A stretch of 64,000 nt of DNA from a virus. Below are positions 1 through 64,000 of the stretch, piece after piece. A program made the translations under genes and the position numbers. The notes beneath the pieces are model-generated. The model was not told where the DNA came from. It was given only the letters and a program-made list of their open reading frames with translations, and ran no database searches. The stretch covers positions 1 through 64,000 of IMG/VR virus record IMGVR_UViG_3300003323_000915; one strand, given 5' to 3'. Numbering within the stretch: the stretch's first letter is position 1; every line of letters begins with the position of its first letter.

Positions 1-225
1 GAAGGAACACGATTTTATTTCACCACGTGTGGTGTAAAGAAGAAATATGGTAATGTTGGCCTTCGCCTTGTGATCAGAAGTTCCGCAGATATTAACAATT
101 CGGCGCCGTATCCAATACCAGCCAATAGAGAAGGTGAGGTAATTCAAGAAGTGATAAAATACTTCGTGCTTAAACGCATGGAGCCTACAGATGAAGTCAG
201 GGACTCTAATGATCAAGCGGCATGA
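1..225 (+). CDS. 3' part of a virion ring/tail-connector protein (truncated by window start)
   Basis: Frame 1 is open from base 1 to TGA at 223-225 (...SAPYPIPANREGEVIQEVIKYF...); ATGA overlap with the next structural gene. Confidence 0.55.
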   Translation, partial: EGTRFYFTTCGVKKKYGNVGLRLVIRSSADINNSAPYPIPANREGEVIQEVIKYFVLKRMEPTDEVRDSNDQAA

Positions 226-989
226 GCGATAAATCTCAAGTTTATTTTTTGTCTACTTGCGTGGACGATTTCCTTTCCGACAATGATTTGCATAATGGAT
301 TTTTTCAAAAGGCATTGAAGTGGGCTCAGCGCGCAGTGAGAGAAATAAGACTTGATGTATTTCAGCATCCAAAAACGGTACTACTGAATGTTACTGAGCG
401 GAATACCATAGTTCTTCCTGAAGGATTTGTGGACTGGACAAAGGTTGGAGTCAAAAAGGGACAGTACGTTGTCACGCTGGCTCTTAATGACGACCTGAAT
501 ACACTTGAGCGTCATAAAAATGATGACAAGGTGATTGGCTTACTAAGTCAGCATATGCCTAACGGAACAAACCTGAACACATACGGAGGATATTCATTCT
601 ACAATTTCAATGGAATGAGTTTTCTTGGGTATGGCGGCGGACTTCCGAGCAAGGGATATTTTAAGATTGTGGATCATGGGGAGTGCAAAGAAATGTACCT
701 CGATTACGACTACAACTACAAGCAAGTGTACGTGGAGTATATCACCGATGGCATTAAGCCTTGCGAGCACACCGTTCTCCATCCGTACGAGTATGACTAT
801 GTATTAGCATACATGGAAATGATGTACGAAAAAAAGAACAATCCAAAGGCAACAAATTATTCAAAGGACGAGGCAGGTCGAGATTTATTTTTTGCTGAAA
901 AGAAATTAAGAGCGCGGTACAATGAACTTGATCCTCGCACACTGATAACAATGAGCCGAGCAGAGGCAAGAGTTACTACTAAACTTTAA
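222..989 (+). CDS. Virion ring / tail tubular protein (crAss-like)
   Basis: 255 aa; LPEGFVDWTKVG and YVEYITDG motifs resemble crAss-like ring proteins; lies directly upstream of the muzzle gene. Confidence 0.65.
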   Translation: MSDKSQVYFLSTCVDDFLSDNDLHNGFFQKALKWAQRAVREIRLDVFQHPKTVLLNVTERNTIVLPEGFVDWTKVGVKKGQYVVTLALNDDLNTLERHKNDDKVIGLLSQHMPNGTNLNTYGGYSFYNFNGMSFLGYGGGLPSKGYFKIVDHGECKEMYLDYDYNYKQVYVEYITDGIKPCEHTVLHPYEYDYVLAYMEMMYEKKNNPKATNYSKDEAGRDLFFAEKKLRARYNELDPRTLITMSRAEARVTTKL

Positions 990-992
990 AAG

Positions 993-3900
993 TTGGACGC
1001 CGCAGAATCAGTCTTCATTCCTCTTGGCGGAGTAAACCAAGATGATAGCATCGTAACGCCGGTTCAAACATCGAGTGGCGACAGATCGCCATTTGAGATT
1101 GGGGATTATAGGTATGCACTGAACACACGAATAGGGTCAAGTCGGCACGACAACTTTGGAGATGTCGAGAATATAAAAGGTACCCAAAAGGTAACAACCT
1201 ATATTCCATCAGTCGAAAGGGAGACATGGACAAATGATAATCCGACATTTACCGGATCAATCGCAGGATGGCTGCAAGCTGGCGGATCTCCGGAAAAAAC
1301 ATGGGCATATGGATCTGGCGGTGGGTATTTCGGGGCCAAGGTGACTCTATCATCAGATGATTCAACTGAGCGGTTGTATCAATCAGAGAGCATTACAGCT
1401 GGAGATTATCTGGCAATTGAATACACATTCGGAAGGGATGTGGTGGTCTCAGATCCATCACTGATTGTCGGTCTGTATCTTGTTTTTATGTCTGGTGTGA
1501 CTGAACTATCATCGCTATACATTGACAATTTAAATTCATACGGCCCAGGTATATCAAATCCAGGGAACTCAATGAACATGCTAAGTCCGGTGACATGTGA
1601 CGGCATTGGCTTTAAGGTAGTGGTTTCTGGGTCTGGATCGTTATCAAATATTAAATACTCATTCAATAAATTCAAAATAACGCATATCTTCTCAACACCA
1701 GGGCCTCCACCATCCGGAAGGAGCAAGAATATCGGAAAGTATGAGGATCTTGAATTTCAACAGATTTACAATTGCAACTGGAATGAGAATGGCCAGCACA
1801 CTATAACTCGATGGGATGTTGCTACCAACACGATAATAGAAATTCTGAGATGGGAGGGTCTGAACTTCCAGGAAAATTCTTTTGTCAAAATGGCCAAGCT
1901 GGATAACTGGATCTCCTTCACAGACAAGATAAATCCACCGAGACTGATTGACACAAATACAATCAGTGATCTATTCTTGATCCTTGGCGCTGAGAATTTC
2001 AGGGAGTTCCACATCTCCCATCATAAATGGGCGCCAATCATGCCACCCGTGACAAGGATATTGTACGATGGATCACATAATAATTACGAGAAATTAAAAA
2101 ACAAAGCATACCAATTCTCATACCGATACATCTACAAAGGGAAATTGAAATCAAGATTCAGCCCAATCAGCAAGGCAAATGTAACTGCAAGCTGCGGTTT
2201 CTTCTATAGTCCTGGTCCTGGATTTACTGACAAGAGAATAACATCTATCGAGGTTGACATTCCAGGAATGTTATTGGATGTTCCTGGCGCATCAACGCAA
2301 TACAATTATTTCGATCATACTGACGTAAAATTTATAAACGCAGTTGAAACGATTGAGGTTGCATACCGGGAAGGTGAATTAGAGTTGTGGAAGTTATGGA
2401 TGCGTATACCAGTGACACCGGCTATACAACGGCTTTATTATTTCACTGGGGATGCGGACAATACACCAATTCCACAGGAAGATTTTAATCAGTTGTTTGA
2501 TACAGTTCCATTTTTAGCTGGTACTGTAGAGGCTGTTGATAATAGATTTGTTTACGCCGACTGCTTAAATGAGCAGCAGACTATGGATAATCTTGACATA
2601 ACAAATATGTCGGTTGTTCATAGCGATTTAACCGGATGGGCAAGTTCTTATCCCGGTGGATTCCCGGCGGTATCTCCTGTAGTTCAGGATGAGCTGTCAA
2701 GACTTAATAGTCTAAGTCAATTCTCTTTTAAACAGAGGGGTAAATATAAACTGGCGATACAATTCTTTCACCCGACAGGATGGAGAAGTGCTGGATATAC
2801 AATCGACACATGGGGGTATGATTCAGCCGATGTTCCAAAAAATGATCTTGTGGCGTTCAACTTCAAAATACCTAGTGGGGTCGTTCCTCCGGAGTGGGCC
2901 GTTGCTTATCAAATCATGCGAACTAACGTCCTTAATATTGATTTCTTCATGACCGGTATTGTGAATCAATTAATCCCTGTTATAGATAGCGTTGATACAA
3001 TTCTTGATCGGATATCAATTCCTGACAACACGAAGCAAGTTATTCGAGAACATTTCGCTAATAGCAAAATTGTATCCGGATACGATGCGGCTTCTTTTAC
3101 AGAAAGTTCTATTCAGCAAGAGATAGATGCAAGAGAAAGAGCAGCTCAAAATGATGGATGGAATAAGCTGCTCAAACTCAACGAAAATATTGGTAAGTTT
3201 TCCGGGTTCCCGGAACTTGCGCTATCAAATAAATTCCTAAACAAAAACCTTCGTCACAATCCCATTATTGGAGATCTCGCAAACCAAATATTAAAAGTTC
3301 AACAAACCAATATCATAAACGATTGTAGTCGTATTATGATAGACATAAACAACTGGTACAATGCCGCAAAAAAAACAGCAACGGCTGATCAGCCTACGGT
3401 AAACAAGCTTTTCTATAATTACCGAGTTGGAGACAGGGTCAGATTTACCGGAAGCGACGTGGCAAATCCGTCAAATGTAAATCAGACCAAGATTTATGAT
3501 GTCCCGATAATTTCATTTACCGGCAAGGCAATATTGATTGAGCGCCCAGCTGGTCTTATGTGGATACCAGGCCCAACATCATTCTCCGCTGATGATTTTA
3601 TAATTGAGGTATACACCCCAAAGACTGCAAATGAAAGTGATTTCTTCTACTACGAAACCGGTGAGGTGTATCCTGTGCTGTATCCGGGTAAATCGAATAG
3701 AGATTTTGCAAAAAGAGATTGGACGTATACTAATAACGCGGCGGTAACATCAAGCACGTACGGGCCGTTCAATTTTTTCAATAAGTTACCATTTTTCTAC
3801 GCCGACTGTCTTGCTGTATCAAGAACTGTGTATCGGGATTACTTAAGCTCAATGTCTCCGGCATTTTTATCTGGTGCTACAGGCATCAGCATGAATCCTG

Positions 3901-5093
3901 ATCCGGGCATGAATTATGATTATTGGGACAGATACAACGGGAGACCTACGATAACGTATAGGGACCTTCCGCCGGTGAAATTCATTGCCACACAGGCAAG
4001 GTTCAGCGGTAAGATAGTCGAGCAGTCGTTGGTTAATCAATTGAACAGATTTAATGATGCCGATCAGTACAATTACCCGTCAGAATATGGCAGGATCAGA
4101 AACATCATCAATACAGCCAACGCCCAGGTCGAAAGCATCGGCAGTATTATTCTGATGATTGGCGAGCGTGAAGCCTGGAGCGTGTATGTGAATAGAACAA
4201 CGCTTGAGGATTTAAGCGGCAACACTCAAGTATCGCTAAGCAATCAGGTACTTGGTAGCTATAATACGCTCCTTGGTAGCCACGGAACACTGAATCCGGA
4301 AAGCGTGTCACAATATCGTGGTAAGGTTTACTGGTGGGATGCAATAAATGGCGCGTGGATACGGTATGGCCGTGACGGCATCACTGCGATATCCGATTAC
4401 AAGATGCGGAATTGGTTTAAGGAATTGAGTGATCTTCTGATCACAAAATACCTGACCGATGAGTTGCCGACTGCAATAAGTTCGTACGATCCGTTCAATG
4501 ATGAACTTGTGACGTTCATAAATCACAGCTCTCTCCCTGCAACATTCCGCGGATACGATTCATACAAAGGATTTTTATTCAGTGAACGGGATACGCGATG
4601 GAAATCTGCACATAGCTACGCGCCGGAAAGATTCGCAAAAATCAATAATCAGCTCGTAAGCTTTAAAGAAGCAGACATTTATTTGCATGAGATCGATGAA
4701 GATCATTACAACACTTTCTACGGAGTAAAGTACGACTCAAAAATAGAACCTGTATTCAATAAGGATTTATTTTCAGTGAAGCATTGGCAAAACATGATCG
4801 TCGTTTCTACAAATAAATGGTTTGTGGAGCGAGTCATTTCAGAGTATCGCGGGAAGAAAGCATTGATATCGAGCCGGGTTAAGATTGATCAGGTAGAAGA
4901 ACGTGAAGATTCTTATTTTTTGGCATTTAAGCGCGATCTGAATACACCAAATGTGTCAAATCCGATTGTAAATGGACAGGCTGTTCGGTGCAAGGCTATA
5001 CAGGTGTTATTAACTCTTGATCCTGACGTGGATTACTTGAGCTTGATGCATATGGCCACCAGCACGTATATCGATTCACCAAAAAATCCGTAA
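993..5093 (+). CDS. Tail muzzle / stabilization protein (crAss-like, P22 gp10-like)
   Basis: 1366 aa, TTG start; N-terminal GGVNQD..YRYALN..GDVENIKG, FTDKINPPRLI, YQFSYRYIY..SRFSP, HGTLNPES, GITAISDYKM motifs; beta-propeller-like composition. Confidence 0.75.
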   Translation: MDAAESVFIPLGGVNQDDSIVTPVQTSSGDRSPFEIGDYRYALNTRIGSSRHDNFGDVENIKGTQKVTTYIPSVERETWTNDNPTFTGSIAGWLQAGGSPEKTWAYGSGGGYFGAKVTLSSDDSTERLYQSESITAGDYLAIEYTFGRDVVVSDPSLIVGLYLVFMSGVTELSSLYIDNLNSYGPGISNPGNSMNMLSPVTCDGIGFKVVVSGSGSLSNIKYSFNKFKITHIFSTPGPPPSGRSKNIGKYEDLEFQQIYNCNWNENGQHTITRWDVATNTIIEILRWEGLNFQENSFVKMAKLDNWISFTDKINPPRLIDTNTISDLFLILGAENFREFHISHHKWAPIMPPVTRILYDGSHNNYEKLKNKAYQFSYRYIYKGKLKSRFSPISKANVTASCGFFYSPGPGFTDKRITSIEVDIPGMLLDVPGASTQYNYFDHTDVKFINAVETIEVAYREGELELWKLWMRIPVTPAIQRLYYFTGDADNTPIPQEDFNQLFDTVPFLAGTVEAVDNRFVYADCLNEQQTMDNLDITNMSVVHSDLTGWASSYPGGFPAVSPVVQDELSRLNSLSQFSFKQRGKYKLAIQFFHPTGWRSAGYTIDTWGYDSADVPKNDLVAFNFKIPSGVVPPEWAVAYQIMRTNVLNIDFFMTGIVNQLIPVIDSVDTILDRISIPDNTKQVIREHFANSKIVSGYDAASFTESSIQQEIDARERAAQNDGWNKLLKLNENIGKFSGFPELALSNKFLNKNLRHNPIIGDLANQILKVQQTNIINDCSRIMIDINNWYNAAKKTATADQPTVNKLFYNYRVGDRVRFTGSDVANPSNVNQTKIYDVPIISFTGKAILIERPAGLMWIPGPTSFSADDFIIEVYTPKTANESDFFYYETGEVYPVLYPGKSNRDFAKRDWTYTNNAAVTSSTYGPFNFFNKLPFFYADCLAVSRTVYRDYLSSMSPAFLSGATGISMNPDPGMNYDYWDRYNGRPTITYRDLPPVKFIATQARFSGKIVEQSLVNQLNRFNDADQYNYPSEYGRIRNIINTANAQVESIGSIILMIGEREAWSVYVNRTTLEDLSGNTQVSLSNQVLGSYNTLLGSHGTLNPESVSQYRGKVYWWDAINGAWIRYGRDGITAISDYKMRNWFKELSDLLITKYLTDELPTAISSYDPFNDELVTFINHSSLPATFRGYDSYKGFLFSERDTRWKSAHSYAPERFAKINNQLVSFKEADIYLHEIDEDHYNTFYGVKYDSKIEPVFNKDLFSVKHWQNMIVVSTNKWFVERVISEYRGKKALISSRVKIDQVEEREDSYFLAFKRDLNTPNVSNPIVNGQAVRCKAIQVLLTLDPDVDYLSLMHMATSTYIDSPKNP

Positions 5094-5101
5094 ATTCGAC
5101 C

Positions 5102-5554
5102 ATGGAAATCATTAAGAATGCAGACGCTGATATCCTACATGGAGGGCCAAATATTGATCAAAAAATAGACGTCCTTGAGGCTTTAATGCTTGCGAATTTC
5201 CCGGAAGTAAAATGTGATTTAGTCCATCGGTTCACCCCGGGATTGTACACGAGAGAGATATTTATGCCGGCAGGTTCTTTGATCACATCCAAAATACACA
5301 ACACGGAACATCCTTTTGTTGTATCAAAAGGGGTTGTTTCTGTGTTTACGGATGCTGATGGCGAAGTGTTAATTAAGGCTCCACATTGCGGGATAACAAA
5401 ACCGGGAACGCGCCGAGTTCTTTACGTTCACGAAGACTGTGTTTGGCTTACATTCCACCGGTGTGAAGATGGTGAGACGGTTGAGGATATTGAAAAGAGA
5501 ATTATTGAGCCTCATGACAACATTTTATTAAGCGGGAATCAACTAAAATCTTGA
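5102..5554 (+). CDS. Cupin-fold phage protein (usually adjacent to podovirus ejection genes)
   Basis: HRFTPGLYTREIFMPAGSLITSKIHNTEH..PGTRRVLYVHEDCVWLTFH pattern. Confidence 0.65.
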   Translation: MEIIKNADADILHGGPNIDQKIDVLEALMLANFPEVKCDLVHRFTPGLYTREIFMPAGSLITSKIHNTEHPFVVSKGVVSVFTDADGEVLIKAPHCGITKPGTRRVLYVHEDCVWLTFHRCEDGETVEDIEKRIIEPHDNILLSGNQLKS

Positions 5555-5558
5555 GACT

Positions 5559-6134
5559 ATGACATGGATAGCAGTAGGAGTAGGGGTGGCAGGATTGGCG
5601 TATAGCGTGTATTCTTCTGAGCACGCAAAAAGTCAAGCCAACAAAGCTCAGAAAGCAGAACAGGATGCCATCAATAATGGCCCAAAATATCAAGTTCAAG
5701 ATGAAGCTTATCAGAACAGGAACATCGCCGAAGGGCAGGCTTTTGGTAGAAATAGAGCTATTCAGATGCAGCAGCAAAATATCGGGCAGGAAGCGTCGAA
5801 CGCCGGCGCTGCGGCGCGTGATGTTTCGAGTAGCACGTCTGATTTACTGAGCACGATTGCCGCCATTAACGCCAACAAGAACACCAATCTGCGCGGACTT
5901 GCGCAAGACGAGGCTCAGGTGCAGCAACAAAACCTAGGGTCTCTTTACAATGCGAACAATAACCTGATCGACGAAAAGGATAAGGCGTGGAATTACAATT
6001 CAAACATGCCGTATCAAATGAAGATCGCAATGCTTCGCGATAAGATACAATACAACCAAAACGTACAACAGAAAGCAACTGACAATGCCTTTGCTTCAGC
6101 AACATCAATTGCCGGCGCATACGCGAACAAATAA
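5559..6134 (+). CDS. Small ejection / DNA pilot-like internal virion protein
   Basis: Hydrophobic G/A-rich N-terminus (MTWIAVGVGVAG), Q/N/A-rich helical body, position before the large internal proteins. Confidence 0.65.
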   Translation: MTWIAVGVGVAGLAYSVYSSEHAKSQANKAQKAEQDAINNGPKYQVQDEAYQNRNIAEGQAFGRNRAIQMQQQNIGQEASNAGAAARDVSSSTSDLLSTIAAINANKNTNLRGLAQDEAQVQQQNLGSLYNANNNLIDEKDKAWNYNSNMPYQMKIAMLRDKIQYNQNVQQKATDNAFASATSIAGAYANK

Positions 6135-6139
6135 AAACT

Positions 6140-8026
6140 ATGGCGTACAGGGAATTCCACTATGAAAAGCAGTATGCCGCCCCTGACGCAAGTCAGTTCA
6201 TGGACCACACCACTCAGGCTGTGGCTCATCTTTTTGATTCCGTGCGCCGAAGCCGCGAAGAACGGATAAAATCAACAAACCAATTCGAGTATGACCTGTC
6301 GAATGGCGCCTTTGATAACGACCAAAAGATTCTGACTGAGTACGCTAAAAATGTGGTTAATGCTGGTAAAAACGAGATTTACCATACCGGCAAAATAAGT
6401 AATGACACAGCCTCAAAAATGGCTCAAGGAAAGTCGTTGCAGCAGCTGAGTAAAATACAGATGGAGAAGACAAAAAATCTCCAATCTGAAATATTATCCC
6501 GTGACGCAAAAGATCCATACTACGACTCCAGTCTGGACATGAACCGGCTGAAGGTGGCTGTGAATGGAGAGGACAATAACGTGAACATGTTCGACAGGTC
6601 TGATAGACTGGTAATGTTCGAAAAGCAACTCGGCGGCATCGATTCATTCAAGTACAACAACTACAAGGCTGATTTTGTAAAGGCGTCAGGCCAAAGATAC
6701 AGGGAGCAAACGACTGGCAATCCTAACGCTACAAAGACAAGATATGATCAAGCTACGTTTTGGGATGACTCAACCGGCAAGCCTGGGGTAACAGATAAGC
6801 ACGCGATTGATTACATCAACAGCGATCCTCAGGGAAGAGTTGATCAGTACTTCAACAAAAAGGTAAATAACCAGCTTGATGACGAGATCAAAAAGATGAA
6901 ATCGAGTGGTGATTCCCGTGTGGCATGGATGAAAGGCAAAAGCGATGCCGAAATCAAGAATGAGTTAATAAATGATCCATCAAAAAATATCATCAACAGC
7001 CAGGATTACGGTGTTCGTAAAAGGAATTTAGCGAAGGCCGACCTGCAAGAAGCAGACCGGATAAACACGAAGGTATCAGTCGACTATAAGGCCGACAAAA
7101 ATCCCAATGCGTCTTTGTATAAGAACGACAATATTGCCCACGGCTACTCATTCAATAACTCGAAGTCAGTTGGCGCCGAGCCAGGGAAGGCTCCCGCGGC
7201 ATTTGATAATCCGGGCCCCGGCGGAGTGTTGTTCCAGAAGAACGGTAAACCTATCACCTTCAGCTCGACCACTCCGATCAGGACTGACATAAATACCGGC
7301 AGAACAAACCGCTCAAAGATTGGAAGCGTACCATTCAATCTTACTGGATACCAGTTACAGGCATTCAACACAAACGGTTACCCTGTCCTTCTCCACGGCA
7401 CCGATACGCAGTCGATGATTGACTATATCAACAACATGCCACTGGATTATTTCGATCCTAACGGTAAGTTTAAGTTACAGCCGGAGTTAAAGGTTGCTTT
7501 GCAAGGGTACACCGTAAATCAAGCTCACATTCTTAATGCGGCAAACAATAACGAGCAGGAAATTCAATCGCGAATCTCCGCCGCCGCAAATGCCAACGAC
7601 CAAGACAAGGTGGCGATCGAGGAGGAAAATCTTGAGAAGCTGAGAACGCTTAAAAAACTTATTGGTTCTGGTGTCGACGATCAGGAATTGGCGCTCGCCG
7701 CGAGCCGAGCCGGAATAAATGGTGTCCAGGTAAACGAACTTGTGCAGGCATCTGATCAGGACTTGTCAAACATCAATGCCATCACGCAAGGTTTGAACCT
7801 GAAAGATAAGTCAAAATGGAACGACGACATGCTCCGTATTGATCAGGCATATCGAAACAGATATCAGCAAGCGGTTGCTGCCGGATTTAAGCCAGTTGCA
7901 GAAAAGAAGCCAGCACGACAAAAAAACTCAGTTCCAACCGTCTCCAGCGCAGAAGATTACGATAAAATACCACCTGGCGGAAAATATATGGACCCGGATG
8001 GTAATGTCAGGACAAAGAAAAAATAA
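6140..8026 (+). CDS. Internal virion (ejection) protein
   Basis: 628 aa; C-terminal VPTVSSAEDYDKIPPGGKYMDPDG motif of the kind seen on podoviral ejection proteins; synteny. Confidence 0.6.
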   Translation: MAYREFHYEKQYAAPDASQFMDHTTQAVAHLFDSVRRSREERIKSTNQFEYDLSNGAFDNDQKILTEYAKNVVNAGKNEIYHTGKISNDTASKMAQGKSLQQLSKIQMEKTKNLQSEILSRDAKDPYYDSSLDMNRLKVAVNGEDNNVNMFDRSDRLVMFEKQLGGIDSFKYNNYKADFVKASGQRYREQTTGNPNATKTRYDQATFWDDSTGKPGVTDKHAIDYINSDPQGRVDQYFNKKVNNQLDDEIKKMKSSGDSRVAWMKGKSDAEIKNELINDPSKNIINSQDYGVRKRNLAKADLQEADRINTKVSVDYKADKNPNASLYKNDNIAHGYSFNNSKSVGAEPGKAPAAFDNPGPGGVLFQKNGKPITFSSTTPIRTDINTGRTNRSKIGSVPFNLTGYQLQAFNTNGYPVLLHGTDTQSMIDYINNMPLDYFDPNGKFKLQPELKVALQGYTVNQAHILNAANNNEQEIQSRISAAANANDQDKVAIEEENLEKLRTLKKLIGSGVDDQELALAASRAGINGVQVNELVQASDQDLSNINAITQGLNLKDKSKWNDDMLRIDQAYRNRYQQAVAAGFKPVAEKKPARQKNSVPTVSSAEDYDKIPPGGKYMDPDGNVRTKKK

Positions 8027-11000
8027 TGGGTAAACAGGTAAAATGGACGCCTCCGGAGGATGATTTAGTCGTTGACCAAAACGAACAGGAAAAGCCTGCC
8101 CAAAAATGGACGCCTCCTGAAGAGGATGCCATCGTTGAGCCAGTAAAAAAAAAAGACCAGCCGAATCAATCAGCTTCTTCGAGCGACTCGCAAGATCTTG
8201 GCGAGCCTTCTGGAAAGAGTACAACAAATACTCCGCAATTAAGCGAAAAACAAAAAGCAACATTTCGCGAAAATGTACTAAAGACTCCGGAACAAAAAAA
8301 GGCTGAAGATCTTAAGAATAAATTCGTTGATACCCAGCTGAAGGACGCCGTTGGAATAGACGAAACCCAATCCAAAGGGTTTACTGAATCATTCCTGCGC
8401 ACCGTTCAATCCGGGTTATCTGATCAAATCCCAAAAGAGTATTACGCGCAACGCCTGCGTATGAGCAAAGGTAACTTTGGTGATCTGTACGATCGTAGGA
8501 GTGACATCAATGCGTTTGGCGGCCCTGAATTCAGTAAGCAGTTACCAAAGGGCACATCCATCGACGCATTTTCCGAGTGGAATAATAAGCAGGATTTTAA
8601 GACAAAACAAAAATCGTACGATGAGCGTGCGAAGCTATTCTTAACCGAGAAACTTGGTGCGAAAGGATTTGAAGATCTGAAACAAAAGTTCATACAAGAA
8701 AACCAGGAAGAAAGGCTTGGATATGAGAAGAATATCCAGCAGCAAAATCAGGAGGTGGCAATTAAAACAGCTGGGGTTACACAGGATCTTAAAGGCATAA
8801 ATGGCGCCGGGGACTTCCTGAGCTTTGCAGGAAATATGATCGGACAGGCGTTATACCGAGCCCCGATCAATCTTGGTACCGGTCCGGCAGGATCAATCAT
8901 TTCAGAATCAGCATCTATCTACGATCAGCAACTTGATCTCATCGCGCAAAAGGAAGGCATCTCCCGGGAAGAGGTGATAAAGAGAGGCCTGGATAAACCA
9001 GCCGAAGGGCAGGCGCTGGCGGTGCTGGCCGGTACGCTGGATGCCGCCAGCGAATTCAATATCGTTGGTCTATTCAAGAAAGCCGCCGGGAAGCAATTGA
9101 CTGAGAATGTCGTCAAGCAATTTGTGAAAGGATTTGTGCGTGGCGCAGCACCAGAAGCGGTGACTGAGGCTGCCCAAGGAGAAATTGAGGAATTCGCCGC
9201 ATCGAAAGGAGCAGGCACAGAGTATCACCCAGACGCATGGCGAATCGCCACAAACGCAGTTGGAGCATTCATTGGCGGAGGAGTTCTTGGAGGTGGCGCG
9301 AATGTGAAGCTGAGTCCTATCTTGAAATCAATGCCGACACAGGACGTAGTCAACACCGCGACAACCGGACAGTCTTCTAACAACATAAAGTCAATTGAAC
9401 AAGCTGCCGATATTATCGACGCAAAAGTCCAAGACGCAGATGATACGACTGTCACCAAAGAGGTGAAGCAAGAAGAGCAATCAACACAACCAGAATTCAA
9501 GGAACCAGTAATAACACAAAACCAAGGAGACGATGCCTTACAAATCAGCGAGCCAACGGGCGTACTTCCAAGTTCACAGGAAGGAACTGGAAGCGAAGGG
9601 AGTGAACGTGGAGGAGTGGAACCAGTCGAGCAAGGGACTGGTACTGCCGAACAAGGTAGCCAGCAAAAAGAAGCTGGCAGAACGAATGAAGGAACGCAAG
9701 AAAAGAAAAGCATCTTAAATCAAGATACAGATTTAACAGGAGAACCGAAGGAAGACTTTATGCTTACTGAAGGTGAGCAAATCAAGAAAGTTCCAGATAA
9801 AAAATCTTTAGTTAATAAATTAGAAGAAATAGGGGCTCCTAAAAAATTGATTGAGAGTATCAGCAAATCAGCTACTCTTGAAAATTATAATTCACTGTTG
9901 ACACTTGGTAAGGTATATCATACATTGAATAATGCGGGTATAGAAAATAAAATTTACATCTCTAATCTCAGTAAATTATTCGGATATAAAGACACAATAG
10001 TACACGAGGCAGTTCATCTCGCTAGTATCGTTGCGATCGATGACTATCTGTATGAAAAGGAAAATGATGTTAAAGTGAGGTATCTAACAGATTCACAAAG
10101 GGAATCACTTGATTATATTGATAACATTTTTCAGAAGGCTAAGAAAAAATCAAAAGTAAAGACATATGGTTATACTGATCTGCATGAATTTTTTGCTGAG
10201 TTTATATCAAGCGAAAAATTCAGGAATAGATTATCCAGAGATTTAGAGAGTAAGTCAATTGTTCGGCGAGTAGCTGACTCTATAATTAATTTTATAGAGG
10301 AATTAACAGGACTGAGTCTATCGAAATCTAAAAATAATGATGTACTAGAGCAGCTTAATAAAATTAATAGTGAAATTGAAAACGTGTATGATGGCCGCAA
10401 TAAAGTAATACAAGAAGCTGTTAGATCCGGTCGATATGTAGCCTACATTCATTTAGGCAAAATGACAGCTAACGATGCAAAAACTATCATAGAATCAGCT
10501 GGAATAAAAGTTCCTGACTCCATACTTAAACTTGCAAAAGAGGAAAATAATAATTCACAACAAAACACTGTAGAAAATGAAAACGTACAGCAACAAGAAC
10601 AAACCGAAGCTGGGCTCGGGGGGCAGATTCAAAGCACTGAAGGAGAAACTAAGCAAAGAGAAAGGGGTGGAGAATCCGGGCGCACTCACAGCCAGCCTGG
10701 GAAGGAAGAAATACGGAGCGAAGAAAATGGAGGCAATGGCCGCCAAAGGAAAAAAAGCCTCCTGAACCGAGCGCACGAAGGAGTCAGTGATGAGCAGGTA
10801 AAATCGTCGATCGAAAAACATGGCCTTACCTATGAAGTTGAAAGCCATATATCCGCTGAGAAGTCAGCACAGAAATTTATTGATGACGTCGGCGTAGAAA
10901 ATGCAATAGAGGCTGTACGAAATAACGAAGTGGACGATGGCGCCGCCGCGTTCGTGTGGGCAAAAGCAATTGACGAAGTCGGACGTAAGCTCGCAGCAGC

Positions 11001-13812
11001 CACCGATAAAAACGAGATCAAGGAACTCACCGATGCGCAGACAAATCTCATCGACGAGTTTGATAAGAAAGCACGTTCCGGCGGCCGGTTTATTTCCGCT
11101 CTGCAAGACGTGTACAAGTCTTCTGATTTTGCATACAAAGCGGATTACCAGATCAAAAAATACAAAGAGGTCAATAACGGAAAAATACCGAAGGAGATTG
11201 AGGAAAAATTCCGTGACCTTGAAACAAAGCTCAATGCCGCCAATGAGAAGCTTCAAAAGTTAGAAGAGTCTCGAGGAAAAGAGTCTTCGAAAAAAACCGT
11301 ACAGGATATCCGCACCGATCTCCAAGCGCAAAAGGAACGCAGAGCAAAACTTGCCAAGGAACGAAAGGAGAAGATTGATAACTTCTTCGATTCACTGAAA
11401 GTAAAGAGTGATCCAAATAAACTAAACTCCATCACGCAAGTGATTGGTGAGTCTGTTTGGAATGGTTCTATCGAAGTTATGCGTGCCGCTGTGCTTGCCG
11501 GATCTGATGTCGCTATGGCTGTACAGGCCGGAATTGACTACGTGAAAGAACATTACCGAGGAAGCGATTTCGATGAGAATCAATTCAGGACAACTGTCGA
11601 GCCTGGCATCGAAAGGCTGGTGCCGACCGAGGAGGATGTAAAACTTCCGACGATGCGTAACGGTAAGCTGTCAATTCCACGGGCGTTAATACGTCAAGTA
11701 GTGGAGTCAGGCGCAAATACGATTGAGGAGGTAACAAATGATATTCACGATCTGATAAAAGACTCAATGCCGGAAGTGTCTGTTCGTGAAGTGCGTGATG
11801 CTATTACCAAGTACGGCGAGACGCGATCCTTGAGCAAGGAAGATCTTGATGTTAAAATACGCGAGCTAAAACGTGTCGGACGATTGGTGTCATCCCTGGA
11901 AGATGTTCAAAATAAATTACGACCACTGCGCAGTGGTCTTCAGCGCGACAAACTCACCGATCAGGAGCGCCGCATGCAACGGCAGGTCAAAGAGGCAATG
12001 AAGGATTTACCCATCGATGAAGATGAACTTAACCAGCAGTGGAAGACAGCGCTTGATGCCGTAAAATCACGCCTTAAAAATCAGATTTCAGATCTCGAAG
12101 ATCAGATAAAAACAGGTGAAAAAACACCGAAGAAAAAAGGCATAAAATATGACGAAGAAGCGACTGCTTTAAAGAATCAGCGCGATGCTTTGAAAAAAGT
12201 AATAGAGGATATTAACGGCAAAAACGGTATTTCTACCGAAGAAAAAGTACGTTTGGCGATAAAATCAGTAGGAGATAGTATTGCTGAATATGAGCGCAGA
12301 ATTCGTGAAAAAGACTTCGATAAAAAGAAAACTGAGCTTACACCTGAGACTCCGGAATTAAGGGAGATGCGCGCGAAGCGTGATCAGATAAAACAGGTAT
12401 ACAAGCAGCTTGAGAAGGATCTCGGTATTGCCGACAAAAAGAAGCTTGAAGCGTACAAGAAGAACATCAAAAAAACTATTGATCGGTATGAGTCGAGGAT
12501 AAAAAATAAGGATTTCGTCACAGAGAAAAAGAAGCCGCTTGACTTGGATAAAGAGGCGAAGGATTTGCGTATCGAACGCGATAAAATAAAATCTGAGTTT
12601 GAACTTGAGCAAGAAAAAAACAGATTGAATAATCGATCGCTGAGCGAAAAGGCATGGGATACTTTTGTTGATGTGGTAAATCTTCCAAAGTCAATGCTTG
12701 CATCGATCGATATGTCAGCGCCATTCCGCCAAGGTGCTGTACTTTCGTTTGCTAATCCGAAAGCCGGCGCTGCATCTTTCGCTGAAATGTTCCGTCAGGC
12801 GTTCTCCGAAAAGAAAGCAACCGAGTGGCTGGCCAAACTCAAAGAAAGCCCGGTATATGACACGATCAAGAAAAGTAAACTATATATCGCGGAACCGACA
12901 ACGAAACTGACTGCAAAGGAAGATCAGTTCATCTCCAATTTCGCGAGTAAAATTCCGCTGTTCAAAATCCCGTACAAAGCCAGTGAACGGGCGTACACCG
13001 GGTACCTGAATAAGCTCAGAGTTGATGTGTTCGTGAATGGTGCCGACAGACTGCAAGAAGCCGGGTTTACACCTGAATCAAATCCAGAGGCATACAAGGC
13101 TTGGGCTGATTTCATCAACAACGCTACGGGCCGCGGTAACCTTGGCGCACTGGAGGAGGCGGCAACAGTGCTGAATGGATTCTTCTTCTCGCCGAGGTTT
13201 GTAGCATCAAGGGTAAATCTCATGAATCCGATTAAATACGCAAAGATGCCACCAGAAGTTCGCAAGATGGCGATGAAAAATATGATCGCTTTTGTCGGGT
13301 TTAGCGCATTAGTGTTGACTATTGCAAGTGCGGCCGGCGCCGATGTTGAGCATGACCCACGCAGCTCTGATTTTGCCAAGATGAGAATCGGAGACACACG
13401 TTACGATATCCTTGCCGGATTCCAGCAGGTGATACGCCTTTTCGCTCAGCTTTCTTCCGGGCAACGGAAGAGCACAAGCACCGGTAAAATTACAGATCTT
13501 GATGGCAAGAAATTCCCGTTCGAAAATCGTGGTGATGTAGCATTGCGATTTGCTCGATCAAAGCTGGCCCCATCCGCAGGCAGCACGGTGAATTTACTTA
13601 CAGGAAAAGACATTGTAGGCCAGGAGGTTACCATTGAAGGCGAGGCGGTGAAGAATGTGATCCCTCTTTACATCCAAGATATTTATTCATTATACCAGAA
13701 AGAGACGCCAACTGGTCTTGTCTCATCGTTGATCCCGGCATTTTTCGGGGTTAGTGTACAGAACTATAGCAAGAAGAAGGAGAAGCCAAAAGAACCAATT
13801 TCTCCATGGTAA
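8026..13812 (+). CDS. Giant internal virion/ejection protein with zincin-like metallopeptidase segment and long coiled coils
   Basis: 1928 aa; HEAVH (10003-10017) plus downstream YGYTDLHEFFAE; G/A-rich hydrophobic segments; no RNAP DxDxD motif recognised. Confidence 0.7.
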   Translation: MGKQVKWTPPEDDLVVDQNEQEKPAQKWTPPEEDAIVEPVKKKDQPNQSASSSDSQDLGEPSGKSTTNTPQLSEKQKATFRENVLKTPEQKKAEDLKNKFVDTQLKDAVGIDETQSKGFTESFLRTVQSGLSDQIPKEYYAQRLRMSKGNFGDLYDRRSDINAFGGPEFSKQLPKGTSIDAFSEWNNKQDFKTKQKSYDERAKLFLTEKLGAKGFEDLKQKFIQENQEERLGYEKNIQQQNQEVAIKTAGVTQDLKGINGAGDFLSFAGNMIGQALYRAPINLGTGPAGSIISESASIYDQQLDLIAQKEGISREEVIKRGLDKPAEGQALAVLAGTLDAASEFNIVGLFKKAAGKQLTENVVKQFVKGFVRGAAPEAVTEAAQGEIEEFAASKGAGTEYHPDAWRIATNAVGAFIGGGVLGGGANVKLSPILKSMPTQDVVNTATTGQSSNNIKSIEQAADIIDAKVQDADDTTVTKEVKQEEQSTQPEFKEPVITQNQGDDALQISEPTGVLPSSQEGTGSEGSERGGVEPVEQGTGTAEQGSQQKEAGRTNEGTQEKKSILNQDTDLTGEPKEDFMLTEGEQIKKVPDKKSLVNKLEEIGAPKKLIESISKSATLENYNSLLTLGKVYHTLNNAGIENKIYISNLSKLFGYKDTIVHEAVHLASIVAIDDYLYEKENDVKVRYLTDSQRESLDYIDNIFQKAKKKSKVKTYGYTDLHEFFAEFISSEKFRNRLSRDLESKSIVRRVADSIINFIEELTGLSLSKSKNNDVLEQLNKINSEIENVYDGRNKVIQEAVRSGRYVAYIHLGKMTANDAKTIIESAGIKVPDSILKLAKEENNNSQQNTVENENVQQQEQTEAGLGGQIQSTEGETKQRERGGESGRTHSQPGKEEIRSEENGGNGRQRKKSLLNRAHEGVSDEQVKSSIEKHGLTYEVESHISAEKSAQKFIDDVGVENAIEAVRNNEVDDGAAAFVWAKAIDEVGRKLAAATDKNEIKELTDAQTNLIDEFDKKARSGGRFISALQDVYKSSDFAYKADYQIKKYKEVNNGKIPKEIEEKFRDLETKLNAANEKLQKLEESRGKESSKKTVQDIRTDLQAQKERRAKLAKERKEKIDNFFDSLKVKSDPNKLNSITQVIGESVWNGSIEVMRAAVLAGSDVAMAVQAGIDYVKEHYRGSDFDENQFRTTVEPGIERLVPTEEDVKLPTMRNGKLSIPRALIRQVVESGANTIEEVTNDIHDLIKDSMPEVSVREVRDAITKYGETRSLSKEDLDVKIRELKRVGRLVSSLEDVQNKLRPLRSGLQRDKLTDQERRMQRQVKEAMKDLPIDEDELNQQWKTALDAVKSRLKNQISDLEDQIKTGEKTPKKKGIKYDEEATALKNQRDALKKVIEDINGKNGISTEEKVRLAIKSVGDSIAEYERRIREKDFDKKKTELTPETPELREMRAKRDQIKQVYKQLEKDLGIADKKKLEAYKKNIKKTIDRYESRIKNKDFVTEKKKPLDLDKEAKDLRIERDKIKSEFELEQEKNRLNNRSLSEKAWDTFVDVVNLPKSMLASIDMSAPFRQGAVLSFANPKAGAASFAEMFRQAFSEKKATEWLAKLKESPVYDTIKKSKLYIAEPTTKLTAKEDQFISNFASKIPLFKIPYKASERAYTGYLNKLRVDVFVNGADRLQEAGFTPESNPEAYKAWADFINNATGRGNLGALEEAATVLNGFFFSPRFVASRVNLMNPIKYAKMPPEVRKMAMKNMIAFVGFSALVLTIASAAGADVEHDPRSSDFAKMRIGDTRYDILAGFQQVIRLFAQLSSGQRKSTSTGKITDLDGKKFPFENRGDVALRFARSKLAPSAGSTVNLLTGKDIVGQEVTIEGEAVKNVIPLYIQDIYSLYQKETPTGLVSSLIPAFFGVSVQNYSKKKEKPKEPISPW
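9533..9718 (+). CDS. Small basic protein overprinted in the +1 frame of the giant gene
   Basis: MPYKSASQRAYFQVHRKELEAKGVNVEEWNQSSKG..; resembles small phage proteins starting MP(F/Y)KS.xQR; ATG start, A at -3. Confidence 0.6.
   Translation: MPYKSASQRAYFQVHRKELEAKGVNVEEWNQSSKGLVLPNKVASKKKLAERMKERKKRKAS
10577..10765 (+). CDS. Second small basic protein overprinted in the +1 frame of the giant gene
   Basis: MKTYSNKNKPKLGSGGRFKALKEKL..NPGALTASLGRKKYGAKKM; shares MKTYSNK with the 54816..55304 product; A-rich start context. Confidence 0.65.
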   Translation: MKTYSNKNKPKLGSGGRFKALKEKLSKEKGVENPGALTASLGRKKYGAKKMEAMAAKGKKAS

Positions 13813-13837
13813 CTATTTTCATTAAATTTACTCTTAA

Positions 13838-14353
13838 ATGTCGCACTCTATGTTAAACGAAACACTATTCCATCCTGAAACCGGCACCTTCCGAGCAGTA
13901 ACAGGGGGCGCATATAATCTTCCAAATTCCTACGGCGATATTGTTTCCGGATCATCCTTCCCGGTGAAGGGGACAATCCCAATCGCAAATACCCATGTTG
14001 GTACATTCAAATCAACAGGCAAGGCTGTACGAGGAACAGGCACATTTTTCACAAAGCTGATTCAGGGCAGTTTTCTATATGACGGGAATGTTTTACGTCA
14101 AATTGACTATGTGGTTGCTGATGATTTTCTGTTTCTGAAAGAAGGATTCCCGACAGATGTTACGGCTGCAACTGCGGTGAATGTGTGTGTAAATCAGTTT
14201 TACAAAATGATTCTCGCTAAGAGCACGCATGCAACCGCATCTGCGACTTTGCAGGAAGCTCCATTTCGCCCAGGTGATCACACGGTAAATGGCGGTGCAC
14301 CGTATAGCTACGATGCAACAACAGGAGAAATTTCATTTCAGGTATCGCAATAA
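13838..14353 (+). CDS. Putative virion structural protein (beta-rich)
   Basis: T/G/V-rich, with a GKAVRGTGTFFT motif like tail-appendage beta-sandwiches; follows the ejection genes. Confidence 0.45.
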   Translation: MSHSMLNETLFHPETGTFRAVTGGAYNLPNSYGDIVSGSSFPVKGTIPIANTHVGTFKSTGKAVRGTGTFFTKLIQGSFLYDGNVLRQIDYVVADDFLFLKEGFPTDVTAATAVNVCVNQFYKMILAKSTHATASATLQEAPFRPGDHTVNGGAPYSYDATTGEISFQVSQ

Positions 14354-14417
14354 AAATGAAACAATACCGGATAAATAAGGTGTTTACTTGGAATAAAAGT
14401 TGTGGTATTTTTATATC

Positions 14418-14576
14418 ATGCTTTTCTATTTCATCCTTGCCGGAATTGTTCTCGCATTCGTGATTGCGAGGCTCGTGATGTTGTGTTACGAGATAACTAA
14501 AGCTTTCAAACAAATAGAGGATTATTATGGAAAAGAAAAAAAAAGAAAAATCGAAGCCGAAAAAAACGGTAGTTAA
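14418..14576 (+). CDS. 52-aa single-pass membrane micro-protein (not in ORF track)
   Basis: MLFYFILAGIVLAFVIARLVMLCYEITKAFKQIEDYYGKEKKRKIEAEKNGS; promoter-like TATTTTTA 4 nt upstream. Confidence 0.45.
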   Translation: MLFYFILAGIVLAFVIARLVMLCYEITKAFKQIEDYYGKEKKRKIEAEKNGS

Positions 14577-14646
14577 ACCTAAAACATCAGAATCTTCTGG
14601 TCCGCCCAACCCCGTTCCAGTTCCTCCTGGCTCAGGCAATGCTTAA
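14527..14646 (+). CDS. 39-aa Lys/Pro-rich micro-protein (not in ORF track)
   Basis: MEKKKKEKSKPKKTVVKPKTSESSGPPNPVPVPPGSGNA; stop overlaps the start of the next gene. Confidence 0.4.
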   Translation: MEKKKKEKSKPKKTVVKPKTSESSGPPNPVPVPPGSGNA

Positions 14647-15049
14647 CAAACCGTTAATCATAATCTACAGCCTCATTGTTTTGGCGCTAAATTTCATCTG
14701 GATGCCGGTCTACATCGGCGGATGGAGAGAAGTTATACACCCATTTTATTACAAGCCAGAACAGGGCATAACTATCCCGGAATATTTCGATTTCATTGGC
14801 AGATGCCTGTCGTACATATTCATCTCGGTGGTTGTTACTATCCATAGTGAAAAGTATAAGTACCACTTGACAATCATTTCCTATCTGTGGTTTCTGTACC
14901 TCATTGATTTTATTCTCACGTATAATGATCCGGTCAAGTTTGGGGCTATTTTTGGATTAACAGTTCCGCTATCGTATTCGATGTATATGGCAACCGGTTT
15001 ATTGATTTGGCTTGTTGTTGAACTTTATAAAAGCAAACGTTATGTTTAG
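14639..15049 (+). CDS. Multi-pass membrane protein
   Basis: About four hydrophobic segments; lysis-region context. Confidence 0.6.
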   Translation: MLNKPLIIIYSLIVLALNFIWMPVYIGGWREVIHPFYYKPEQGITIPEYFDFIGRCLSYIFISVVVTIHSEKYKYHLTIISYLWFLYLIDFILTYNDPVKFGAIFGLTVPLSYSMYMATGLLIWLVVELYKSKRYV

Positions 15050-15314
15050 ATATTTGCTCGCCCAGGCGACTGTTACACCTATCCCTGACGGGATCTTCTG
15101 GTACTCATTATCCACACTTTTGGCCTTATCGTTAATCTGGGTTCTGCAACGATATGTAAACAAAACTGAAAAATTGCTTGAGAGGCTTGTTGCCGACGTG
15201 TCTTTATTGAAAATAAATGAGGCAACCCAGGATACTACTCTAAAAGAACACGGAAAGGATATCCTCGCGCTCGAGACACGGATCAATGGGTTGCCTCATG
15301 TTAACTACAAATGA
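15042..15314 (+). CDS. Membrane-anchored coiled-coil protein (holin/antiholin-like)
   Basis: Likely start MFRYLLAQ at 15042; one TM helix, then heptad repeat. Confidence 0.5.
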   Translation: MFRYLLAQATVTPIPDGIFWYSLSTLLALSLIWVLQRYVNKTEKLLERLVADVSLLKINEATQDTTLKEHGKDILALETRINGLPHVNYK

Positions 15315-15416
15315 TGAATAAAAGCCACATCAAAAACTGAGCGATGGCTAATATTTTTAGCGATATAACAGTCCTACGAAACATAGCAGCAATAGTGCAT
15401 TAAATAATCTTGCCAA

Positions 15417-15758
15417 ATGCCACTGACCGAGCTGGAAACCAGGTTGATCATACTAGAAGAGCGGTCGGAGAACGCGAGGTTGCAGATTGCCAGGTTTGTT
15501 TCTCATCTCGAAAGCGAGCAACGCGTCACCGGGAACATATCAAAACGAGTTGATATGTGCGAAAAGATGATCGGCAATGCAGAGCACCAGATAGAAATGA
15601 TGGATAAAATTTTACGGAATGGTAACGGTGGATTGGTTGTAAGAATCGACAGACTCGAGCAACGGAACGACGGGAATAAAAATCGCCTAGTTTTAATCAT
15701 CAGTATCGCCTCCACACTTATCAGTTTGATAACACTCATTTTACACACAACGCGATGA
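15417..15758 (+). CDS. Coiled-coil protein with C-terminal TM (lysis-associated)
   Basis: LRNGNGGLVVRIDRLE followed by TM; immediately upstream of the lysin. Confidence 0.5.
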   Translation: MPLTELETRLIILEERSENARLQIARFVSHLESEQRVTGNISKRVDMCEKMIGNAEHQIEMMDKILRNGNGGLVVRIDRLEQRNDGNKNRLVLIISIASTLISLITLILHTTR

Positions 15759-16183
15759 AAGTAGTAATTGAAAGGGTTTATTTACCACAAGAGACATTGT
15801 CAAGTCTTTACGTTGTAAAGGACGATGATTTTGCTGCTGACTTTTTAATATTCAAGTGCAAAGCCCTTGAGCCTCCAGACAAAGGAAATCAACACAACAT
15901 CTCATGCATCCCAGAAGGGACGTATTGGGTACACAAAGAGGCAACATCAGAGGGGCATGAGTACCCGCACTTCCGCGTTGAGAATGTTCCTGGTAGAGGC
16001 GGCATACTCTGGCACGGTGGCAATTATTTCAAAGACACATTGGGTTGTCTCCTTGTTGGGGACTCATTTGGTGACAGAAATAAGGACGGTGTTTTAGATG
16101 TTTTAAACTCCCGGGCAACTCTCCAAAAATTATACGATCTGCTCCCGGATAGATTCCAAGCTACTTATAAGAAAAAGCCATGA
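15755..16183 (+). CDS. DUF5675-family putative endolysin
   Basis: SCIPEGTY, NVPGRGGILWHGGN, DTLGCLLVG, VLNSR motifs. Confidence 0.8.
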   Translation: MKVVIERVYLPQETLSSLYVVKDDDFAADFLIFKCKALEPPDKGNQHNISCIPEGTYWVHKEATSEGHEYPHFRVENVPGRGGILWHGGNYFKDTLGCLLVGDSFGDRNKDGVLDVLNSRATLQKLYDLLPDRFQATYKKKP

Positions 16184-16473
16184 AATACGTCATCAGTAAT
16201 ATAATCGAGTCGCTCCATAACAATCCTGGCGGATTCTCTGCGCGGAAGCTGAGTGCGTTGTATTGCCTTATCGTCGGCATGGTTGTGACATTTAAGTTCG
16301 GGAATTCAAACAATAGCGTTGAGCTTACCATCATATGGGTGCTCGCCGCATTTCTATTTCTAGGCATCATAACATTTCAGCAGATCACTGATTTCAAGAA
16401 CGGCACGAAAGTAACCAAGGAGAATAAAACCACGGTCGTTCAGACACAAACAGAAATAAAAAAGCCCGAATAA
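16180..16473 (+). CDS. Putative holin
   Basis: GFSARKL followed by two TM helices and a charged tail; ATGA-coupled to the lysin. Confidence 0.6.
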   Translation: MKYVISNIIESLHNNPGGFSARKLSALYCLIVGMVVTFKFGNSNNSVELTIIWVLAAFLFLGIITFQQITDFKNGTKVTKENKTTVVQTQTEIKKPE

Positions 16474-16484
16474 ATCGGGCTTTT
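16460..16484. terminator. Bidirectional intrinsic terminator
   Basis: AAAAGCCCGA-ATAAA-TCGGGCTTTT between convergent genes. Confidence 0.8.
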
Positions 16485-16487
16485 AGT

Positions 16488-16793
16488 TTAAGCAGCGGGC
16501 TGTTCAGTTGCCGGCGGCTCTGGCGTTACCGCCGCGATCTGTTTTAGCTTATCTGCCACTCCCTGAAGTTCAGTTAATGCAGCAGCTTGTTCATCTGGCG
16601 ATAATCCGCCAGCACCGAGTTGATTCGTTAGACGAGTGATGTCGTCTGCAATGTTGTTTGTGGCTTCGTTGATCTGTGCGAAGGCCGCGTCGAAATCTTG
16701 CTTTGTGACCATGGTACGTAAGATATGTTTAAGTAAGTGAATAATTTCAGATTCTCCTCCGTTGTGAATGTATACGTGGACGTCGAGTTTCAT
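16488..16793 (-). CDS. Hypothetical helical phage protein
   Basis: 101 aa with its own promoter-like box and terminator. Confidence 0.6.
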   Translation of the reverse strand: MKLDVHVYIHNGGESEIIHLLKHILRTMVTKQDFDAAFAQINEATNNIADDITRLTNQLGAGGLSPDEQAAALTELQGVADKLKQIAAVTPEPPATEQPAA

Positions 16794-16887
16794 AGTGCGA
16801 ATATAGGCAACAAAAATTATTCCGCGATTTTCACTATAATTGTATCCAATATCTATCTCCGATGCACACGTGAGACTGACGCCTTTG

Positions 16888-16914
16888 AAACCCCTGACTT
16901 AGTTAGGGGTTTTT
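16888..16914. terminator. Intrinsic terminator-like hairpin
   Basis: AAACCCCTGAC-TTA-GTTAGGGGTTTTT. Confidence 0.6.
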
Positions 16915-16916
16915 GT

Positions 16917-17282
16917 TTAACCGGCAGAGTACAGAAAGTACGGAGGGTTTAATTCAAGTATTGGCGGTATCTGTTCAACGACTTGTTCCAATCCGCTAAT
17001 AAAGTCATCATTGAAATCTTCGTCATCAGAAAATGGGCTTCCTAATATACGTTTTGAAATCTCAATAAAATTATGGCGTCCTTTAATGTTAAGTAGGAAT
17101 CTGCAAATCTTAACCAGTTTTTCAACATCCTTTACATCAATCCGGTTTTCATCTGGAGCCCATTTGTCGTTAGGATCTGACCAATTGTATGAATGGACAT
17201 GGAAAAAAGTATTCAATACATATTTCTTCCGGAAGTATGCCTCCTCGCCTGTTGGAGTGAATAACGATTGATCAAGTCCCAT
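16917..17282 (-). CDS. Conserved phage protein (MGLD.. type)
   Basis: MGLDQ..EAYFRK N-terminus, FLYSA C-terminus. Confidence 0.55.
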   Translation of the reverse strand: MGLDQSLFTPTGEEAYFRKKYVLNTFFHVHSYNWSDPNDKWAPDENRIDVKDVEKLVKICRFLLNIKGRHNFIEISKRILGSPFSDDEDFNDDFISGLEQVVEQIPPILELNPPYFLYSAG

Positions 17283-17283
17283 C

Positions 17284-18030
17284 TCAGTTTAATTTACCAA
17301 TAACATCCTGCGCCGGCATCACAAAATAATCTTCATCCTCAATCTTCACAGGACAATCTGCGTTTGGTAGGTATACAATTAGATCGCCGACGTTACGCCC
17401 TTCATGGTGCGAATGTTCAATCGTAGCGAGCAACCATTTATTCTCCAGCTTCGACTTAGTAATAATCCCGGCCTTTGTTGTAATCTCCTCCCATGTGTCC
17501 TTCTTCGGCTTCACTAAGATCCATTCGCCTTGTGTGATTATCTTTCCGTCACGCACCACGCAGATCAGGTCCGTGACGCACATGCGGTACACCTCACGGC
17601 CTTTCTCCTTCTCCAGCATATTCTCGTCCTCGGTGACCTGCGGCATGAAATAGACCGTGTCTCCTGCCTGCACATCAACCATTTTGGAGATGTCGGCCAT
17701 GGTCACCACATCGTACTTATCGAATGTGCTCGGGTAATACGACTTATCCGCGTGATTCCGGTACCCCTCGTTGATTCTGACTACGATATCATCGTGGCCA
17801 ACATATTTGTGATACGCGGGCATGCCGTCGTCAATTGCGCGATAGGCAGTATCGGAAAATGCTTGCGGTACTGAGAGAACCTTGCCGCAGATTCTTTTAT
17901 GCTCGTTGCGGTCCATGTCCGTATCATCGATCCACGCAGTATTAAGGAGGATAATGCCGGATTTTGTTTTCCTTTCATTGTATCTGCTTTCAATTTCTAC
18001 GATGAAATAATCTTGAATTGGTTCGATCAT
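17284..18030 (-). CDS. GroES-like co-chaperonin with two tandem GroES-type domains
   Basis: Two mobile-loop motifs (KTKSGIIL; TTKAGIIT), each followed by V..GD.VY. Confidence 0.7.
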   Translation of the reverse strand: MIEPIQDYFIVEIESRYNERKTKSGIILLNTAWIDDTDMDRNEHKRICGKVLSVPQAFSDTAYRAIDDGMPAYHKYVGHDDIVVRINEGYRNHADKSYYPSTFDKYDVVTMADISKMVDVQAGDTVYFMPQVTEDENMLEKEKGREVYRMCVTDLICVVRDGKIITQGEWILVKPKKDTWEEITTKAGIITKSKLENKWLLATIEHSHHEGRNVGDLIVYLPNADCPVKIEDEDYFVMPAQDVIGKLN

Positions 18031-18044
18031 AGATCAAAAGTATC

Positions 18045-18058
18045 GTAACATTTGTTAC
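18045..18058. promoter_or_regulatory. Palindrome GTAACATTTGTTAC (copy 1), next to minus-strand TACTTTTG -7 box
   Basis: Exact sequence; recurs at 33218, 34564, 53318. Confidence 0.7.
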
Positions 18059-18100
18059 TAACCAAGGAATTAGTTACGTTTGTGAACAGGGATGGCAAAG

Positions 18101-18127
18101 AAAAAACCGCCGGCGAACCGGAGGTTT
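18101..18127 (-). terminator. Intrinsic terminator (UUCG loop)
   Basis: Minus strand AAACCTCCGG-TTCG-CCGGCGGTTTTTT downstream of 18148..18393. Confidence 0.75.
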
Positions 18128-18147
18128 AAGGAGTGGGGCTGGAAATC

Positions 18148-18393
18148 TTAAGCGTCCAGCAGCGTTTTGATCTGCGCTACAGTTTGAGCAACGTAGAATT
18201 TCTTCAGTACGCCAGGGCCAAACGATGTAGTGATTGATGACTTAACGCCGGTGAAATAAGTGTTTTTGAAGTTGTAGACACTCGCTGGATCTACACTTTG
18301 AATATCAGCGACGATAAAGTTTTGAGTGTATTTTTGGAATAAGTCGTTGCCTGTTCCGAACTCATACACATCAATGTTGATATTGGTTGCCAT
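18148..18393 (-). CDS. Small hypothetical protein, possibly a virion component
   Basis: 81 aa; monocistronic with promoter-like TATCTTTA and strong terminator. Confidence 0.55.
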   Translation of the reverse strand: MATNINIDVYEFGTGNDLFQKYTQNFIVADIQSVDPASVYNFKNTYFTGVKSSITTSFGPGVLKKFYVAQTVAQIKTLLDA

Positions 18394-18440
18394 GTTGTCA
18401 AATGTTTTAGGTTTGTTATAACAGTCTTAAAGATACGCAA

Positions 18441-19244
18441 TTGGAAAATAAATTACTATTCAAGCATTCCTGCTTCTCTGGGGATCTCATCTACGCGATG
18501 GCTGGCATCAAGGCAATCTGTGAGAACAGCGGGCACAAAGCAGTGATTTACCAATGGCTTGATCAAAAAGCGCGTATCTATGACGGCGCCGAGCATCCGT
18601 ACGGAAACTCAATGATGAACCAATACGCGTTCGACATGCTGAAGCCACTGATCGAAGCGCAGCCGTACGTAGAAGCATTTCTTCCATGGCAAGGCGAGAA
18701 GGTGATGGTCGATCTGGACATGCTTCGCCAAGTGAAATCGCACATGCCTTATGGCAATATCGTGACGTGGCTGCCGATGGTGTTCGCGGAAATGCGGCCG
18801 GAGTATTGGAAGCCTTGGATATCATACGATATTTTCAAGGATAATATAAGTCCGAAAGCACAAGTAATGAATAGAATTCTTATTAATCGGACTTCCCGAT
18901 ACCAAGGCGCATGGATTGACTATTTCCATCTCAAAAAATACGAAGGGCAGATGGTGTTCACTGGGACTGAGCAAGAGTACAAAACGTTCAAAGCCGACTG
19001 GAATTTAGACTTGCCTTATCTGGAGCTGAAAGATTTCCATCAGCTTGCCGTGGCAATATCCTCCTGCAAACTTTTCATCGGCAACCAGTCAATGTGCTTC
19101 GCTATCGCAGAGGCATTGAAAGTTCCGCGTCTTTTGGAAGTATGCGACTTCGCGCCGAACGTGCATCCGTGCGGTGATGGTGGATATTACTTCCGCGTGA
19201 CAGAGGTGTTTCAGTATTATGTGGATAAACTGATGTCAGAATGA
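18441..19244 (+). CDS. GT9-like (ADP-heptose:heptosyltransferase-type) glycosyltransferase
   Basis: HS..SGDLIYAM N-terminal motif and CKLFIGNQSMCFAIAEALKVP C-terminal GT-B motif. Confidence 0.7.
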   Translation: MENKLLFKHSCFSGDLIYAMAGIKAICENSGHKAVIYQWLDQKARIYDGAEHPYGNSMMNQYAFDMLKPLIEAQPYVEAFLPWQGEKVMVDLDMLRQVKSHMPYGNIVTWLPMVFAEMRPEYWKPWISYDIFKDNISPKAQVMNRILINRTSRYQGAWIDYFHLKKYEGQMVFTGTEQEYKTFKADWNLDLPYLELKDFHQLAVAISSCKLFIGNQSMCFAIAEALKVPRLLEVCDFAPNVHPCGDGGYYFRVTEVFQYYVDKLMSE

Positions 19245-19558
19245 AAAAGAATACCAAGCAACAAATTGACCACTTACGAATAGCCCTCAGCATGACAGGT
19301 CTGGCAGTTAATAATCCTACCTGTGATTTAATCTTGACGGTACAATCAGAGATGAAGCGCCTAGGTGAAAAATACTCGCTGCGTGATGCCGCCGCTGTTG
19401 AGGTGTTTATTGAAAATAAGTATAAACCGAAAACCGAAGATAAAAATGAACAAGAAAGTATTCTACATGCCCGGCGAAGAACTGACGGAAGAAGAAAAGA
19501 AAATTGCTTCCGAGACACTCAAGCAACAACAGGAGAAAACCCAAAAGGAACTTGCTGA
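19241..19558 (+). CDS. Hypothetical protein
   Basis: ATGA-coupled to the upstream GT; 3' end overlaps the GroES-like gene. Confidence 0.5.
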   Translation: MKKNTKQQIDHLRIALSMTGLAVNNPTCDLILTVQSEMKRLGEKYSLRDAAAVEVFIENKYKPKTEDKNEQESILHARRRTDGRRKENCFRDTQATTGENPKGTC

Positions 19559-19886
19559 TCGCGCCGACGCAACGGCACAAAAAAAATCCACTGTCGATTT
19601 CATGAACGTGAATTTTGAGCCGTTCGAAGATCGTATTCTTGTTTATCCTGATCCGGTGGAGGCAACAACGAAGGGAGGCCTTTACAAGCCTGATGCTGTT
19701 ATCGAGAAAGCAAAGCCAGTGACCGGAACTGTTGTTAAAGTCGGCCCTGGTAAACCAAACTTCAAACTCAACATCGTTCCTGGTGATAGGATATCGTACG
19801 GGAATTATGCTGGCACATCCATACAATTCGGTGAGATAAATTATCTGATCATGCGGTTCGCTGACTGTTTCGGGAAGGTATCATGA
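19446..19886 (+). CDS. groES: Co-chaperonin GroES with N-terminal extension
   Basis: FEPFEDRILV..TTKGGLYKPD..GTVVKVGPGK..PGDRISYGNYAGT; likely start MNKKVFY at 19446. Confidence 0.85.
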   Translation: MNKKVFYMPGEELTEEEKKIASETLKQQQEKTQKELADRADATAQKKSTVDFMNVNFEPFEDRILVYPDPVEATTKGGLYKPDAVIEKAKPVTGTVVKVGPGKPNFKLNIVPGDRISYGNYAGTSIQFGEINYLIMRFADCFGKVS

Positions 19887-21325
19887 TTGAACTACCGAAA
19901 GTAACGCTCATAGCTATAACCACGCGTGATTACGGATCAACCGTGATGGCTCTTAAGAAGAGCCTTGAGCACATCAAGCCAGCAGACGTAATTTTATTCA
20001 CAGACATCGCATTCGAAGATCCAGATTACCGGTGCGTGCTGGTCTCAAAAATGAACTGGGATGATTATAATCGGTTCGTCTGCACCGAATTATACAAGCA
20101 CATCAACACCGAATACATCCTTCTGATTCAACATGATGGGTGGGTGCTCGATGGGGATCAATGGACCGATGACTTCCTGAACTACGACTACATCGGAGCG
20201 CCGTGGCTTTACAAGGACACCAGAAATGTCGGCAACGGCGGCTTCTCTCTGAGATCTCGCAGGCTACACGAAATACTGGCTACCGACAAGCTAATTAACG
20301 ACAATGACGTCTATTCACCGGAAGATGAGGTCATCTGTCGATTATATCGTAGTTACCTTGAGAAGAACTACGCGATCCGTTTTGCGCCAGAAGAGCTCGC
20401 GCATCAATTCAGTTTTGAATGTCATGCGCCGAAAAGAAAAACGTTTGGATTCCATAATTTCTTCCATGAACCATTCAAAGAATTTGTTATTCTGAAGAGG
20501 TCACACGCCATGGGTGACATCATTATGATGGAGCCTGTGATGGAGTACTTTCACAACAAAGGATATCGTGTCGTGCTCGATGTTCAACCAGAGTATTTCC
20601 ATCTTTTCCAATACCATCATTATCCTGTTCTGCACATCTCGCAGCTTCCATCAACTGATGGAATACGCTCTATCAATCTTGACATGTCGTACGAGGTAAA
20701 GCCAAAGCAGTTGGTTTTGAGGTCGTACTACGAGACATGCGGAATTACCGATGGAGTCCTGCGCAACTCGGTTCTGAATTTTCCAGTCGACGATACAACG
20801 CGTCTTTTCAAAAAATACATTGTGTTGCACGTGGATGACACTGGCGTACCTCAACGCGACGGATCGCGAAAGGACGGCATTCCCCATCGCGATGTGCATG
20901 GAGTTAACTGGGAGCTTGTGATTACATCCCTTGAGGACATGGGATACACAGTCATACAGGTTGGTGGCCGAGATGATGGCCGGGTGAAGATGAATACGTC
21001 TACGAAGAACATGCTAATGTACCTGATCGCCGGAGCTGACTTTTTTATAGGCGTTGATAGCGGGCCAAGTCAAATTGCTGTGAGTTTAGGAATTCGATCA
21101 ATCATTTTCTTCGGCTCAGTGAATCCTGCATTCCGTTATCGTGATATGAGTAAAATTCGGGTGATACAAAACCATTGTGATAAGGCCGGGTGCTACCACT
21201 CTGTGCTCAGCGTTCGCGGTATTGATTGTGTGTACAATGAAAAGAAGCCACCATGCATTACGCATACCACGTATTCCGTGCAAGAACAAATAAAGCAACA
21301 CATTAAATCTTTCGAAAATGAGTGA
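19883..21325 (+). CDS. Fused DUF5672 (GT-A-like) + GT9 heptosyltransferase-like protein
   Basis: N: IQHDGWV..WTDDFLNYDYIGAPW..VGNGGFSLRS; C: AMGDIIM, FFIGVDSGPSQIAVSLG, four-Cys tail. Confidence 0.8.
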   Translation: MIELPKVTLIAITTRDYGSTVMALKKSLEHIKPADVILFTDIAFEDPDYRCVLVSKMNWDDYNRFVCTELYKHINTEYILLIQHDGWVLDGDQWTDDFLNYDYIGAPWLYKDTRNVGNGGFSLRSRRLHEILATDKLINDNDVYSPEDEVICRLYRSYLEKNYAIRFAPEELAHQFSFECHAPKRKTFGFHNFFHEPFKEFVILKRSHAMGDIIMMEPVMEYFHNKGYRVVLDVQPEYFHLFQYHHYPVLHISQLPSTDGIRSINLDMSYEVKPKQLVLRSYYETCGITDGVLRNSVLNFPVDDTTRLFKKYIVLHVDDTGVPQRDGSRKDGIPHRDVHGVNWELVITSLEDMGYTVIQVGGRDDGRVKMNTSTKNMLMYLIAGADFFIGVDSGPSQIAVSLGIRSIIFFGSVNPAFRYRDMSKIRVIQNHCDKAGCYHSVLSVRGIDCVYNEKKPPCITHTTYSVQEQIKQHIKSFENE

Positions 21326-21842
21326 ACAAAAACAATACATGAGTGAAGCGGCTAAGGTGAGAGATTTGCCAAACGTGATGAAGTATATTACCGGAAGGGT
21401 TGCTGACATTGGAGCTGGGCATGATCCGATCACACCAGATTGTATTGCTTTTGATGGTCGTGATTTGTCAACAATCACTGTGCCTGGTGAGATTTTTATT
21501 ACCGATGCCCATGGCATGTTTGATACAATTTTTTCATCTCACTTTCTTGAGCATGTCCCGAATCCAATTAATTACATTTACAATTGGCATCGTCATTTAA
21601 ACGTTGGAGGTCATGTAGTACTCTATCTGCCAGAAAAAAGTTACTATAATAACCACGATAATCCAGAGCATATGTTCAATTGGTCATTCGATGATTTTAT
21701 GTTTTGGATAAGAAGGTCGGTTTGTGGTGACGGTAAAGATTTTAAAGGAAATCAGGTTCCAGCCTTGTTTAGTGTCATTGACTCAGGCCTTGATGTTGGT
21801 TATGACAAATATTCGTTTTATGTAATCCTAAGAAAATTATAA
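21318..21842 (+). CDS. Class I SAM-dependent methyltransferase
   Basis: ADIGAG motif I, FDTIFSSHFLEH, LNVGGHVVLYLP. Confidence 0.85.
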   Translation: MSEQKQYMSEAAKVRDLPNVMKYITGRVADIGAGHDPITPDCIAFDGRDLSTITVPGEIFITDAHGMFDTIFSSHFLEHVPNPINYIYNWHRHLNVGGHVVLYLPEKSYYNNHDNPEHMFNWSFDDFMFWIRRSVCGDGKDFKGNQVPALFSVIDSGLDVGYDKYSFYVILRKL

Positions 21843-21845
21843 TTT

Positions 21846-22736
21846 ATGCCAACACTCGGAGGAAGCACATTCGTCTACAACGCCATCGCGCAAGACTACA
21901 ATATCATTGAAACACTGAACTGCCTGTACGACATCTGTGACGAGGTGAGTGTGGCAATGGGCGGTGACGATGGGACAATTGAACTAATCTGTTCTTGGAT
22001 TAAAGAGGCAACACTGAAGTCGTCAAAGCCAATTATATCGCAAATAATTTCCGAATCAGAATGGAATGAACAACAAGGCCGCGAGAAGCTTTCTTATTTT
22101 TCAAATGTAGCAATTGGTAATTTAACGACTGACTACAACCTGTACGTTCAAGCGGACGAAGTTGTAAGTGAACAATGCATGCCATTCATCCGCCAGGCGA
22201 TCGAGACCGGCAAGGAGGCATTCATGCTCACCAGAATAAACTGCTGGCAATCGGCTTACACGATGCTTGCTGTGGCACAGGATCGTAAGCCTTGCAGCAC
22301 AGAGGTGATTCGTCTTACCAAGACAAAATACCGATGCGTGGATGATGCTGAGTCGCTGGGTGTGCCGGAGGTATCGTTCGAGTTCACACCGCATATCCGG
22401 ATATACCATGTTGGATTTGTGCGCGACAAGGATAAGCATTTGACTAAGATCTTGCACATGCAAGAGAAAGTGTTCTTATGGGAAGTAGATAAACGCATAC
22501 ACAACAACACCGATGGTTTTGACTGCTGGAAGTGGGGGTTCGATCATCGAGATGTTATGCCGATAAAAGAAAAGCTGCCGAAGTACATCCGGCAGTGGGC
22601 ACAAGAAAGACTGGTTCCTCCGTTCAACGATTCCCCTGAAGGAAAAGAGTACGCGAAAGAATGGGTTAAATACGCGTATCCGGGTCAGGAGTATTCTGAA
22701 GATTTGTGGTGGCGATGGGCGAAGAAGTACCAGTGA
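21846..22736 (+). CDS. GT-A / GT2-like glycosyltransferase
   Basis: GGDDGT, YVQADEVV (DxD-like), IYHVGFVR. Confidence 0.7.
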   Translation: MPTLGGSTFVYNAIAQDYNIIETLNCLYDICDEVSVAMGGDDGTIELICSWIKEATLKSSKPIISQIISESEWNEQQGREKLSYFSNVAIGNLTTDYNLYVQADEVVSEQCMPFIRQAIETGKEAFMLTRINCWQSAYTMLAVAQDRKPCSTEVIRLTKTKYRCVDDAESLGVPEVSFEFTPHIRIYHVGFVRDKDKHLTKILHMQEKVFLWEVDKRIHNNTDGFDCWKWGFDHRDVMPIKEKLPKYIRQWAQERLVPPFNDSPEGKEYAKEWVKYAYPGQEYSEDLWWRWAKKYQ

Positions 22737-22911
22737 TATCTTCGTCATGTTCAAGACTTTGAATAACATCAACAAGTGATTCGAATTGACTATAGTCTTC
22801 TTCCGGATCTGTCGGATTAAAAATGATCTGAATCACGCTCGCTGTGGAGAAATGTTTTATCGACACATGCTTTCCTGTTATCTCTGCAAAATTGATGTTT
22901 TTCCAACTCAT
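22666..22911 (-). CDS. Hypothetical protein
   Basis: ATGA-coupled to 22908; overlaps the GT 3' end tail-to-tail. Confidence 0.4.
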   Translation of the reverse strand: MSWKNINFAEITGKHVSIKHFSTASVIQIIFNPTDPEEDYSQFESLVDVIQSLEHDEDITGTSSPIATTNLQNTPDPDTRI

Positions 22912-23210
22912 ATGTTTGACATTATTAAACTTAAACAGGCAGCTTTTGCTGATGTGTACTGAATGTCAGTCGCCCACCATGTATTGAAAATCCATTCACT
23001 AAACGATCTCTCAATATCCATCTCCGCCGGCAAATCCATATCGCTGTTTACACTCTGCGTATGATTCAAGGTGGCGTCCATCGCTTCATCATCGTACCAT
23101 GAATTCGATACAAATCGGACATACGATGCGTCATCAGGAATAATGATCACACCTGGCTTTTGATCATTGACGTTTCTCCTTAAAAATGTTTTTCCGTCTC
23201 GTGTTATCAT
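22908..23210 (-). CDS. Hypothetical protein
   Basis: Likely start MITRDGK at 23210 after an A-rich leader. Confidence 0.5.
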   Translation of the reverse strand: MITRDGKTFLRRNVNDQKPGVIIIPDDASYVRFVSNSWYDDEAMDATLNHTQSVNSDMDLPAEMDIERSFSEWIFNTWWATDIQYTSAKAACLSLIMSNI

Positions 23211-23364
23211 GGCATTGTTTTTTTTAAATAAAAGATAGGGCTTACATGCAGCACAACCCGGGACCACTCCCTTTTTTTAGACTGCAATGCCTATGTCTTT
23301 GATGTCGATTAGTAAGATTTTTTTGTTCTTTAATGATGTATTTTGAGTTGATCTCCTAAGTTAG

Positions 23365-24532
23365 ATAATTTTCTCATATCAGAAATATTTTGGTATATTT
23401 ATACTGTGAAGTTGATATTGAAAATTAAACTTTTGCCAACTGACGAACAGGCTAACTTGCTTATCAATACCATGAAGCAAGCCAATACTGTTTGTAATGC
23501 CATCTCTGATGTGGCTTGGCAAGAAAAGATTTTCAATAACCTTAAACTGCATCACAAAGTTTACCATTATTACAAAAGAAACTTTCAACTTTCTTCCCAA
23601 ATGCTTATTAGGCAAATAGCTAAAGTTGCTGATGCCTATAAGTTGGATAAGAAAACTAAACGCACTTTTAAGCCACTTGGTAGTATTGCTTATGATAGTA
23701 GGATAATGACCTACAAATCCAACAATGTAGTTTCCTTGTGGTGTATTGGTGGTAGAGAAAAGATTAACTTTGTTTGTCATAACCCTTCTTATATTCCTTA
23801 CATTAAAGGGGAAGCTGATTTGGTTTACAAGAAACGTAAGTTTTACCTTTTCCAAACTGTTGATGTTCCCGAAGAAGATGTTGATGATATAGAAGAATTT
23901 ATTGGTTGCGATTTTGGTATAAACTCGATTGTAACTACTTCTGATGGTGTTGAGCATTCTGCTGATGGGCTTAACGCATACCGTGAACATCGGCAAAGGG
24001 TTCGGAGTTCTATTCAAAGCAAAGGCACACGCAATTCTCGCAAGTTGTTGAAACGGCTTTCTGGCAAAGAAAGGACTCACGCTTCCATTGTTAATCACAC
24101 TATTGCAAAATTCATTGTTCAATCTGCTAAAGAGCAAGGTATGGGAATCGCTTTGGAGGACCTTACTGGCATTCGATTTACGAGCAAAAAGAGAAACAAA
24201 AAGTTTCGCACGAAACTTGGTAAATGGAATTTTTCTATGCTTAGACAGTATATTGAATACAAGGCGTTGCTTAATGGTGTGAAAGTCATAGCTATTGCTC
24301 CTGCATATACTTCTCAGACTTGCAGTATTTGCAAACACATTGGAAGACGAAATAATAAGCACTTTAAGTGCAACAACTGCGGAAATGATATGGATGCCGA
24401 TGTTAACGCATCGCTGAATATCGCTACGCTTGGGCGTGCCGTAAATCACGCTGGAAGATGGAATGATATGTGCTGTACTGTGCATTCGTTTGCGTCTAAA
24501 AACCACCGATATTTAGTTGGTGGGTAGTTTAC
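23365..24532 (+). mobile_element. Solo tnpB element without tnpA (left end approximate)
   Basis: Right-end hairpin CCACCGA-TATTTAG-TTGGTGG then GTAGTTTAC ending at 24532; more AT-rich than flanks; no tnpA in window. Confidence 0.65.
23406..24527 (+). CDS. tnpB: IS200/IS605-family RNA-guided endonuclease TnpB
   Basis: RuvC-I GCDFGI, RuvC-II ALEDL, YTSQTCSIC..CNNC zinc finger, RuvC-III DADVNASLNI. Confidence 0.95.
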   Translation: MKLILKIKLLPTDEQANLLINTMKQANTVCNAISDVAWQEKIFNNLKLHHKVYHYYKRNFQLSSQMLIRQIAKVADAYKLDKKTKRTFKPLGSIAYDSRIMTYKSNNVVSLWCIGGREKINFVCHNPSYIPYIKGEADLVYKKRKFYLFQTVDVPEEDVDDIEEFIGCDFGINSIVTTSDGVEHSADGLNAYREHRQRVRSSIQSKGTRNSRKLLKRLSGKERTHASIVNHTIAKFIVQSAKEQGMGIALEDLTGIRFTSKKRNKKFRTKLGKWNFSMLRQYIEYKALLNGVKVIAIAPAYTSQTCSICKHIGRRNNKHFKCNNCGNDMDADVNASLNIATLGRAVNHAGRWNDMCCTVHSFASKNHRYLVGG

Positions 24533-24557
24533 TTTAAAACATCATGAATACTATTTG

Positions 24558-25271
24558 TCAAAATTTCTTTATCACATACCCCACGCCAATCGTCGGCTGC
24601 ACTTGATCTGTCCAGGGCCGCCCATACATAAACGGCAGGTAGCTTACACCGATAAACACGCCCCATCGCTTATCGCGGATATTGTCAACCAGTACGTTCG
24701 TAGTGCCGGTGATCCTTGAGTTCCTGTTGCTGAATATCGTGGTGCTGTAATATTTCTCTGTGCCAAACATCCATTTCTTCTTCACCGATATAACTGTCTT
24801 TGCCGTGTCCAGGTAATCATAGTCATAATGTGCGTGCAGTGAGTCATACACCTTGGCGCGGAATGATAGATAACCATCTGAGACCTTCAAGTTCAAATAG
24901 GATCTGTTCACTCCGGCGCTGTCGGTATAATGGTAGTGGTTGACGGTGGTGTTGCCTTCGCCATGCGCGGAGAATTGGTTTGATATATAGGCGCGCATGT
25001 CTTTAAATTTTATATCGAATTGCTTATTGAGATCATCGACTATTTTCGGATACGCCTGAGCGATCTGTTTTGTCTGCAAAATGGCCGCATCTTTCTCAGC
25101 AACAGTTTGTCCGAGTTTGTTGGTATGGTATTTTATGATTGCGTCTTTCTCGATGGCAGAAGACATAAGATCCTCTGCTTCGTGTTGCTTTTTCTGTAGC
25201 CTGTCGAACAGGAATAACGCAAGTAACACAAGTCCTGTGATGATAGCGATGTAGGTGAGGTGGATTTTCAT
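24558..25271 (-). CDS. Rz-like/spanin-type membrane-anchored protein
   Basis: N-terminal TM, coiled coil, C-terminal beta-strands ending IGVGYVIKKF. Confidence 0.55.
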   Translation of the reverse strand: MKIHLTYIAIITGLVLLALFLFDRLQKKQHEAEDLMSSAIEKDAIIKYHTNKLGQTVAEKDAAILQTKQIAQAYPKIVDDLNKQFDIKFKDMRAYISNQFSAHGEGNTTVNHYHYTDSAGVNRSYLNLKVSDGYLSFRAKVYDSLHAHYDYDYLDTAKTVISVKKKWMFGTEKYYSTTIFSNRNSRITGTTNVLVDNIRDKRWGVFIGVSYLPFMYGRPWTDQVQPTIGVGYVIKKF

Positions 25272-25296
25272 GTGAATAAGGTTAGTAAAAAGGATC

Positions 25297-27152
25297 TCAT
25301 GATTCGATTATTTTTTCATATCCACGACGCTTCTCAATTATCTCTATGGAGAGCCATGTGCAATCATACTGGGTTTTCATTTCAAATTTCTGCCCAATGT
25401 CTGGAGGAAACATCCCCGTACCGCGTGGGTGACCAGTGTACACGAAGACATCGCCTATTTTGATTTCATTAATTGATTTTATCTTAACTGTTTTCATTGG
25501 AGTTGTTTTGTAATTAGTTCTTTTGCTTAATATCAAAATATAAATTTTTCGCCTTCTCGTAGAAATCGCCCATGTTCATCTTTGGATATGGATTTGTTGG
25601 TCTATTTTCGATTCCATGACTATAAAACATGTCGTGTATAAAGTCAAGTAGCTTGTCATTACTGTCCTTCAGTTGATCGCGTTCTTTTTGAAGGGAGTCG
25701 ATTTCATGTTGAAGGTAATGCATATGCTCGGCATCTGTAATACGCTGATCATGATGATCCGACTCCCTTCGTTCAGTTTCCTGTCTCTCGATTCCCCTGG
25801 AGATCCACTCACATTCTTCTGGATTAAAGCAATCACGTCCAATGACGCCACCGCAGCCTTTACATATTCTCATACTATTTTGATTTTGGTGGTTTAGGGA
25901 GTGGACGCCAGTGGGTGACTTGCATTTCATATTCGTAATTGTAGTCCCAATCACCTCTGGAATTATAGTGGGACAAATCAATGTTGCCATCATCATCTAT
26001 TATCATCACCTGTTCTGAAGTTCCGTCACTTTCAATCACGGGAAAACGTTTTTTCACACTTATCCACTCCTCCTTATCTGCTAGAAGAGATTCGAGTTCT
26101 TTGATGCGGGCCTGATCTGATAACCATTGTCCAGTAAATCCTTTCAATGACTCCTCCAACTCATTTATCTTCGATTCGTATTTTTCGATAAGCTCTTCCT
26201 CAGATTCAGCAACGGCAATCATTACACGGTTTGTGTCAATCTCCTTTTCTTTTTCACCTTTGAAATACTCCAATCGTTTATTATCTTCTTCGAGTTCCTT
26301 AATCTTCTCATCAAACTCCCTTTTAGCTCGGTTGTAGCCATCAACGAATGCTTTACGCTGCTTTCTAACAACCATGGATTCTATATCATTGTCAGGATCA
26401 TGTTGAATAAACATCTTCTCTGCTTCTTCTTGTGGTGTCATGGCTTAGGCATTAAGTTTAAAATACTGTCTTTGTCAACGTAAGCGGATATATTCTTTTT
26501 GAGGTATGATTTACAATCGTAATCATCAAGATCCTCATGCTCACATGGTTCATACGAGTACAAAGCTTTCGCATTCTCTGCCGCTGCCTTCAACGCCTCG
26601 CATCCATACGATCTAAGCAATCTGTACAATTCATAATGCGACCAATATGTTTTGGTGGGAGTTTTTGAAATGTAATCTTTTAAAAATTCCTCCGGTGTCC
26701 TTAGTGCTTTCATATCTCAAGAGTGTTTATAATCGATTGCTTAATCTTTTCGAAGTCTATGTCGATGGTATCCAGTAGACGCGGTAAGTCTTTAGGATTA
26801 GATTTTTTAAGGCTTGTAATGATCTTTTCGAAAGCCTCGATAGTTCGGTGACATTTCAAAAGCTCAAGGTGGTATTTTTCAAGTTGGCTCATTTTAGTGA
26901 ATTTTTAAATTCAGTTAACAGATCGTCAGTAGTCAACCATCTGCCTTCCATATCCCATTGGTTATAGTGCACAAGAATGGCGTTTTTAGATGCCCAGTTG
27001 GAAAACTTCTTAGCGAACTCGTCTGCGTAGGATTCGATCATTCCGCATACTTCAGCAGGATGCTTTATATTTCCATCACCATCAACTAATGACTTTAATA
27101 TTACCATCAACTCTTCCGGTTTATCTTTCCAAAAATCACTCATACCTTCCAT
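25297..27152 (-). CDS. Array of small hypothetical genes (25297, 25514, 25875 with DUF551-like C-terminus, 26438, 26710, 26889)
   Basis: Tightly coupled minus-strand ORFs; EWISVKKRFP..VTHWRPLPKPP in 25875..26441. Confidence 0.6.
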
Positions 27153-27322
27153 TTTGATTTTATAAAACTAATGTTCGCAGACCTCATTTTCGGAGAGGAT
27201 ATTTTCATGGCGTATTCGATGATATATAGTGCCCGCACGTCAGGGTCACTTACCTTGCCTTTGGTTTTTATGTCTATTCTCATATCTTTTAACTTTTTTC
27301 TTTGTTCAATTCCTGATGACGT

Positions 27323-27901
27323 TTAAAGATGACTTTCGATTAAATGCACCAGCACATGAATAACTTTAATGTGCACCTCCTGTATCCTGGCAGCATGTCC
27401 AAAATATGGAACAACAATCGCTACGTCCGTGGGCTTGAGTAAGTCCATGATCGACCCGCCTTGATTGCCAGTCAAAAATACGACTTTCATTTCTTTGAAG
27501 TGGGCAGCACGCACAGCAGTGAACACGTTCTCCGACAGCCCGCTTGTGCTGATGGCTAGCAGTAAGTCTCCAGGCTTCCCATGCGCCATTATCCAGCGAG
27601 CAAACACCGCGGCGTAGCTGTAGTCATTACTCACACAAGTCAAGTGCCCAGGATCTGATATAGCGATAGCCTCGATAGGGTCACGGTCTCTGTAATACCT
27701 GCCGGTTAGCTCGCTGGCGAAGTGCATTGCGTCACTCATAGATCCACCGTTGCCGCAGGAAATTATTTTCTTGCCAGACTTTATGGCCGTGATCATCGCT
27801 GTTGCTGCAAGTTCTATTGCAAGCAGATTGTCCGGGTCGTTGGTGAATCGCTGTAGGACTACCTGCGCTTCTTCGAGTTCGGATTGGATGGTGGGTGTCA
27901 T
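27323..27901 (-). CDS. gmhA: D-sedoheptulose-7-phosphate isomerase
   Basis: KIISCGNGGSMSDAMHFASELTGRY, TCVSNDY, AISTSGLSENV, ARIQEVHIKVIH; closely follows enterobacterial GmhA. Confidence 0.95.
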   Translation of the reverse strand: MTPTIQSELEEAQVVLQRFTNDPDNLLAIELAATAMITAIKSGKKIISCGNGGSMSDAMHFASELTGRYYRDRDPIEAIAISDPGHLTCVSNDYSYAAVFARWIMAHGKPGDLLLAISTSGLSENVFTAVRAAHFKEMKVVFLTGNQGGSIMDLLKPTDVAIVVPYFGHAARIQEVHIKVIHVLVHLIESHL

Positions 27902-28248
27902 GATTTAAGGTGGCTAATATGCTTCTCTATCAATTGATCTGCTATCTCGGATACTTTAGTGGAAACTGCCTCTTTTAATTTACCATATGATATACTGTTC
28001 CATATAGCGTCCTTTATAACCTTGCTGACCATTTCTTCAACGGTAGATTGGAAATCATAATTCTCAACGGCTCGTTTAATGCCGTCCTCAAGTTGTTGCT
28101 TTACAGCTTCGTTATGAACGACCATTTGATGTATGACCTTTTGCGCTGATATTTCAAGCTCAATTCTGAAGTTAGTGTAGTCTTCCATTGATTCAGTGTT
28201 AAATGTTTGATGATATAATTTCCATATAGAAGGTAGAACTGATATCAT
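27898..28248 (-). CDS. Hypothetical helical protein
   Basis: ATGA-coupled on both sides. Confidence 0.55.
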   Translation of the reverse strand: MISVLPSIWKLYHQTFNTESMEDYTNFRIELEISAQKVIHQMVVHNEAVKQQLEDGIKRAVENYDFQSTVEEMVSKVIKDAIWNSISYGKLKEAVSTKVSEIADQLIEKHISHLKS

Positions 28249-28571
28249 ACCCCAAGTTGCTTTTTAATCTCACTGTATTTCATAGTTGGATTTGCCTTCC
28301 GAATTTTTATCACATCAACCAATGTCTTGAGTTGCACTTTATTCACATTGCGCGGTCCTGCCACGGGCCGCAGTCCGACTTTGAATATGATATGCTGCGC
28401 GCGCCTGACGGAAATGCCGAGGATCTGCGCGACTTCTCTTGTTGTGTAGTATGCTCGCTCTATCCACTCTCCGTCGATATTGCGGAATATCTTCTCCACG
28501 GATAGCACATACACAACCTCATTAGTCGGCGGTAATTTTTTTAAGTCGTATAGGTTCTTGATTACACGCAT
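28245..28571 (-). CDS. HTH DNA-binding protein (excisionase/MerR-like)
   Basis: YYTTREVAQILGISVRRAQHII; likely start MRVIKN at 28571. Confidence 0.65.
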   Translation of the reverse strand: MRVIKNLYDLKKLPPTNEVVYVLSVEKIFRNIDGEWIERAYYTTREVAQILGISVRRAQHIIFKVGLRPVAGPRNVNKVQLKTLVDVIKIRKANPTMKYSEIKKQLGV

Positions 28572-29043
28572 TAAAATATCTGATGAGAAAGCCAAATACA
28601 AAACACCATGAAAACAAGCGCAACAGTGATGCCAGACATGAACGCATTCCAGACGGAACAAAATATATATCCATCGGTGAAGTAGTACTCAAAGAAATTT
28701 CTGTATCCGTTCCGGTAGAATTGCACTGTACTAATGATTGATGTGATGATCCAGATTATAAATGCAACAATGTACATCGTGATCATTACTTTCACGCCAT
28801 CAGCAGTCATTGGTCCGCCGCTGTATATTGGTATTATGATTGGATATGATTGCATCAGTTGAATATTTTAAGTAATGCCAATAAAATTAAAAGGAAGACA
28901 ACTAAACCAACAGATATCAACATTGGACTCAATACCCACCACCACGACCAGTCGATGTAGTGCGTTAATTTCAATACGATAAACGCAATTGTCAAAAGGC
29001 CGGTGAATCCGATGCCTGAGCTTGATGATGAATTTTTTGACAT
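28571..29043 (-). CDS. Two small membrane proteins (28571..28855; 28855..29043)
   Basis: TM segments; the second has the common phage GIGFTGLLTIAFIVLKL..IDWSWWWVLSP motif. Confidence 0.65.
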
Positions 29044-29055
29044 GGTTTTATTGGT

Positions 29056-30232
29056 TTAAGCTTCAACTTTTTCGTTAACAATAACTTCGTATCCTTTCGC
29101 TGCCTCCCACACTTGGCGGAGGAACTCTTTATACTTGCTCATTTCCGGCGTGGACTTCAGTTTTATGCCGAATGCATGGGCTACATTGAACATGATCCGC
29201 AGCTCCATCATGGCGCCGATGTCGGTGCAGGCGCGGTATTGGAATGCGAGCCAGCGTTCGAATGTAGTGAGCTTGGCGCCCATGATAAGCCGTGATTGCA
29301 GGCTTTCTGTTTCTTCGAGTGTGATTGTTTTCATAAGGGGATTATTTTCGTAGTAGTTCATGGCTTGCAGCGATTAAAGTTTCAAGATCTTTGAGTGAGA
29401 TGCCTTTTTTGCAGCCGATGTCGACGTGGCTTATTTTGAACTGCCAAATTCCAATTACCCTGGAGTAATTTGAAACCGCCTCAAACCAGCGCTCAAGATC
29501 AAACACTAGTATTTGCTCAGTACCGTAAACAACATATCCGTCTTTGATTGTAACTTCGAATTTGCTATCCTCAGCTTCAAGCACCATTGTTTTGAATTTT
29601 GGTTTTGGTTCGGCATACACTGGCTCGAAGAGTGCAGTGTTATTAATAAGCACATCGTCACCAACACACACATCGCCTGGATTTGCGTCTTTCTCACACC
29701 ATTGACCATAGTCGTTTTTATAAAGCATTGTTCCGTAATTCCATCGGAGTAAGTTTGATACCACTTTGTACCCGATGGGTTCTCGTTCTTCTTTATCTGG
29801 TTTTTGATCGGATTGATTAACCGAGAAATGATTCATGATCTCTTCGACGGTGGCTTTGCGGACGTAATAGGTATTAGTTGCCCATCGTTCTGTTGCCTTA
29901 ATTCCATAAACGTTTATAAATTCATTACTGACCTCACTTACTTTATACATACCCAAAGGTAATAATGGGCCTGAATCCGTAACACTAATGACCCATTCCC
30001 CAACATGAATCTCATCCCCTTCAACCATTGCCGCGAGTGCGAGAACTAATTCTGGATTAGAGGCGTCAACTACCGTACGAGAATGCTTCAGGCACGGCAT
30101 TGAGACATCTTTTTGATTGCGCAGGAACTCATCAGTATAACCTAGTGCGCAAAGCTTTGGTATTAATTCTTCGATTTGTTTCGGTGTTCCTTGTATGGCG
30201 AGTGGTGTTGCAAATTTTTTCATATTGCACAA
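29056..30232 (-). CDS. Two hypothetical proteins (29056..29361; 29342..30232)
   Basis: Long co-oriented ORFs in the early-type array. Confidence 0.55.
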
Positions 30233-30588
30233 ATGTTTTTGTTACTCAATACAATGTTCCCTTTCACGCTGTGGATATATATCGAAGTTAGTTTGCCTTC
30301 GATTTTGTATTTCACATTGTACCAAACACCATTATCGCCAATACCATAATAGGTAGCGGCGCCTGATCGCATTTCAAGTTCTCGGATAACAATGTTGTCA
30401 TTGCCAGTCACGGCCTTAAAGAACAGACGATCGCATGACAGACCGGTCTTCGTTGTGGTTACCTGCACTTGGCGTAGGCCGCAGCCGTCTTTGTCTTTCA
30501 CATACATCAAATCGAAATGTTCCTTGCTGGTGAACATGAAAGAATTGCAGGAACTTAAAATGAGTGCTAATAGGATGAAGGTTTTCAT
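30220..30588 (-). CDS. Putative lipoprotein
   Basis: MKTFILLALILSSC lipobox at the 30588 start. Confidence 0.65.
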   Translation of the reverse strand: MKTFILLALILSSCNSFMFTSKEHFDLMYVKDKDGCGLRQVQVTTTKTGLSCDRLFFKAVTGNDNIVIRELEMRSGAATYYGIGDNGVWYNVKYKIEGKLTSIYIHSVKGNIVLSNKNICAI

Positions 30589-30589
30589 A

Positions 30590-31956
30590 ATTAGTTTGCA
30601 GTTATTGTTCGTTGATAAAGTAAATCCCATTCATTGGCGGTCCGTCGTATGGCTCGTGCTTCATACTACACGCATCGTTGATCGATGAGAAAAACCATGC
30701 TTCGAACCAGTCGGTTGTGTTGTAAACTCTATAGTTAATGCGGATGGTGTAGAGGCGGTTCATTTTTTTTCTAGCATTTAGGTTCCCCCTTCCAATATTT
30801 TATCTACAGATTAGCCGATAACCGACCCATGCAGGTTTGATTCCATTTAACTTTCCTTTGCTTTTACCTTTGACGGCTTTCGAATTTTTATCGTTGGGAT
30901 GCGCGTCGGCTTTATATCGATGATCAAACGCCATCATATTATTTTCATTGATATATAAATCGGGATTATCATCTTCCTTGACTAATATCCCCAAGCGGAT
31001 CATTAGATCAATAATATGTGTTGGTTGTTCCATGTCTAAAATTAGTTTGCTTTGATGTTTGGTTGTTCAATCGATATATTGTCTCTGTGATCCTGGCATG
31101 GCTTAGATAAACAACCGGATGCGCAGAATAAACTTTGCTCTATGCGTGTTAATTCGTCGGCTGTTTGTCCTGTGTGGCATGCGATTGTCCTGGATGTGCC
31201 GTCTTTGAATTTTAATTCAAGAACTGGCGTAGCCCAGTAACTTCCGCTGATGCCGCCTAAAATTTCTTTATTGAAATCTTCTGTAAATCCTGATTCACTC
31301 GACCAAACTTGAGTTGCTGTCCAAAACCAATCCTCATGCATACCCATCGTAGCTTCTTCAATATTTGGAGTTGAGATGATGATTTGTTTTGCGAGAATGA
31401 AGTTGTAGTCTGCCATGATTCCTAAAATTAGTTTGCTTTGTTTTTTAATTTCTTCACGCGCCAAACACCCATGATTATCGCGCAATCTTTATCGTGTGGA
31501 TCTGCATACCATACTTGGATCTCTTTAGCGGATGCTATATAGAAATAGTATTTACCGATCTTACTTTGGGTGTACAGTTCCATAATTAGTTTGCGCTTAA
31601 AGACCTGTGCTTGATTAAATTCGTTTCATGGATGTGCTCCCAGAGCCAGACTGCCCAGGGTTCGTCGCTAATGTCGAAGATAACGGTTTCGCCGCCGCGG
31701 GTGTAGCTGTATTCTATTTTGGTGCCAGTGAATATAAATTTCTCTACGTGGAAGATCGAGCGCGATAAAATAAACTCGATTCCGCCGGCTATCTGCTTTA
31801 AATAGAACCCGTACTTCTTCACGTCTACCGTTCCGGCCATCATTCGCACAACAGCGTACTTCTGCATTCGCATTAATTCCATGGCATGCTTTCGTAATGC
31901 CGTTCGCTCTTTCTTGTCTTCAATGCCAATGAATTGTGTTTTCATAATTAGTTTGC
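30590..31956 (-). repeat. Gene-junction repeat GCAAACTAAT (5 copies: 30590, 31041, 31427, 31585, 31947)
   Basis: ATTAGTTTGC on + strand, each just upstream of a minus-strand start codon. Confidence 0.75.
30800..31945 (-). CDS. Small hypothetical genes (30800..31033; 31042..31416; 31428..31583; 31586..31945)
   Basis: Starts re-assigned using the junction repeat; 31428..31583 (MELYTQSK..KNKAN) is not in the ORF track. Confidence 0.55.
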
Positions 31957-31965
31957 TTTGTGTAA

Positions 31966-32140
31966 AAAGATAGGCGTAAATACTCCCTATTTTCATCCTG
32001 GTTGCTGCTGACCTCTAGGGTAGTCAAGGCAAGGGCCGTAGCTCTACAGCAGCTTATTCCAGCCAAGTATTTACAATCCTATCTTTATAAAGTCCCGGAC
32101 ACACGAAGAAAGACCCTCTCTGAAAAACTTCGATGCCGGG
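31966..32140 (-). ncRNA. Candidate structured non-coding RNA / leader
   Basis: Nested inverted repeats AAAGATAGG/CCTATCTTT, GTAAATACT/AGTATTTAC, CTGG/CCAG, GCTGCTG/CAGCAGC, plus a second hairpin at 32094-32140. Confidence 0.5.
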
Positions 32141-32144
32141 GGTG

Positions 32145-33165
32145 TTATGTTGTTGCTTTTCTAATGGTTTTGTCTATCTGCTTAACCAACTCAATAGGAG
32201 GTACTGAATCTTCCGAATACATAGCGATTTTGCCAATGAATTCATTAGCCGCTTTCAATGCCTCCAATAATTCAGGCGCGGCGGCAATTAGTTTGGCGTC
32301 AGCTTCTATATCATTCCCACCCATTGCACCGATAGTATTAATCACAGTTGTTCTAATACCAGGATCATCATAATCTTCATTCGGTTCAACAAACCAACTT
32401 GAAAGGCTTACTATTTTATGGTCTTGATATTCCCATGGCCCCGGCGTGTGCTTTAGATCTTTCATACCATCATTCCTTTAAGTTCTGACTTCTTACACTT
32501 GTCGATTTTCTTGGTACGCAGGATGATGTTATTTTCCTCACAGTAGCGCGACAATAACGGCATATGCTTTTGTTCGTCCGGTTGTGGAATTAGTTTGCGC
32601 TTCACAAGTTCTCCCATTGTTACCGTTCGGTAATGGTCATCGTAGCCGTATTGGAACGGGATGATGAATGTTTGTTCAGTGGGTAGCGCGAGATCCACAG
32701 TCACGCGCGCGCTGAAGTATGAGTTGCCGTTGGTTTTATCAAACCATTCGAGGCAAAGTATATCGAGAGTTTTCATATCCACTCCTGTTTAAGTGCATAA
32801 CCGCCGTCTTTGTCAAATCCGGATGTATCGCCGTTGCGGCCATATCTTCCTTTAGGTAATTTGAATCCTTTAGGATACAGTACCCGGCCAAGTGAGTACA
32901 CCACGCTGAATCCCATATCCATTCCACAGCCGGAAACTTTTAATGCGCCATTGTCCGGATTGCGTTTGTATCCGATCGCGTGTGCGACGTACCAGCTAAT
33001 ATCTGATACTTCACCTCTTAGCACAATTGCCACGCTTATGTCGCGGGACATTCCAGAGGAGGAACGGTGCCTTAAGATCGTGTAAACTTTTTTACCTGGC
33101 TTGAGATGTTTGCGGAGGAACTTAATCGCGTTCTCCTTTAATTCGGCTTGTTCTGAAGTTTTCAT
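32145..33165 (-). CDS. Three early-type hypothetical genes (32145..32465, 32462..32782, 32773..33165)
   Basis: KHTPGPW..AKLIAAAPELLEAL; EWFDKTNGNSYFS..FQYGY; HRSSSGMSR..SGCGMDMGF: motifs typical of phage early genes. Confidence 0.65.
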
Positions 33166-33214
33166 AATTTTTACCCCGCTTTCCGAGTAGCAGTAACGTT
33201 TTGATAGATCAAAG

Positions 33215-33234
33215 ATAGTAACATTTGTTACTAT
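33215..33234. promoter_or_regulatory. Palindrome copy 2, ATAGTAACA-TT-TGTTACTAT, abutting minus-strand TATCTTTG
   Basis: Exact sequence. Confidence 0.7.
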
Positions 33235-33256
33235 GTCAGTAGGTATAGTAAAATAA

Positions 33257-33850
33257 TTATGTAACTATCTGTTTAACAGATTTATTATTTTTCATTATAC
33301 CATGGTGTTTTAGAAGTTTATATACCACGGGGATACAGATTTCGCATTCCTCGGCGATGGCGGCAATGGTGGCCTTTGCGTAATACATTTCAATTGCCTT
33401 ACTGGCTAATTCCTCATTATCAAAAACAGACTTTCGTCCCAATTTGACTCCAATTCTCTTTTTATGTGCGAGGGCATTTTTCGTCCGTTCGCTTATCATA
33501 TTCCTTTCGAATTCCGCGAACACGCCGGCGATCTGGAAAGCCATGCGGCCAATGGCGGTGGTGGTGTCGAAATTGTCGGAGATCGAAATAAAGGTAGCTT
33601 TACGCTTGTCGAATTCGTTTATCAACTCTAATAGATGGCGCAATGATCGGCCTAGCCTGTCAAGCTTTTGAACAACAACAACGTCCCCCGGCTGAAGATC
33701 AGATAAAAGCCTCTCGAGATCTTCACGCTCAGTCTTGGTGCCGGATATTTTCTCTTGGTAGATGATCTCACAGCCGTATGTGGTCAGCGCGTGAACTTGG
33801 CGACCAAGGTCTTGTTCGGTTGTAGATACTCGTGCGTAACCTCGTTTCAT
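33257..33850 (-). CDS. Small serine recombinase (resolvase/invertase) with C-terminal HTH
   Basis: GYARVST..Q, EKISG, GDVVVVQKLDRLGRS, AEFERNMISERT; start MKRGY at 33850. Confidence 0.95.
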   Translation of the reverse strand: MKRGYARVSTTEQDLGRQVHALTTYGCEIIYQEKISGTKTEREDLERLLSDLQPGDVVVVQKLDRLGRSLRHLLELINEFDKRKATFISISDNFDTTTAIGRMAFQIAGVFAEFERNMISERTKNALAHKKRIGVKLGRKSVFDNEELASKAIEMYYAKATIAAIAEECEICIPVVYKLLKHHGIMKNNKSVKQIVT

Positions 33851-33852
33851 GG

Positions 33853-35319
33853 TTATCCGCAAATTATCCAGTAGATCCAAAAACCAAAACACAACGAAAG
33901 GAAGAACACCACAACTATTGCCACGAGGCAAAAAACACCCTTCCACCATAGGTCAATTTCGTCCTCATGTTTTTTTATTGTGATCGTCTTTCCAATAAAG
34001 TAAGGAACGAACACGAACGCCGCAATAATTGCGGGATACATCAGGCTAATCCAAATCCGGTATGTCATTTTCATCTTGGGTATACTGTGAGGGATCTTTA
34101 ACAAATCGGAAGATAATCTCTAAGACTATCGCGATCACGATGATGACGTATAGCGCGGCTGCCATCAGTGATAAGCCGGACATGATACGTAAACCTTATT
34201 CAGGTGTTTGCGGTGGAATTTATTGCCACCGACATTTGAATGCTCGATTGAATTGCAACGTGTGGTTGCGATCAATAGGAGAATGATGAGTAGTGTTTTC
34301 ATTGGTTTGGGAGGTTAGACTCCAACATTTCAGTTAATTGCTTTTCAAATACTTTAAGCTCGCCGACAACAGCCGACATATTGCCGGTGCCAAGTCCGCG
34401 ATCGTGGACTAATTTCAATGCAGTTATAGCCGCCTGAACTTCAATAATGGCTAACAACTTTTCGTGTGCGGGTGATTTGCTTGTGATGCGATCCATATTT
34501 TTACCCCGGTTTAAAGTGTACCGGAAACCTTTCTGTGAATTGATGTTCAAATATACGTAGACAGTAACAAATGTTACTAATCTAGTGTAGAAATATCTTG
34601 TAAGTAATTGACAGTGAGAGAGAAAATTTTTAGCGTCCGTCGAGATTTTTCAGCTCAGCGAAGTTGGAATAGTATTCAAAGTATTCCTGAAATTGATCTG
34701 TAGTAAGCTGCAACCCGGGTTGCATGGACTCAATAGCGAGGGTCAATAAAGGCATGAAATGAGCACCGCCGGTTTTGCCTTGAGCGGCTAAGCGGTTCGC
34801 GATGTGGTCGCGGACTTGAATGAGATCAGGATGGCTGTTGGTGTGATCTATGAGTTGTTGGATTATTGGGGACATATGATTAGGTTAAGCTGTGGCGCGG
34901 TATGTTGGTATTTCTGAAAGAGTAACAGCCGGTTGGATGTGACCAATACGATTTTTACTCATTGGATACTTCTCACTTACAAGCTCCAAAGCCTTTAAAT
35001 ATGACTCCAGTGCCTTAACTCCTAAATCGGAAATGCCGATTGCCGTAGAACCAGGTACCCTCAAATACTCGTAAGATCCAATAAAGCCCTTTGTCAAAAG
35101 CCCATGGCAATAACCGTGCATTTTCCTGATCTCTCTGTTATTGTTGGTGATATTCTCAAGAAATGCCTGCCGACTTACAACATTGCGCTCAATAGTGCCC
35201 AAATAATGGTTTAAACAACTCAAAAGCCAAAGTTCTTGTTTGTTGATCTTGAAGATTTTAAACACCTCGAATGAGGCCTTTTTGTAGATAAAATCGTGCT
35301 GGCAAGGATCTATCAACAT
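33853..35319 (-). CDS. Small hypothetical genes (33853 membrane protein, 34299, 34630, 34885 winged-helix-like)
   Basis: Co-oriented ORFs; 34885..35319 has an LLTKGFI..ISDLG wHTH-like pattern. Confidence 0.5.
34564..34577. promoter_or_regulatory. Palindrome copy 3, GTAACA-AA-TGTTAC (opposite orientation)
   Basis: Exact sequence; minus-strand TATATTTG box at 34548-34555. Confidence 0.7.
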
Positions 35320-35671
35320 ACGTTAGAATTCATCTTGCTTGTATTATAAGTGACATGAATTGTCGCGCCAATTCGCGCCGCCGCCCCGTACGCGTGTGTT
35401 ATTTGGAATTATTCTAAACAAAACTACTTATTTACCACCAAAATAATATTCTGTTCCAATAACCATTAATTAAATGGTGAATTAATTAATCACCATGCGT
35501 CAAAATTAGTTTATTCCAGCATAGAAAGCAAGAAAGCATTATGCTTTGAAAAAAAATTGAGTCAAAGTCGAGGCCTGGGGTCTTGGATTTCCGGTTTCCC
35601 ATCACTGGCCAAGCCGGGGGCTCCGCTGCCGGGTGGCGCCACTTACCATGCACACAAACTACGGGGTGGTA

Positions 35672-35926
35672 TCAAAACGGGCACCATCCCGGACCATGCG
35701 CGGCTACCCATTCCTTGATCGCCGCATCCGACTTATCGACCGGATCTTCTCGTACAATGATCCGCGGCGCCGCGGATACCTCGGCTTTTGTGAGCCATTC
35801 TTGGACTCGGTTGGAGATGGTGTTCCGGATTTTTTCTCCACCATCATGGATGACCCAATCACCGGATTTTAGCATCTCTTGGACAATCGGCAAGGCGAGT
35901 ATTTGGTGCTGTTTTTCGTTGAGCAT
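35672..35926 (-). CDS. Hypothetical protein
   Basis: 84 aa, A-rich start context. Confidence 0.5.
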   Translation of the reverse strand: MLNEKQHQILALPIVQEMLKSGDWVIHDGGEKIRNTISNRVQEWLTKAEVSAAPRIIVREDPVDKSDAAIKEWVAAHGPGWCPF

Positions 35927-35969
35927 TTTGAGTGATTTTTGAGGTTAAAATTTATAGTAACATTTGTCA

Positions 35970-36191
35970 ACTGTACTAACTGTACTGGTACTGTACTGGT
36001 TACTGTACTAGTGCAGTTGCCTAGCATACTGGTATACTGTACTGCTCACTCTCCTATATGTAGGAGAGCAGTACAGTAGTACAGTTCGTTTTTGAGCTAA
36101 AAACGCGGTTTTTAGTGATTCTTCGAAATTAGCCTGATTTCGCGGTTTTGTCATTTTAGTACAGTTAGACAATTACACAGACCAGTACAGT
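35970..36191. repeat. Convergent ACTGTACT octamer array; putative replication origin
   Basis: 5 copies on + (35970, 35979, 35990, 36002, 36036), 4 on - (36070, 36078, 36158, 36184), around hairpin TCTCCTA-TATG-TAGGAGA. Confidence 0.7.
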
Positions 36192-36223
36192 TGATTCTGG
36201 TATTTTTGGCTCCTGTTTTTAGG

Positions 36224-36409
36224 TCAATTTTTGACCTGTTTTTTTCGTCTTCCGGTACCTGGTCTTTGGTGGTTTTCTTTAACCCCAAAAACGCCTTGAG
36301 CGATGTCGGTACAATGCCATCCGCAGCGCGTGCATTTTCGCCGGACGCCGACTTTGAGTTGTTTGAACCGGTACTTTGGATGCGGGCAAGTCTTCTGTTT
36401 GTCGGTCAT
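36224..36409 (-). CDS. Small Cys/His (zinc-ribbon-like) protein
   Basis: CPH..CTRC; directly downstream of the primase gene. Confidence 0.45.
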   Translation of the reverse strand: MTDKQKTCPHPKYRFKQLKVGVRRKCTRCGWHCTDIAQGVFGVKENHQRPGTGRRKKQVKN

Positions 36410-36420
36410 ATGAATTTGGT

Positions 36421-38364
36421 TTAAAACGGCAATCCATCTGGAGGCTCGTCTGCCTCAACAGGTGCTGGTAGATCGAATGAAAGTTGCGGGGATGGTTCCG
36501 GATACTCGCTGTATTGTTGCGGTTCGGTGAATCCATCGGCGGTGATGACCAGCTTCCATAAAGCCTTCGGGTCTTTATCGCTGCCGCTTTTAATGATCCA
36601 GCCATCTCGTCTGAATTTACGTATGAAGGTTTCGGCTTTGGTTTTACCGATTCCGAATTGGGCACGAAGCTCTTCCACAAGATCCCGGTAAACCATCGGG
36701 CCGTCGGCAAACGCTGCAACCAATAGCTGCCGGGTATTATTTTCGTTGTCCTGCTTACGCTCAGTGACAGTGCCGACCACTTCTGGTAGGCCATCCTTGT
36801 CGTGCCAAAATGAAAAAGTCTCAAATGGCTTGTCGCGCGAACTTTCGCATTTGACCTTGGTGACGTTTTCCTGGGTATCCAATTCGAGCTCTATAGTCAT
36901 CTCTGCCTTGTTTAGGAGCTCAGATCCGATGTGTCCGCGGGCGTTGCTGTCGGTTTTGTTCATGTGAAGGATGTTGATCACATGGCAATTGTATTTCAGG
37001 ATCTGGCGCTCAAGCCAAACGATGAGTTCTGTGGACTGGTCCGGGTCGTTAATGTTGGACATCAAATCGCGGATACCATCGATGATCACAAGTTTTGGCG
37101 TTATGGACCAATAGCGCAGCGTATCGGCGATGATCTGCTGGCGTTCCGAGTAGGACTTACCCCGGAGGTCGAAAACCGGTATATGGTGTCCTGTGAGCGT
37201 CCGGATGCGTTCGCGCATTAGGTATGCCCGGCGCTTGCCCTGCTCGGTGTCGAAAAGAAGGATTTCTTTTGGGTTGGTGTTGGGCCTCTTAAGGTATTCT
37301 GCGATCAGCCAGGATATAAACAGCGACTTGCGGGATTTTTTCTTACCGATGATGAGTGAGTGGTTCCCATGGGTTGCGATCGGGACGCCCTGAATGTATA
37401 AAAGCGGTATTTCAGCCGGTGGCTCCTGGTCGATCATCACATCGTCCCACATTTCCTTAATCGCCAGCGGAAGCCGGGTTGGTAGTTCCCGGATGTACTG
37501 AATCGTCACCTCTTTGATGATATCCGCCAAGTCAAGTCCGTCATTTCTGGATGGATCAAGATCAATCACCCGGGAATCGGCGATGGTCTGCAACTTTTCG
37601 TTTGCCGACGCTGCTCCTTCGCGGCCTTTTGGATTTCGGACTGATCCATCGGGCATCAGATCTCCATTGTCGCAGTCGTAGCATACCCAGATCGTGCGAT
37701 TTTTTAAAACCGGCAGCTTCTCGTCGGTAAGACCCTTGGATCCGCCGGTGGCGACGTAGATAAATTCCTGAAGGTAATCTGAAAATTTCCGAGTGAGCAT
37801 GGCTGCCGTCTTTTCAGATTCGACCAGGATCACTGTGGCTTTGGGGTATTTTGTTAGGTGGTATTCGTAGAACATGGATGGGTAATACCCGGAGTCGCGC
37901 TGGAAAAGGTGCATCGGCGGGTTTTGGTGGTCCCGCTTCATAGCACCATCTGCAAAATTGTACAGCATTTTCTTGGCACCCGTCAGGCGGCCATCGTGGT
38001 CGCGGAAATAAAAGGTAACTGTGTGTTGCCCGGTGATCTTTTTTGGATCGGCTGGTACCGGGTCAATCGTTGTGTCCTGGAATATCCAGTTCCAATTTGG
38101 CTCCTCCAAAAATTTCTGCTTCACGCGCGGCGGTGGTTCGATGGCTTTGATTTGATGGGTTCCGTTCATGGCCGCGCCATTCAGGTGGCCCTTCCATCCG
38201 CAATTATTGCAAAGCCATACACCTTTGTCGATGTTTACCGACAGGCATTTACCTTTTTTGTTGTGAGCCTTTCGCTCCGATGAGCATTCCGGACATAAGG
38301 TGTAAACCTGTCCCGTTGTTCGGCCAGGCGGAATGGAGATGTTATAGTCGGAAAAATCAGACAT
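36421..38364 (-). CDS. Primase-helicase (Zn finger + TOPRIM + RecA/AAA helicase + C-terminal wHTH)
   Basis: CPEC..CNNC; LVESEKTA, CYDCD; Walker A GKKKSRKS, FDTEQG, IIDGIRD, RGHIGSEL. Confidence 0.9.
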   Translation of the reverse strand: MSDFSDYNISIPPGRTTGQVYTLCPECSSERKAHNKKGKCLSVNIDKGVWLCNNCGWKGHLNGAAMNGTHQIKAIEPPPRVKQKFLEEPNWNWIFQDTTIDPVPADPKKITGQHTVTFYFRDHDGRLTGAKKMLYNFADGAMKRDHQNPPMHLFQRDSGYYPSMFYEYHLTKYPKATVILVESEKTAAMLTRKFSDYLQEFIYVATGGSKGLTDEKLPVLKNRTIWVCYDCDNGDLMPDGSVRNPKGREGAASANEKLQTIADSRVIDLDPSRNDGLDLADIIKEVTIQYIRELPTRLPLAIKEMWDDVMIDQEPPAEIPLLYIQGVPIATHGNHSLIIGKKKSRKSLFISWLIAEYLKRPNTNPKEILLFDTEQGKRRAYLMRERIRTLTGHHIPVFDLRGKSYSERQQIIADTLRYWSITPKLVIIDGIRDLMSNINDPDQSTELIVWLERQILKYNCHVINILHMNKTDSNARGHIGSELLNKAEMTIELELDTQENVTKVKCESSRDKPFETFSFWHDKDGLPEVVGTVTERKQDNENNTRQLLVAAFADGPMVYRDLVEELRAQFGIGKTKAETFIRKFRRDGWIIKSGSDKDPKALWKLVITADGFTEPQQYSEYPEPSPQLSFDLPAPVEADEPPDGLPF

Positions 38365-38384
38365 TGCACACGTTGATTAAGAAA

Positions 38385-38567
38385 TTAGCCTTCCTTTTTA
38401 CTTCTGATCAGATCGATAACAGCTTCTTCAACAGAAAAGTCTTGATCTTTGGTGACGGCCAATTTTCGACGGTGCTTCCGGATAATAGTCATGACATCTT
38501 CCGGAAAATTGTAACGGACGTGTGTAGTTTCCCGCTTTACATTGGGATCGTTTGGTCTTCGTGACAT
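38385..38567 (-). CDS. Small ribbon-helix-helix-like regulator
   Basis: HVRYNFPEDV..SVEEAVIDLI beta-alpha-alpha pattern upstream of the primase. Confidence 0.45.
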   Translation of the reverse strand: MSRRPNDPNVKRETTHVRYNFPEDVMTIIRKHRRKLAVTKDQDFSVEEAVIDLIRSKKEG

Positions 38568-38750
38568 GTTAAGTGATTATTATTGATGTGTTACTCAAAC
38601 GTATGGCATATTTATTTCTTACACAACCGTTACCGGAGAAATATTTCCACATGTTGAAGAGATTGTTCCACACTGATCCACAACTTAAGTTAAGTATCAG
38701 TGACTTATATCGATTGAGTTCAAGGCACGCTTATTGAGTGCGGCGGAAGG

Positions 38751-38936
38751 ATGAGCATTCTCACGATCTTAATCGTTCTTGTTGTTGCTGGCGTAGTTCT
38801 ATGGGCCATCAATTCCTACATTCCGATGGACGCCAACATTAAAAAATTACTAAACGTAGTGGCGATCATTCTTTTGGTAGTCTGGCTCCTGAAAGCCTTC
38901 GGTGTTTTCGGGTATTTATCGGCGACCCGGGTTTAA
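38751..38936 (+). CDS. Thivi_2564-like two-TM membrane protein
   Basis: LIVLVVAGVVLWAINSYIPMDANIKKLLNVV..VWLL. Confidence 0.7.
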   Translation: MSILTILIVLVVAGVVLWAINSYIPMDANIKKLLNVVAIILLVVWLLKAFGVFGYLSATRV

Positions 38937-38970
38937 AAAGGCCCATTGCTTCCGCTTTCAACAATGGGCC
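38935..38970 (-). terminator. Terminator hairpin
   Basis: GGCCCATTG..CAATGGGCC with a U tract on the minus strand. Confidence 0.6.
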
Positions 38971-39128
38971 GATGTAGCATTGCCTGTAATCATCGTGTAA
39001 CCCTTACATGCATCAAATTCAAATCCATTGGACTTATCCCGTTTCCGGGGCCTCCGGCAGAAAGTCAATAAGCCGTTTTGAAGGGCGAAGTACGGCCATG
39101 CAAACACATACACTATACAGGCTTTCGT

Positions 39129-41912
39129 CTATCTGGGTGTGTATGACTTAGAAATTTTTCTCAAAGCATTTTTCACATTGAGAGCCTGCACATAAATGCA
39201 GTTCTGATTTACAACGAGTTCAAAATTTTGGAGGCGATCATAATTTCCCGATCCGTCACCGGTGATATTTACAGTAACAGGTTTGAACTTAGCCGGCAAA
39301 ATTTCTTTAGTGACTTCGTTGTATTCGAACAGCGTGAGCCCGCGAATTTTGCGCTCCTTTTTCAAAAGGGTCAACTGCTTCTTTTGCTCAGCCTCGGCGG
39401 TGATGACAATCTCGTTGTCTTGAAATTCTTTTGTTGTTTCTTTCATGATTTCAAAAAATCAGAATTGTTCCAAATATTTCCAACCACTTCCCATGAAAGC
39501 CAATTTCTATTTTGAGTTTCTTGAATGGGATGTTTTCTATCAACGCTAAGTCCAACAAATTGACCTCCTATGAATTTAATGATTACAAATACATCTTCAT
39601 CGATAGGCTTCAGTATATCGTCTTCGTAAATATCGCGACCATTTTTATCCGGAAGGCCGATATACTGCATGATTTCAACATCAGACGCTACGACTTTCAT
39701 GAATCCACCATTACCAAAAGATAATTCATAAAATTTATGTTTTGGATCTCCTCCGCTCCATCCTTCACCGTACTTTAAAATTCCATTCAGGAAATACATC
39801 CGATGTAATCCTTCACGCTTATCCCACGCCCGAAATTTTATCTCTTTCATAACTCTCCATTTACAGCTGCACACAATAAAACGATGGTCTGCCGAAGAGT
39901 GTTGAAATTTTTAGCATCTGATAGATCAGATAAAAAATCATTTGACCTAAGAGATGCCCAATAACCTTTAAACTCATTCACCGGGAATAAATCACTGAAG
40001 GTTTCGTAACCTGGGTTTGGCTTCCAGTAAAGCCAGACAGAACAAAAATTAAAACAAAGCCCAGACTTCGGCATGAAACCTTCCTTCATGCATTCCAGGT
40101 AAAACGCCAAAAAAACTTTTTTCTTCGCCATACGGTTTGTGTTTTAGTATTCGACTGAATTATACTTGCTGATAGCCATACTTTTGCAATTCGTGATGTA
40201 ATCTCATCGAGCCTTTCAGGCGAAGTAAACTCCGATCCATTACAGTACACCGACGTATAAGTAATTCCGTCTTCAACAAACTCACTCAATGCGTTGATGT
40301 TGTAGAACAAGTAATCTCGCTCTATGCAATCTTTCAAGCTGTATTGAAGCCCCATATCACTTTGAGTCCGAGTCTCATCAGTCCATGTTTTGATCATAAT
40401 TGTTATTGGTTGCATATTTAAAAAGGTAAGTCCGGATCTTCAAAATAAATAACACTCGGCTTTGTAACAACGACAGTTTCCCAGGTGAATATAGTTTTTA
40501 TTCTCCTTTTAAAACGTAACCATCTCCATCTGAATCTTTGGTAAAGGTCACTCTTAATGTTATTAAAATAATCTATACACTGAGGCTTGTCATATATACA
40601 GTAAAGCATCAAAAGAGCAAACCATCCAATCGGTGATTCTTCATGCTCGATATATCCATTAATTAGCGGTAAGCCTTTTGAAATTTCCGGCCATGGGTTA
40701 TTTACTTTATTTAACCGCCGCAACGGACGATGAAATACGTATCGACCAAATCTTATCCGAGAAAGACAAACCCATATAGGGAGGCGATACCATCCACCGA
40801 AGCAATGCCAACAAGTATCCCAATCGTAAGCCTTGTAAGGATATGTATTGCTGTATCGAGCATGAAGACCAGAACCGCCACAAGATCTACATTTTTTACC
40901 ATCAATCTTTTGCAGATCATAACCGACACACTCTCCGTATCGGGATAAAACTTTATCCTTGATGGAATAAAATGCATGCGCCTTAGTGGACCGATTAGCA
41001 TGATGCAAAAGCCAAGAAAGAATAATTTTTTTCATTTTGAAAAATCATTATTCCCAACAATCTCGTTATACACACTCATGCAACCTTGTCGGTAACCCCA
41101 AGTATATATTCCATTGTACAAATCACAATAATTTTTTGCCATTCGCTTAGTCCAGAAAATCCCAGCCTTTTCACCGTTAAGCGTTTCGATATACCAAAAC
41201 AGTATTCCTTTTTTAAGGATGTACTTCATCGGCTCATGCTTGATGATGTAGTCGAGTCGTTGTTGGTTCATACATTCTCAATTTTAAGTTCATGCGGCAT
41301 CAACTCATGGATTTTACCATCTTCATCTTTAATCTCAAACCGAGCCCCAAGTGAATTGTCGGCTCCTCGCTTGTATCTCACATTGACGATCACGCCGATT
41401 ACCTGTGTTGATTTAATGGTGGCTGTTTTGCCTTTGTAGTTTTCGAAGTTCATATTATTTTTCGTCGAAGGTGAAACAAACAGTTTGACGTTCGTGATTA
41501 TTGAAAACAAATTTTTGGTTCGGCAGCACATGCATGATGTATCCAGATGTAAATTCAACTGGTTCGTCATGGTCATCCACATCAACAACAATATTGTCGC
41601 TGAATTTAAATAGCACCTTCACTGGGATGTTAACGATGGCTATTTCGTTATGAATCGGAGGTCCAACTTTTTTCATAATTAATTATAAAAAGCCATTTCC
41701 ATCACCAGATATTTACTGGATTGATTTTTATTCTTCTCTATCCATGCCTCACAAGCTTGGAAAGCCAAGATGAGCTCAGAGTCATCGACCGGATCAAATG
41801 GTGCGGAGTACAGGATATTCCAACATGGCTTCGTTGCGGCCTTCGGCGGAAAAACTGACAATAAAATATCAGATTCTTTCTCATACTCCACTACACAATA
41901 TTTCCACTCCAT
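39129..41912 (-). CDS. Array of hypothetical genes including YopX-family (39443..39850) and a Zn-finger protein (40418..41035)
   Basis: MKEIKFRAWDK..MQYIGLPDKNGRDIYEDDI..EVVGNI (YopX); CRSCGGSG..CWHC. Confidence 0.65.
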
Positions 41913-41960
41913 ATTCGCAATTTTAAAACATTAACAAATTTTACTATTTTTACGAGACTT

Positions 41961-42203
41961 ATGGCAAAGACTAAAGCGAGCAAGCAACCTCAAATTATAT
42001 CACTCCGGTACCTTTGTGAAAAGGCGGATGTAAAACACTACAAGGTTTACAACAATCTTCGCGGTGAATACTCATCCCTTTCCCATGATGAGAAAGCGAA
42101 GCTTGCAAATACTTTATTCGATGAGGTGACTCCATTTTTGAATGGTCTCGGTTATTACATCACCATTGCCAGGATCAAAGATCCAGTTCCAAAGCAGAAG
42201 TAG
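41961..42203 (+). CDS. Putative HTH (XRE-like) regulator
   Basis: ISLRYLCEKADVKHYKVYNNLRG; isolated on the opposite strand. Confidence 0.5.
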   Translation: MAKTKASKQPQIISLRYLCEKADVKHYKVYNNLRGEYSSLSHDEKAKLANTLFDEVTPFLNGLGYYITIARIKDPVPKQK

Positions 42204-42931
42204 TCTCATCCTCCATAAACGAATCCTCCTCTTTCTTTTTCTTCTTGTCTTTTTTCAGGATCGGCTTGTGCTGATTGATTTGCTCTATCGACATTTCCTT
42301 TGTGTATTGCGAAAACTCTTCGCCTTCGATAGTAACGCCGACCATCAATGAATCTTCCGGATACGGGATAACGAACACCTGCGTCTCTTCTTCCTTATAA
42401 CCCTGCTCAATCTGCATATCGGCGAACTTCCGATTTGCTTTCAGAACTTTAAGTCCTTTTGTTGGCGGAATGGTGATATCAAACGGAGCCTCAACATCAG
42501 GAGTTCCGCCATTTAAAACCTCCATGAATTTTTCTTTTATGTTTTCCAGGCGATCGATAGCGCGCGAGGCAAGTGAGGATTGTTTTTCAAGTTCTTGGAC
42601 TTGCTCCTCTTCAAGTTCAATCTTTTCAGTGTGAATGATAGTCTCAGCAGCATTATCCTGAATCCATTTTGCAAGATTCTCCGGAGTAAATGTTTGTGGT
42701 AAGCAGCGGTGTAGCATAGGTTTAATTGTTTTGTTCAAGTTCTTTTAAAATTCCATCAACCTCTGCGAACTCTTTCTTAAGGAGATTCCGCAGGCATTGA
42801 ATTTCTTTCTTTGTTGAATTGCCGCGATAGCCGTTCATTAAGTGGTATATCTTCGTGTACACCGTCGATCCTTTCCCGTTGAATGAGCTTTCAAGTTCGT
42901 TTTGAAGGTGCTTTATATTGAATAATCCCAT
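42175..42931 (-). CDS. Two hypothetical proteins (42175..42738; 42722..42931)
   Basis: First genes of the leftward operon from the divergent region at ~43000. Confidence 0.55.
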
Positions 42932-43111
42932 GTCTGTCGTTTGATGTCACAATTATAGGAATAAAAAGATTATCAAAAAAATTCCTGAAAGAATTTTCAA
43001 AATATTTTACGAAAAATTTTGTGAATCGAAATATTCTGTTTTGCTTTGTATCCACATTAATCGACAGAAGCTGTCAGAAACTAACTGTTACTTTTATGAA
43101 AAAATAAAATT

Positions 43112-43957
43112 ATGAGCCAATTAGCAGCATTTGATCAAAAACTCGCTCAGGCGAAAAACATTAAAGAAGTATTACAGATTCCTGAAGTGAAGGAACGCGC
43201 GATAAAGAACTACCAAGCGACAACAGGCAGGACCGACGGAGAGAACAGATATGAACAAGAGCGCTTCGCGTATCTTCAATTGATCGTCGACAAGCCGGAT
43301 CTTGCAAAAGTTGATAAGTTCTACCACTTCGGCGCAATTGTGTATGCATTGACTACCGGCCTTTCATTCCGGGATAACAAACTGTATGTCATTCCAAACG
43401 GGAACGGATTAAAGATCCAGTCATCACCAGCCGGTAAAAGAGAAATGCTTGAGATGATGCCTAACGTCAAGAGCGCTCCGCAAGCGGTGCTTGTCATGAA
43501 GGGCGACTTGTTTGTACACGACAAGGCTAATCACAAAGTGATAAAGCACGAAACAACAGAGAAGTCATCCGAAAGTATGAAGCTTGAAAATATCCGAGCT
43601 GCATATCAGCGCATCAATTACAAGGACGGATCATACATCGACACAGTGGTGTACTATGATGATCTGGTAAAAGCAAAATCAAAAAGCAAAGCAAAGTCTG
43701 ATCAGTCATTCTGGAACGAGTGGCCTGGGCAGGCATGCGAGAAGGTTGCTACCAACAGAGCATTCAGGTTGTATCACAAATATCCAGATAACGTTGTACT
43801 AATCGGGAACATGGAATCAACTGGCGAGGATGAATCGACTGAGTATGCTCAAGTGATTGATGAGCCTGTTAATAAAGGACAGACAAGAACAGAGCAAGTC
43901 GATGAGTCTACCGGCGAAATAACACAGTCTTCAGAAGACCAAGAATCATTCATGTAA
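43112..43957 (+). CDS. RecT/Bet-like single-strand annealing protein
   Basis: GLSF..LYVIP, VMKGDLF, FWNEWPGQACEKVATNRAFR, acidic tail with VDESTGEI. Confidence 0.8.
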   Translation: MSQLAAFDQKLAQAKNIKEVLQIPEVKERAIKNYQATTGRTDGENRYEQERFAYLQLIVDKPDLAKVDKFYHFGAIVYALTTGLSFRDNKLYVIPNGNGLKIQSSPAGKREMLEMMPNVKSAPQAVLVMKGDLFVHDKANHKVIKHETTEKSSESMKLENIRAAYQRINYKDGSYIDTVVYYDDLVKAKSKSKAKSDQSFWNEWPGQACEKVATNRAFRLYHKYPDNVVLIGNMESTGEDESTEYAQVIDEPVNKGQTRTEQVDESTGEITQSSEDQESFM

Positions 43958-45087
43958 TGGAAGAGTTCATCAACCTTGTCCTTCAGATGCGTAACGCGCA
44001 GAAAGAATATTTCTTGGCACGTAAGAAAAAAGACGACCGCAAGTCAGCAATTGCTCTCGTCGACAGTAAGAGCTTTGAGCGACAGGTTGATGACTTCATC
44101 GAGAAGTACAAATCGGACAAAAGACAAGCTAAACTTTTTTGATATGCACTTCGAAAACGCATCCAAGGAGTCATGGGTATTATGGCAAAACTCAATGGAT
44201 AATGAAGACGAGATGCCAGGAGAGCCAGCACTTCTTATTGAGAAATACAACGATATTATATCGATTCGTCAGGAAGACCGCTACATCAACATTAATCTCG
44301 AAATGATCGATGAATTGTGTAAGCGATTGAAGCAGATCAACAAAGGTTCGTTATAACCTACAGAGAGGCGTTACTTAAACTTTATAACTCATGAACATTC
44401 ATGATAAGATAAAAGCTGGCGACGATGGTAAATGGCATGTCAGATTTGAACACACTACTATAGATAAGAATGAACGCAATTTTGGCACAGGTACTACAAT
44501 ATTTTGGCAAACATACCAAAGTGGTTGGGATGCTGTTGAAGGGCTGATTAAATATTGCACAGATAAAGACATTCATTTTTCTGATTTCGACCGCGAAGCT
44601 TGGTCTAGATACTACTCAGATTATGACAAGTTATTAAGCAGGCAGTCAACAATGCAGGAGATGTTGCACGCATTGAAGGATTGCTATATGACGATGTACG
44701 GCGGTAACTCTATAAATATCGAAGACGCTATTCGTAGAGCCAAACATGCAGATGATTTTGAGAACAGGATTATTTCAGTGATTAAAAAAGCAACAGAATG
44801 ACCACCACAGACGAATAATACAAAACATGACAAACAAAAAATATTTTAAGATCGCATTTACCATTATCCTGACATTTTCAGCGATAATTATGATGTCATT
44901 TGTTGCTGATAGCATGCATGAATTTCTTGGAGACTGGCATTGTAATGGTGCGGGATGTCATTCTGGATCTGGCGCGCATGATGCAACGTGGCATTGGGGA
45001 TGGCGGCACTGGATGTTTTTTACATGTGGCTTTTGCCTCTTTATTTTAAATGTTGTTCGTGTTATAATAATTGCAGACGAAAAATGA
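43957..45087 (+). CDS. Small hypothetical genes (43957, ~44143, 44391, 44827 membrane protein)
   Basis: Co-oriented, closely spaced ORFs. Confidence 0.5.
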
Positions 45088-45302
45088 TCAACAAAAAATT
45101 CACCGACAGCACCACTGTACGAGAAGCTTGGTATTACCCTGAGAACAAAGAACTCATTGTTGAGTTCACAACAGGGAAGCGTTACAGCTACGCTGGCGTG
45201 CCTGAAGAAATCTGGAACGGATTTATTTCGGCCGCATCCGCTGGAGTTTACCTATCAAATAAAGTTAAAGGTCAGTATCCGTATAAACTTGTAACAGAAT
45301 GA
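45084..45302 (+). CDS. KTSC-domain protein
   Basis: STTVREAWYYPENKELIVEF..YSYAGVP..AASAGVYLSNKVKG. Confidence 0.85.
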   Translation: MINKKFTDSTTVREAWYYPENKELIVEFTTGKRYSYAGVPEEIWNGFISAASAGVYLSNKVKGQYPYKLVTE

Positions 45303-45582
45303 TGAGCGATCAACAGGCAGCTGCGATGGAGTTCATTAAGCCAGGCTCTAGTGTGCCCTTTGAGATCAAGATGGATATATTCGCAAAAATATGCAATGAT
45401 ACTAAACGAGCAAGCTTTTACATTACCAAAAATGTAAGAACTCGCAAGTGGAGAATCCATTTAAGCGGCATCCATAAGGATTTTATAGGAACTGACCTTG
45501 TAGCATTGCTTGATGAAGCTGGTCAGTATGTTGTTGATAACACAAAAGAATCAGAATCACATAATATTTTAATGCCACAAAA

Positions 45583-46806
45583 ATGATCGAAGAAATAACT
45601 CTCCCCGTAAAACTCGAACCGATCCTGAAGCAAATCCAGGATAACGTTCCGTCCATGATCAAAGGCCGCGACGCGGCAGTTGGCGCGATGGAGAAAATCG
45701 TTGATGTGAACGACGATAACATTGAAGAAGCAAATAAATTATTAATCCGGGTTGACGCCACGTATCAGAAGATATACAACATCCGAACAGGAATCACTAA
45801 GTCTTTCGATGATGCCAAGGAATTTCTAATGCAGTTCGAAAAAGATCTTAGTAAGGATAGCAAGTCGAATCATGTACACCGAATCAGGTCTCTTATCGGT
45901 GCACATAATCAGAAAAAAATCGACGAAAATAAGCGCGTTCAGGAGCAAGCACGCATCCAGAAGGGAAAAGAAAACTATAAAGCGGAAATTATCGCTCGGA
46001 TAAAGAAAAATCTCGCCGACATGGTCATCGAGCGCGTGCGAAAAGTACAGGATGGCAGCCGGGATTACTTCAACGCATGCACACTTGATGATTTTGATAA
46101 GCGTGCGCAGGTTTTTAAGAGCAATCAGCCAAAATTGAAGACTGAAGAGTGGTCAAAATGCTTCATGACTGAGATAAACAAGTCTTTGATCACTGATGAA
46201 GCGTACGCTGAGCTTTGTCTTGAGCTTCAAAAAGAAGAGACGTACGAAAAATGGAATGAAACTGTGATCACAGCCATCATGCCGAAAATAAACGAGTGGA
46301 TCGGGCGAATTCCGGAACTTAAAGACAAGCTTATTGCACTGAAAAACGCTTCCGATGAAGAAGCGAAGAAGAAATTACTTGCAGAACAGGAGACGAAGGC
46401 AAAAAAAGAAGATGAAGAACGTCAGCTTGAGCTCAACGAGATGAAAAAATTGAGCGACGAACAAATTGAGCGCGACAAAGAGGTTGAAAAGCTACAAAAC
46501 GACTTCCGTGAGCAAGCTGTGACGCAAAAACTGGAAGATGCCGGTCCGGTGAAGCTGCTTTTGAAGTTTAAAGACGAAAAACCAGTGAAGGCGATCACTG
46601 AAATGGTGTATCACTGCTTCATGAACGAAAAATTCCCACCGATACAGAAAAAGAACAAGGCCGGCGAGCTTCAATTTGACGAGCACGGATTCCCGATTTA
46701 CGTGGACTGGGTTGATACGCTTGTGAAGTTTTTTGTGAAGTATTGTGACACTGGAATCAACGGAATTGAGCTTAAGGAAGTGTCACGTGTAATCGTTCGA
46801 AAATGA
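45583..46806 (+). CDS. Coiled-coil protein of the recombination module
   Basis: 407 aa, E/K-rich helical; between RecT and the nuclease. Confidence 0.55.
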   Translation: MIEEITLPVKLEPILKQIQDNVPSMIKGRDAAVGAMEKIVDVNDDNIEEANKLLIRVDATYQKIYNIRTGITKSFDDAKEFLMQFEKDLSKDSKSNHVHRIRSLIGAHNQKKIDENKRVQEQARIQKGKENYKAEIIARIKKNLADMVIERVRKVQDGSRDYFNACTLDDFDKRAQVFKSNQPKLKTEEWSKCFMTEINKSLITDEAYAELCLELQKEETYEKWNETVITAIMPKINEWIGRIPELKDKLIALKNASDEEAKKKLLAEQETKAKKEDEERQLELNEMKKLSDEQIERDKEVEKLQNDFREQAVTQKLEDAGPVKLLLKFKDEKPVKAITEMVYHCFMNEKFPPIQKKNKAGELQFDEHGFPIYVDWVDTLVKFFVKYCDTGINGIELKEVSRVIVRK

Positions 46807-47019
46807 TAACCAATGACACCACGGAACTTATCGACACTCATAGATATGAATTGGAATATGTATACGATAAGGATGTATGGACCGTACCTGTTGTACTAAC
46901 CACTGAAAGAAGAGAAAAGATGTTAAATGACAATTCAATAAGCAGGGTTAGGTTTACCCCTATTTTGAGGTATGACGGACTTTTAAGTTTTACGTTTAAT
47001 CACGCTGATTTAGTGTAAA

Positions 47020-47616
47020 ATGACCTACTTCGATCATCAATACGTATCCAACTCCGATCTTAAGGCTATCATCCACAAGACAGAACAGGTACGTGCTGAG
47101 CCGGAGAATTTGAAGGATATTTTTGAAGCCGGAACGCTAAATCACCACGCGCTTCTTGAGCCACATAAGGCAGACAAAACTCACATTGGATATGTGACGG
47201 CAAAGCGAATGGCAGATACGGTTTTGCGAGATGAGATGTGCCGAAAGCTGATAATGATGCCCGACTTTCGTAGAGAGCACGAATGGTACAAGAAAGATAT
47301 TTTCGGTTTAGAAGGAGCCAGGTGTAAGACAGATGGAGATAGCAGAATGATGTCTACCATCTTCGAGTACAAGGGGCTTTCAATCACAACCGAAAATGGA
47401 TTTGACAGCGCGATTGAAAATCATGACTACGACCAGTCGGCGTTTTTTTACTTGAACGTTGTAGGATATAAAAATTACCTCATAGTAGGGGTATCTAAGA
47501 AGTCTCCTGATAAATTATTCAAGAGACTCATCGATCGTGATCATCGATGGTATTCATCCGGCGGAATAAAGACCGAGAAGGCGATTAAAGCTTGGAAAAA
47601 TTTTGGATTTGTTTAA
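47020..47616 (+). CDS. PD-(D/E)XK exonuclease (RecE/ExoVIII C-terminal-like)
   Basis: VSNSDLK, GTLNH, RCKTDG..FEYK, YDQSAFFY. Confidence 0.8.
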   Translation: MTYFDHQYVSNSDLKAIIHKTEQVRAEPENLKDIFEAGTLNHHALLEPHKADKTHIGYVTAKRMADTVLRDEMCRKLIMMPDFRREHEWYKKDIFGLEGARCKTDGDSRMMSTIFEYKGLSITTENGFDSAIENHDYDQSAFFYLNVVGYKNYLIVGVSKKSPDKLFKRLIDRDHRWYSSGGIKTEKAIKAWKNFGFV

Positions 47617-47628
47617 AAAATAAAAACT

Positions 47629-48027
47629 ATGAGTTTAGGAATTGGGGCAATGCTGCATTCACTTGGTGGAGGATCAGCACATTCACCAAATGAATACTAC
47701 GGAAAAGAAATCAGTGATATCAAAATGGATGATAAGTCTTTGTTTATTGACTTCACCAATTGTGTAAAGATAAGAATATTCGATGATGGACAATCGTGCT
47801 GCGAATCAAGATATATGAGAACTGATGACGATATGAGGTCATTGATTGGCAAGACGCTTGTTTCTATTGAAACTAAAGATGCGCCTGACATCGAGGATGA
47901 ATACGGAGTACACCAAGTAGTTTTTCTTGAAATAAGAACCAACGATGGATGGATTACAATATCAAACCACAATGAACATAATGGTTATTATGGTGGATTT
48001 GGACTTTCAATTGAAGAAATAAAATAA
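47629..48027 (+). CDS. Conserved phage protein
   Basis: QSCCE..HNEHNGYYGG motif. Confidence 0.6.
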   Translation: MSLGIGAMLHSLGGGSAHSPNEYYGKEISDIKMDDKSLFIDFTNCVKIRIFDDGQSCCESRYMRTDDDMRSLIGKTLVSIETKDAPDIEDEYGVHQVVFLEIRTNDGWITISNHNEHNGYYGGFGLSIEEIK

Positions 48028-48032
48028 AAAAT

Positions 48033-48311
48033 ATGATAACACTGAAAATTGATGTAATGAAGATTGACAAGACCAAGCTGTTCGAAGGAAAGAATGGCGC
48101 AAAGTACCTTGATCTTGTTATAATGGATAGTAAGAATGACAAATACGGTAACGACTACATGGTTGTTCAGGCTGTCAGTAAAGAAGACCAGGAGAAAGGT
48201 GTAAGAGGAAACATTCTTGGCAACGGCAAAAATGTTGGGACGAAGTCAAGCGGACAATCGTCAGAACAATCATCAAGCAGTAGTTCAAACATTGATGAAT
48301 TGCCATTCTGA
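48033..48311 (+). CDS. Putative single-stranded DNA-binding protein
   Basis: KIDVMKIDK..GAKYLDL..ILGNGK, S-rich linker, DELPF tail. Confidence 0.7.
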   Translation: MITLKIDVMKIDKTKLFEGKNGAKYLDLVIMDSKNDKYGNDYMVVQAVSKEDQEKGVRGNILGNGKNVGTKSSGQSSEQSSSSSSNIDELPF

Positions 48312-48314
48312 CCT

Positions 48315-48734
48315 ATGACAGTATTCTGCGCAGGAACATTCGATTTACTTCATGTCGGACACATCAATCTGCTTTTGTTCTGCCGGCAACAAGCCGGGCA
48401 CAACGGAAAAGTGATTATGTCGATCGATTCGGACAAGAAAATAAAAAAAGACAAAGGTGATGATCGTCCGATATTCAAGTACACTGACCGATTACTTGCG
48501 CTTGAGTCCATCAGATTAAATAATCTTCGTGTTGTTGATTTGGTGATTGAGCACCCAAGTAATGAATACTTGCTTGATTCAATCAAGCTATACAAACCGG
48601 ATGCTATAGTCGTTGGTGGAGATTACCAGGACAAAGAAGTGATCGGTAGTGGCGTATCAAAAGTTATTTACTATCCGCGAGATTACCGGTTCTCGTCCTC
48701 CGGAATCATTGAAGCAATAAAACGAAAACTATGA
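48315..48734 (+). CDS. Heptose-1-phosphate nucleotidyltransferase (HldE/RfaE domain II, HldC-like)
   Basis: GTFDLLHVGH (HxGH), DSD..KGDDRPI, KPDAIVVGGDY, SSS..I. Confidence 0.85.
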   Translation: MTVFCAGTFDLLHVGHINLLLFCRQQAGHNGKVIMSIDSDKKIKKDKGDDRPIFKYTDRLLALESIRLNNLRVVDLVIEHPSNEYLLDSIKLYKPDAIVVGGDYQDKEVIGSGVSKVIYYPRDYRFSSSGIIEAIKRKL

Positions 48735-49600
48735 TCTTCCAAGAACTACTCGAAAAAGCGCCGAAGTTGAAGATCGCCGTAATCGGTGATTACATTATCG
48801 ACAAATATATTTTCGGATCAGTTGACAGGATCAGCCCGGAGGCTCCCGTGCCCGTAGTTGTACCGAACAGGACATTCACTCGGCCTGGCGGTGCTGGTAA
48901 TGTTGTAAAAAATCTTCTCAACATCGGAGTCGATGCATATCTGTTTACCACCGGAGATCGGTTCCATGAACTTCCACGGGATGTCGTATTTTATCACCCA
49001 GGAGAATTTCCGAAAAAAACGCGAGTGATATCCGGCACGCATCACTTACTTAGGATGGACGAGGAATCTGTATTTGATGTGGTGTACGATGACGTGCTTT
49101 GGAAAGAAGATTTTGAGGTGATATTGAGATCACTCGATGCTGTTGTTTTTTCCGACTACCACAAAGGAGTAATCAACCCAACTGTGTCGAATACGATCAT
49201 AGCCATGTGCAACGAGAAGGGGATACCTGTGATTGTGGATGCTAAGAAAGATTTTGACAAGTACACGAATGCGACGATATTGAAATGCAATCAGAAGGAG
49301 GCACAGAATATCAATCCGATAATCGAGCGATCGAATCTGTGCCTAAATTATTTTGTGGTGACATGTGGCGAAAATGGCATTTCATGGTTTACCGACTCCG
49401 GTAATGGAGTTGATGGCATCCCGGTAGACATTGTTGACGTCTGTGGTGCCGGCGACACCGTGACAGCCATACTCGCAGCATCATACGCAGCTGGATTCAA
49501 TATCCAGAAATCAATTACACTCGCCAATATTGCTGCCGCTGAGACATGCAAGCATATTGGGGTATATCCGATAACGAAAGAAGACTTATTAAGATTATGA
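48731..49600 (+). CDS. Heptose-7-phosphate kinase (HldE/RfaE domain I, HldA-like)
   Basis: VIGDYIIDKYIFGSVDRISPEAPVPVV, PGGAGNV, SDYHKG, DVCGAGDTV. Confidence 0.92.
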   Translation: MIFQELLEKAPKLKIAVIGDYIIDKYIFGSVDRISPEAPVPVVVPNRTFTRPGGAGNVVKNLLNIGVDAYLFTTGDRFHELPRDVVFYHPGEFPKKTRVISGTHHLLRMDEESVFDVVYDDVLWKEDFEVILRSLDAVVFSDYHKGVINPTVSNTIIAMCNEKGIPVIVDAKKDFDKYTNATILKCNQKEAQNINPIIERSNLCLNYFVVTCGENGISWFTDSGNGVDGIPVDIVDVCGAGDTVTAILAASYAAGFNIQKSITLANIAAAETCKHIGVYPITKEDLLRL

Positions 49601-49921
49601 GCCATTACAGCATTTTCAAGGAAGGCGATCATGTTGAAGTTAATTCATGGCACACAAAAATTTATTTGAAAGGGATTCATGGCAAGTTTAACTCTGTAAG
49701 TTTTGAAAAGGTATGAAATACACTCTTGTGACGCATCAATTTTCGCTTTTCGACTACAACGAAATGCGTCCAAAAGTGAAGGTGCCACTTAAGCGCATCA
49801 GTAAGGAACGCATGGAGCAGGCGATGATCGAGCATAAAAAAGGAAAAGACGGGAAACTTCTGAATGTGCTGCGCGACATAAACGATTCACTTGAACGATA
49901 CTGTAATAATAAAAATATAAA

Positions 49922-50656
49922 ATGAAGATAACGAAGGCGCGAATAGTAAGTAAATCGGTAATTGAATTTGATCCAATATTTAAAGATGAATTTTCAATAC
50001 CTTTTGTTCCACAGGCGTATTTGCAAGGGAGCGGTATCTATAAAATAGTGAATATTTTTACAGGTGAGATCTATGTAGGTGCTACCAAGAATTTTTACAG
50101 GAGACTTATGTCCCACAAGAGTTCAATAGTATCAGGGCACACTAAAAGTAAAAAACTAACAGAGGCCGCTAAAAAATATGGCATACATAATTTCAATTTT
50201 GTAATTATAGAACACACAGAGTTGCGCAATCTGTCTGAACGTGAACAATTCTACATAGATTTATTAAAACCACAGTATAACGTAGCTGTGCCTGGAGCCA
50301 CTAAAAGTGAAGAAACAATAGAAAAGATCAGAAGATCTATTTCGGGCATCAAGCATCCGGCATGGAGAAATGAGATAAAAAGAATTGCGCAAACAGGGAT
50401 TAAGACATCACCACGATCTGAGATTGGAAAGATTAACATGTCCAACGCTCAGAAAAAATTGCATAGTAGCGGCTACAAAAGCCCAAGATCAAAAGCTGTA
50501 TTACAATATGATCAATCTGGAAATTTTATCCGAGAATACTATAGTGCGTCAGAAGCCGGTAGACATATTGGCGTTACTGGTGATGCGGTGACTGCGAATG
50601 CAACAGGCAGAAATAGGACATGTCAAGGGTTTGTATTTAAATACAAAATACAATGA
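49922..50656 (+). CDS. GIY-YIG homing endonuclease with NUMOD-type DNA-binding repeats
   Basis: SGIYKI..IYVGAT..R, EREQFYID..YN, VLQYDQSGNFIREYYSASEA. Confidence 0.9.
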   Translation: MKITKARIVSKSVIEFDPIFKDEFSIPFVPQAYLQGSGIYKIVNIFTGEIYVGATKNFYRRLMSHKSSIVSGHTKSKKLTEAAKKYGIHNFNFVIIEHTELRNLSEREQFYIDLLKPQYNVAVPGATKSEETIEKIRRSISGIKHPAWRNEIKRIAQTGIKTSPRSEIGKINMSNAQKKLHSSGYKSPRSKAVLQYDQSGNFIREYYSASEAGRHIGVTGDAVTANATGRNRTCQGFVFKYKIQ

Positions 50657-51024
50657 AAATAGCTATTGATGTAGATAGTACGATCGTGTTTAACCAGTAT
50701 CCGTATTTCGGTGACTCAGTCCCAAATGTCGAAAAAGTATTAAAGCGAATTATTACTGCCGGACATGAAATAATAATTCTGACAATGAGAGATGGCAGAT
50801 TGCTGGACGATGCAGTTGAATGGTTTTTAAAGAATAGCATACCAGTTAAGTACATTAATTGCAACCCAGAGTTTGAGACTGGATCAAGAAAGGTGTACGC
50901 AAATCTATACATCGATGACCATAATCTCGGCATTCCACTTATTCATAACTACGAAGTACATCCAAAACCATTCGTTGACTGGCTTGCAGTTGAAAAAATA
51001 TTGGAAGCAAAAGGATATTTATGA
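50653..51024 (+). CDS. Capless HAD-superfamily phosphatase
   Basis: IAIDVDSTIV (DxD), ILTMR, RKVYANLYIDD. Confidence 0.85.
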   Translation: MKIAIDVDSTIVFNQYPYFGDSVPNVEKVLKRIITAGHEIIILTMRDGRLLDDAVEWFLKNSIPVKYINCNPEFETGSRKVYANLYIDDHNLGIPLIHNYEVHPKPFVDWLAVEKILEAKGYL

Positions 51025-51241
51025 ACCGAATCAATCAATTTAATTTCGAGCCAGGAATCTATGTGTGTGCCGCGTACATAATGGTTGTGGTTACTGAATT
51101 AGTTACGCATCACGATGACGGAACCGAACTACAAGAGCTACCAGACCCCATGGTGGTATTCAGATCACTGGAAGACAAGATCGAAAAATACACACGACAT
51201 TCTATGAGATTAAGTGCCTTCAAAAGTAAATACAAGAGAGC

Positions 51242-51772
51242 ATGATGGAAGCATGGAAAGACATTCCTGGTTATGACGGATACCAAGCAAGTAATTCAGG
51301 ACGCATTAAAAGTGTAGGAAGAATCGTAACATCGAAGGGGTTTGGTGGATGCTTATTTACAGTGCATGAAAAAATTTTAAAACAAGAAGTAACCAGAGAT
51401 GGATATCTAAGGGTTACGTTGAGTCTAAATGGAAAGACTAAAAGATTTTCCGTTCACAGAATTGTTGCAGAGTTATTTATCACAAAGAAAGAGGGTAAAC
51501 CATTCGTTAACCACATCAATGGCATAAAATCAGACAATAGGGTAGAAAATTTGGAATGGTGCACGATTTCGGAAAACGAAAAGCATGCGTATAATTGCCT
51601 AGGCAAAATACCCCCACAAGCAAAACTTGTTTTAGACACTCAAACCGGTGTGTTCTATTCTTCGGTCACTAAAGCCGCGACAGCAAAAAACATTAATCCA
51701 AAATTTTTACTGGAATTACTCGGTGTAAAAGGCATGAACAGAGTAAACAAAACAGGATTAATTAAAGTATGA
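51242..51772 (+). CDS. NUMOD4-HNH homing endonuclease
   Basis: WKDIPGYDGYQASNSGRIKS, VHRIVA, VNHINGIKSDNRVENLEW. Confidence 0.93.
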   Translation: MMEAWKDIPGYDGYQASNSGRIKSVGRIVTSKGFGGCLFTVHEKILKQEVTRDGYLRVTLSLNGKTKRFSVHRIVAELFITKKEGKPFVNHINGIKSDNRVENLEWCTISENEKHAYNCLGKIPPQAKLVLDTQTGVFYSSVTKAATAKNINPKFLLELLGVKGMNRVNKTGLIKV

Positions 51773-53037
51773 TCACACTTCGCGATTATCAAATCAAAGC
51801 TGTTTCTGAGCTTGTACCAATTCTTACTAAATACAATCTTGCGTACTTAGCCGCTGAAGTGCGATGTGGTAAAAACTTCATGAGCATGGAGACTGCTAAG
51901 CAATTAGGATGGCGTAAGATATGCTTTATCACTAAAAAGTCAGCATTCAGTGGTGTAAAACTGGATTATCAGAATTTCGGATATCAGTTTCAGTTGTTTG
52001 ATGTTTTCAACTTCGAGCAGTCACACAATATCCATCCGGTGTACGACGGGTACATCATCGATGAGGCACATAGTATTGGAGCATTTCCGAAGCCAGGCGC
52101 ACACTGTAAAGAGATCCGAAAATTAATTCACGCTAAAAAAAGTCCATGCCTGCTGATGTCCGGCACCCCAACAGCTGAATCTTATTCACAAATATTCCAT
52201 CAATTATGGGTGTCACCATTTACGCCATTCCAAGGATATGGACACCGATCCGGAGAGTTTTACGGATGGGCGAAGGAGTATGTGGACGTAAAGCAAAAGT
52301 TTATCAATGGATTTGCGATCAACGACTACAAAAAAGCGAATAAAGAAAAAATCGAAGAAGTGCTGAAACACTACATGGTCACCGTCTCTCAGCAAGACGC
52401 CGGATTTACATCATTTGTCCAAGAAGAGGTATTCTACGTTGACATCGACAAGCGCCTATATCAGCTGATGAATGTCTTGAAAGAAAAGAAGATCTATCAA
52501 ATGAAGACCACGGGCGATTACATCGTTGCCGATACACCAGCTCGCATGCAGCAATGCTTCCATCAGCTCAGCAGCGGCACCATCATTACCGGTGAAGATC
52601 CGTCTAAAAAATATCATGTTATTGATGAATCAAAGGCCCATTTCATTAAGCAGAAATTTGCCGGTAAAAAGATCGCGATCTATTACTACTACGTCAGCGA
52701 AGGAGAGCTTCTGCGCCGGCTGTTCCCAATGAACACCGATTCCCCGGAATTGTTCAACGCCAGCGACAACCTTGTATTTATCCGGCAGATGGTATCTGGA
52801 AGTCTAGGCGTAAACATTTCAACGTGTGACTGGCTTCTGATGTATAACATTGGCTTTTCGGCAAATATTTACTGGCAGGTACGCGCACGCATGCAGACGA
52901 AGGACCGGACAGCGCCGAGCAGGCTTGGATGGATTTTCAGCAAAAACGGGATTGAGAAATACGTACTGAAGGTTTTACAGAAAAAGAAGAACTTCACAAC
53001 TGCGTACTTCATCAGGGATTTCAAGATCGACGTGTAA
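51769..53037 (+). CDS. SF2 (SNF2-like) helicase
   Basis: LRDYQ, RCGKN, IIDEAH, MSGTP, GVNIS, QVRAR. Confidence 0.85.
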   Translation: MITLRDYQIKAVSELVPILTKYNLAYLAAEVRCGKNFMSMETAKQLGWRKICFITKKSAFSGVKLDYQNFGYQFQLFDVFNFEQSHNIHPVYDGYIIDEAHSIGAFPKPGAHCKEIRKLIHAKKSPCLLMSGTPTAESYSQIFHQLWVSPFTPFQGYGHRSGEFYGWAKEYVDVKQKFINGFAINDYKKANKEKIEEVLKHYMVTVSQQDAGFTSFVQEEVFYVDIDKRLYQLMNVLKEKKIYQMKTTGDYIVADTPARMQQCFHQLSSGTIITGEDPSKKYHVIDESKAHFIKQKFAGKKIAIYYYYVSEGELLRRLFPMNTDSPELFNASDNLVFIRQMVSGSLGVNISTCDWLLMYNIGFSANIYWQVRARMQTKDRTAPSRLGWIFSKNGIEKYVLKVLQKKKNFTTAYFIRDFKIDV

Positions 53038-53315
53038 TGGCCGGTGAGTCAAAACTTCAGACTAAAATAAAAAACAAACTCAGGCTGGATGGATGGTTTG
53101 TCACAAAAATTTCAATGACAAGCAGGCCCGGGTGGCCAGATTTATACCTTCTTAAAGATGGCAGAAGCGTGTGGTTGGAGATAAAGGACGGTAAAAAACT
53201 GAAAGAATTGCAGATATACATACGCGACGAGATTCGGAAATTTGGCGGAGAATCGTATTCAGCCGCCAATTGGGATGAGTTCATCGCCTTGAACCTCATA
53301 TCGACTTGCAAATGA
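53037..53315 (+). CDS. VRR-NUC nuclease
   Basis: ESKLQ..GWPDL..WLEIK..LQ. Confidence 0.88.
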   Translation: MAGESKLQTKIKNKLRLDGWFVTKISMTSRPGWPDLYLLKDGRSVWLEIKDGKKLKELQIYIRDEIRKFGGESYSAANWDEFIALNLISTCK

Positions 53316-53317
53316 TC

Positions 53318-53331
53318 GTAACATTTGTTAC
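53318..53331. promoter_or_regulatory. Palindrome copy 4, GTAACATTTGTTAC
   Basis: Exact sequence in the intergenic region after VRR-NUC. Confidence 0.7.
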
Positions 53332-53435
53332 TATTGTATTGCCACACGGTTTTGAGGGAGTTTCCGTGTTTGGTTAATAGTAACAGGTTTAGCCGGGGCA
53401 TGTGGTTGTGTCCCGGCTTATTTTAAACTAAATCT

Positions 53436-54454
53436 ATGAAGATCGTAATATCAATCGCCTGGGGAGTTGCTTGGTTTGTAGCGGCTCTTGTTGAATCAAT
53501 CCTGATAGGAGCAACGAGCTACAGCGATATGAATTCATTCGGAAAAATCGCGACCATTATGACCTGCGTTCCGGTTGCGTATTGGGTAATCTTGGCGATT
53601 ATTGGAACAGCGCAAAATATTTTCAAAAAATGACACAACACGAAGCATTAAATGTTTTAATAAAATCACTTGGTGATACAAATCCTATAAGCGACGGTTA
53701 TCACACATTTGAAGAATTGTATGATCATAGAATTACCCTTTACGTGGCTCTCTGTAAGCAATTATCAAAAGAACGGCATGACATCTGGAGGACAGCAATC
53801 CATTCTGATAACAGTGTATGGGATGGATGGTTCTTGCTAGGCATCGGTTATAATGCCGGTGAACAGATAACATACCATCTCCCTGTATCAAGATGGGAAG
53901 AGTGCGACTTCGCTATACAAATACACAAGGCGCCAACATTCGACGGGCACAGTTCGGCACAGGTGATCCAAAGAATAAAAAACTTATAAATGAGAATAAT
54001 CGTATCATTCATTCTCCTCCTTCTGCCGACATGGCTCGAAGTGTACAAAGACCGCAACGGCGATGTTCATCCGAATCATGATTGGATTTTTCGCGGAGTG
54101 CTTTGCCTTATCGTTGGCTTTTTGCTTGGACTCGTATCGACTACCAATCACCACTTTTTATTGCCGTGTATAAAGTACACGATATCATCAGCACTGTTGT
54201 TTGCCGGCATATTCCCGTACTGGATCAACTTCGTTCAGCTCAAAAATGGGATAACAACATATGCTAAAGTCCCAAAATTGCACTTGTATGGATATAGACT
54301 ACTATCCAAATCAGAGGTACTTGACCATGTATTAAACCACCTTTCTGATAGCGCCTGGCCAGATAAAACAAAATGGTGGAGATCAATTGGATGGCTTGGC
54401 AGGCTTATTGTGAATATGATCCTTATTACCATTGCTGTCCTTCTTGTAGTATGA
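53436..54454 (+). CDS. Membrane protein (53436), SDGYHTFEELY-motif protein (53630..53989), multi-TM protein (53990)
   Basis: TM segments; SDGYHTFEELYDHR..QITYHLP..FDGH motif common in phages. Confidence 0.6.
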
Positions 54455-54819
54455 AAACACTGATCCTTGGATTGCTATTAATTTCGGCGAATCTTTCCGC
54501 TCAGAATTTTTATTCCGAGTTGAACGAATACCGAAAAAGACATTTTCTTCGGCCGCTTGAAGTTGACTCAATGCTCGAGATCGAATCCAAAATTCAGATC
54601 AATAAAATCATCAATAGGTGGCATGGCGGCCTTGTTCACGGATCGGTGAATGATAAAAATCACAAATTCAAGACTGAAGTTTTGAATAAAAATTGTGAGT
54701 CAGATCTGATATGCTGGCTCGAAAGCCCTCCGCATAAGAAGGCAATTTTAAGTCGTAAGGCGCGAAAAATAGGCTATGCTAAAATCAATAACATAGCCTG
54801 CGCAAGACTTACAGATTAG
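54451..54819 (+). CDS. Secreted CAP/SCP-domain protein
   Basis: Signal peptide MKTLILGLLL; LNEYR..L.PL, WLESPPHKKAIL..IGYA. Confidence 0.8.
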   Translation: MKTLILGLLLISANLSAQNFYSELNEYRKRHFLRPLEVDSMLEIESKIQINKIINRWHGGLVHGSVNDKNHKFKTEVLNKNCESDLICWLESPPHKKAILSRKARKIGYAKINNIACARLTD

Positions 54820-55304
54820 CGGCCGCGCTTCAATATTGCACGAACTTTATTCTTGTACATCGTACCTCCGCCTTTTGTCGGGCTGTCTGTACCATACGTC
54901 ATAGCCATTGGCTTCAATCTTCCGCCGGACTTGCCGGTTGATTTTTTCTCAGGCGCTGGAGTCTTTTTATTCTCAACAACGGCAGCTGGTTTCGGAGTGA
55001 CTTTTTTAATTTCAGGCTTATTTACCGGAATTTGCACGTCAACTTTATCGGCATCTTTCTTCACGGTGGTCACGCCGGCACGATATGGTTTCCCGTCTTT
55101 GTAGGCAATGTCCTGTTTTTTTGCGCGGGCATCTTCAATAAAGTCGGCATCTTTGTTCTCAGCGTTCTCTTTTCCATAACGCTTGTCACCAGTCAATGCG
55201 CGTGACGGTGTATACGTTTTTGTTTCTGCGCCTCTCTTGAAAGAGAGTGACACACCTGATTTTTTTGGTTGGCCTGGACCTGTCTTGTTACTGTAGGTTT
55301 TCAT
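54816..55304 (-). CDS. Lys-rich basic low-complexity protein
   Basis: 162 aa, K/P/G-rich; begins MKTYSNK; divergent from the packaging operon. Confidence 0.65.
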   Translation of the reverse strand: MKTYSNKTGPGQPKKSGVSLSFKRGAETKTYTPSRALTGDKRYGKENAENKDADFIEDARAKKQDIAYKDGKPYRAGVTTVKKDADKVDVQIPVNKPEIKKVTPKPAAVVENKKTPAPEKKSTGKSGGRLKPMAMTYGTDSPTKGGGTMYKNKVRAILKRGR

Positions 55305-55309
55305 TTTCG

Positions 55310-55317
55310 TATCTTTG
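55310..55317 (+). promoter_or_regulatory. Bacteroidota-type -7 promoter box TATCTTTG (also TAAATTTG 58007, TATCTTTG 60738)
   Basis: Matches TAnnTTTG, 14-22 nt upstream of late-gene starts. Confidence 0.6.
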
Positions 55318-55331
55318 GTTAAAATTTTAGT

Positions 55332-55868
55332 ATGGTAAAATTTTCAGACTTTGATGTATGTCAATCGTTCGTACACAAAGATAAAGCAAAAATACTGTCA
55401 TACATATCCCTGCTTTACGATCGGGAATCATCACTCAACGGAATCCAGAATTTATCCGACCGAAAGAGGGAAGCTTGCAGTCGAGCGAAGCTTGATGCGA
55501 GAGATCCAGAGATAATATCCATTATGGACATGCAGCATGAGCAAGTCAACAAACTGATATTCGCCTACCTGTCGCAGTTTCAGAATAGTAACGCATATCA
55601 TAAGCTGTGCTCCGATCAGCAACTATTCTGGGATATCCAGAAAATATTAATGAGCCCAGGTGGAACGGATGATGAAGATAAATTGATGGAGAAGTACAAG
55701 AAGCGCGGAGATTTATCAAAAACCGCCGATCAATTGCTGACAACAATAAATAAGCTGTTCTCTGAAATATACAAGGATGACGACGTCCAAGAAGTTGCCG
55801 CCACAATGATGAGGCAGATGCTTCGTCCAGAGGACAGAGTAAGACAGAAAGAGAGGACTAATGTTTAA
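55332..55868 (+). CDS. Putative terminase small subunit
   Basis: Helical 178 aa overlapping the TerL start. Confidence 0.45.
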   Translation: MVKFSDFDVCQSFVHKDKAKILSYISLLYDRESSLNGIQNLSDRKREACSRAKLDARDPEIISIMDMQHEQVNKLIFAYLSQFQNSNAYHKLCSDQQLFWDIQKILMSPGGTDDEDKLMEKYKKRGDLSKTADQLLTTINKLFSEIYKDDDVQEVAATMMRQMLRPEDRVRQKERTNV

Positions 55869-58002
55869 TCCGACAAACAATCCATATCGATTCCAGTATC
55901 TAATCACTGCAATAACCGGAGGAGGCATTCAACAGGTATTTCTTCCGGATGTTCCGCCTGACGCTGAAATTCTTTTCCATAAAGAACAAAAATGGGTTCG
56001 CCCTCAGCCAACGGAAGCAACTCGTAGAGCCATCAGGGAATACGCGAAAAGAGTACAGGAGGATAAAAATTATATCCACCCGATGCAGATGCAGATCAAT
56101 GAATGGGCGGATCAAGAATGGGAAAGGTCTGAGAAAGGCGTCTGGATATGGATTAAAGGTGTGCCTACGTATATCACCGGTTTTTATTACTGGTATTTAA
56201 CTTCTTGGCAGACGACGTTCGGATTTCCGATGTATCGCGAAACCGACAAGGAGCTCACATACCTGCTTCAATTCTGCGAAGAAGATCCGGACTGCTACGG
56301 TTTATTATTGAACACAGTCCGTCGGTACGGTAAATCTTCCCTGATGGGTGGATGGGGAATGTATCGAACAACACGTAACAAAAATCATTATACTGGCTGC
56401 CAAGGAGAAAATGATCACAAGGCAGGATTGTTTTATACCCAGATGATTCGATCGCCATTTAAAAAATTGCCGTTTTATTTTTTACCGAGATACGACACTA
56501 CATCGGCATTAACCTCCGACATAAAATTTGAACGTCCGGTTGAGAGAAGCAGACTCGCCGTGATTGGTGATTTTGATGAATCTGAAGATCTTGAATCAAG
56601 ACTTGATTACCGAGCATCTGGTGTTGCCGAATACGACGGTAGTGTACTGCATACTTACCTCATGGAGGAGGCCGGTAAGATATTGAATTGTAATGTGAAT
56701 GACCGGTGGGCTATCGTGAAACCTTGTCTTCGGAAAGGTAAAGATCTGCGGGGAAAAGCCTTCATGGGCACTACCGTAGAATTTATGGATTCAACAGGTA
56801 AGGGAGGACGCGCTTATAAAAAATTATTTTACGAAAGCGACTTTGATCAGAAGCAGCCTGACAAGAGAACGAAGAGTGGACTGTATGCATGCTTCCTCCC
56901 TGGAGATTGCGCACATGAAAGTTTCTTAGATGAATGGGGACGACCGAAGCGAGAAGAGGCGAAAGAATGGATCTTACTCGAGCGTGAATCGTATAAGGAC
57001 AACCCGAAAGAATTATCCGGCGTGATCCGTCGGTACCCATTATACATCCGAGAGATTTTCTACATCAACACCGATCGCTGCGAATTCAACGCCACAATTC
57101 TTCAAGACAGAAAATCAGAACTTGAATCATTACCCGAGCCAATTCTTGTTAAAGGTGAATTTTACTGGGTTGACAATAAAAGATTTGGCGAGGTTCGGTT
57201 CAGGCACAATCAGTACACTGGCTGGGCATGGATACATTCACTGATTACAAATCCAAAAGAAACAAACCTTGTTCAGCGAAAACTTGGACATGACAGGCCT
57301 ATTTTTGCTCCAACAAACGACGCGAAATTTATTGCCGGAGTTGACCCGGTTGATCACGGTGTGGTTATCGAAGGCAAAGGTGGGGATGAAGAATACATCA
57401 GCACGCGCCGGTCGAAGCCGGTGCTGTTTGTGAAGCGGAAATACGACTCATCGATTGATGGTATCATAAGTCAAGAAATTTTAGAGCAACGCGCGAAAGA
57501 AAAATTTCCATACAAAACCAATCGGTACGTCGCTATGATGGATGTTCGTCCAAACGACCCGCTTGTTTTTTACGAACGAGCGTTGATGATGATGTGGTAC
57601 TTTGGATGCAGCCTGCATGCAGAGTCTCAAAAGCCAGGCATCATGAATTATTTTCACGAGCACGGATGCGGTGACTTTATTTTACAAAAGTATGTAGCCG
57701 AAAGTGGGTACAAGCGGAACATGACCATGGACGGAACACCAGCCAGCGGACCAATCATTCAGGAGTACACCGGCGCGCTGGCGACTTACATTGAGTACTT
57801 CGGACACACCATACCGTTTGTTGATCTCGTTGAAGATTTATTGATTTTCAATCCAAAAAAGACAACGGAACATGACTACTCTGTGGCGGCCGGGTTCACG
57901 GAAATGGCGTGCAAGATTCAGCCGAAAACTTACACTTTACCGGTGATCGATATTCACGATTTCATGCCCGGTTTTGATGAATATGGGAATGTCGTTGCAT
58001 AA
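55861..58002 (+). CDS. terL: Terminase large subunit (crAss-like)
   Basis: YITGFYYWYL, RRYGKS (Walker A), MEEAGK (Walker B), AGVDPVD nuclease, HAESQK, HDYSVA. Confidence 0.9.
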   Translation: MFNPTNNPYRFQYLITAITGGGIQQVFLPDVPPDAEILFHKEQKWVRPQPTEATRRAIREYAKRVQEDKNYIHPMQMQINEWADQEWERSEKGVWIWIKGVPTYITGFYYWYLTSWQTTFGFPMYRETDKELTYLLQFCEEDPDCYGLLLNTVRRYGKSSLMGGWGMYRTTRNKNHYTGCQGENDHKAGLFYTQMIRSPFKKLPFYFLPRYDTTSALTSDIKFERPVERSRLAVIGDFDESEDLESRLDYRASGVAEYDGSVLHTYLMEEAGKILNCNVNDRWAIVKPCLRKGKDLRGKAFMGTTVEFMDSTGKGGRAYKKLFYESDFDQKQPDKRTKSGLYACFLPGDCAHESFLDEWGRPKREEAKEWILLERESYKDNPKELSGVIRRYPLYIREIFYINTDRCEFNATILQDRKSELESLPEPILVKGEFYWVDNKRFGEVRFRHNQYTGWAWIHSLITNPKETNLVQRKLGHDRPIFAPTNDAKFIAGVDPVDHGVVIEGKGGDEEYISTRRSKPVLFVKRKYDSSIDGIISQEILEQRAKEKFPYKTNRYVAMMDVRPNDPLVFYERALMMMWYFGCSLHAESQKPGIMNYFHEHGCGDFILQKYVAESGYKRNMTMDGTPASGPIIQEYTGALATYIEYFGHTIPFVDLVEDLLIFNPKKTTEHDYSVAAGFTEMACKIQPKTYTLPVIDIHDFMPGFDEYGNVVA

Positions 58003-58036
58003 TCGCTAAATTTGGTAAAATATTCATTTCCAGGAT

Positions 58037-58348
58037 ATGGCCAAGACGAATCCACGCAAGACATTGGATGAGGTTTTAGAAAGCACAGAATTTGAGTTAA
58101 ATCCATCCCATGTATCCGATTGGCATTACGGCTATTCACCCGAACAATTCCTGACCATTAAGAAGGAAGTCCCAAAAGAACGGTTCGGAAAATTCAACAT
58201 TGAAGCGGCAATAACAAACCCAAAATCCATACGATTCAGGCAGATGGCATCACAATTCGATTACGGAAAAGCCGGTGATTATCTGTTTTTGGACATGGGC
58301 GGCGGAATGATGGGAATACCTTACAAACTTTTTAAAAGACTGTTCTGA
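58037..58348 (+). CDS. Hypothetical protein
   Basis: Between TerL and portal. Confidence 0.55.
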   Translation: MAKTNPRKTLDEVLESTEFELNPSHVSDWHYGYSPEQFLTIKKEVPKERFGKFNIEAAITNPKSIRFRQMASQFDYGKAGDYLFLDMGGGMMGIPYKLFKRLF

Positions 58349-58349
58349 A

Positions 58350-60731
58350 ATGGATCAAATAGGCGAAACACAACTGGTCGACTCGACATTTGCCTTAAAA
58401 GGCTCAATGTTCCCAAATGAATATGTAAGTCCGTTGATCAAAGAACTCCCGGAATACGGAGTGATGTACGCCCGAGCGATCTTTTACTCCGCAAACAAAT
58501 TCGGGGGATACACCTTCTGGAATGACAGCGAATTCCAGGCATTGACCGAGATATCCCAAGGCAGACAGAGTATCAGCGACCTGCGCAAGATGTTTGGGTT
58601 CTTCAAGGATAAAAGCGACGACCCGGCCGATGATGGCTCGTCTTCGCTTGCTTATTTGAATCTTCAGGTATTAAATCTTGCACCAAAGTACATCAACCGG
58701 GCGGTGGCGAAGGTGATGAATTTGGAATACGAAGTCCAGCTTGAGGCGGTAGATCCGGTTTCGGTCCACGATAAAAAGAATTACGAGGCATCTATTGCCG
58801 CGTTCTACGAATTCAAAAACTGGCTCGCTGACATCAAAATGACGCCGCGGGACTTTTTCCCGGATCTTGATTTGGATGTTTTACCGGAATATCCGGACGA
58901 ATTAATGATGGAAATGCTGGTAAATCCAAAGCTCCAGCGATGTATCGACGGAGAGAACGCGATATCTTTGATCCATCAAATCAATGATTTCAACCAAAAG
59001 ATGCGACTCGCAACCAACGATAAAGTGGTTTACGGCCGCGGGCACTTACATGTTTACCGTGATGAGAACGGAATTCCGCGTGTTGACCGGATAAACCCAA
59101 AATATTATGTCGGCAGCTACGTTGAAAATGAGAATTTCAATGAACAGGAGTATGCCGGGTATTATGATTTCCCGACTATAAATCAATTCCGGAAAGAATC
59201 TCGCGATACATTAACAGAAGAGCAGATTGAATTTGTAATTCAGAAATATGCCAACGAGAACAGTATCCAGAACTACAACAATGCATCGCGCGAGAACGCA
59301 AAATACGACGGACTGAATTATATCCCGGTTCTGCGTTTCTACTACCTGAGTAATGATGACCGTGTATTTGTCACACGTCCGAATAAGTACGGCAATCCGA
59401 CGATTATGGAACGTGGACTTGAGTGGAAGCCACGCGAAGACGATAAAAGATTCAGTCCTGATGGTGATTCGCAGATCGTAAGAAATTCGTACACCTCGGT
59501 TTATGGAGGTACCTGGGTATTGGACAGCAACATAATTTACGACTACGGACGGAAATCTTACCCAAGATCCAATCTTGTGGATGTCCGATTGCCTATCATA
59601 ACCTTTGCGCCAAATTACAAAGATGGACGCACGGTGAGCTTCGCCGCGCAAATGATCGAGCCGCTATTCATGATCAATCTGGCTTGGAACAAAATCAAGG
59701 AAATTTTAGCGAAAGGCTGGATGGGTGTTCAAGAGATTGACTTTACGCAACTTGAAGCTGTGTCGCTCGGTAAAGGCGGGAAATCGTGGAGCCCGAGAGA
59801 AGTATACAAGCATTTCCTCCAAACGCAACGATTAATCAAGCGATCGCCGGTAAACAAATACGATCAGAATCGTTCTGGGAGCGCCGTTGACAGCAATCCA
59901 TCGGGACTTCAAATGTCAGATTATTTCAGCGCCTTTACCACTGGCATAAACATGCTCGAGCAAATGACCGGGACCACAGTCGCGGAGCAGATAAATACAC
60001 CAGACAGACTCGCCGTCGGTGTTATGGAGCAATCACAGGCTACCGGGGACTTGGATATGGAGTATTTATTCAACTCGCACCGGTATTTATACAAAGCCGC
60101 AAGTGAACAGTTGCTATATCTCGTACAAGAAGCCAAGCGTGATGGCGTTGGTATCGCCGGATTTATTCCGGCCCTCGGGAAACATTTCACAGTTCCGGAT
60201 GCGGTTGCAGACTGTGATTACGGACTATTTTTAACAAAGGCACCAGGGCCTCAACAATGGGCCGAGTTCTACCAAGAGCTTGCTATTGGTATTGAGAAAG
60301 GGCAGATATCAAATTTCGACGCTGCATTTATTCGTGAAATAAAGAACCTGAAGCAGGCGCGCCAGATACTCGGCATCCGTATGAAAATCAACGAGCGCAA
60401 GGCAGGTCAGCTAATGCAGGCTAACCAGCAGGCACAAATGGACGCTAACCAGCAGGCCGCGCAGCTTAAGAACCAAGGAACAATGGCTGAACTTGAACGT
60501 AAGTCACAACTTGACCAAGAAGCAATTCGTTTGCAAGGATTGATCGATGAGCATTTACTGATCAAAGAAAAAGAACTTGATGCGGCCATCGCAGACAAAT
60601 CCGATCTCGCTAAAAAGCAGATCGCTAAACAGACAAGCGTTGACGAGATCATCAAGCAGGCAGTCAGAAACAAGCCGGAATACGCAAAAGCGGAAGCTCG
60701 TGTAGAGAAGGCGAGTGAACCAAAAAAATAA
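58350..60731 (+). CDS. Portal protein (crAss-like)
   Basis: 793 aa; GRQS..SLAYLNL..APKYI..EAVDPVS; Q-rich C-terminal barrel; position after TerL. Confidence 0.85.
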   Translation: MDQIGETQLVDSTFALKGSMFPNEYVSPLIKELPEYGVMYARAIFYSANKFGGYTFWNDSEFQALTEISQGRQSISDLRKMFGFFKDKSDDPADDGSSSLAYLNLQVLNLAPKYINRAVAKVMNLEYEVQLEAVDPVSVHDKKNYEASIAAFYEFKNWLADIKMTPRDFFPDLDLDVLPEYPDELMMEMLVNPKLQRCIDGENAISLIHQINDFNQKMRLATNDKVVYGRGHLHVYRDENGIPRVDRINPKYYVGSYVENENFNEQEYAGYYDFPTINQFRKESRDTLTEEQIEFVIQKYANENSIQNYNNASRENAKYDGLNYIPVLRFYYLSNDDRVFVTRPNKYGNPTIMERGLEWKPREDDKRFSPDGDSQIVRNSYTSVYGGTWVLDSNIIYDYGRKSYPRSNLVDVRLPIITFAPNYKDGRTVSFAAQMIEPLFMINLAWNKIKEILAKGWMGVQEIDFTQLEAVSLGKGGKSWSPREVYKHFLQTQRLIKRSPVNKYDQNRSGSAVDSNPSGLQMSDYFSAFTTGINMLEQMTGTTVAEQINTPDRLAVGVMEQSQATGDLDMEYLFNSHRYLYKAASEQLLYLVQEAKRDGVGIAGFIPALGKHFTVPDAVADCDYGLFLTKAPGPQQWAEFYQELAIGIEKGQISNFDAAFIREIKNLKQARQILGIRMKINERKAGQLMQANQQAQMDANQQAAQLKNQGTMAELERKSQLDQEAIRLQGLIDEHLLIKEKELDAAIADKSDLAKKQIAKQTSVDEIIKQAVRNKPEYAKAEARVEKASEPKK

Positions 60732-60761
60732 TTTTAGTATCTTTGAGATAAATAAAAAGTT

Positions 60762-62027
60762 ATGGCAAAAGAAATTTATTCATTCGACGACGACAAAATG
60801 GTAGCGGTTGAGCCTCCAAAAAAAGAGGAGAAACAACCCGAAGACACATCTGCACCAGACGAAGAGAACGAAGAAGAACCGGAAGAAGGTGAGGAGGAAG
60901 AAAAGAAAGAAGAAGCCTCTGAAGATGATAACACCAAGGAAGAATTAGAGGAAGAAATTGAAAGTGAAGAGCATCCAGCCGAAGAAGAGCAAGAAAAAAC
61001 AGAGAGCAAGTCTGACGAAACTCCAGATAGTGAGATAACGCCAGATGAGGTAATTCAAGATCTATTCTCGGAAAAATATGGCATCAAATCTGAATCAGAA
61101 TTCCAAGAAATTCTGGATCAGTCGATCGAGCTACTTGACGAAAATCAGAAGCTCGAAGCCAAAATAAAAGAACTCGAGAGTGCGCCAAAAGGTCCGGCAT
61201 TCAAGAGTGAAAATCAAAAAGCCATTTATGAAATGATCAAGGATTACGATCCAGATCGCGTTCCTGATGGGCTCAGTATGATCGCCTCTTTGGTTGGGAT
61301 GGATCTTAAGACCACCGACACAAAATTGATTCTGCAACAGGAATTCATCATGCAGCATCCGGAACTATCCATTGACCGGGCTCGTAAGAAATTCGAAAAT
61401 GAATACAATAAGTTGTACGCCATCGACGAGGAATCATTTGACGACGCCGAAAAACTGAAAGAGAAGAAGGAAGATGTGGAGAGCGACCTGATAATCGCCC
61501 GCAAGCGCGCAACAAAGTTCATCCAAGAAAAACAGCAAGAATTTAAAACAAAAAGCGAGGAAAAAGAGGAATCAGCAAAGGTAAACGAAGAAGTTCAGGC
61601 ATCGATCGCAAAGACAACGTCTGAATTTAACGAGTACTTCGATGGTCTTCATACCCTCGTGATACCGAAGGAAGAAGGCGACAAGACGCCTTTTAAGTAC
61701 AAATTCAGCACTGAAGAACTTAAAAGGATCAAAATTGTAGTCGACAACCATCTCAAAAATCCTGGCGCGTATGACGCGAAAGGTAAGTTAGTTGGAGGTT
61801 TTGACGCTCACCAAAACTTCGAAACGGCAGCATTTGCTGTCTGCGGTCTAAGAATAACCGAGGAAGCCTTGAAATTCGCAAAGAATATGGCTCAGAGGAT
61901 GAAGGCCGAGGATATCGCAAAACGCAAACCAGAAAGAAAATCGAGCGAAAAGAGCCAGCCGGTAAGCATGAGCATCGACGCTCAGGCAGAACGTTTGGCG
62001 CAAAAAAAGAAGGCAGAAAGGTCATAG
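60762..62027 (+). CDS. Acidic scaffolding-like protein
   Basis: Very E-rich N-terminus; between portal and capsid. Confidence 0.65.
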   Translation: MAKEIYSFDDDKMVAVEPPKKEEKQPEDTSAPDEENEEEPEEGEEEEKKEEASEDDNTKEELEEEIESEEHPAEEEQEKTESKSDETPDSEITPDEVIQDLFSEKYGIKSESEFQEILDQSIELLDENQKLEAKIKELESAPKGPAFKSENQKAIYEMIKDYDPDRVPDGLSMIASLVGMDLKTTDTKLILQQEFIMQHPELSIDRARKKFENEYNKLYAIDEESFDDAEKLKEKKEDVESDLIIARKRATKFIQEKQQEFKTKSEEKEESAKVNEEVQASIAKTTSEFNEYFDGLHTLVIPKEEGDKTPFKYKFSTEELKRIKIVVDNHLKNPGAYDAKGKLVGGFDAHQNFETAAFAVCGLRITEEALKFAKNMAQRMKAEDIAKRKPERKSSEKSQPVSMSIDAQAERLAQKKKAERS

Positions 62028-62076
62028 TGTGCAAATCGGTAGGGAAAGGATATCAAAACTTTAACCTAACGAAACA

Positions 62077-63531
62077 ATGGCAATATTCACCGAAGTAAAC
62101 ACTTGGCAGGACTTCGCCGTCGCAGCACGCGAAGAAAACCCGCTGATTTCCCAAATGAGCTTTATCCATAAACCTCAGGTTGGGTCAACAATGTTCGATG
62201 TCAATCCACTTGAAACCGACATCGGCGAAATGTTCAAAATGGGCCTCATGGAAGAGGTCAAAGGTGAGGAAATCATCCACCACGAAGCCGCAAAACGTTT
62301 CGATGCTCCGTACATCAACACGGACTCGACAATTACGAACGTATACGGAATCGGAGCTACCGGCAACGGCGATGACGCCCTGTATACAGGCATCGATTAT
62401 ATCCAGCTGGCAGCTGTAAGCCATAGTCCGCAAACCGGTGCTCTTGCGCTGAAGTATTCATACCCACGCACTGGTCAATTGATCCAGTTCAAAAACAAAG
62501 GTGTATGGCGTATTAGCGGAAAAAGAGAGTCTATCGCCGGGGCTCACCGCCTTTACATTGTGAAGGTAGATTCTTCGTTCCCGTCACTGGCGAACACAAT
62601 CACGAACGCGGCCGGCGTATACGGTGGTGATCAATTCTCCGTAATTGGATCTGCTTTCGAGGAAGCTTCATACGGCATGCAAAAAGGTATCGTGCCTGCG
62701 TCAAAAACATACACGAACTACCTGCAAGCATTCGCTGATTACTATGATCAGACAGATTTCGAGGCAACCAACGAAACGTACCCTTTCGTGTATCAAGGAA
62801 AGGAAATCAACTTCATCTATCCTCGCGGGTTTTCCGATACCGAAATGCGCTTCGCTTTCCTTGAGCAAGCTGGCCTATTCTTGACTCCTCGCGGAGCCGC
62901 CATTCCTGGTTTTGACAAAAACAACAACGCTGTTACAATCTCCACAACGCAAGGCTACATGCCGAACCTGGAGCTTAACGCGCCGAAGTTGTATTATGAC
63001 AACAACCCGACGGTTGCTCTCTTCGAACAAATCATCCGCCTGCGCCGGAAACTAAACCAAGGCCGAGAATGCTTAATGCAATGCGGTTACGAGTTCTTAC
63101 TGAAAGCGAAGGATATCATCACACAATTTGGTGTGAATGGTGGTATGGTTTACAATCGTACCGCTCTGGATTTGAACATTGATCAGATCAAGATCGGCGG
63201 ATTCACCTTCAACATGAAGGAGTTGATGATCCTAAATCACCCTGATATCACCGCACTCCCTGGATTTAACTATCCATGGTACTTCATTATCGCTCCTATG
63301 GATAAAACCAAAGACGCGAAAACAGGTATCATGAAAGATGCTTTCACCATCATGTGGAAGAAATCAATCGGTGGTGGATCACGCGGTCACTACCAGATGT
63401 TCATGACTGGCGCGATGGCCGATACCCCTACGGACGATCAGAACGTAAGACGTATACACATCCGCTCACGTAAAGGCACCAGAGTTGTTGGCGCTTCCAA
63501 GTTCATCTTGGGGCAACGCTTACAGCCATAA
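62077..63531 (+). CDS. Major capsid protein (crAss-like)
   Basis: 484 aa; VIGSAFEEAS..YTNYLQ, GGFTF..LNHP; strong terminator after it. Confidence 0.8.
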   Translation: MAIFTEVNTWQDFAVAAREENPLISQMSFIHKPQVGSTMFDVNPLETDIGEMFKMGLMEEVKGEEIIHHEAAKRFDAPYINTDSTITNVYGIGATGNGDDALYTGIDYIQLAAVSHSPQTGALALKYSYPRTGQLIQFKNKGVWRISGKRESIAGAHRLYIVKVDSSFPSLANTITNAAGVYGGDQFSVIGSAFEEASYGMQKGIVPASKTYTNYLQAFADYYDQTDFEATNETYPFVYQGKEINFIYPRGFSDTEMRFAFLEQAGLFLTPRGAAIPGFDKNNNAVTISTTQGYMPNLELNAPKLYYDNNPTVALFEQIIRLRRKLNQGRECLMQCGYEFLLKAKDIITQFGVNGGMVYNRTALDLNIDQIKIGGFTFNMKELMILNHPDITALPGFNYPWYFIIAPMDKTKDAKTGIMKDAFTIMWKKSIGGGSRGHYQMFMTGAMADTPTDDQNVRRIHIRSRKGTRVVGASKFILGQRLQP

Positions 63532-63560
63532 GCTTAGGTGCCATACCCTAAGTTTTTTTG

Positions 63561-63590
63561 AAAGGTTTCCGGTTTCGACCGGAGCCTTTT
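63561..63590 (+). terminator. Intrinsic terminator after capsid gene
   Basis: AAAGGTTTCCGGT-TTCG-ACCGGAGCCTTTT. Confidence 0.85.
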
Positions 63591-63641
63591 ATTTATACCC
63601 AAAAAAGTAAAAAATATTACTAAACATTTAAATCGTAACAT

Positions 63642-64000
63642 ATGTCAAAAAAAGATAAAGAAACAGGTTCGCTCCCAACGATGGAAGACCTGTCGTTCAT
63701 GGATAATGCTTCCGCGACAGAATCAAGCAATGAACAAGAAAGCGAGGAAGCATCGGAAGAAGATGATCCCACTGGAGAGGTAAGTGGTGAACAAAAAAGA
63801 TACGTCAAAAAATCAAAGCGTCCAGTCTTAAATGAAGATGGAACTCCATACACCGGCCCCGTAGCGCGTGTTTTCCGGGAAGACGGCAAGGAGCAGAAAC
63901 GGAAAGCGGTAAACTTCCAAGGACTTAGCTCCCAGATGCTTCCGCCGATCACGCGAAAAAAATTCGCCATATACGAGATTATCAACAAAGGACACGTTGA
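63642..64000 (+). CDS. 5' part of post-capsid protein (truncated)
   Basis: MSKKDKETGSLPTMEDLSF.. open to the window end. Confidence 0.7.
   Translation, partial: MSKKDKETGSLPTMEDLSFMDNASATESSNEQESEEASEEDDPTGEVSGEQKRYVKKSKRPVLNEDGTPYTGPVARVFREDGKEQKRKAVNFQGLSSQMLPPITRKKFAIYEIINKGHV

Follow-up and report, generated by a model that had tools for sequence, protein, structure and literature searches.

Two predicted small genes nested in the +1 frame of a giant virion-module gene belong to large viral families, with signs of selection on both frames

Do the acidic, low-complexity stretches of a giant phage gene conceal further genes in the +1 frame, or are the open frames found there a by-product of composition? 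The question arises in the window (the whole 64,000-nucleotide stretch of viral DNA analysed here), where two short ATG-initiated open reading frames (ORFs), called pep1 and pep2 below, both lie inside a 1928-aa ORF and in its +1 frame. A preliminary description of this DNA had proposed that they are genuine nested genes for basic peptides, hosted by the disordered linkers of the giant protein, and had cautioned that an acidic frame automatically gives a basic +1 frame. The coordinates, lengths and frame given there for both small ORFs agree with the ORF list (Table 1), and their placement under the two low-complexity linkers is borne out as well, since pep1 and pep2 span giant residues 503-565 and 851-914, respectively, where the commonest residues are E, Q and G. 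The C-terminal ending said to be shared by the two peptides is indeed common to both, but its form is (K/R)-K-A-S-stop (KRKAS-stop and GKKAS-stop) and not a strict K-x-K-A-S. The KAS-stop endings appear to be shared because both coincide with a conserved giant-frame motif, KKS(I/L)LN.

The giant ORF lies downstream of virion-structural and tail-fibre genes, and it is this position that suggested the putative name 'ejection protein'. Its product matched no family in Pfam or PHROGs, and a tblastn search of 50,697 GenBank phage records returned a single weak match, in the C-terminal part. Close relatives of the giant, at loci L081 and L163, share 55-68% amino-acid identity with it, and two independent relatives exclude an assembly frameshift. 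Between pep1 and pep2 lies a middle module whose HEAVH and HEFFAEF motifs would, as a motif pair, make it zincin-like; its place between the two small genes in the window phage would be one sign of pep cassettes standing at module junctions. The module is missing in L081 and L163, whose pep1 and pep2 lie next to each other, and a search for its relatives in viral_contigs found none. An in-frame ATG at 9760 with AAGGAAG before it is a possible start for this module. In distant relatives the C-terminal part of the giant is a gene of its own, of ∼990 aa and with its own N-terminal domain. The next gene after the giant gene encodes 171 aa and may, judging by size and position, be equivalent to an ORF of ∼176 aa that occupies the same relative position after free-standing pep1 in relatives.

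Table 1. Features of the nested locus, in coordinates of the window
Feature	Coordinates	Strand	Description	Basis
Giant ORF, 1928 aa	8026..13812	+	Virion structural module; host frame for pep1 and pep2	ORF list
Giant-frame linker 1	9463..9723	+	aa 480-566, E/Q/G-rich; the 61 codons over pep1 give pI 4.4	
pep1 leader	9513..9532	+	A-rich, weakly structured; AAGGAG at 9524-9529	
pep1	9533..9718	+	61 aa, ATG start, pI 10.4; MPYKS...GVNVxEW family	ORF list, homologues, profile
Giant-frame motif KKSILN	9703..9720	+	Overlaps pep1 end	Read from giant frame
Giant middle module	9721..10575	+	Between pep1 and pep2; HEAVH 10003-10017, HEFFAEF 10183-10203	
Giant-frame linker 2	10543..10770	+	aa 840-915, E/Q/G/N-rich; overprints pep2	
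pep2 leader	10557..10576	+	A-rich; without Shine-Dalgarno box	
pep2	10577..10765	+	62 aa, ATG start, pI 10.4; KLGSGGRF...GRKKYG family	ORF list, homologues
Giant-frame motif KKSLLN	10750-10767	+	Twin of KKSILN; at pep2 end	Read from giant frame
171-aa gene	13838..14353	+	Next after giant gene	ORF list

The resemblance to free-standing small phage proteins noted in the preliminary description proved to be real kinship. Homologue searches revealed a large viral family for each peptide, with free-standing genes as the majority of copies, and the motifs given there (MP[FY]KS..Q for pep1, KLGSG.RF ... GRKKYG for pep2) are the true family consensus in the alignments. For pep1 we found 12 free-standing small homologues (E 3e-13 to 3e-8), and profile A2, built from free-standing members, matched it with E = 5e-30 over profile positions 1-53 of 54. 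The family comprises 820 representative clusters, is present at 311 or more viral loci and has the consensus MPYKSxAQxAYFN..ELEKQGVNVxEWNxxSKG. The window copy starts with Met-Pro-(Tyr/Phe)-Lys-Ser at residue 1, has the invariant Q8, F12, L19, G23, V24, V26, E28, W29 and S33, and retains 18 of 18 invariant columns of A2 and 13 of 13 of the 55-sequence profile A3. The pep1 module consists of a folded domain of ∼45 aa and a basic tail, and an AF2 model of it is helical (mean pLDDT 81). It begins at residue 1 of its protein in nearly all cases, including those where it stands at the head of proteins, encoded by virion-module genes, whose cargo varies (NUDIX, DUF6321, a peptidase-like domain); free pep1 genes lie directly downstream of giant genes.

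For pep2 we found 104 free-standing homologues (best E = 2e-16, top identities 81-84%), and its family occurs at no fewer than 455 viral loci and in at least 881 longer proteins. Its consensus is KPKLGSGGRFKAL...GRKKYGAKKM, of which the window copy retains the invariant K11, G13, G15, R17, G42 and G47; its AF2 model has three helices (mean pLDDT 79.6). Free pep2 genes lie beside portal, head-closure or giant genes, and at locus L073 pep2 is fused to a prohead protease. A protein atlas returned only viral 'hypothetical' clusters for pep2. We set aside a VP2-like Pfam match in protein P0117 as evidence on pep2, since it falls between two pep2 copies and outside the pep2 domain.

Other resources gave little for either family. 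No fold match was returned by Foldseek for the two models against the PDB, and the wide VIA-align search with the pep1 model was uninformative (best Z 3.2). The two peptides gave nothing useful by tblastn against the 50,697 GenBank phage records and had no match in PHROGs; together with 55 members of each family they had none in Pfam at E <= 1. The small basic families DUF3008, DUF6496 and Fusello_VP2_Capsid, which had been considered similar, were rejected, their Pfam models being unmatched by either peptide, and a literature search with the family motifs found no relevant paper. By these sequence searches, pep1 and pep2 represent two large, unnamed viral families for which Pfam has no model and cultured phages give no record.

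The nesting seen in the window recurs elsewhere. pep1 is nested in giant ORFs of 427-4407 aa in ∼27 of the 80 best pep1 loci, each time in the same +1 relation to its giant. A strict set, limited to small genes that lie 30 or more codons inside the giant ORF, comprises 21 non-identical copies with that of the window included, and five further nested copies are among the loci missed by the initial pattern. Nested pep2 occurs in the window and at L081, L163 and L082, three of these four being close relatives. The ATG is retained and the ORF intact in all nested copies. The 83 giant ORFs of the fetched loci (∼150,000 codons) contain 223 ATG-initiated +1-frame ORFs that are 40 aa or longer. When all 250 alternative-frame ORFs of these giants are considered, pep1 and pep2 are the only families that recur across divergent loci. 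A pep1 tree of 45 columns needs 11 changes between the nested and free states, of which well-supported branches force one, and is compatible with a single origin of nesting or several.

The explanation that we favour, at a probability of roughly 78%, is dual coding, in which the giant gene would be read through in frame 0 and the older pep1 and pep2 would be translated independently in the +1 frame, perhaps with a role in the virion. Conservation in the two frames bears on this directly. Over the same bases, the pep frames of the window are 68-76% identical to those of L081 and L163 and the giant frame 39-52%, the small-gene frame being the better conserved of the two. Amino-acid identity is 72.5% in the nested small-gene frame, 74.3% in free copies and 49.8% in the giant frame, figures to be read with the relatedness of the loci in mind, which makes these comparisons and the Wilcoxon tests given below overstate independence. 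Nucleotide variability at pep codon positions 1, 2 and 3 is 0.27, 0.15 and 0.36 in nested copies and 0.25, 0.17 and 0.57 in free ones. When nested, the small-gene frame has lost none of its purifying selection. The notion that the linkers act as hosts for the small genes is not upheld by these data, as the small-gene frame appears to be the older and better conserved, and the linker frame looks secondary, kept open and hydrophilic.

The giant frame carries its own signature across the small genes. Synonymous shuffles place its openness at P = 0-0.008 per locus, and for pep2 it was open in 0 of 2000 such shuffles. At-risk codons end in T in 25.7% of cases in free copies versus 0 of 526 in nested copies, and codons with T in third position (T3) make up 1.6% of nested pep1, compared with 20% of free pep1 and 35% of the remaining long ORFs at these loci. 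Kept without stops and T-first (hydrophobic or aromatic) codons, the giant frame encodes a hydrophilic E/Q/G linker. On this comparative evidence pep1 and pep2 are real nested genes and both frames are under selection; from family membership, recurrent nesting and selection on both frames it follows that gene callers miss real genes here, as the preliminary description had surmised.

Several alternatives to dual coding have to be weighed. One is that the small genes were engulfed by fusion and are now untranslated relics, which persist since the event is recent or the linker needs the DNA. The absence of a Shine-Dalgarno box at most nested starts would agree with this, as would a search of sequencing runs for the stretch, which listed no RNA run and, as the only run containing it, one of DNA from a root metagenome. 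In the window, pep2 is without such a box, and AAGGAG before pep1 is poorly spaced, just 3 nt from the ATG. However, these phages do not generally use such boxes, and most genes of the window phage are, like pep2, without one, A-rich leaders of this kind being suggestive of a Bacteroidota host associated with roots, while a perfect AGGAGG stands 6-7 nt upstream of the nested start at three loci (L082, L089 and L099). The start contexts also resemble real initiation regions, in that the mRNA around nested ATGs is more A-rich and less structured than around the other +1-frame ATGs of these giants (Wilcoxon p = 3e-5 and 5e-7; n = 21), the weak structure being due in part to the 5' end of the pep1 coding sequence, which is conserved and A-rich. 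Moreover, nested copies have diverged by ∼27% in amino acids, yet in all of them the ATG and the invariant residues are retained and the ORF is unbroken; they are as similar to one another as free copies are, and their variability is lowest at codon position 2 and highest at position 3. We consider untranslated relics unlikely.

It is also quite unlikely that the giant ORF fails to encode a single functional protein, with an N-part, pep1, the middle module, pep2 and a C-part as the real genes and the open frame as incidental read-through. The parts do occur as separate genes in some relatives, and the ATG at 9760 could start the middle module. Against this, ∼27 of 80 loci have an open frame, compared with ∼0.2% expected from the shuffles, the linker frame avoids T-first codons (1.6% vs 18.5% in ordinary ORFs), and no giant-frame ATG, GTG or TTG was seen in the sequence inspected downstream of the pep2 stop. 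Because no such start was seen and the C-part is separate in distant relatives, the fusion in the giant appears to be real, and since the giant frame has no stop codon, ribosomes must read through it.

We hold recoding to be very improbable. It would have the pep frames entered by a +1 frameshift or by transcriptional slippage, giving truncated giants with a basic tail; programmed frameshifts are frequent in phage structural genes, and the regions upstream of nested ATGs are A-rich. In every copy, nevertheless, the nested ATG is precisely where the invariant MPYKS N-terminus begins, with the family domain at residue 1, and inspection by eye showed neither a long A-run nor a known +1 shift site ahead of the nested ATGs of the window; a -1 shift on an A-run would lead into the wrong frame. 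Finally, we give almost no credence to an artefact of composition, in which an acidic, A-rich frame yields K/R-rich open +1 frames and pep1 and pep2 are chance ORFs: long +1-frame ATG-ORFs are common, and several others exist in the giant of the window, but chance ORFs would have to match families of free-standing genes (E down to 1e-13 to 1e-16, and the profile match given above), show more conservation than the giant frame does across the bases that they share and alone recur among alternative-frame ORFs, and the caveat of the preliminary description is thereby disposed of as an explanation.

Under dual coding, the 1928-aa virion-module protein would be made by straight read-through in frame 0, and pep1 and pep2 would be translated from their own ATGs, with ribosomes probably initiating internally on the late mRNA that also serves the giant. 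The arrangement may have originated when neighbouring virion genes fused by reading across older small genes, which would make the linker the newer frame; alternatively, a dual-coding cassette may have moved between module junctions. Nesting in place of in-frame fusion could reflect a need of the pep1 module, nearly always at residue 1, for a free N-terminus. With low confidence, we propose for pep1 and pep2, as small, basic and helical proteins, a role in or alongside the virion, such as that of a tag for packaging or anchoring or of a core component in contact with DNA; their pI of 10.4, their virion-module position and their fusion partners hint at the DNA-condensing or co-packaged role mentioned in the preliminary description. 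A broader model can be offered only tentatively: giant virion genes may be built by fusion across small genes, the engulfed genes living on in the +1 frame where a free N-terminus is needed and the read-through frame becoming a linker, with pep cassettes marking, and perhaps mediating, module junctions.

The closest known architecture for the nesting of pep1 and pep2 is that of Rz1 embedded in Rz. Depending on the phage, these spanin genes, known from lambda, are embedded, overlapped or separated; extension of the larger gene across the smaller has been proposed as one origin of the embedded form, and a survey of spanins found no family that mixes the embedded with other architectures (PMC6139136). 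pep1 and pep2 fit the embedded same-strand class, each having its own start and stop and lying wholly inside a larger ORF in another frame, also in relatives. As with Rz1, the +1 frame of a larger same-strand gene contains an entire small phage gene, whose own translation is predicted here, and the pep1-giant pair is likewise nested in some phages and separate in others. Spanin identity (an o-spanin in an i-spanin) was nonetheless rejected: unlike Rz1, neither peptide has a Cys and therefore neither has a lipobox, and the only long hydrophobic run of the giant, aa 1753-1772, is not N-terminal. In place of an inner-membrane spanin, the host gene here encodes a giant virion-module protein; it contains two nested genes that are unrelated to each other, and its overlapped part is a disordered linker between modules. 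In contrast to the spanins, free, nested and in-frame fused forms occur within one family.

Classical overprinting, as in genes B, K and E of phiX174 (reviewed in PMC8227390), likewise draws two proteins from two frames of one DNA stretch (as predicted for the window), one frame being compositionally odd and disordered. There, however, the nested small ORF is the novelty, whereas in the window the nested ORFs belong to widespread families and would be the old ones, and the disordered frame of the large gene would be novel. A de novo overprinted ORF was rejected, since the nested families have a far broader distribution than the host gene and surpass the host frame in conservation. In function only, pep1 may also be compared with the N-terminal capsid-targeting tags of the T4 internal proteins, which are packaged phage proteins, as both are short conserved N-terminal modules before varied cargo in virion-module genes. 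The two have no relation in sequence or fold, pep1 being a domain of ∼45 aa with a basic tail and not a 10-residue signal, and packaging or cleavage is only putative for pep1.

As an example of same-strand dual coding in tailed phages, the locus is clean, recurrent and backed by statistics, and the nested members of both families are beyond the reach of standard gene callers. Its polarity is unusual, the conserved old gene being the small nested one and the large gene contributing the new frame, and this reversal provides a testable model for the assembly of giant multi-module virion proteins. The occurrence of free, nested and in-frame fused states in one family amounts to a natural experiment on the cost of overlap, and the pep1 module ahead of varied enzymes may be a tag that targets or anchors cargo for packaging or injection. 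If the broader model given above is true, overlapping genes would have a general route of origin that runs in reverse, and hundreds of phages would contain a hidden class of small virion or injected proteins.

The ORF listing contains the two ATG-initiated ORFs that the preliminary description had assigned to the +1 frame of a giant gene, here called pep1 and pep2. As it had also claimed, they lie under two low-complexity linkers of the giant protein, in both of which E, Q and G are the commonest residues. Each peptide has a pI of 10.4, against 4.4 and 5.8 for the overlapping giant linker segments. The ending K-x-K-A-S-stop had been attributed to both; KAS-stop is indeed common to them, but the form in both peptides is (K/R)-K-A-S-stop, and these ends are overlapped by KKS(I/L)LN, the giant-frame motif that opens the next module. 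Terminase, portal and tail-fibre genes accompany virion-structural genes in the window, and the giant lies in this structural block. The source IMG/VR virus record, of which the window represents 64 kb, is 77,248 bp long and graded complete by CheckV.

Features of the giant gene region, in window coordinates
Feature	Position	Strand or frame	Giant residues	Source
Giant ORF, 1928 aa	8026-13812	+		ORF listing
pep1, ATG start, 61 aa	9533-9718	+1 frame of giant	503-565
Middle module (between pep1 and pep2)	9721-10575		566-850
HEAVH, middle module	10003-10017			sequence motif
HEFFAEF, middle module	10183-10203			sequence motif
pep2, ATG start, 62 aa	10577-10765	+1 frame of giant	851-914
Only long hydrophobic run of giant	13282-13341		1753-1772
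171-aa gene following giant	13838-14353			ORF listing

An open alternative frame is by itself no evidence, and homology is the decisive point: the 83 giant ORFs of the loci compared include 223 ATG-initiated ORFs that run for 40 aa or more in the +1 frame. A resemblance to free-standing small phage proteins had been suggested, and it was borne out by 104 small homologues of pep2 (34-109 aa, E down to 2e-16, identity up to 84%) and 12 of pep1 (word-indexed search). Homologues occur at hundreds of IMG/VR loci (at least 455 for pep2 and at least 311 for pep1), but neither peptide had one among 50,697 GenBank phage records, and no Pfam or PHROG model matched either family. A profile search with pep1 returned 820 representative clusters at E ≤1e-3, 337 of them at E ≤1e-10, and the pep2 domain was found within at least 881 longer proteins, with tandem copies in some. 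All invariant columns of the first family alignments are retained by pep1 and pep2 of the window.

At most loci the small gene is free-standing, with the remaining two forward frames closed within a few dozen codons. For pep1 we distinguished three recurrent states: free-standing, nested, and an in-frame fusion in which it forms the N-terminal part of a longer protein. Free pep1 lies 5-23 nt past the stop of a giant gene and is followed by an ORF of ∼176 aa, which by size and position only would be the positional counterpart of the 171-aa gene of the window. Of the 80 best loci, about 27 have pep1 nested, wholly inside giant ORFs of 427-4407 aa and in every case in their +1 frame. In nearly all profile matches the domain comprises residues 1-45, in proteins of 55 to 1022 residues alike, and the C-terminal parts of the long proteins vary (DUF6321, NUDIX, a weak Zn-peptidase match, or nothing recognisable). 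Free pep2 adjoins portal or head-closure genes or immediately precedes giant genes; nested pep2 was found at four loci only. In an unusual fusion (locus L073, 1093-2934), a single ORF carries pep2 between a peptidoglycan-binding domain (PG_binding_1) and a prohead serine protease (S78), and so beside a capsid-interior enzyme. Tandem pep2 domains occur in single proteins of 170-177 aa (P0117, P0118 and P0119), and in P0117 the two copies flank a stretch matching Pfam Fusello_VP2_Capsid.

A root metagenome is the sole public run containing the stretch. Assembly error is excluded, since two loci from two other samples, L081 and L163, whose giants are 55-68% identical to that of the window, also carry both small genes, likewise nested in the +1 frame. 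There pep1 and pep2 are neighbours, with only 3 nt from the pep1 stop to the pep2 ATG in L081, and the middle module is missing. The order is pep2 then pep1 in L082, where they are nested in a 3848-aa ORF. In the more distantly related L164-L166 (about 35% identity), a separate gene corresponds to the last 1000 residues of the giant; it has a short N-terminal domain and a short linker, and no nested gene. In L085, L102 and L142 a comparable short N-terminal domain (homology with that of L165 is not implied) precedes a longer linker bearing pep1. A 163-aa ORF of L165 (5294-5785), ferritin/Dps-like by eye, lies between two large virion-module genes.

The HExxH...EFFAEF pair of the middle module suggests that the giant virion protein includes a metallopeptidase domain of zincin type. 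A HEGIH stretch similar to that of the middle module is present in the 1753-aa neighbour gene of L165, and in L093 pep1 is fused to a weak Zn_peptidase_2 match. No giant-frame ATG, GTG or TTG was seen in the stretch read downstream of the pep2 stop, and on this basis we regard the giant as a genuine fusion. An in-frame ATG at 9760, preceded by AAGGAAG and 42 nt past the pep1 stop, could serve the middle module as an internal start, and the giant might yield shorter products too. Its hydrophobic run, in the C-terminal region, would fit a membrane-inserting protein of the ejection type; residues ∼1450-1913 of that region are the part most widely conserved among relatives.

A check of which frame is conserved had been proposed, and over the shared bases it favours the pep frame. 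Pairwise variability at codon positions 1/2/3 is 0.27/0.15/0.36 for nested pep1 (18 non-redundant copies) and 0.25/0.17/0.57 for free pep1 (37 copies). With related loci counted as independent, amino-acid identity is 72.5% for nested and 74.3% for free pep1, and 49.8% for the giant frame at the same bases. Comparing the window with L081 and L163 gives identities of 68% and 74% for pep1 and 69% and 76% for pep2; the giant frame at these bases reaches 39-52%, lower than the 55-68% of its flanks. The ATG and an intact ORF are retained in all nested copies, including 13 further loci.

The giant frame meets a stop wherever a pep codon ending in T precedes one starting AA, AG or GA. T occupies 25.7% of such sites in free pep1 (244/951) versus 0/526 in nested copies. 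Synonymous-codon resampling left the giant frame open in just 0-0.8% of trials per locus (in the window, 0.35% for pep1 and 0/2000 for pep2). T-ending codons are also depleted at pep1 sites without stop risk (2.4% nested versus 15.3% free). Overall, T takes the third position in 1.6% of nested pep1 codons, compared with 20% when pep1 is free and 35% across the other long ORFs of these loci; its first-position frequency in ordinary ORFs is 18.5%. Because T-ending pep codons are avoided, the linker frame is open and free of hydrophobic and aromatic codons.

Window genes and most pep1 leaders are A-rich and lack Shine-Dalgarno boxes, so the absence of such a box is no argument against initiation. 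AGGAGG stands 6-7 nt before the ATG in three nested copies, and AAGGAG 3 nt upstream in the window pep1. Compared with all other +1-frame ATGs of the same giants, nested pep1 starts (n=21, related loci) have more upstream A (median percentile 6%, Wilcoxon p = 3e-5) and are predicted to be less structured (median percentile 5%, p = 5e-7), the folded region consisting partly of conserved pep1 coding sequence. Many window genes carry a (C/A)TTAAA or ATAAA-like element 10-20 nt upstream of the start in an A-rich leader without Shine-Dalgarno, a pattern that a Bacteroidota-type host, or stop-start coupling among packed genes, could explain.

We propose from these comparisons that a gene fusion encloses two old, independent small genes, which would still be separately translated. 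The fused giant would read across them, its crossing frame being selected just for openness and hydrophilicity. Nesting may have come about once or several times, through engulfment or through a dual-coding cassette that moved. Since the pep1 module is nearly always N-terminal, it may need a free N-terminus, which could account for nesting rather than in-frame fusion. AF2 models of both peptides are helical (pLDDT 81 for pep1, 80 for pep2). Given their basic character, helical models and link to the virion module, we tentatively favour a virion-associated role, for example as a tag for packaging or anchoring or as a core protein in contact with DNA.

The closest known architecture is that of Rz and Rz1, in which Rz1 lies within Rz in the +1 frame; in other phages the pair is overlapped or separated (PMC6139136). 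Spanin identity was rejected, as pep1 and pep2 lack Cys and the host gene is different. Unlike the spanin case, two genes are nested here in a single host gene, one family covers the free, nested and fused states, and the part of the host gene that is overlapped encodes a linker between modules. With respect to classical overprinting (PMC8227390) the polarity would be reversed, because here the nested genes are the older ones.

Follow-up and report, generated by a model that had tools for sequence, protein, structure and literature searches.

Heptose pathway genes in an uncultured phage

The window analysed here comprises the first 64,000 nucleotides (64 kb) of the genome of a complete uncultured phage of 77,248 bp from a root metagenome. 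The genes for sugar activation and transfer listed in a preliminary description of this DNA are intact ORFs at the positions it gave, and the ATGA overlaps between coupled genes are real. Sequence comparison gives good support to the prediction that the phage encodes all four enzyme types for an activated seven-carbon sugar (NDP-heptose). The pathway genes lie in two loci, dispersed rather than packed as a cassette; they include a textbook GmhA and are without a cupin.

The predicted sedoheptulose-7-phosphate isomerase GmhA, a SIS-fold protein (27323-27901, minus strand), is encoded by an ATGA-coupled member of an array of small genes of early type. It matched NF001628 (9e-69, 231 bits) and TIGR00441 (6e-55, 185.5 bits), below the equivalog cut-offs of 265 and 209, respectively; the HMM for the paralogue DiaA scored weaker (8e-37). 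The nearest solved structures are the Vibrio and E. coli GmhA proteins (3e-58 and 8e-56), with DiaA at 2e-32, and over its full length the protein is clearly closer to GmhA than to DiaA. When it is aligned to 1x94, the blocks GNGGS...DAMHFA.ELTGRY, STSG.S and RIQEVHIK.IH are identical. It contains the S-x-S-G-x-S loop, which we take to be phosphate-binding, and the E/H/Q residues that are presumably catalytic or metal residues in GmhA.

The second locus lies on the plus strand and starts with a nucleotidyltransferase gene (48315-48734) that is ATGA-coupled to, and overlaps, a pfkB-type kinase gene (48731-49600). The kinase matched TIGR02198 (rfaE_dom_I) at 1e-63 (215 bits; cut-off 345) and ribokinase far more weakly (2e-9), and its single PDB match was the heptose-7-phosphate kinase HldA (4e84, 1.5e-28). 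It carries the GAGD anion-hole motif, and DVCGAGD is invariant across four phages. The kinase thus belongs with HldA and domain I of HldE. The nucleotidyltransferase is HldC-like. It matched TIGR02199 (rfaE_dom_II), the heptose family, with a moderate score (2e-20), and glycerol-3-phosphate cytidylyltransferase (TagD) was only slightly behind at 4e-15. Its HxGH motif is present as HVGH, and at the site of the C-terminal (F/L)xxGxSTT motif it reads R-D-Y-R-F-S-S-S, aligned to TagD R-T-E-G-I-S-T-T. It lacks the STTR5 arginine and is not of the STTR5 type. Gene context carries the assignment of the substrate, for which a heptose phosphate is a candidate.

The HAD gene (50653-51024, plus strand) was previously placed in the operon of the kinase. 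The gene is there, but it does not adjoin the kinase: between them lie an ORF of 70 aa and the gene of a GIY-YIG homing endonuclease (49922-50656, plus strand; TIGR01453, 4e-29), which is no part of the pathway. Three related phages (G001, G002 and G010) are without the endonuclease gene at the equivalent site, and in G001 the HAD gene directly adjoins the kinase. The product is a capless 'mini-HAD' of 123 aa of the BT0820 family (NF046079 at 4e-20, with 72.7 bits against a cut-off of 165; PDB 2obb at 1e-14; phrog_1238 at 1.5e-27). It shows motif I, DxDxT, as D-V-D-S-T, plus D-D. We rejected its identification as GmhB, as no GmhB model matched at an E-value below 0.01. Rather, it is a candidate heptose-1,7-bisphosphate 7-phosphatase that may work like GmhB without being a member of that family. 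An HldD-type epimerase had been reported to be missing, and PF01370 (SDR epimerase) was indeed not found anywhere in the 77 kb.

The phage set follows the four-step logic of the bacterial heptose pathway and draws on the same GmhA, pfkB-type heptose-7-phosphate kinase and cytidylyltransferase-type families. It differs in that the kinase and the nucleotidyltransferase are separate genes in reverse order (nucleotidyltransferase first), in that the phosphatase is of the BT0820 type and not GmhB, and in having no HldD. Of 77 other viral kinase loci, 72 show the two genes in this same order.

Viral NDP-heptose enzymes have been published (Tang et al., Science 2024, as described in PMC11461863 and PMC11573728). 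According to these descriptions, viruses encode the isomerase, kinase and nucleotidyltransferase, the sets tested produce ADP-heptose, their physiological function in viruses is not known and the phosphatase is absent from viruses. Heptose genes have also been reported in cyanophage SynMITS9220M01 (PMC7378029) and in pelagimyophages (PMC7029224). With viral enzymes of this kind already published and their activity demonstrated, the idea loses some of its novelty, and the system described here varies a known theme, with good support. Compared with the viral sets as described in those two sources, which are without a phosphatase, this lineage has a mini-HAD whose presence and absence exactly follow those of GmhA and the kinase, a nucleotidyltransferase that is without the STTR5 arginine, and a conserved GT9-like pair of glycosyltransferases.

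The glycosyltransferase operon

A separate operon on the plus strand, adjoining the structural module, encodes sugar transferases that probably use NDP-heptose. Its first gene (18441-19244, TTG start) encodes a compact protein of 267 aa with no sequence match in Pfam (PF01075 included), NCBIfam, PHROG or PDB. Its AF2 model (pLDDT 91.2) is of the GT-B type, and the top Foldseek matches are all GT9 structures: 3tov, WaaF and WaaC (TMq 0.68 for WaaC). All homologues have G14-D15 and, where GT9 enzymes carry the donor motif D-S/T-G, an invariant N215-Q216-S217. The modelled structure thus suggests a GT9-like enzyme that is not an established member of CAZy family GT9. In 52 of 78 loci, a homologue and the fusion glycosyltransferase described next are at most 6 kb apart.

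The fusion protein (19883-21325) joins an N-terminal GT-A domain (DUF5672, 6e-22) to a C-terminal GT9 domain (PF01075, 27.1 bits; cut-off 22). The two GT9 domains proposed previously both fold as such, but only this one is supported by an HMM. With PF01075 above the gathering score, a GT-B fold nearest to GT9 structures, the N-terminal G-D base and the D-S-G motif in the C-lobe, it belongs to CAZy family GT9; membership of GT9 does not prove specificity for heptose. Residues invariant among its homologues are G211-D212, D392-S393-G394, C432, C437, H439, C449 and C458. In the AF2 model (pLDDT 86.9), the GT-A half (residues 4-195) reaches matches of Z about 12, and residues 198-480 have TibC as their best structural match (Z 21.6, rmsd 2.9, 261 aa aligned). 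Other GT9 structures, including WaaC, score Z 18.6-20 (WaaF and 3tov, 20), so the margin of TibC over the LPS heptosyltransferases is only 1.6 Z units.

The likeness to TibC extends to the catalytic Asp that follows a Gly at the start of the N-lobe and to a conserved equivalent of T226. The conserved Cys/His cluster is a candidate counterpart of the TibC iron finger, which is inserted in the C-lobe: it lies inside the stretch VIA-aligned to TibC 95-393, with a spacing unlike that of the four cysteines of the finger, C339, C342, C358 and C370 (PMC4358343). The donor of TibC, ADP-D,D-heptose, is also the product predicted for this phage. The differences are that the fusion protein has a GT-A domain instead of the N-terminal beta-barrel of the bacterial autotransporter heptosyltransferases (BAHT; TibC and AAH, protein O-heptosyltransferases), that it has the LPS-type D-S-G at the stereoselectivity site where TibC has P-S-G, and that W305 and R286 are not conserved.

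Three further genes complete the operon. A Cpn10/GroES-domain protein (19365-19886; PF00166, 9.5e-17, residues 84-171) is encoded by a gene ATGA-coupled to the fusion gene and conserved in G002 and G010. A SAM-dependent methyltransferase gene (21318-21842; PF13489, 1e-8, and PF08241) shares an 8-nt overlap with the fusion gene and is fused to the glycosyltransferase in P0235. The last gene (21846-22736) encodes a protein with no HMM match that resembles GT2-like GT-A enzymes in the ESM Atlas (feature score 0.98; TM 0.74-0.78 to GT2-annotated clusters) and is found in 41 of 78 glycosyltransferase loci. The preliminary description spoke of a heptosylation system. With four glycosyltransferase domains and a methyltransferase present, it goes beyond heptosylation alone.

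Distribution among related phages and hosts

We examined co-occurrence in 40 viral records that carry the fusion glycosyltransferase, including 14 complete genomes. GmhA, the full-length kinase and the HAD protein occur all or none: G001, G002 and G010 have all three, and the other 37 records have none of them. A complete genome of the same glycosyltransferase clade, G022, is without all three. The nucleotidyltransferase is present in the same three phages and in five records of a distant clade (clade B; SH-aLRT 100). The phage GmhA is 53-62% identical to the copies in G001, G002 and G010, and the pathway genes keep syntenic positions in related phage genomes at 38-62% amino-acid identity, which supports the long-term residence suggested earlier.

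In clade B, a nucleotidyltransferase-cupin-kinase set directly adjoins the same glycosyltransferase pair; the cupin gene lies between the other two, joined in G031 by an ORF with weak likeness to HAD. The position of kinase and nucleotidyltransferase beside the pair supports a link from the pathway to the glycosyltransferases. Conversely, 11 of the 14 complete genomes keep the pair and have no pathway genes, so that neither heptose as the donor nor its supply by the phage is a requirement. The test of co-occurrence proposed at the outset thus gave a mixed result, and GT9 and heptose genes are not generally found together.

On the host side, the earlier statement that many Bacteroidota have little or no heptose in LPS is only half true: in Chitinophagaceae, the likely host family, 34 of 60 genomes encode a strong RfaE-type kinase. 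In a Cyclobacteriaceae MAG with a related phage contig, GmhA and the kinase are found on that contig only, and a Chitinophagaceae MAG with a pathway-less phage relative has its own copies of both; these are two MAGs, and the pattern depends on binning.

A model for the use of phage-made heptose

Based on these results, we tentatively favour a model in which heptose made by the phage feeds the glycosyltransferase operon, which decorates an acceptor, most likely a virion protein. GmhA would isomerize sedoheptulose-7-phosphate supplied by the host, the pfkB kinase would phosphorylate C1, and the mini-HAD would remove the 7-phosphate. The donor would then pass to the operon by the structural genes, where the GT9-like enzyme, the GT-A/GT9 fusion, the methyltransferase and the GT2-like enzyme may assemble a short glycan that contains heptose and is probably methylated, on an acceptor present in the cytoplasm. 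The likeliest acceptors would be virion proteins, above all two Ser/Thr-rich fibres of 2131 and 447 aa encoded after the capsid genes, which would be heptosylated by analogy with the action of TibC on the beta-helix of TibA. We favour a virion fibre because, in structure, the fusion glycosyltransferase matches TibC best; the place of the operon by the structural module and its GroES-like gene also speak for this model. The fibres contain 25-26% Ser+Thr (genome mean 13.5%); phage fibres are commonly rich in these residues. By making its own heptose in this way, the phage would be independent of hosts that lack ADP-heptose.

The most specific form of this model is possible but doubtful: in a phage lineage of soil and roots associated with Bacteroidota, a TibC-like metal-finger GT9/GT-A fusion would O-heptosylate its giant Ser/Thr-rich fibres with self-made NDP-D,D-heptose, and the mini-HAD would take the place of the phosphatase that viruses were said to lack. 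If true, a virion carrying heptose would be described for the first time, and viral heptose enzymes would gain their first physiological role. We are not aware of any report of heptose on a virion.

Alternatively, the pathway and the glycosyltransferases may modify a host glycan (LPS core, capsule or EPS precursor) at the cytoplasmic face of the inner membrane, and so serve superinfection exclusion, reduce the trapping of progeny or, if the phage can persist, cause seroconversion. Among cellular proteins, the one nearest to the GT9 half comes from Pseudoflavitalea (33% identity); its gene shows translational coupling to a methyltransferase gene of the same kind in a surface-polysaccharide cluster on a Chitinophagaceae chromosome, together with GT2, GT4, epimerase, FkbM and YfhO genes. 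Because a host polysaccharide cluster has the same GT9-methyltransferase pair, host glycans are a serious rival, and the LPS-type D-S-G motif fits them as well; moreover, rfaE and glycosyltransferase genes of phages have been read as LPS-related (PMC7029224, PMC10747093, PMC7378029). However, no priming transferase, flippase, polymerase or ligase was recognized among the window ORFs scanned, the surface turns over slowly compared with a lytic cycle, and the operon lies by structural genes and holds a co-chaperonin gene. The phage does have a serine recombinase and RecT, but the recombinase is of the small resolvase type and not a recognized integrase. The best match of the fusion enzyme, TibC, also speaks against this reading, and we regard host remodelling as somewhat less likely than decoration of the virion.

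It is less probable still that the two gene sets are unlinked, the heptose genes topping up or redirecting host ADP-heptose or sedoheptulose-7-phosphate while the glycosyltransferases use ordinary host nucleotide sugars. Most relatives have the pair without the pathway; more than 500 viral contigs carry a nucleotidyltransferase-kinase pair, and a match to the fusion lies within 5 kb in just one of 77 sampled kinase loci. In the present genome the pathway and glycosyltransferase loci are 5-26 kb apart and on different strands. On the other hand, clade B joins kinase, nucleotidyltransferase and pair directly, both glycosyltransferases have a heptosyltransferase fold, and the sole pathway-less genome of clade A carries a different type of 267-aa glycosyltransferase (one event, no support values).

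The suggestion that a GT-B enzyme transfers heptose from NDP-heptose to a modified base of phage DNA, as T4 DNA is glucosylated by GT-B enzymes, is very improbable: the nucleotidyltransferase, kinase and HAD genes do lie in a replication/recombination array (RecT, nuclease, helicase), but no supporting gene was found in the whole genome, which has no thymidylate-synthase-like hydroxymethylase, no C5 DNA methyltransferase and no TET/JBP match (the control for the TET/JBP family was uninformative), and the nearest relatives of the glycosyltransferases are in GT9 and not among DNA glucosyltransferases.

Decoration of the virion by enzymes of the phage itself would have parallels. Chlorovirus PBCV-1 (A64R, capsid glycans) and mycobacteriophages that glycosylate capsid and tail likewise use cytoplasmic glycosyltransferases of their own, and in giant viruses the sugar-nucleotide pathways are virus-borne, as they are here. 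In this phage the glycosyltransferase genes are near the structural module, and the acceptor is putative. The GT-A half of the fusion protein also resembles A64R-type chlorovirus folds, at Z about 11.8.

Genes for a predicted complete heptose pathway

The observations in the preliminary description of this sequence were confirmed, and its interpretation, that the phage makes its own heptose donor and uses it to decorate something, was supported in part. HMM and structure searches matched all four of the pathway genes that had been listed. GmhA (27323-27901, minus strand) scored 9e-69 against models of its family and 3e-58 against solved structures of the enzyme; its conserved blocks are intact, and its model and structure scores far exceed those for the paralogue DiaA. 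The kinase (48731-49600, plus strand) matched rfaE domain I at 1e-63, and HldA, a heptose-7-P kinase, is its one relative with a solved structure. The nucleotidyltransferase (NTase) lies upstream (48315-48734, plus strand), its stop overlapping the kinase start as ATGA. It has a small cytidylyltransferase fold with an HxGH motif, and its best model, rfaE domain II (2e-20), leads TagD by little. The C-terminal motif of the NTase is F-S-S-S, compared with R-S-T-T. According to the summary in PMC11573728, the STTR5 type predicts CTP/UTP promiscuity in heptose NTases; as the phage enzyme has F instead of R ahead of SSS, we ruled out that it belongs to this type.

The fourth gene encodes a capless HAD protein of 123 aa (50653-51024, plus strand), which belongs to the BT0820 family and carries a DxDxT motif. 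It had no GmhB match in HMM searches, and a search of the available literature for BT0820 found nothing. PHROGs files this protein in a family named 'phosphoheptose isomerase', apparently a wrong label. The claim that no HldD epimerase is present was also borne out, since no SDR epimerase was found across the whole 77,248-bp genome. From the established biochemistry of the route, the predicted product would be NDP-D,D-heptose.

These genes are of interest because functional NDP-heptose enzymes are known to occur in viruses, as stated in summaries of Tang et al., Science 2024 (PMC11461863, PMC11573728). The same summaries report that viruses lack the phosphatase, and they describe the role of the heptose enzymes there as unsolved. 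Heptose genes or heptosyltransferases have also been listed in a cyanophage, pelagimyophages and a huge phage (PMC7378029, PMC7029224, PMC10747093). The present lineage offers a compact, testable case for what viruses do with heptose, as it combines a textbook GmhA route with a candidate for the phosphatase that published surveys of viruses reported missing, a conserved pair of enzymes with the heptosyltransferase fold, and relatives that have the transferases but not the pathway.

The window takes up positions 1 to 64,000 of an IMG/VR record that CheckV rated complete, and its genes include those for terminase, portal, virion proteins, primase/helicase, helicase and RecT. No isolate phage genome is close at the DNA level: 24 kb of the sequence had no megablast match among 50,697 phage records. 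Part of the region was present in one root-metagenome DNA sequencing run, which may be the sample that the record came from; no RNA run was among those listed. Six uncharacterised neighbour proteins had no match in PHROGs. Two homing endonuclease genes, GIY-YIG (49922-50656, plus strand) and HNH (51242-51772), are ATGA-coupled within the NTase-kinase-HAD-helicase array; the former is missing from this site in three relatives and the latter was found only in the relative G002.

The transferase operon

The transferase operon extends from 18441 to 22736 on the plus strand. In Pfam, its fusion glycosyltransferase (fusion GT; 19883-21325, plus strand) matched DUF5672 and, weakly but above threshold, GT9. 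The predicted model (pLDDT 86.9) divides into a GT-A domain at residues 4-195, similar to PBCV-1 A64R and to enzymes of families GT6 and GT8 (Z about 12), and a GT9 domain at residues 198-480. For the latter, the top structure was the protein O-heptosyltransferase TibC (Z 21.6, rmsd 2.9, 261 residues), followed by 3tov and WaaF (Z 20) and WaaC (Z 18.8). TibC was also the first match (0.0027) of a profile built from 31 fusion homologues. Invariant residues include G211-D212, at the position of the catalytic Asp of WaaC and TibC, D392-S393-G394, and a C432/C437/H439/C449/C458 cluster. This cluster falls in the region where TibC carries a four-Cys iron finger (PMC4358343), whereas the beta-barrel of TibC is absent from the fusion GT. 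A literature search for DUF5672 found nothing relevant.

The second member of the GT pair, a 267-aa protein (18441-19244, plus strand), matched no sequence model whatsoever, and sequence and profile searches of the PDB returned only noise. However, the structures at the top of the list for its predicted model (pLDDT 91.2) were all GT9. G14-D15 is invariant and is probably the catalytic base, and N-Q-S stands in place of D-S/T-G across every homologue. The homologues favour the longer form with a TTG start (18441-18500); the public gene call (P0001, 248 aa) begins 19 residues downstream and so loses G14-D15. Thus, the two GT9 domains originally described both hold at the level of fold, but only the fusion GT has a sequence-model match. 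A conserved GT9-like pair with one member invisible to HMMs is, we believe, new.

Downstream of the GTs are a SAM methyltransferase and then a GT2-like protein, the latter recognised from Atlas matches only. The operon thus contains four GT domains and a methyltransferase, which goes beyond a heptosylation step, and the proposal of a heptosylation system is too narrow for it. In one relative, a 631-aa protein (P0235) joins a methyltransferase to a DUF5672+GT9 protein, and this fusion supports the idea that methylation and transfer may be functionally coupled.

A gene for a Cpn10/GroES-domain protein of 173 aa (19365-19886, plus strand) is located inside the operon, and a second, of 248 aa (17284-18030, minus strand), is divergent from it. 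Both proteins have long N-terminal extensions, and it is unusual to find two co-chaperonin-like genes within one 77-kb phage. A 105-aa ORF (19241-19558, plus strand) begins within the stop codon of the 267-aa GT, as ATGA, and in a different frame shares ~190 nt with the 5' part of the Cpn10 gene.

Distribution of the pathway among viruses and hosts

Relatives of the fusion GT number in the thousands, typically on contigs of 77-84 kb. Within 6 kb of the fusion GT in 78 viral loci, we found the 267-aa GT in 52, a GT2-like gene in 41 and a methyltransferase in 24. Pathway genes were scored in 40 whole viral records that have this GT. Exactly three of these (G001, G002 and G010) had GmhA, and the same three had the full-length kinase and the HAD of BT0820 type. 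The HAD protein, whose distribution coincides fully with that of GmhA and the kinase, is a new candidate for a viral phosphatase. The NTase was present in the same three records and in five from a distant clade (clade B). When only records that were at least 90% complete were counted, each of the four genes was present in 3 of 14. G001, G002 and G010 keep all nine system genes at 38-76% identity, with the HAD always just downstream of the kinase and directly adjacent to it in G001.

In a quick tree of the fusion GT with SH-aLRT support, from which locus L018 (G010) was omitted because its GT gene is split across contig ends, the window grouped with G001, G002 and G022 (clade A; 99). G022 is a complete genome, yet it lacks all four pathway genes. 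Its 267-aa GT lies outside the clade-A type in a FastTree tree, which carries no support values; the pairing of pathway absence with a different GT type is a single event and may serve as a lead. Relatives in which transferases and pathway are naturally separated are also new, and those that have kept the former and lost the latter are natural 'knock-outs'.

Clade B comprises 13 loci (100 SH-aLRT) distant from the window. Here the GT pair is directly adjoined by a divergently transcribed set that consists of an NTase (1e-27), a cupin of generic type, a small ORF and a shortened kinase (1.5e-35), as in locus L019 (1319-3265, minus strand), where the cupin has 121 aa and the ORF ~96 aa. In the viral record G031, the ~96-aa ORF between kinase and NTase gave a weak HAD-like match (C1:5317-5469). 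As the cupin matches generic cupin models only (~1e-5), it is only a guess that it could be an isomerase, a non-orthologous replacement of GmhA.

The suggestion that GT9 and heptose genes co-occur in related phages was borne out in one respect but not in another. Kinase and NTase have joined the GT pair twice, in clades A and B, and this repeated association supports a functional link between pathway and transferases. However, most GT-pair phages carry no pathway, which shows that the transferases are independent of a phage-encoded supply.

A single-protein pattern search for kinase relatives in viral contigs was blank, and an alignment was used instead. It placed relatives on more than 539 IMG/VR contigs. 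Of 77 viral loci sampled (L095-L171) on unrelated contigs, 72 had the NTase directly upstream of the kinase; this order is that of the window and opposite to that of the two domains of bacterial HldE. GmhA adjoined the kinase in three of the 77 loci and a BT0820-type HAD in none, and GmhA was found, as a weak match, in 1 of 26 long viral kinase-bearing records. Thus, the pathway in the window is the less frequent, 'textbook GmhA' form of a module that is common in viruses.

In prokaryote assemblies, full-length relatives of the fusion GT were found only on contigs of ~78 kb, binned with Cyclobacteriaceae and Chitinophagaceae MAGs. The Cyclobacteriaceae MAG (G067) has GmhA and kinase on its phage contig (C497) only. 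In the Chitinophagaceae MAG (G068), the phage contig lacks both genes and the bacterium's own copies both exceed curated cut-offs. Among 60 other Cyclobacteriaceae genomes, 34 had a kinase of at least ~300 bits and the remainder had none with such a score. This pattern, drawn from two binned contigs, would fit a phage that brings the pathway along when its host cannot supply it.

Candidate acceptors and minor features

We tentatively propose that the acceptor is a virion protein. This proposal draws on TibC as the best fold match, the Cys/His cluster, the co-chaperonin gene, the location of the operon beside the structural genes, and three fibre-type proteins encoded past the window end. The donor of TibC is ADP-D,D-heptose (PMC4358343). 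The fibre-type proteins (genome positions 65483-71878, 72032-73375 and 73391-74872) contain 26%, 25% and 20% Ser+Thr, respectively, compared with a mean of 13.5%; Pfam assigned no family to them or to a 1928-aa protein. Virus-made glycan coats are known from giant viruses and mycobacteriophages, and ADP-heptose is an ALPK1 agonist. If a virion fibre is the acceptor, such coats would extend to heptose and to phages of Gram-negative bacteria, with a bearing on host recognition, immune visibility (through ALPK1) and phage engineering.

Transfer to host glycans is somewhat less probable. Among chromosomal genes, the nearest relative of the GT9 half belongs to a typical polysaccharide cluster and is coupled there to a similar methyltransferase, and the fusion GT has an LPS-type donor motif; the resemblance to TibC points instead to protein. 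A host-envelope acceptor would represent a new form of phage-driven surface remodelling. We consider it unlikely that pathway and transferases have unlinked functions, given their repeated association, even though most GT-pair phages lack the pathway. DNA, which had also been named as a target, is a very improbable acceptor: the sole point in its favour is that three pathway genes lie within the replication array, and searches for a hydroxymethylase, a C5 methylase and TET/JBP enzymes gave no match, the last blank being weak as a TET/JBP control was also negative.

The palindrome GTAACAWWTGTTAC occurs at four sites (18045, 33218, 34564 and 53318), compared with 0.07 expected by chance. We rejected it as a tie among the three loci; its sites are not specifically upstream of heptose or GT genes. 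The early region also encodes a small serine recombinase (33257-33949, minus strand; Resolvase domain, 3e-45), which may act as an invertase or resolvase and not as an integrase.

Follow-up and report, generated by a model that had tools for sequence, protein, structure and literature searches.

Two open reading frames (ORFs) that lie far apart in the genome of an uncultivated virus begin with the same seven amino acids, MKTYSNK. What keeps these starts alike: a signal in the peptide, other information carried by the same codons, the needs of translation initiation, copying of DNA, or chance? The window analyzed here, by which we mean the whole 64-kb stretch of DNA, is part of a 77,248-bp virus record (G000). 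One of the two ORFs encodes p162, a free-standing basic protein of 162 amino acids (pI 10.1; 24% Lys plus Arg), and the other, B, is nested within a much larger gene. The features concerned are as follows.

54816–55304, minus strand: gene for p162, lysine-rich, a lone transcription unit divergent from the putative small-terminase/TerL operon
54771–54799, minus strand: terminator-like hairpin, an 11-bp stem and then a T run, directly past the p162 stop codon
55284–55304, minus strand: codons 1–7 of p162 (MKTYSNK); Asn6 and Pro10 are each retained by at least 90% of the 25 closest homologues
8026–13812, plus strand: virion-module gene of 1928 amino acids, host of nested ORFs A (9533–9718) and B, with homologous segments in relatives
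10577–10765, plus strand: nested ORF B, 62 amino acids, in the +1 frame of the 1928-aa gene; a member of the KLGSGxRF...GRKKYGAKKM small-protein family, with a six-residue extension (KTYSNK) after the start Met
10577–10597, plus strand: codons 1–7 of B (MKTYSNK); the host frame here reads N-E-N-V-Q-Q-Q-E

The initial annotation had stated that p162 and the ORF at 10577 both begin with MKTYSNK, in different codons, about 44 kb apart and on opposite strands, and all of this was borne out, with both ORFs verified. p162 starts ATG AAA ACC TAC AGT AAC AAG (ORF start MKTYSNKTGPGQPKK) and B starts ATG AAA ACG TAC AGC AAC AAG (ORF start MKTYSNKNKPKLGSG), and the separation is 44.7 kb. At the DNA level the two starts are identical at 24 of 26 nt, a stretch that takes in 4 nt upstream (GAAA, untranslated) and 1 nt downstream; outside these 26 nt, no DNA similarity between p162 and B was found. 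Homology of the proteins beyond the start was rejected, as BLASTP aligns 10 residues only and nothing past residue 10. Homology of the families was rejected as well: hhalign of the two family alignments gave a probability of 0.14, and against a hidden Markov model (HMM) of free-standing B, p162 members reached no better scores than shuffled sequences did. Since the two families are otherwise non-homologous, the match is not due to common descent of the whole proteins.

Nor does base or codon composition account for it. N-terminal 7-mers shared among ORFs of at least 40 amino acids occur 0.005 times per random window (Markov-2), and 26-mer pairs with at most two mismatches number two in the real window and none in eight Markov-3 windows. 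A search with a 24-nt pattern, allowing up to three mismatches, matched only the p162 and B sites (0.00 in 100 shuffles). When the host-frame codons of the local linker around the B start were shuffled, 0.03% of the shuffles produced the motif in the +1 frame (P = 0.0003). A rate of 0.005 per window nevertheless means that chance matches are expected in a very large scan, so the weight rests on the relatives rather than on a single window. A search of 2.9 million viral contigs for the exact MKTYSNK coding pattern gave four matches, of which one is in a relative, two are in unrelated proteins and one is junk; by a rough estimate this is about the number expected by chance. As only one of the four lies in a relative, MKTYSNK was rejected as a general phage signal. 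Besides the p162–B match, the window has a single pair of near-identical 26-mers, at 2089–2116 and 31426–31453, which contains AAAAAACAAAGCA[TA]AC[CT]AAT and overlaps the CAAAGCAAACTAATT junction motif.

Five related virus records were used for comparison: G001 (77.3 kb), G005 (77.9 kb, with terminal repeats) and the fragments G002, G003 and G004. G000, G001 and G005 served as complete genomes for scans with a strict motif. The carriers are a group of uncultivated podophage-like viruses of about 77 kb; judged by TerL (25% identity), the cultured phages closest to them are podophages of Flavobacterium and Cellulophaga. Because of these relatives and of the promoter type described below, the host probably belongs to the Bacteroidota. 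The sequencing runs listed for this DNA comprise one DNA run, from a root metagenome, and no RNA run.

Exact identity of the p162 and B heptapeptides is found in G000 only. The p162-type and B starts are MKTYSNK and MKVHSNK in G001 and MKIFTNV and MKVYSNK in G005, and residues 3–4 of the two proteins agree in G000 alone. What recurs among the relatives is a looser form, M-[KQA]-[TIV]-x-[ST]-N-[KV], which is specific to the lineage and is borne by three unrelated families of small lysine-rich proteins. The strict version, MK[TIV]x[ST]N[KV], stands at two, three and three ORF starts in G000, G001 and G005, respectively, compared with none in 150 Markov-2 random genomes, and no unrelated ORF start in these three phages fits it. 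A looser pattern applied to six genomes also matched unrelated starts, and in G001 a looser pattern matched the start of an unrelated enzyme (MKIFTNG) whose orthologue lacks the motif. Only about five positions of the motif are defined, and its bearers number two or three proteins per genome. Ser or Thr is encoded in the motif by AGT, AGC, TCA, TCT, ACA, ACC and ACG, and Asn by AAC and AAT. Since the Ser codons alternate between AGY and TCN while the residues are kept, the constraint is on the peptide, at least in the third family, p72. The initial annotation had placed the identity at the protein level and had suggested looking for MKTYSNK-like starts in related genomes. The first idea holds insofar as residues are kept across relatives while codons change, and the second in that the looser motif occurs on three families, but the exact heptapeptide pair is confined to G000 and the exact peptide is not general.

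The p72 family (about 70 amino acids) was unexpected. Unrelated to p162 and B, it was found by scanning G001 with a pattern fixed beforehand. Its gene lies between two tail-module genes, of 256 and about 1370 amino acids, in G001 (G001:C1 1434–1652), G005 (G005:C1 58087–58308), G002 and G003, and its start codon follows the stop of the upstream gene by 4–10 nt. The starts read MKIKSNK (G001), MKISSNK (G005), MQTYSNK (G002) and MAKIKTNK (G003), and each is followed by a variable K/S-rich tail and then by a conserved core, I-S-N-G-[FYW]...N-P. As [ST]NK recurs inside the K/S/N-rich tails, low-complexity composition contributes. p72 is missing from G000, where the flanking genes are 3 nt apart (window 989–993). 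A homologue search with p73 returned only two proteins. A protein identical to P0171 (p73 of G005) is present in NCBI under a metagenome-assembled genome labelled Cyclobacteriaceae bacterium, a label that is a weak hint of the host group or else a binning error.

p162 has 25 homologues at E ≤ 0.01, and in a set of 1.8 billion proteins its small family forms 45 clusters at 50% identity; most homologues sit on Logan or ENA contigs. No Pfam or PHROG match was found for p162 and no tblastn match in phage genomes, and neither p162 nor B matched a phage genome collection. Among 64 family members, 28 have [TIVL]-x-[ST]-N-[KVIGLS] in residues 1–12, in starts such as MKTYSNK, MKIRSNK, MKVYSNV and MKVSTNV, and the other 36, which are more distant, lack it. 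An AF2 model built from the family alignment (pLDDT 69) has a beta-rich core at residues 19–91, a disordered Lys/Pro-rich linker and a basic C-terminal helix, with residues 1–17 predicted to be disordered. Fold searches gave no match in Foldseek (PDB, BFVD), a best Z of 2.0 in VIA-align wide and low scores only in the ESM Atlas. The free-standing gene had been described as divergent from the terminase-portal-capsid operon, and this layout is kept in all five relatives examined: the p162 locus holds its position in G001–G004, and in G005 the slot is taken by a 129-aa ORF (G005:C1 38266–38655, minus strand). The protein encoded there is basic and retains the first 15 residues (MKIFTNVTDPSKKSK), 11 of the 15 being of the MKIYSNVTDPGKKKK type; the rest is barely alignable (HMM score 7–9 bits), so that the ORF is at best a highly diverged p162 ortholog.

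B, in turn, belongs to a family with 104 homologues at E ≤ 0.01, all free-standing and 50–80 amino acids long, for which no Pfam or PHROG model matched and nothing usable was found in PHROGs or cultured phages. It resembles these proteins in having every conserved residue of the core, K-L-G-S-G-x-R-F ... G-R-K-K-Y-G-A-K-K-M, including the invariant G13, G15, R17, G42, K45 and G47. It differs from them in lying inside another gene and in its extra MK[TV][YH]SNK, since free-standing members start MAKPKLGSG or similar. The motif tracks the phage lineage and not the protein family: all three nested cases (G000, G001 and G005) carry it, and none of the 104 free-standing homologues does. The shared start had also been taken as independent support that B is translated; to this it adds little, because homology to more than 100 free-standing proteins already makes the case. 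A metagenome scan with a segment of the giant gene yielded eight loci, of which the more distant (about 42% identity) lack nested B; G007 was too distant for use in the comparison.

The B start shares its nucleotides with the host frame, which reads N-E-x-x-Q-Q-Q under the motif, and QQQ is kept in all three phages. Lys7 of B is also kept (AAG, AAA and AAA) while the overlapping host-frame residue varies (E, S and K). In its own frame, the B start lies 1–2 codons past a stop codon. In G001 and G005, nested ORF A is followed directly by B in a single frame, with only a stop and 1–2 codons between them. About 860 nt separate A and B in G000 (9718–10577; the G001 comparison locus is L005 1498–1899), and read in the host frame, this stretch encodes an additional domain, which contains HExxH (H-E-A-V-H) and is absent from the G001 protein. 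In G001 the motif also occurs a second time, 12 codons before the B start, where nested ORF A ends MKVRSNKVI-stop. This tandem lies at L005 about 1675–1710 (G001:C1 near 70289, minus strand), and the host frame there reads N-E-G-E-K-Q-Q-S and then N-E-S-T-Q-Q-Q-S.

The p162 start carries a second message of another kind, in the form of a predicted promoter for the divergent terminase operon. The features on this side of the gene are as follows.

55332–55868, plus strand: p178, probably the small terminase subunit by position; overlaps the TerL start and has no family match
55861–58002, plus strand: TerL, which matches phrog_6681 at 7e-58
55310–55317, plus strand: TATCTTTG, a Bacteroidota-type −7 box 14 nt upstream of the p178 start, in the gap between the divergent starts
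55284–55287, plus strand: cTTG, candidate −33 element of the terminase-operon promoter, antisense to p162 Asn6-Lys7 and 22 nt upstream of the −7 box
55376–55394, minus strand: two candidate −7 boxes for p162 (TATTTTTG at 55394–55387 and TATCTTTG at 55383–55376), within the first p178 codons

A gap of 27 nt separates the start codons of p162 and p178 in G000; in the relatives the gap is smaller or the two starts overlap. A perfect TAnnTTTG box stands 12–21 nt upstream of the p178-type start, antisense to p162, in six of six genomes; at a background density of 0.34–0.48 per kb per strand, its presence in so short an interval by chance would be about 1%. In G002, G003 and G005 it is the [ST]-N-[VL] codons themselves that form the box (for example, TCA AAT GTA has the antisense TACATTTG). 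In G000 and G001 the box is found at the start codon of p162 or immediately beyond, with the S-N-K codons 19–22 nt farther upstream, at the −33 position. In the Bacteroidota housekeeping promoter this position has TTTG or TTG about 19–21 nt from the −7 box; the candidate element is TTTG in G001, at 19 nt from the box, and cTTG in G000, at 22 nt. At the −33 position, G002 and G005 have T-rich runs without a clean TTTG. The p162-type genes of G002 and G005 also share a 15-nt block over codons 5–10 that is identical even at synonymous sites. As promoter elements lie antisense in the motif codons, conservation of the p162 N terminus is at least partly a DNA-level constraint, and promoter overlap alone could explain it, including the kept N terminus of the diverged G005 protein.

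On the sense strand, a candidate −7 box for p162 lies 48–90 nt upstream of its start, within the first p178 codons, in five of the six genomes. Across positions 55284–55394 of the window, the TAnnTTTG box of each gene, p162 and p178, appears to lie among the first codons of the other or beside them. If these mutually embedded boxes are used, the two RNAs would have overlapping 5′ ends. The back-to-back layout, kept in five to six related genomes, could make p162 and the packaging operon a switch that works by mutual interference.

How, then, is the shared start best explained? The reading that we prefer, tentatively and with a probability of about 0.3, is that the motif is a lineage-specific N-terminal arm on small basic proteins, acting at the peptide level through a shared partner. 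Such a short linear arm, under selection as a peptide and left uncleaved, may dock the small basic proteins on one partner, either DNA or an acidic assembly component, and common docking could bring the bearers into the particle together. A candidate for the acidic component is the 421-aa protein encoded at 60762–62027, between the portal and capsid genes, which has no family match and is probably the scaffold; its N-terminal third consists almost entirely of Glu, Asp and Lys. The acidity of this region and the predicted disorder of p162 residues 1–17 would suit an arm of this kind. A co-fold of the scaffold-like protein with p162 (score 0.02) speaks neither for nor against it. The peptide arm is favored by the presence of the strict motif at two or three ORF starts per complete genome and at none in the random genomes, by its occurrence on two otherwise non-homologous families and its conservation on p72 in four phages, and by the turnover of Ser/Thr and Asn codons, which points to selection on the peptide. 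Its distribution (three of three nested B, none of the free-standing B and 28 of 64 p162 family members), the retention of B Lys7 despite change in the host frame and the rarity of the motif in the linker shuffle argue in the same direction. Against the arm stand the small number of defined positions and bearers, the restriction of exact identity to G000, the lack of the motif in 36 of 64 p162 relatives, the recurrence of [ST]NK in p72 tails and the coincidence of the p162 motif codons with a −7 box or −33 element in all six genomes. Part of the conservation would thus have another cause even if the arm exists, as the p162 codons would form the terminase-operon promoter and the B codons overlap the host frame. 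A more specific version is in our judgment quite unlikely: the motif would be an uncleaved virion-incorporation tag of this clade, and a common acidic partner would load its two or three small basic bearers into the particle, among them B, translated from an ORF overprinted inside a giant virion gene.

It is also possible, although we consider it rather doubtful, that the starts have no common function and owe their likeness to chance and to overlapping-code constraints of separate origin. On the p162 strand, the TTTG of the opposite strand appears as CAAA, and this, read as xCA-AAY or AAC-AAA, gives [ST]-N or N-K; in B, the motif would be the +1 shadow of N-E-x-x-Q-Q-Q, as AAT GAA yields ATG AA. 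and CAG CAA CAA yields AGC AAC AA.; the p72 tail would be merely K/S/N-rich, and the Thr-Tyr identity in G000 would be luck. The antisense box in every genome, with the motif codons forming either the box (G002, G003 and G005) or the −33 element (G000 and G001), fits this account, as do the synonymous-site identity of G002 and G005, the retention of host-frame QQQ, the agreement of residues 3–4 in G000 alone, the unrelated MKIFTNG start in G001 and the expectation that a very large scan will return chance matches somewhere. However, a shuffle of the linker that keeps its composition yields the motif in only 0.03% of trials, and B Lys7 is kept while the host-frame residue changes. In addition, p72, which has neither a divergent gene nor an overlapping frame, keeps [ST]-N-K at positions 5–7 in four of four cases although its tail varies, and the strict motif, unlike the looser pattern over six genomes, has no background matches in G000, G001 and G005.

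An explanation at the level of initiation seems unlikely. Bacteroidota are hosts that do not use Shine-Dalgarno pairing for start selection, and the motif could represent an optimal translation start with no address function, consisting of AUG AAA and A/C-rich, G-poor, unstructured codons; this would matter most for the internal start of B and for p72. Consistent with such a role, every instance begins ATG AAA, ATG AAG, ATG CAA or ATG GCA and continues with A-rich codons, B and p72 both start just past a stop codon, and the predicted promoters of G000 are of the Bacteroidota TAnnTTTG type. Yet the capsid and scaffold-like genes, which are expected to be highly expressed, start otherwise, the third codon positions of the motif show no bias to A, and the retention of Asn6 and Ser/Thr5 exceeds what A-richness would need. 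MK starts make up only about 15–25% of genes, and no other gene fits the motif. Very unlikely, in our view, is that the 5′ ends were copied, short-patch recombination or gene conversion having transferred the start of another gene in the same phage to B, and perhaps to p72, so that the patch supplied a working start site and the peptide was dragged along. The near-identity in G000 extends into four untranslated nucleotides, B matches p157 at 13 of 13 nt in G001 (ACAGCAACAAAGC) and p73 at 15 of 15 nt in G005 (AGCAACAAAAAGAAA), and the N-terminal extension of B is absent from 104 of 104 free-standing homologues, all as copying would predict. But since the AGC AAC AA. codons of B are fixed by host-frame Gln codons, these DNA matches are partly forced; similarity ends with the 26 nt, and a hand count of identities in the first ten residues (about 6.0 within genomes versus 5.4 across) gives no gene-conversion signal.

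The nearest known analogue of a peptide arm, as a conceptual parallel, is the capsid-targeting sequence (CTS) that phage T4 places on IPI, IPII and IPIII. The T4 leader is MKTYQEFIAE, and its first four residues match those of p162 and B. A true CTS of the T4 type, which would load internal proteins onto the scaffold core and then be removed by the head protease, is nonetheless highly improbable here. No (L/I)xE cleavage motif follows the shared start, and Glu is missing altogether from residues 1–25 of p162 and 1–22 of B. Pfam and PHROG scans of the ORFs flanking the portal and capsid genes recognized no head protease, although divergent proteases could escape such scans. The genome is podophage-like, with a TerL related to those of Flavobacterium and Cellulophaga phages and not T4-like, and the exact peptide is about as frequent in viral contigs as a rough estimate of chance predicts. 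The proposal in the initial annotation of a capsid-targeting or processing signal analogous to that of T4 was accordingly not upheld. The T4 internal proteins are diverse and are conserved only in the CTS (PMC3012670). One leader on several otherwise unrelated proteins is also what is seen here, for three families, and in both systems a short N-terminal peptide sits on otherwise unrelated small basic proteins and tracks the phage lineage. The T4 CTS has 10 defined positions, and the motif described here has about five, on two or three proteins per genome. Further differences are that one bearer is an overprinted ORF, that the p162 codons would double as an opposite-strand promoter, and that there is neither a cleavage site nor a recognizable head protease. 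If the motif is a true docking or sorting arm, the address-tag principle of T4 would extend to an unrelated uncultivated lineage that seemingly lacks a head protease, and an overprinted gene would be tied functionally to two ordinary genes. If it is a virion tag, the packaged small proteins of the clade would become predictable from sequence alone.

Whatever the function of the motif, the case is a caution on conserved N termini. First codons may be kept for an opposite-strand promoter or an overlapping frame, and a conserved N terminus alone is therefore no evidence of a peptide signal. In this respect, the p162 locus can be compared with the switch regions of phages P2 (Pe/Pc) and 186 (pR/pL), in which divergent promoters are face-to-face or overlapping. 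Unlike in P2 and 186, the partner of p162 is the terminase operon rather than the other half of a lysis-lysogeny pair, and the promoters are predictions. The likeness would lie in the placing of each neighbor's promoter in the first codons of the other, so that the N-terminal codons come under constraint at the level of DNA.
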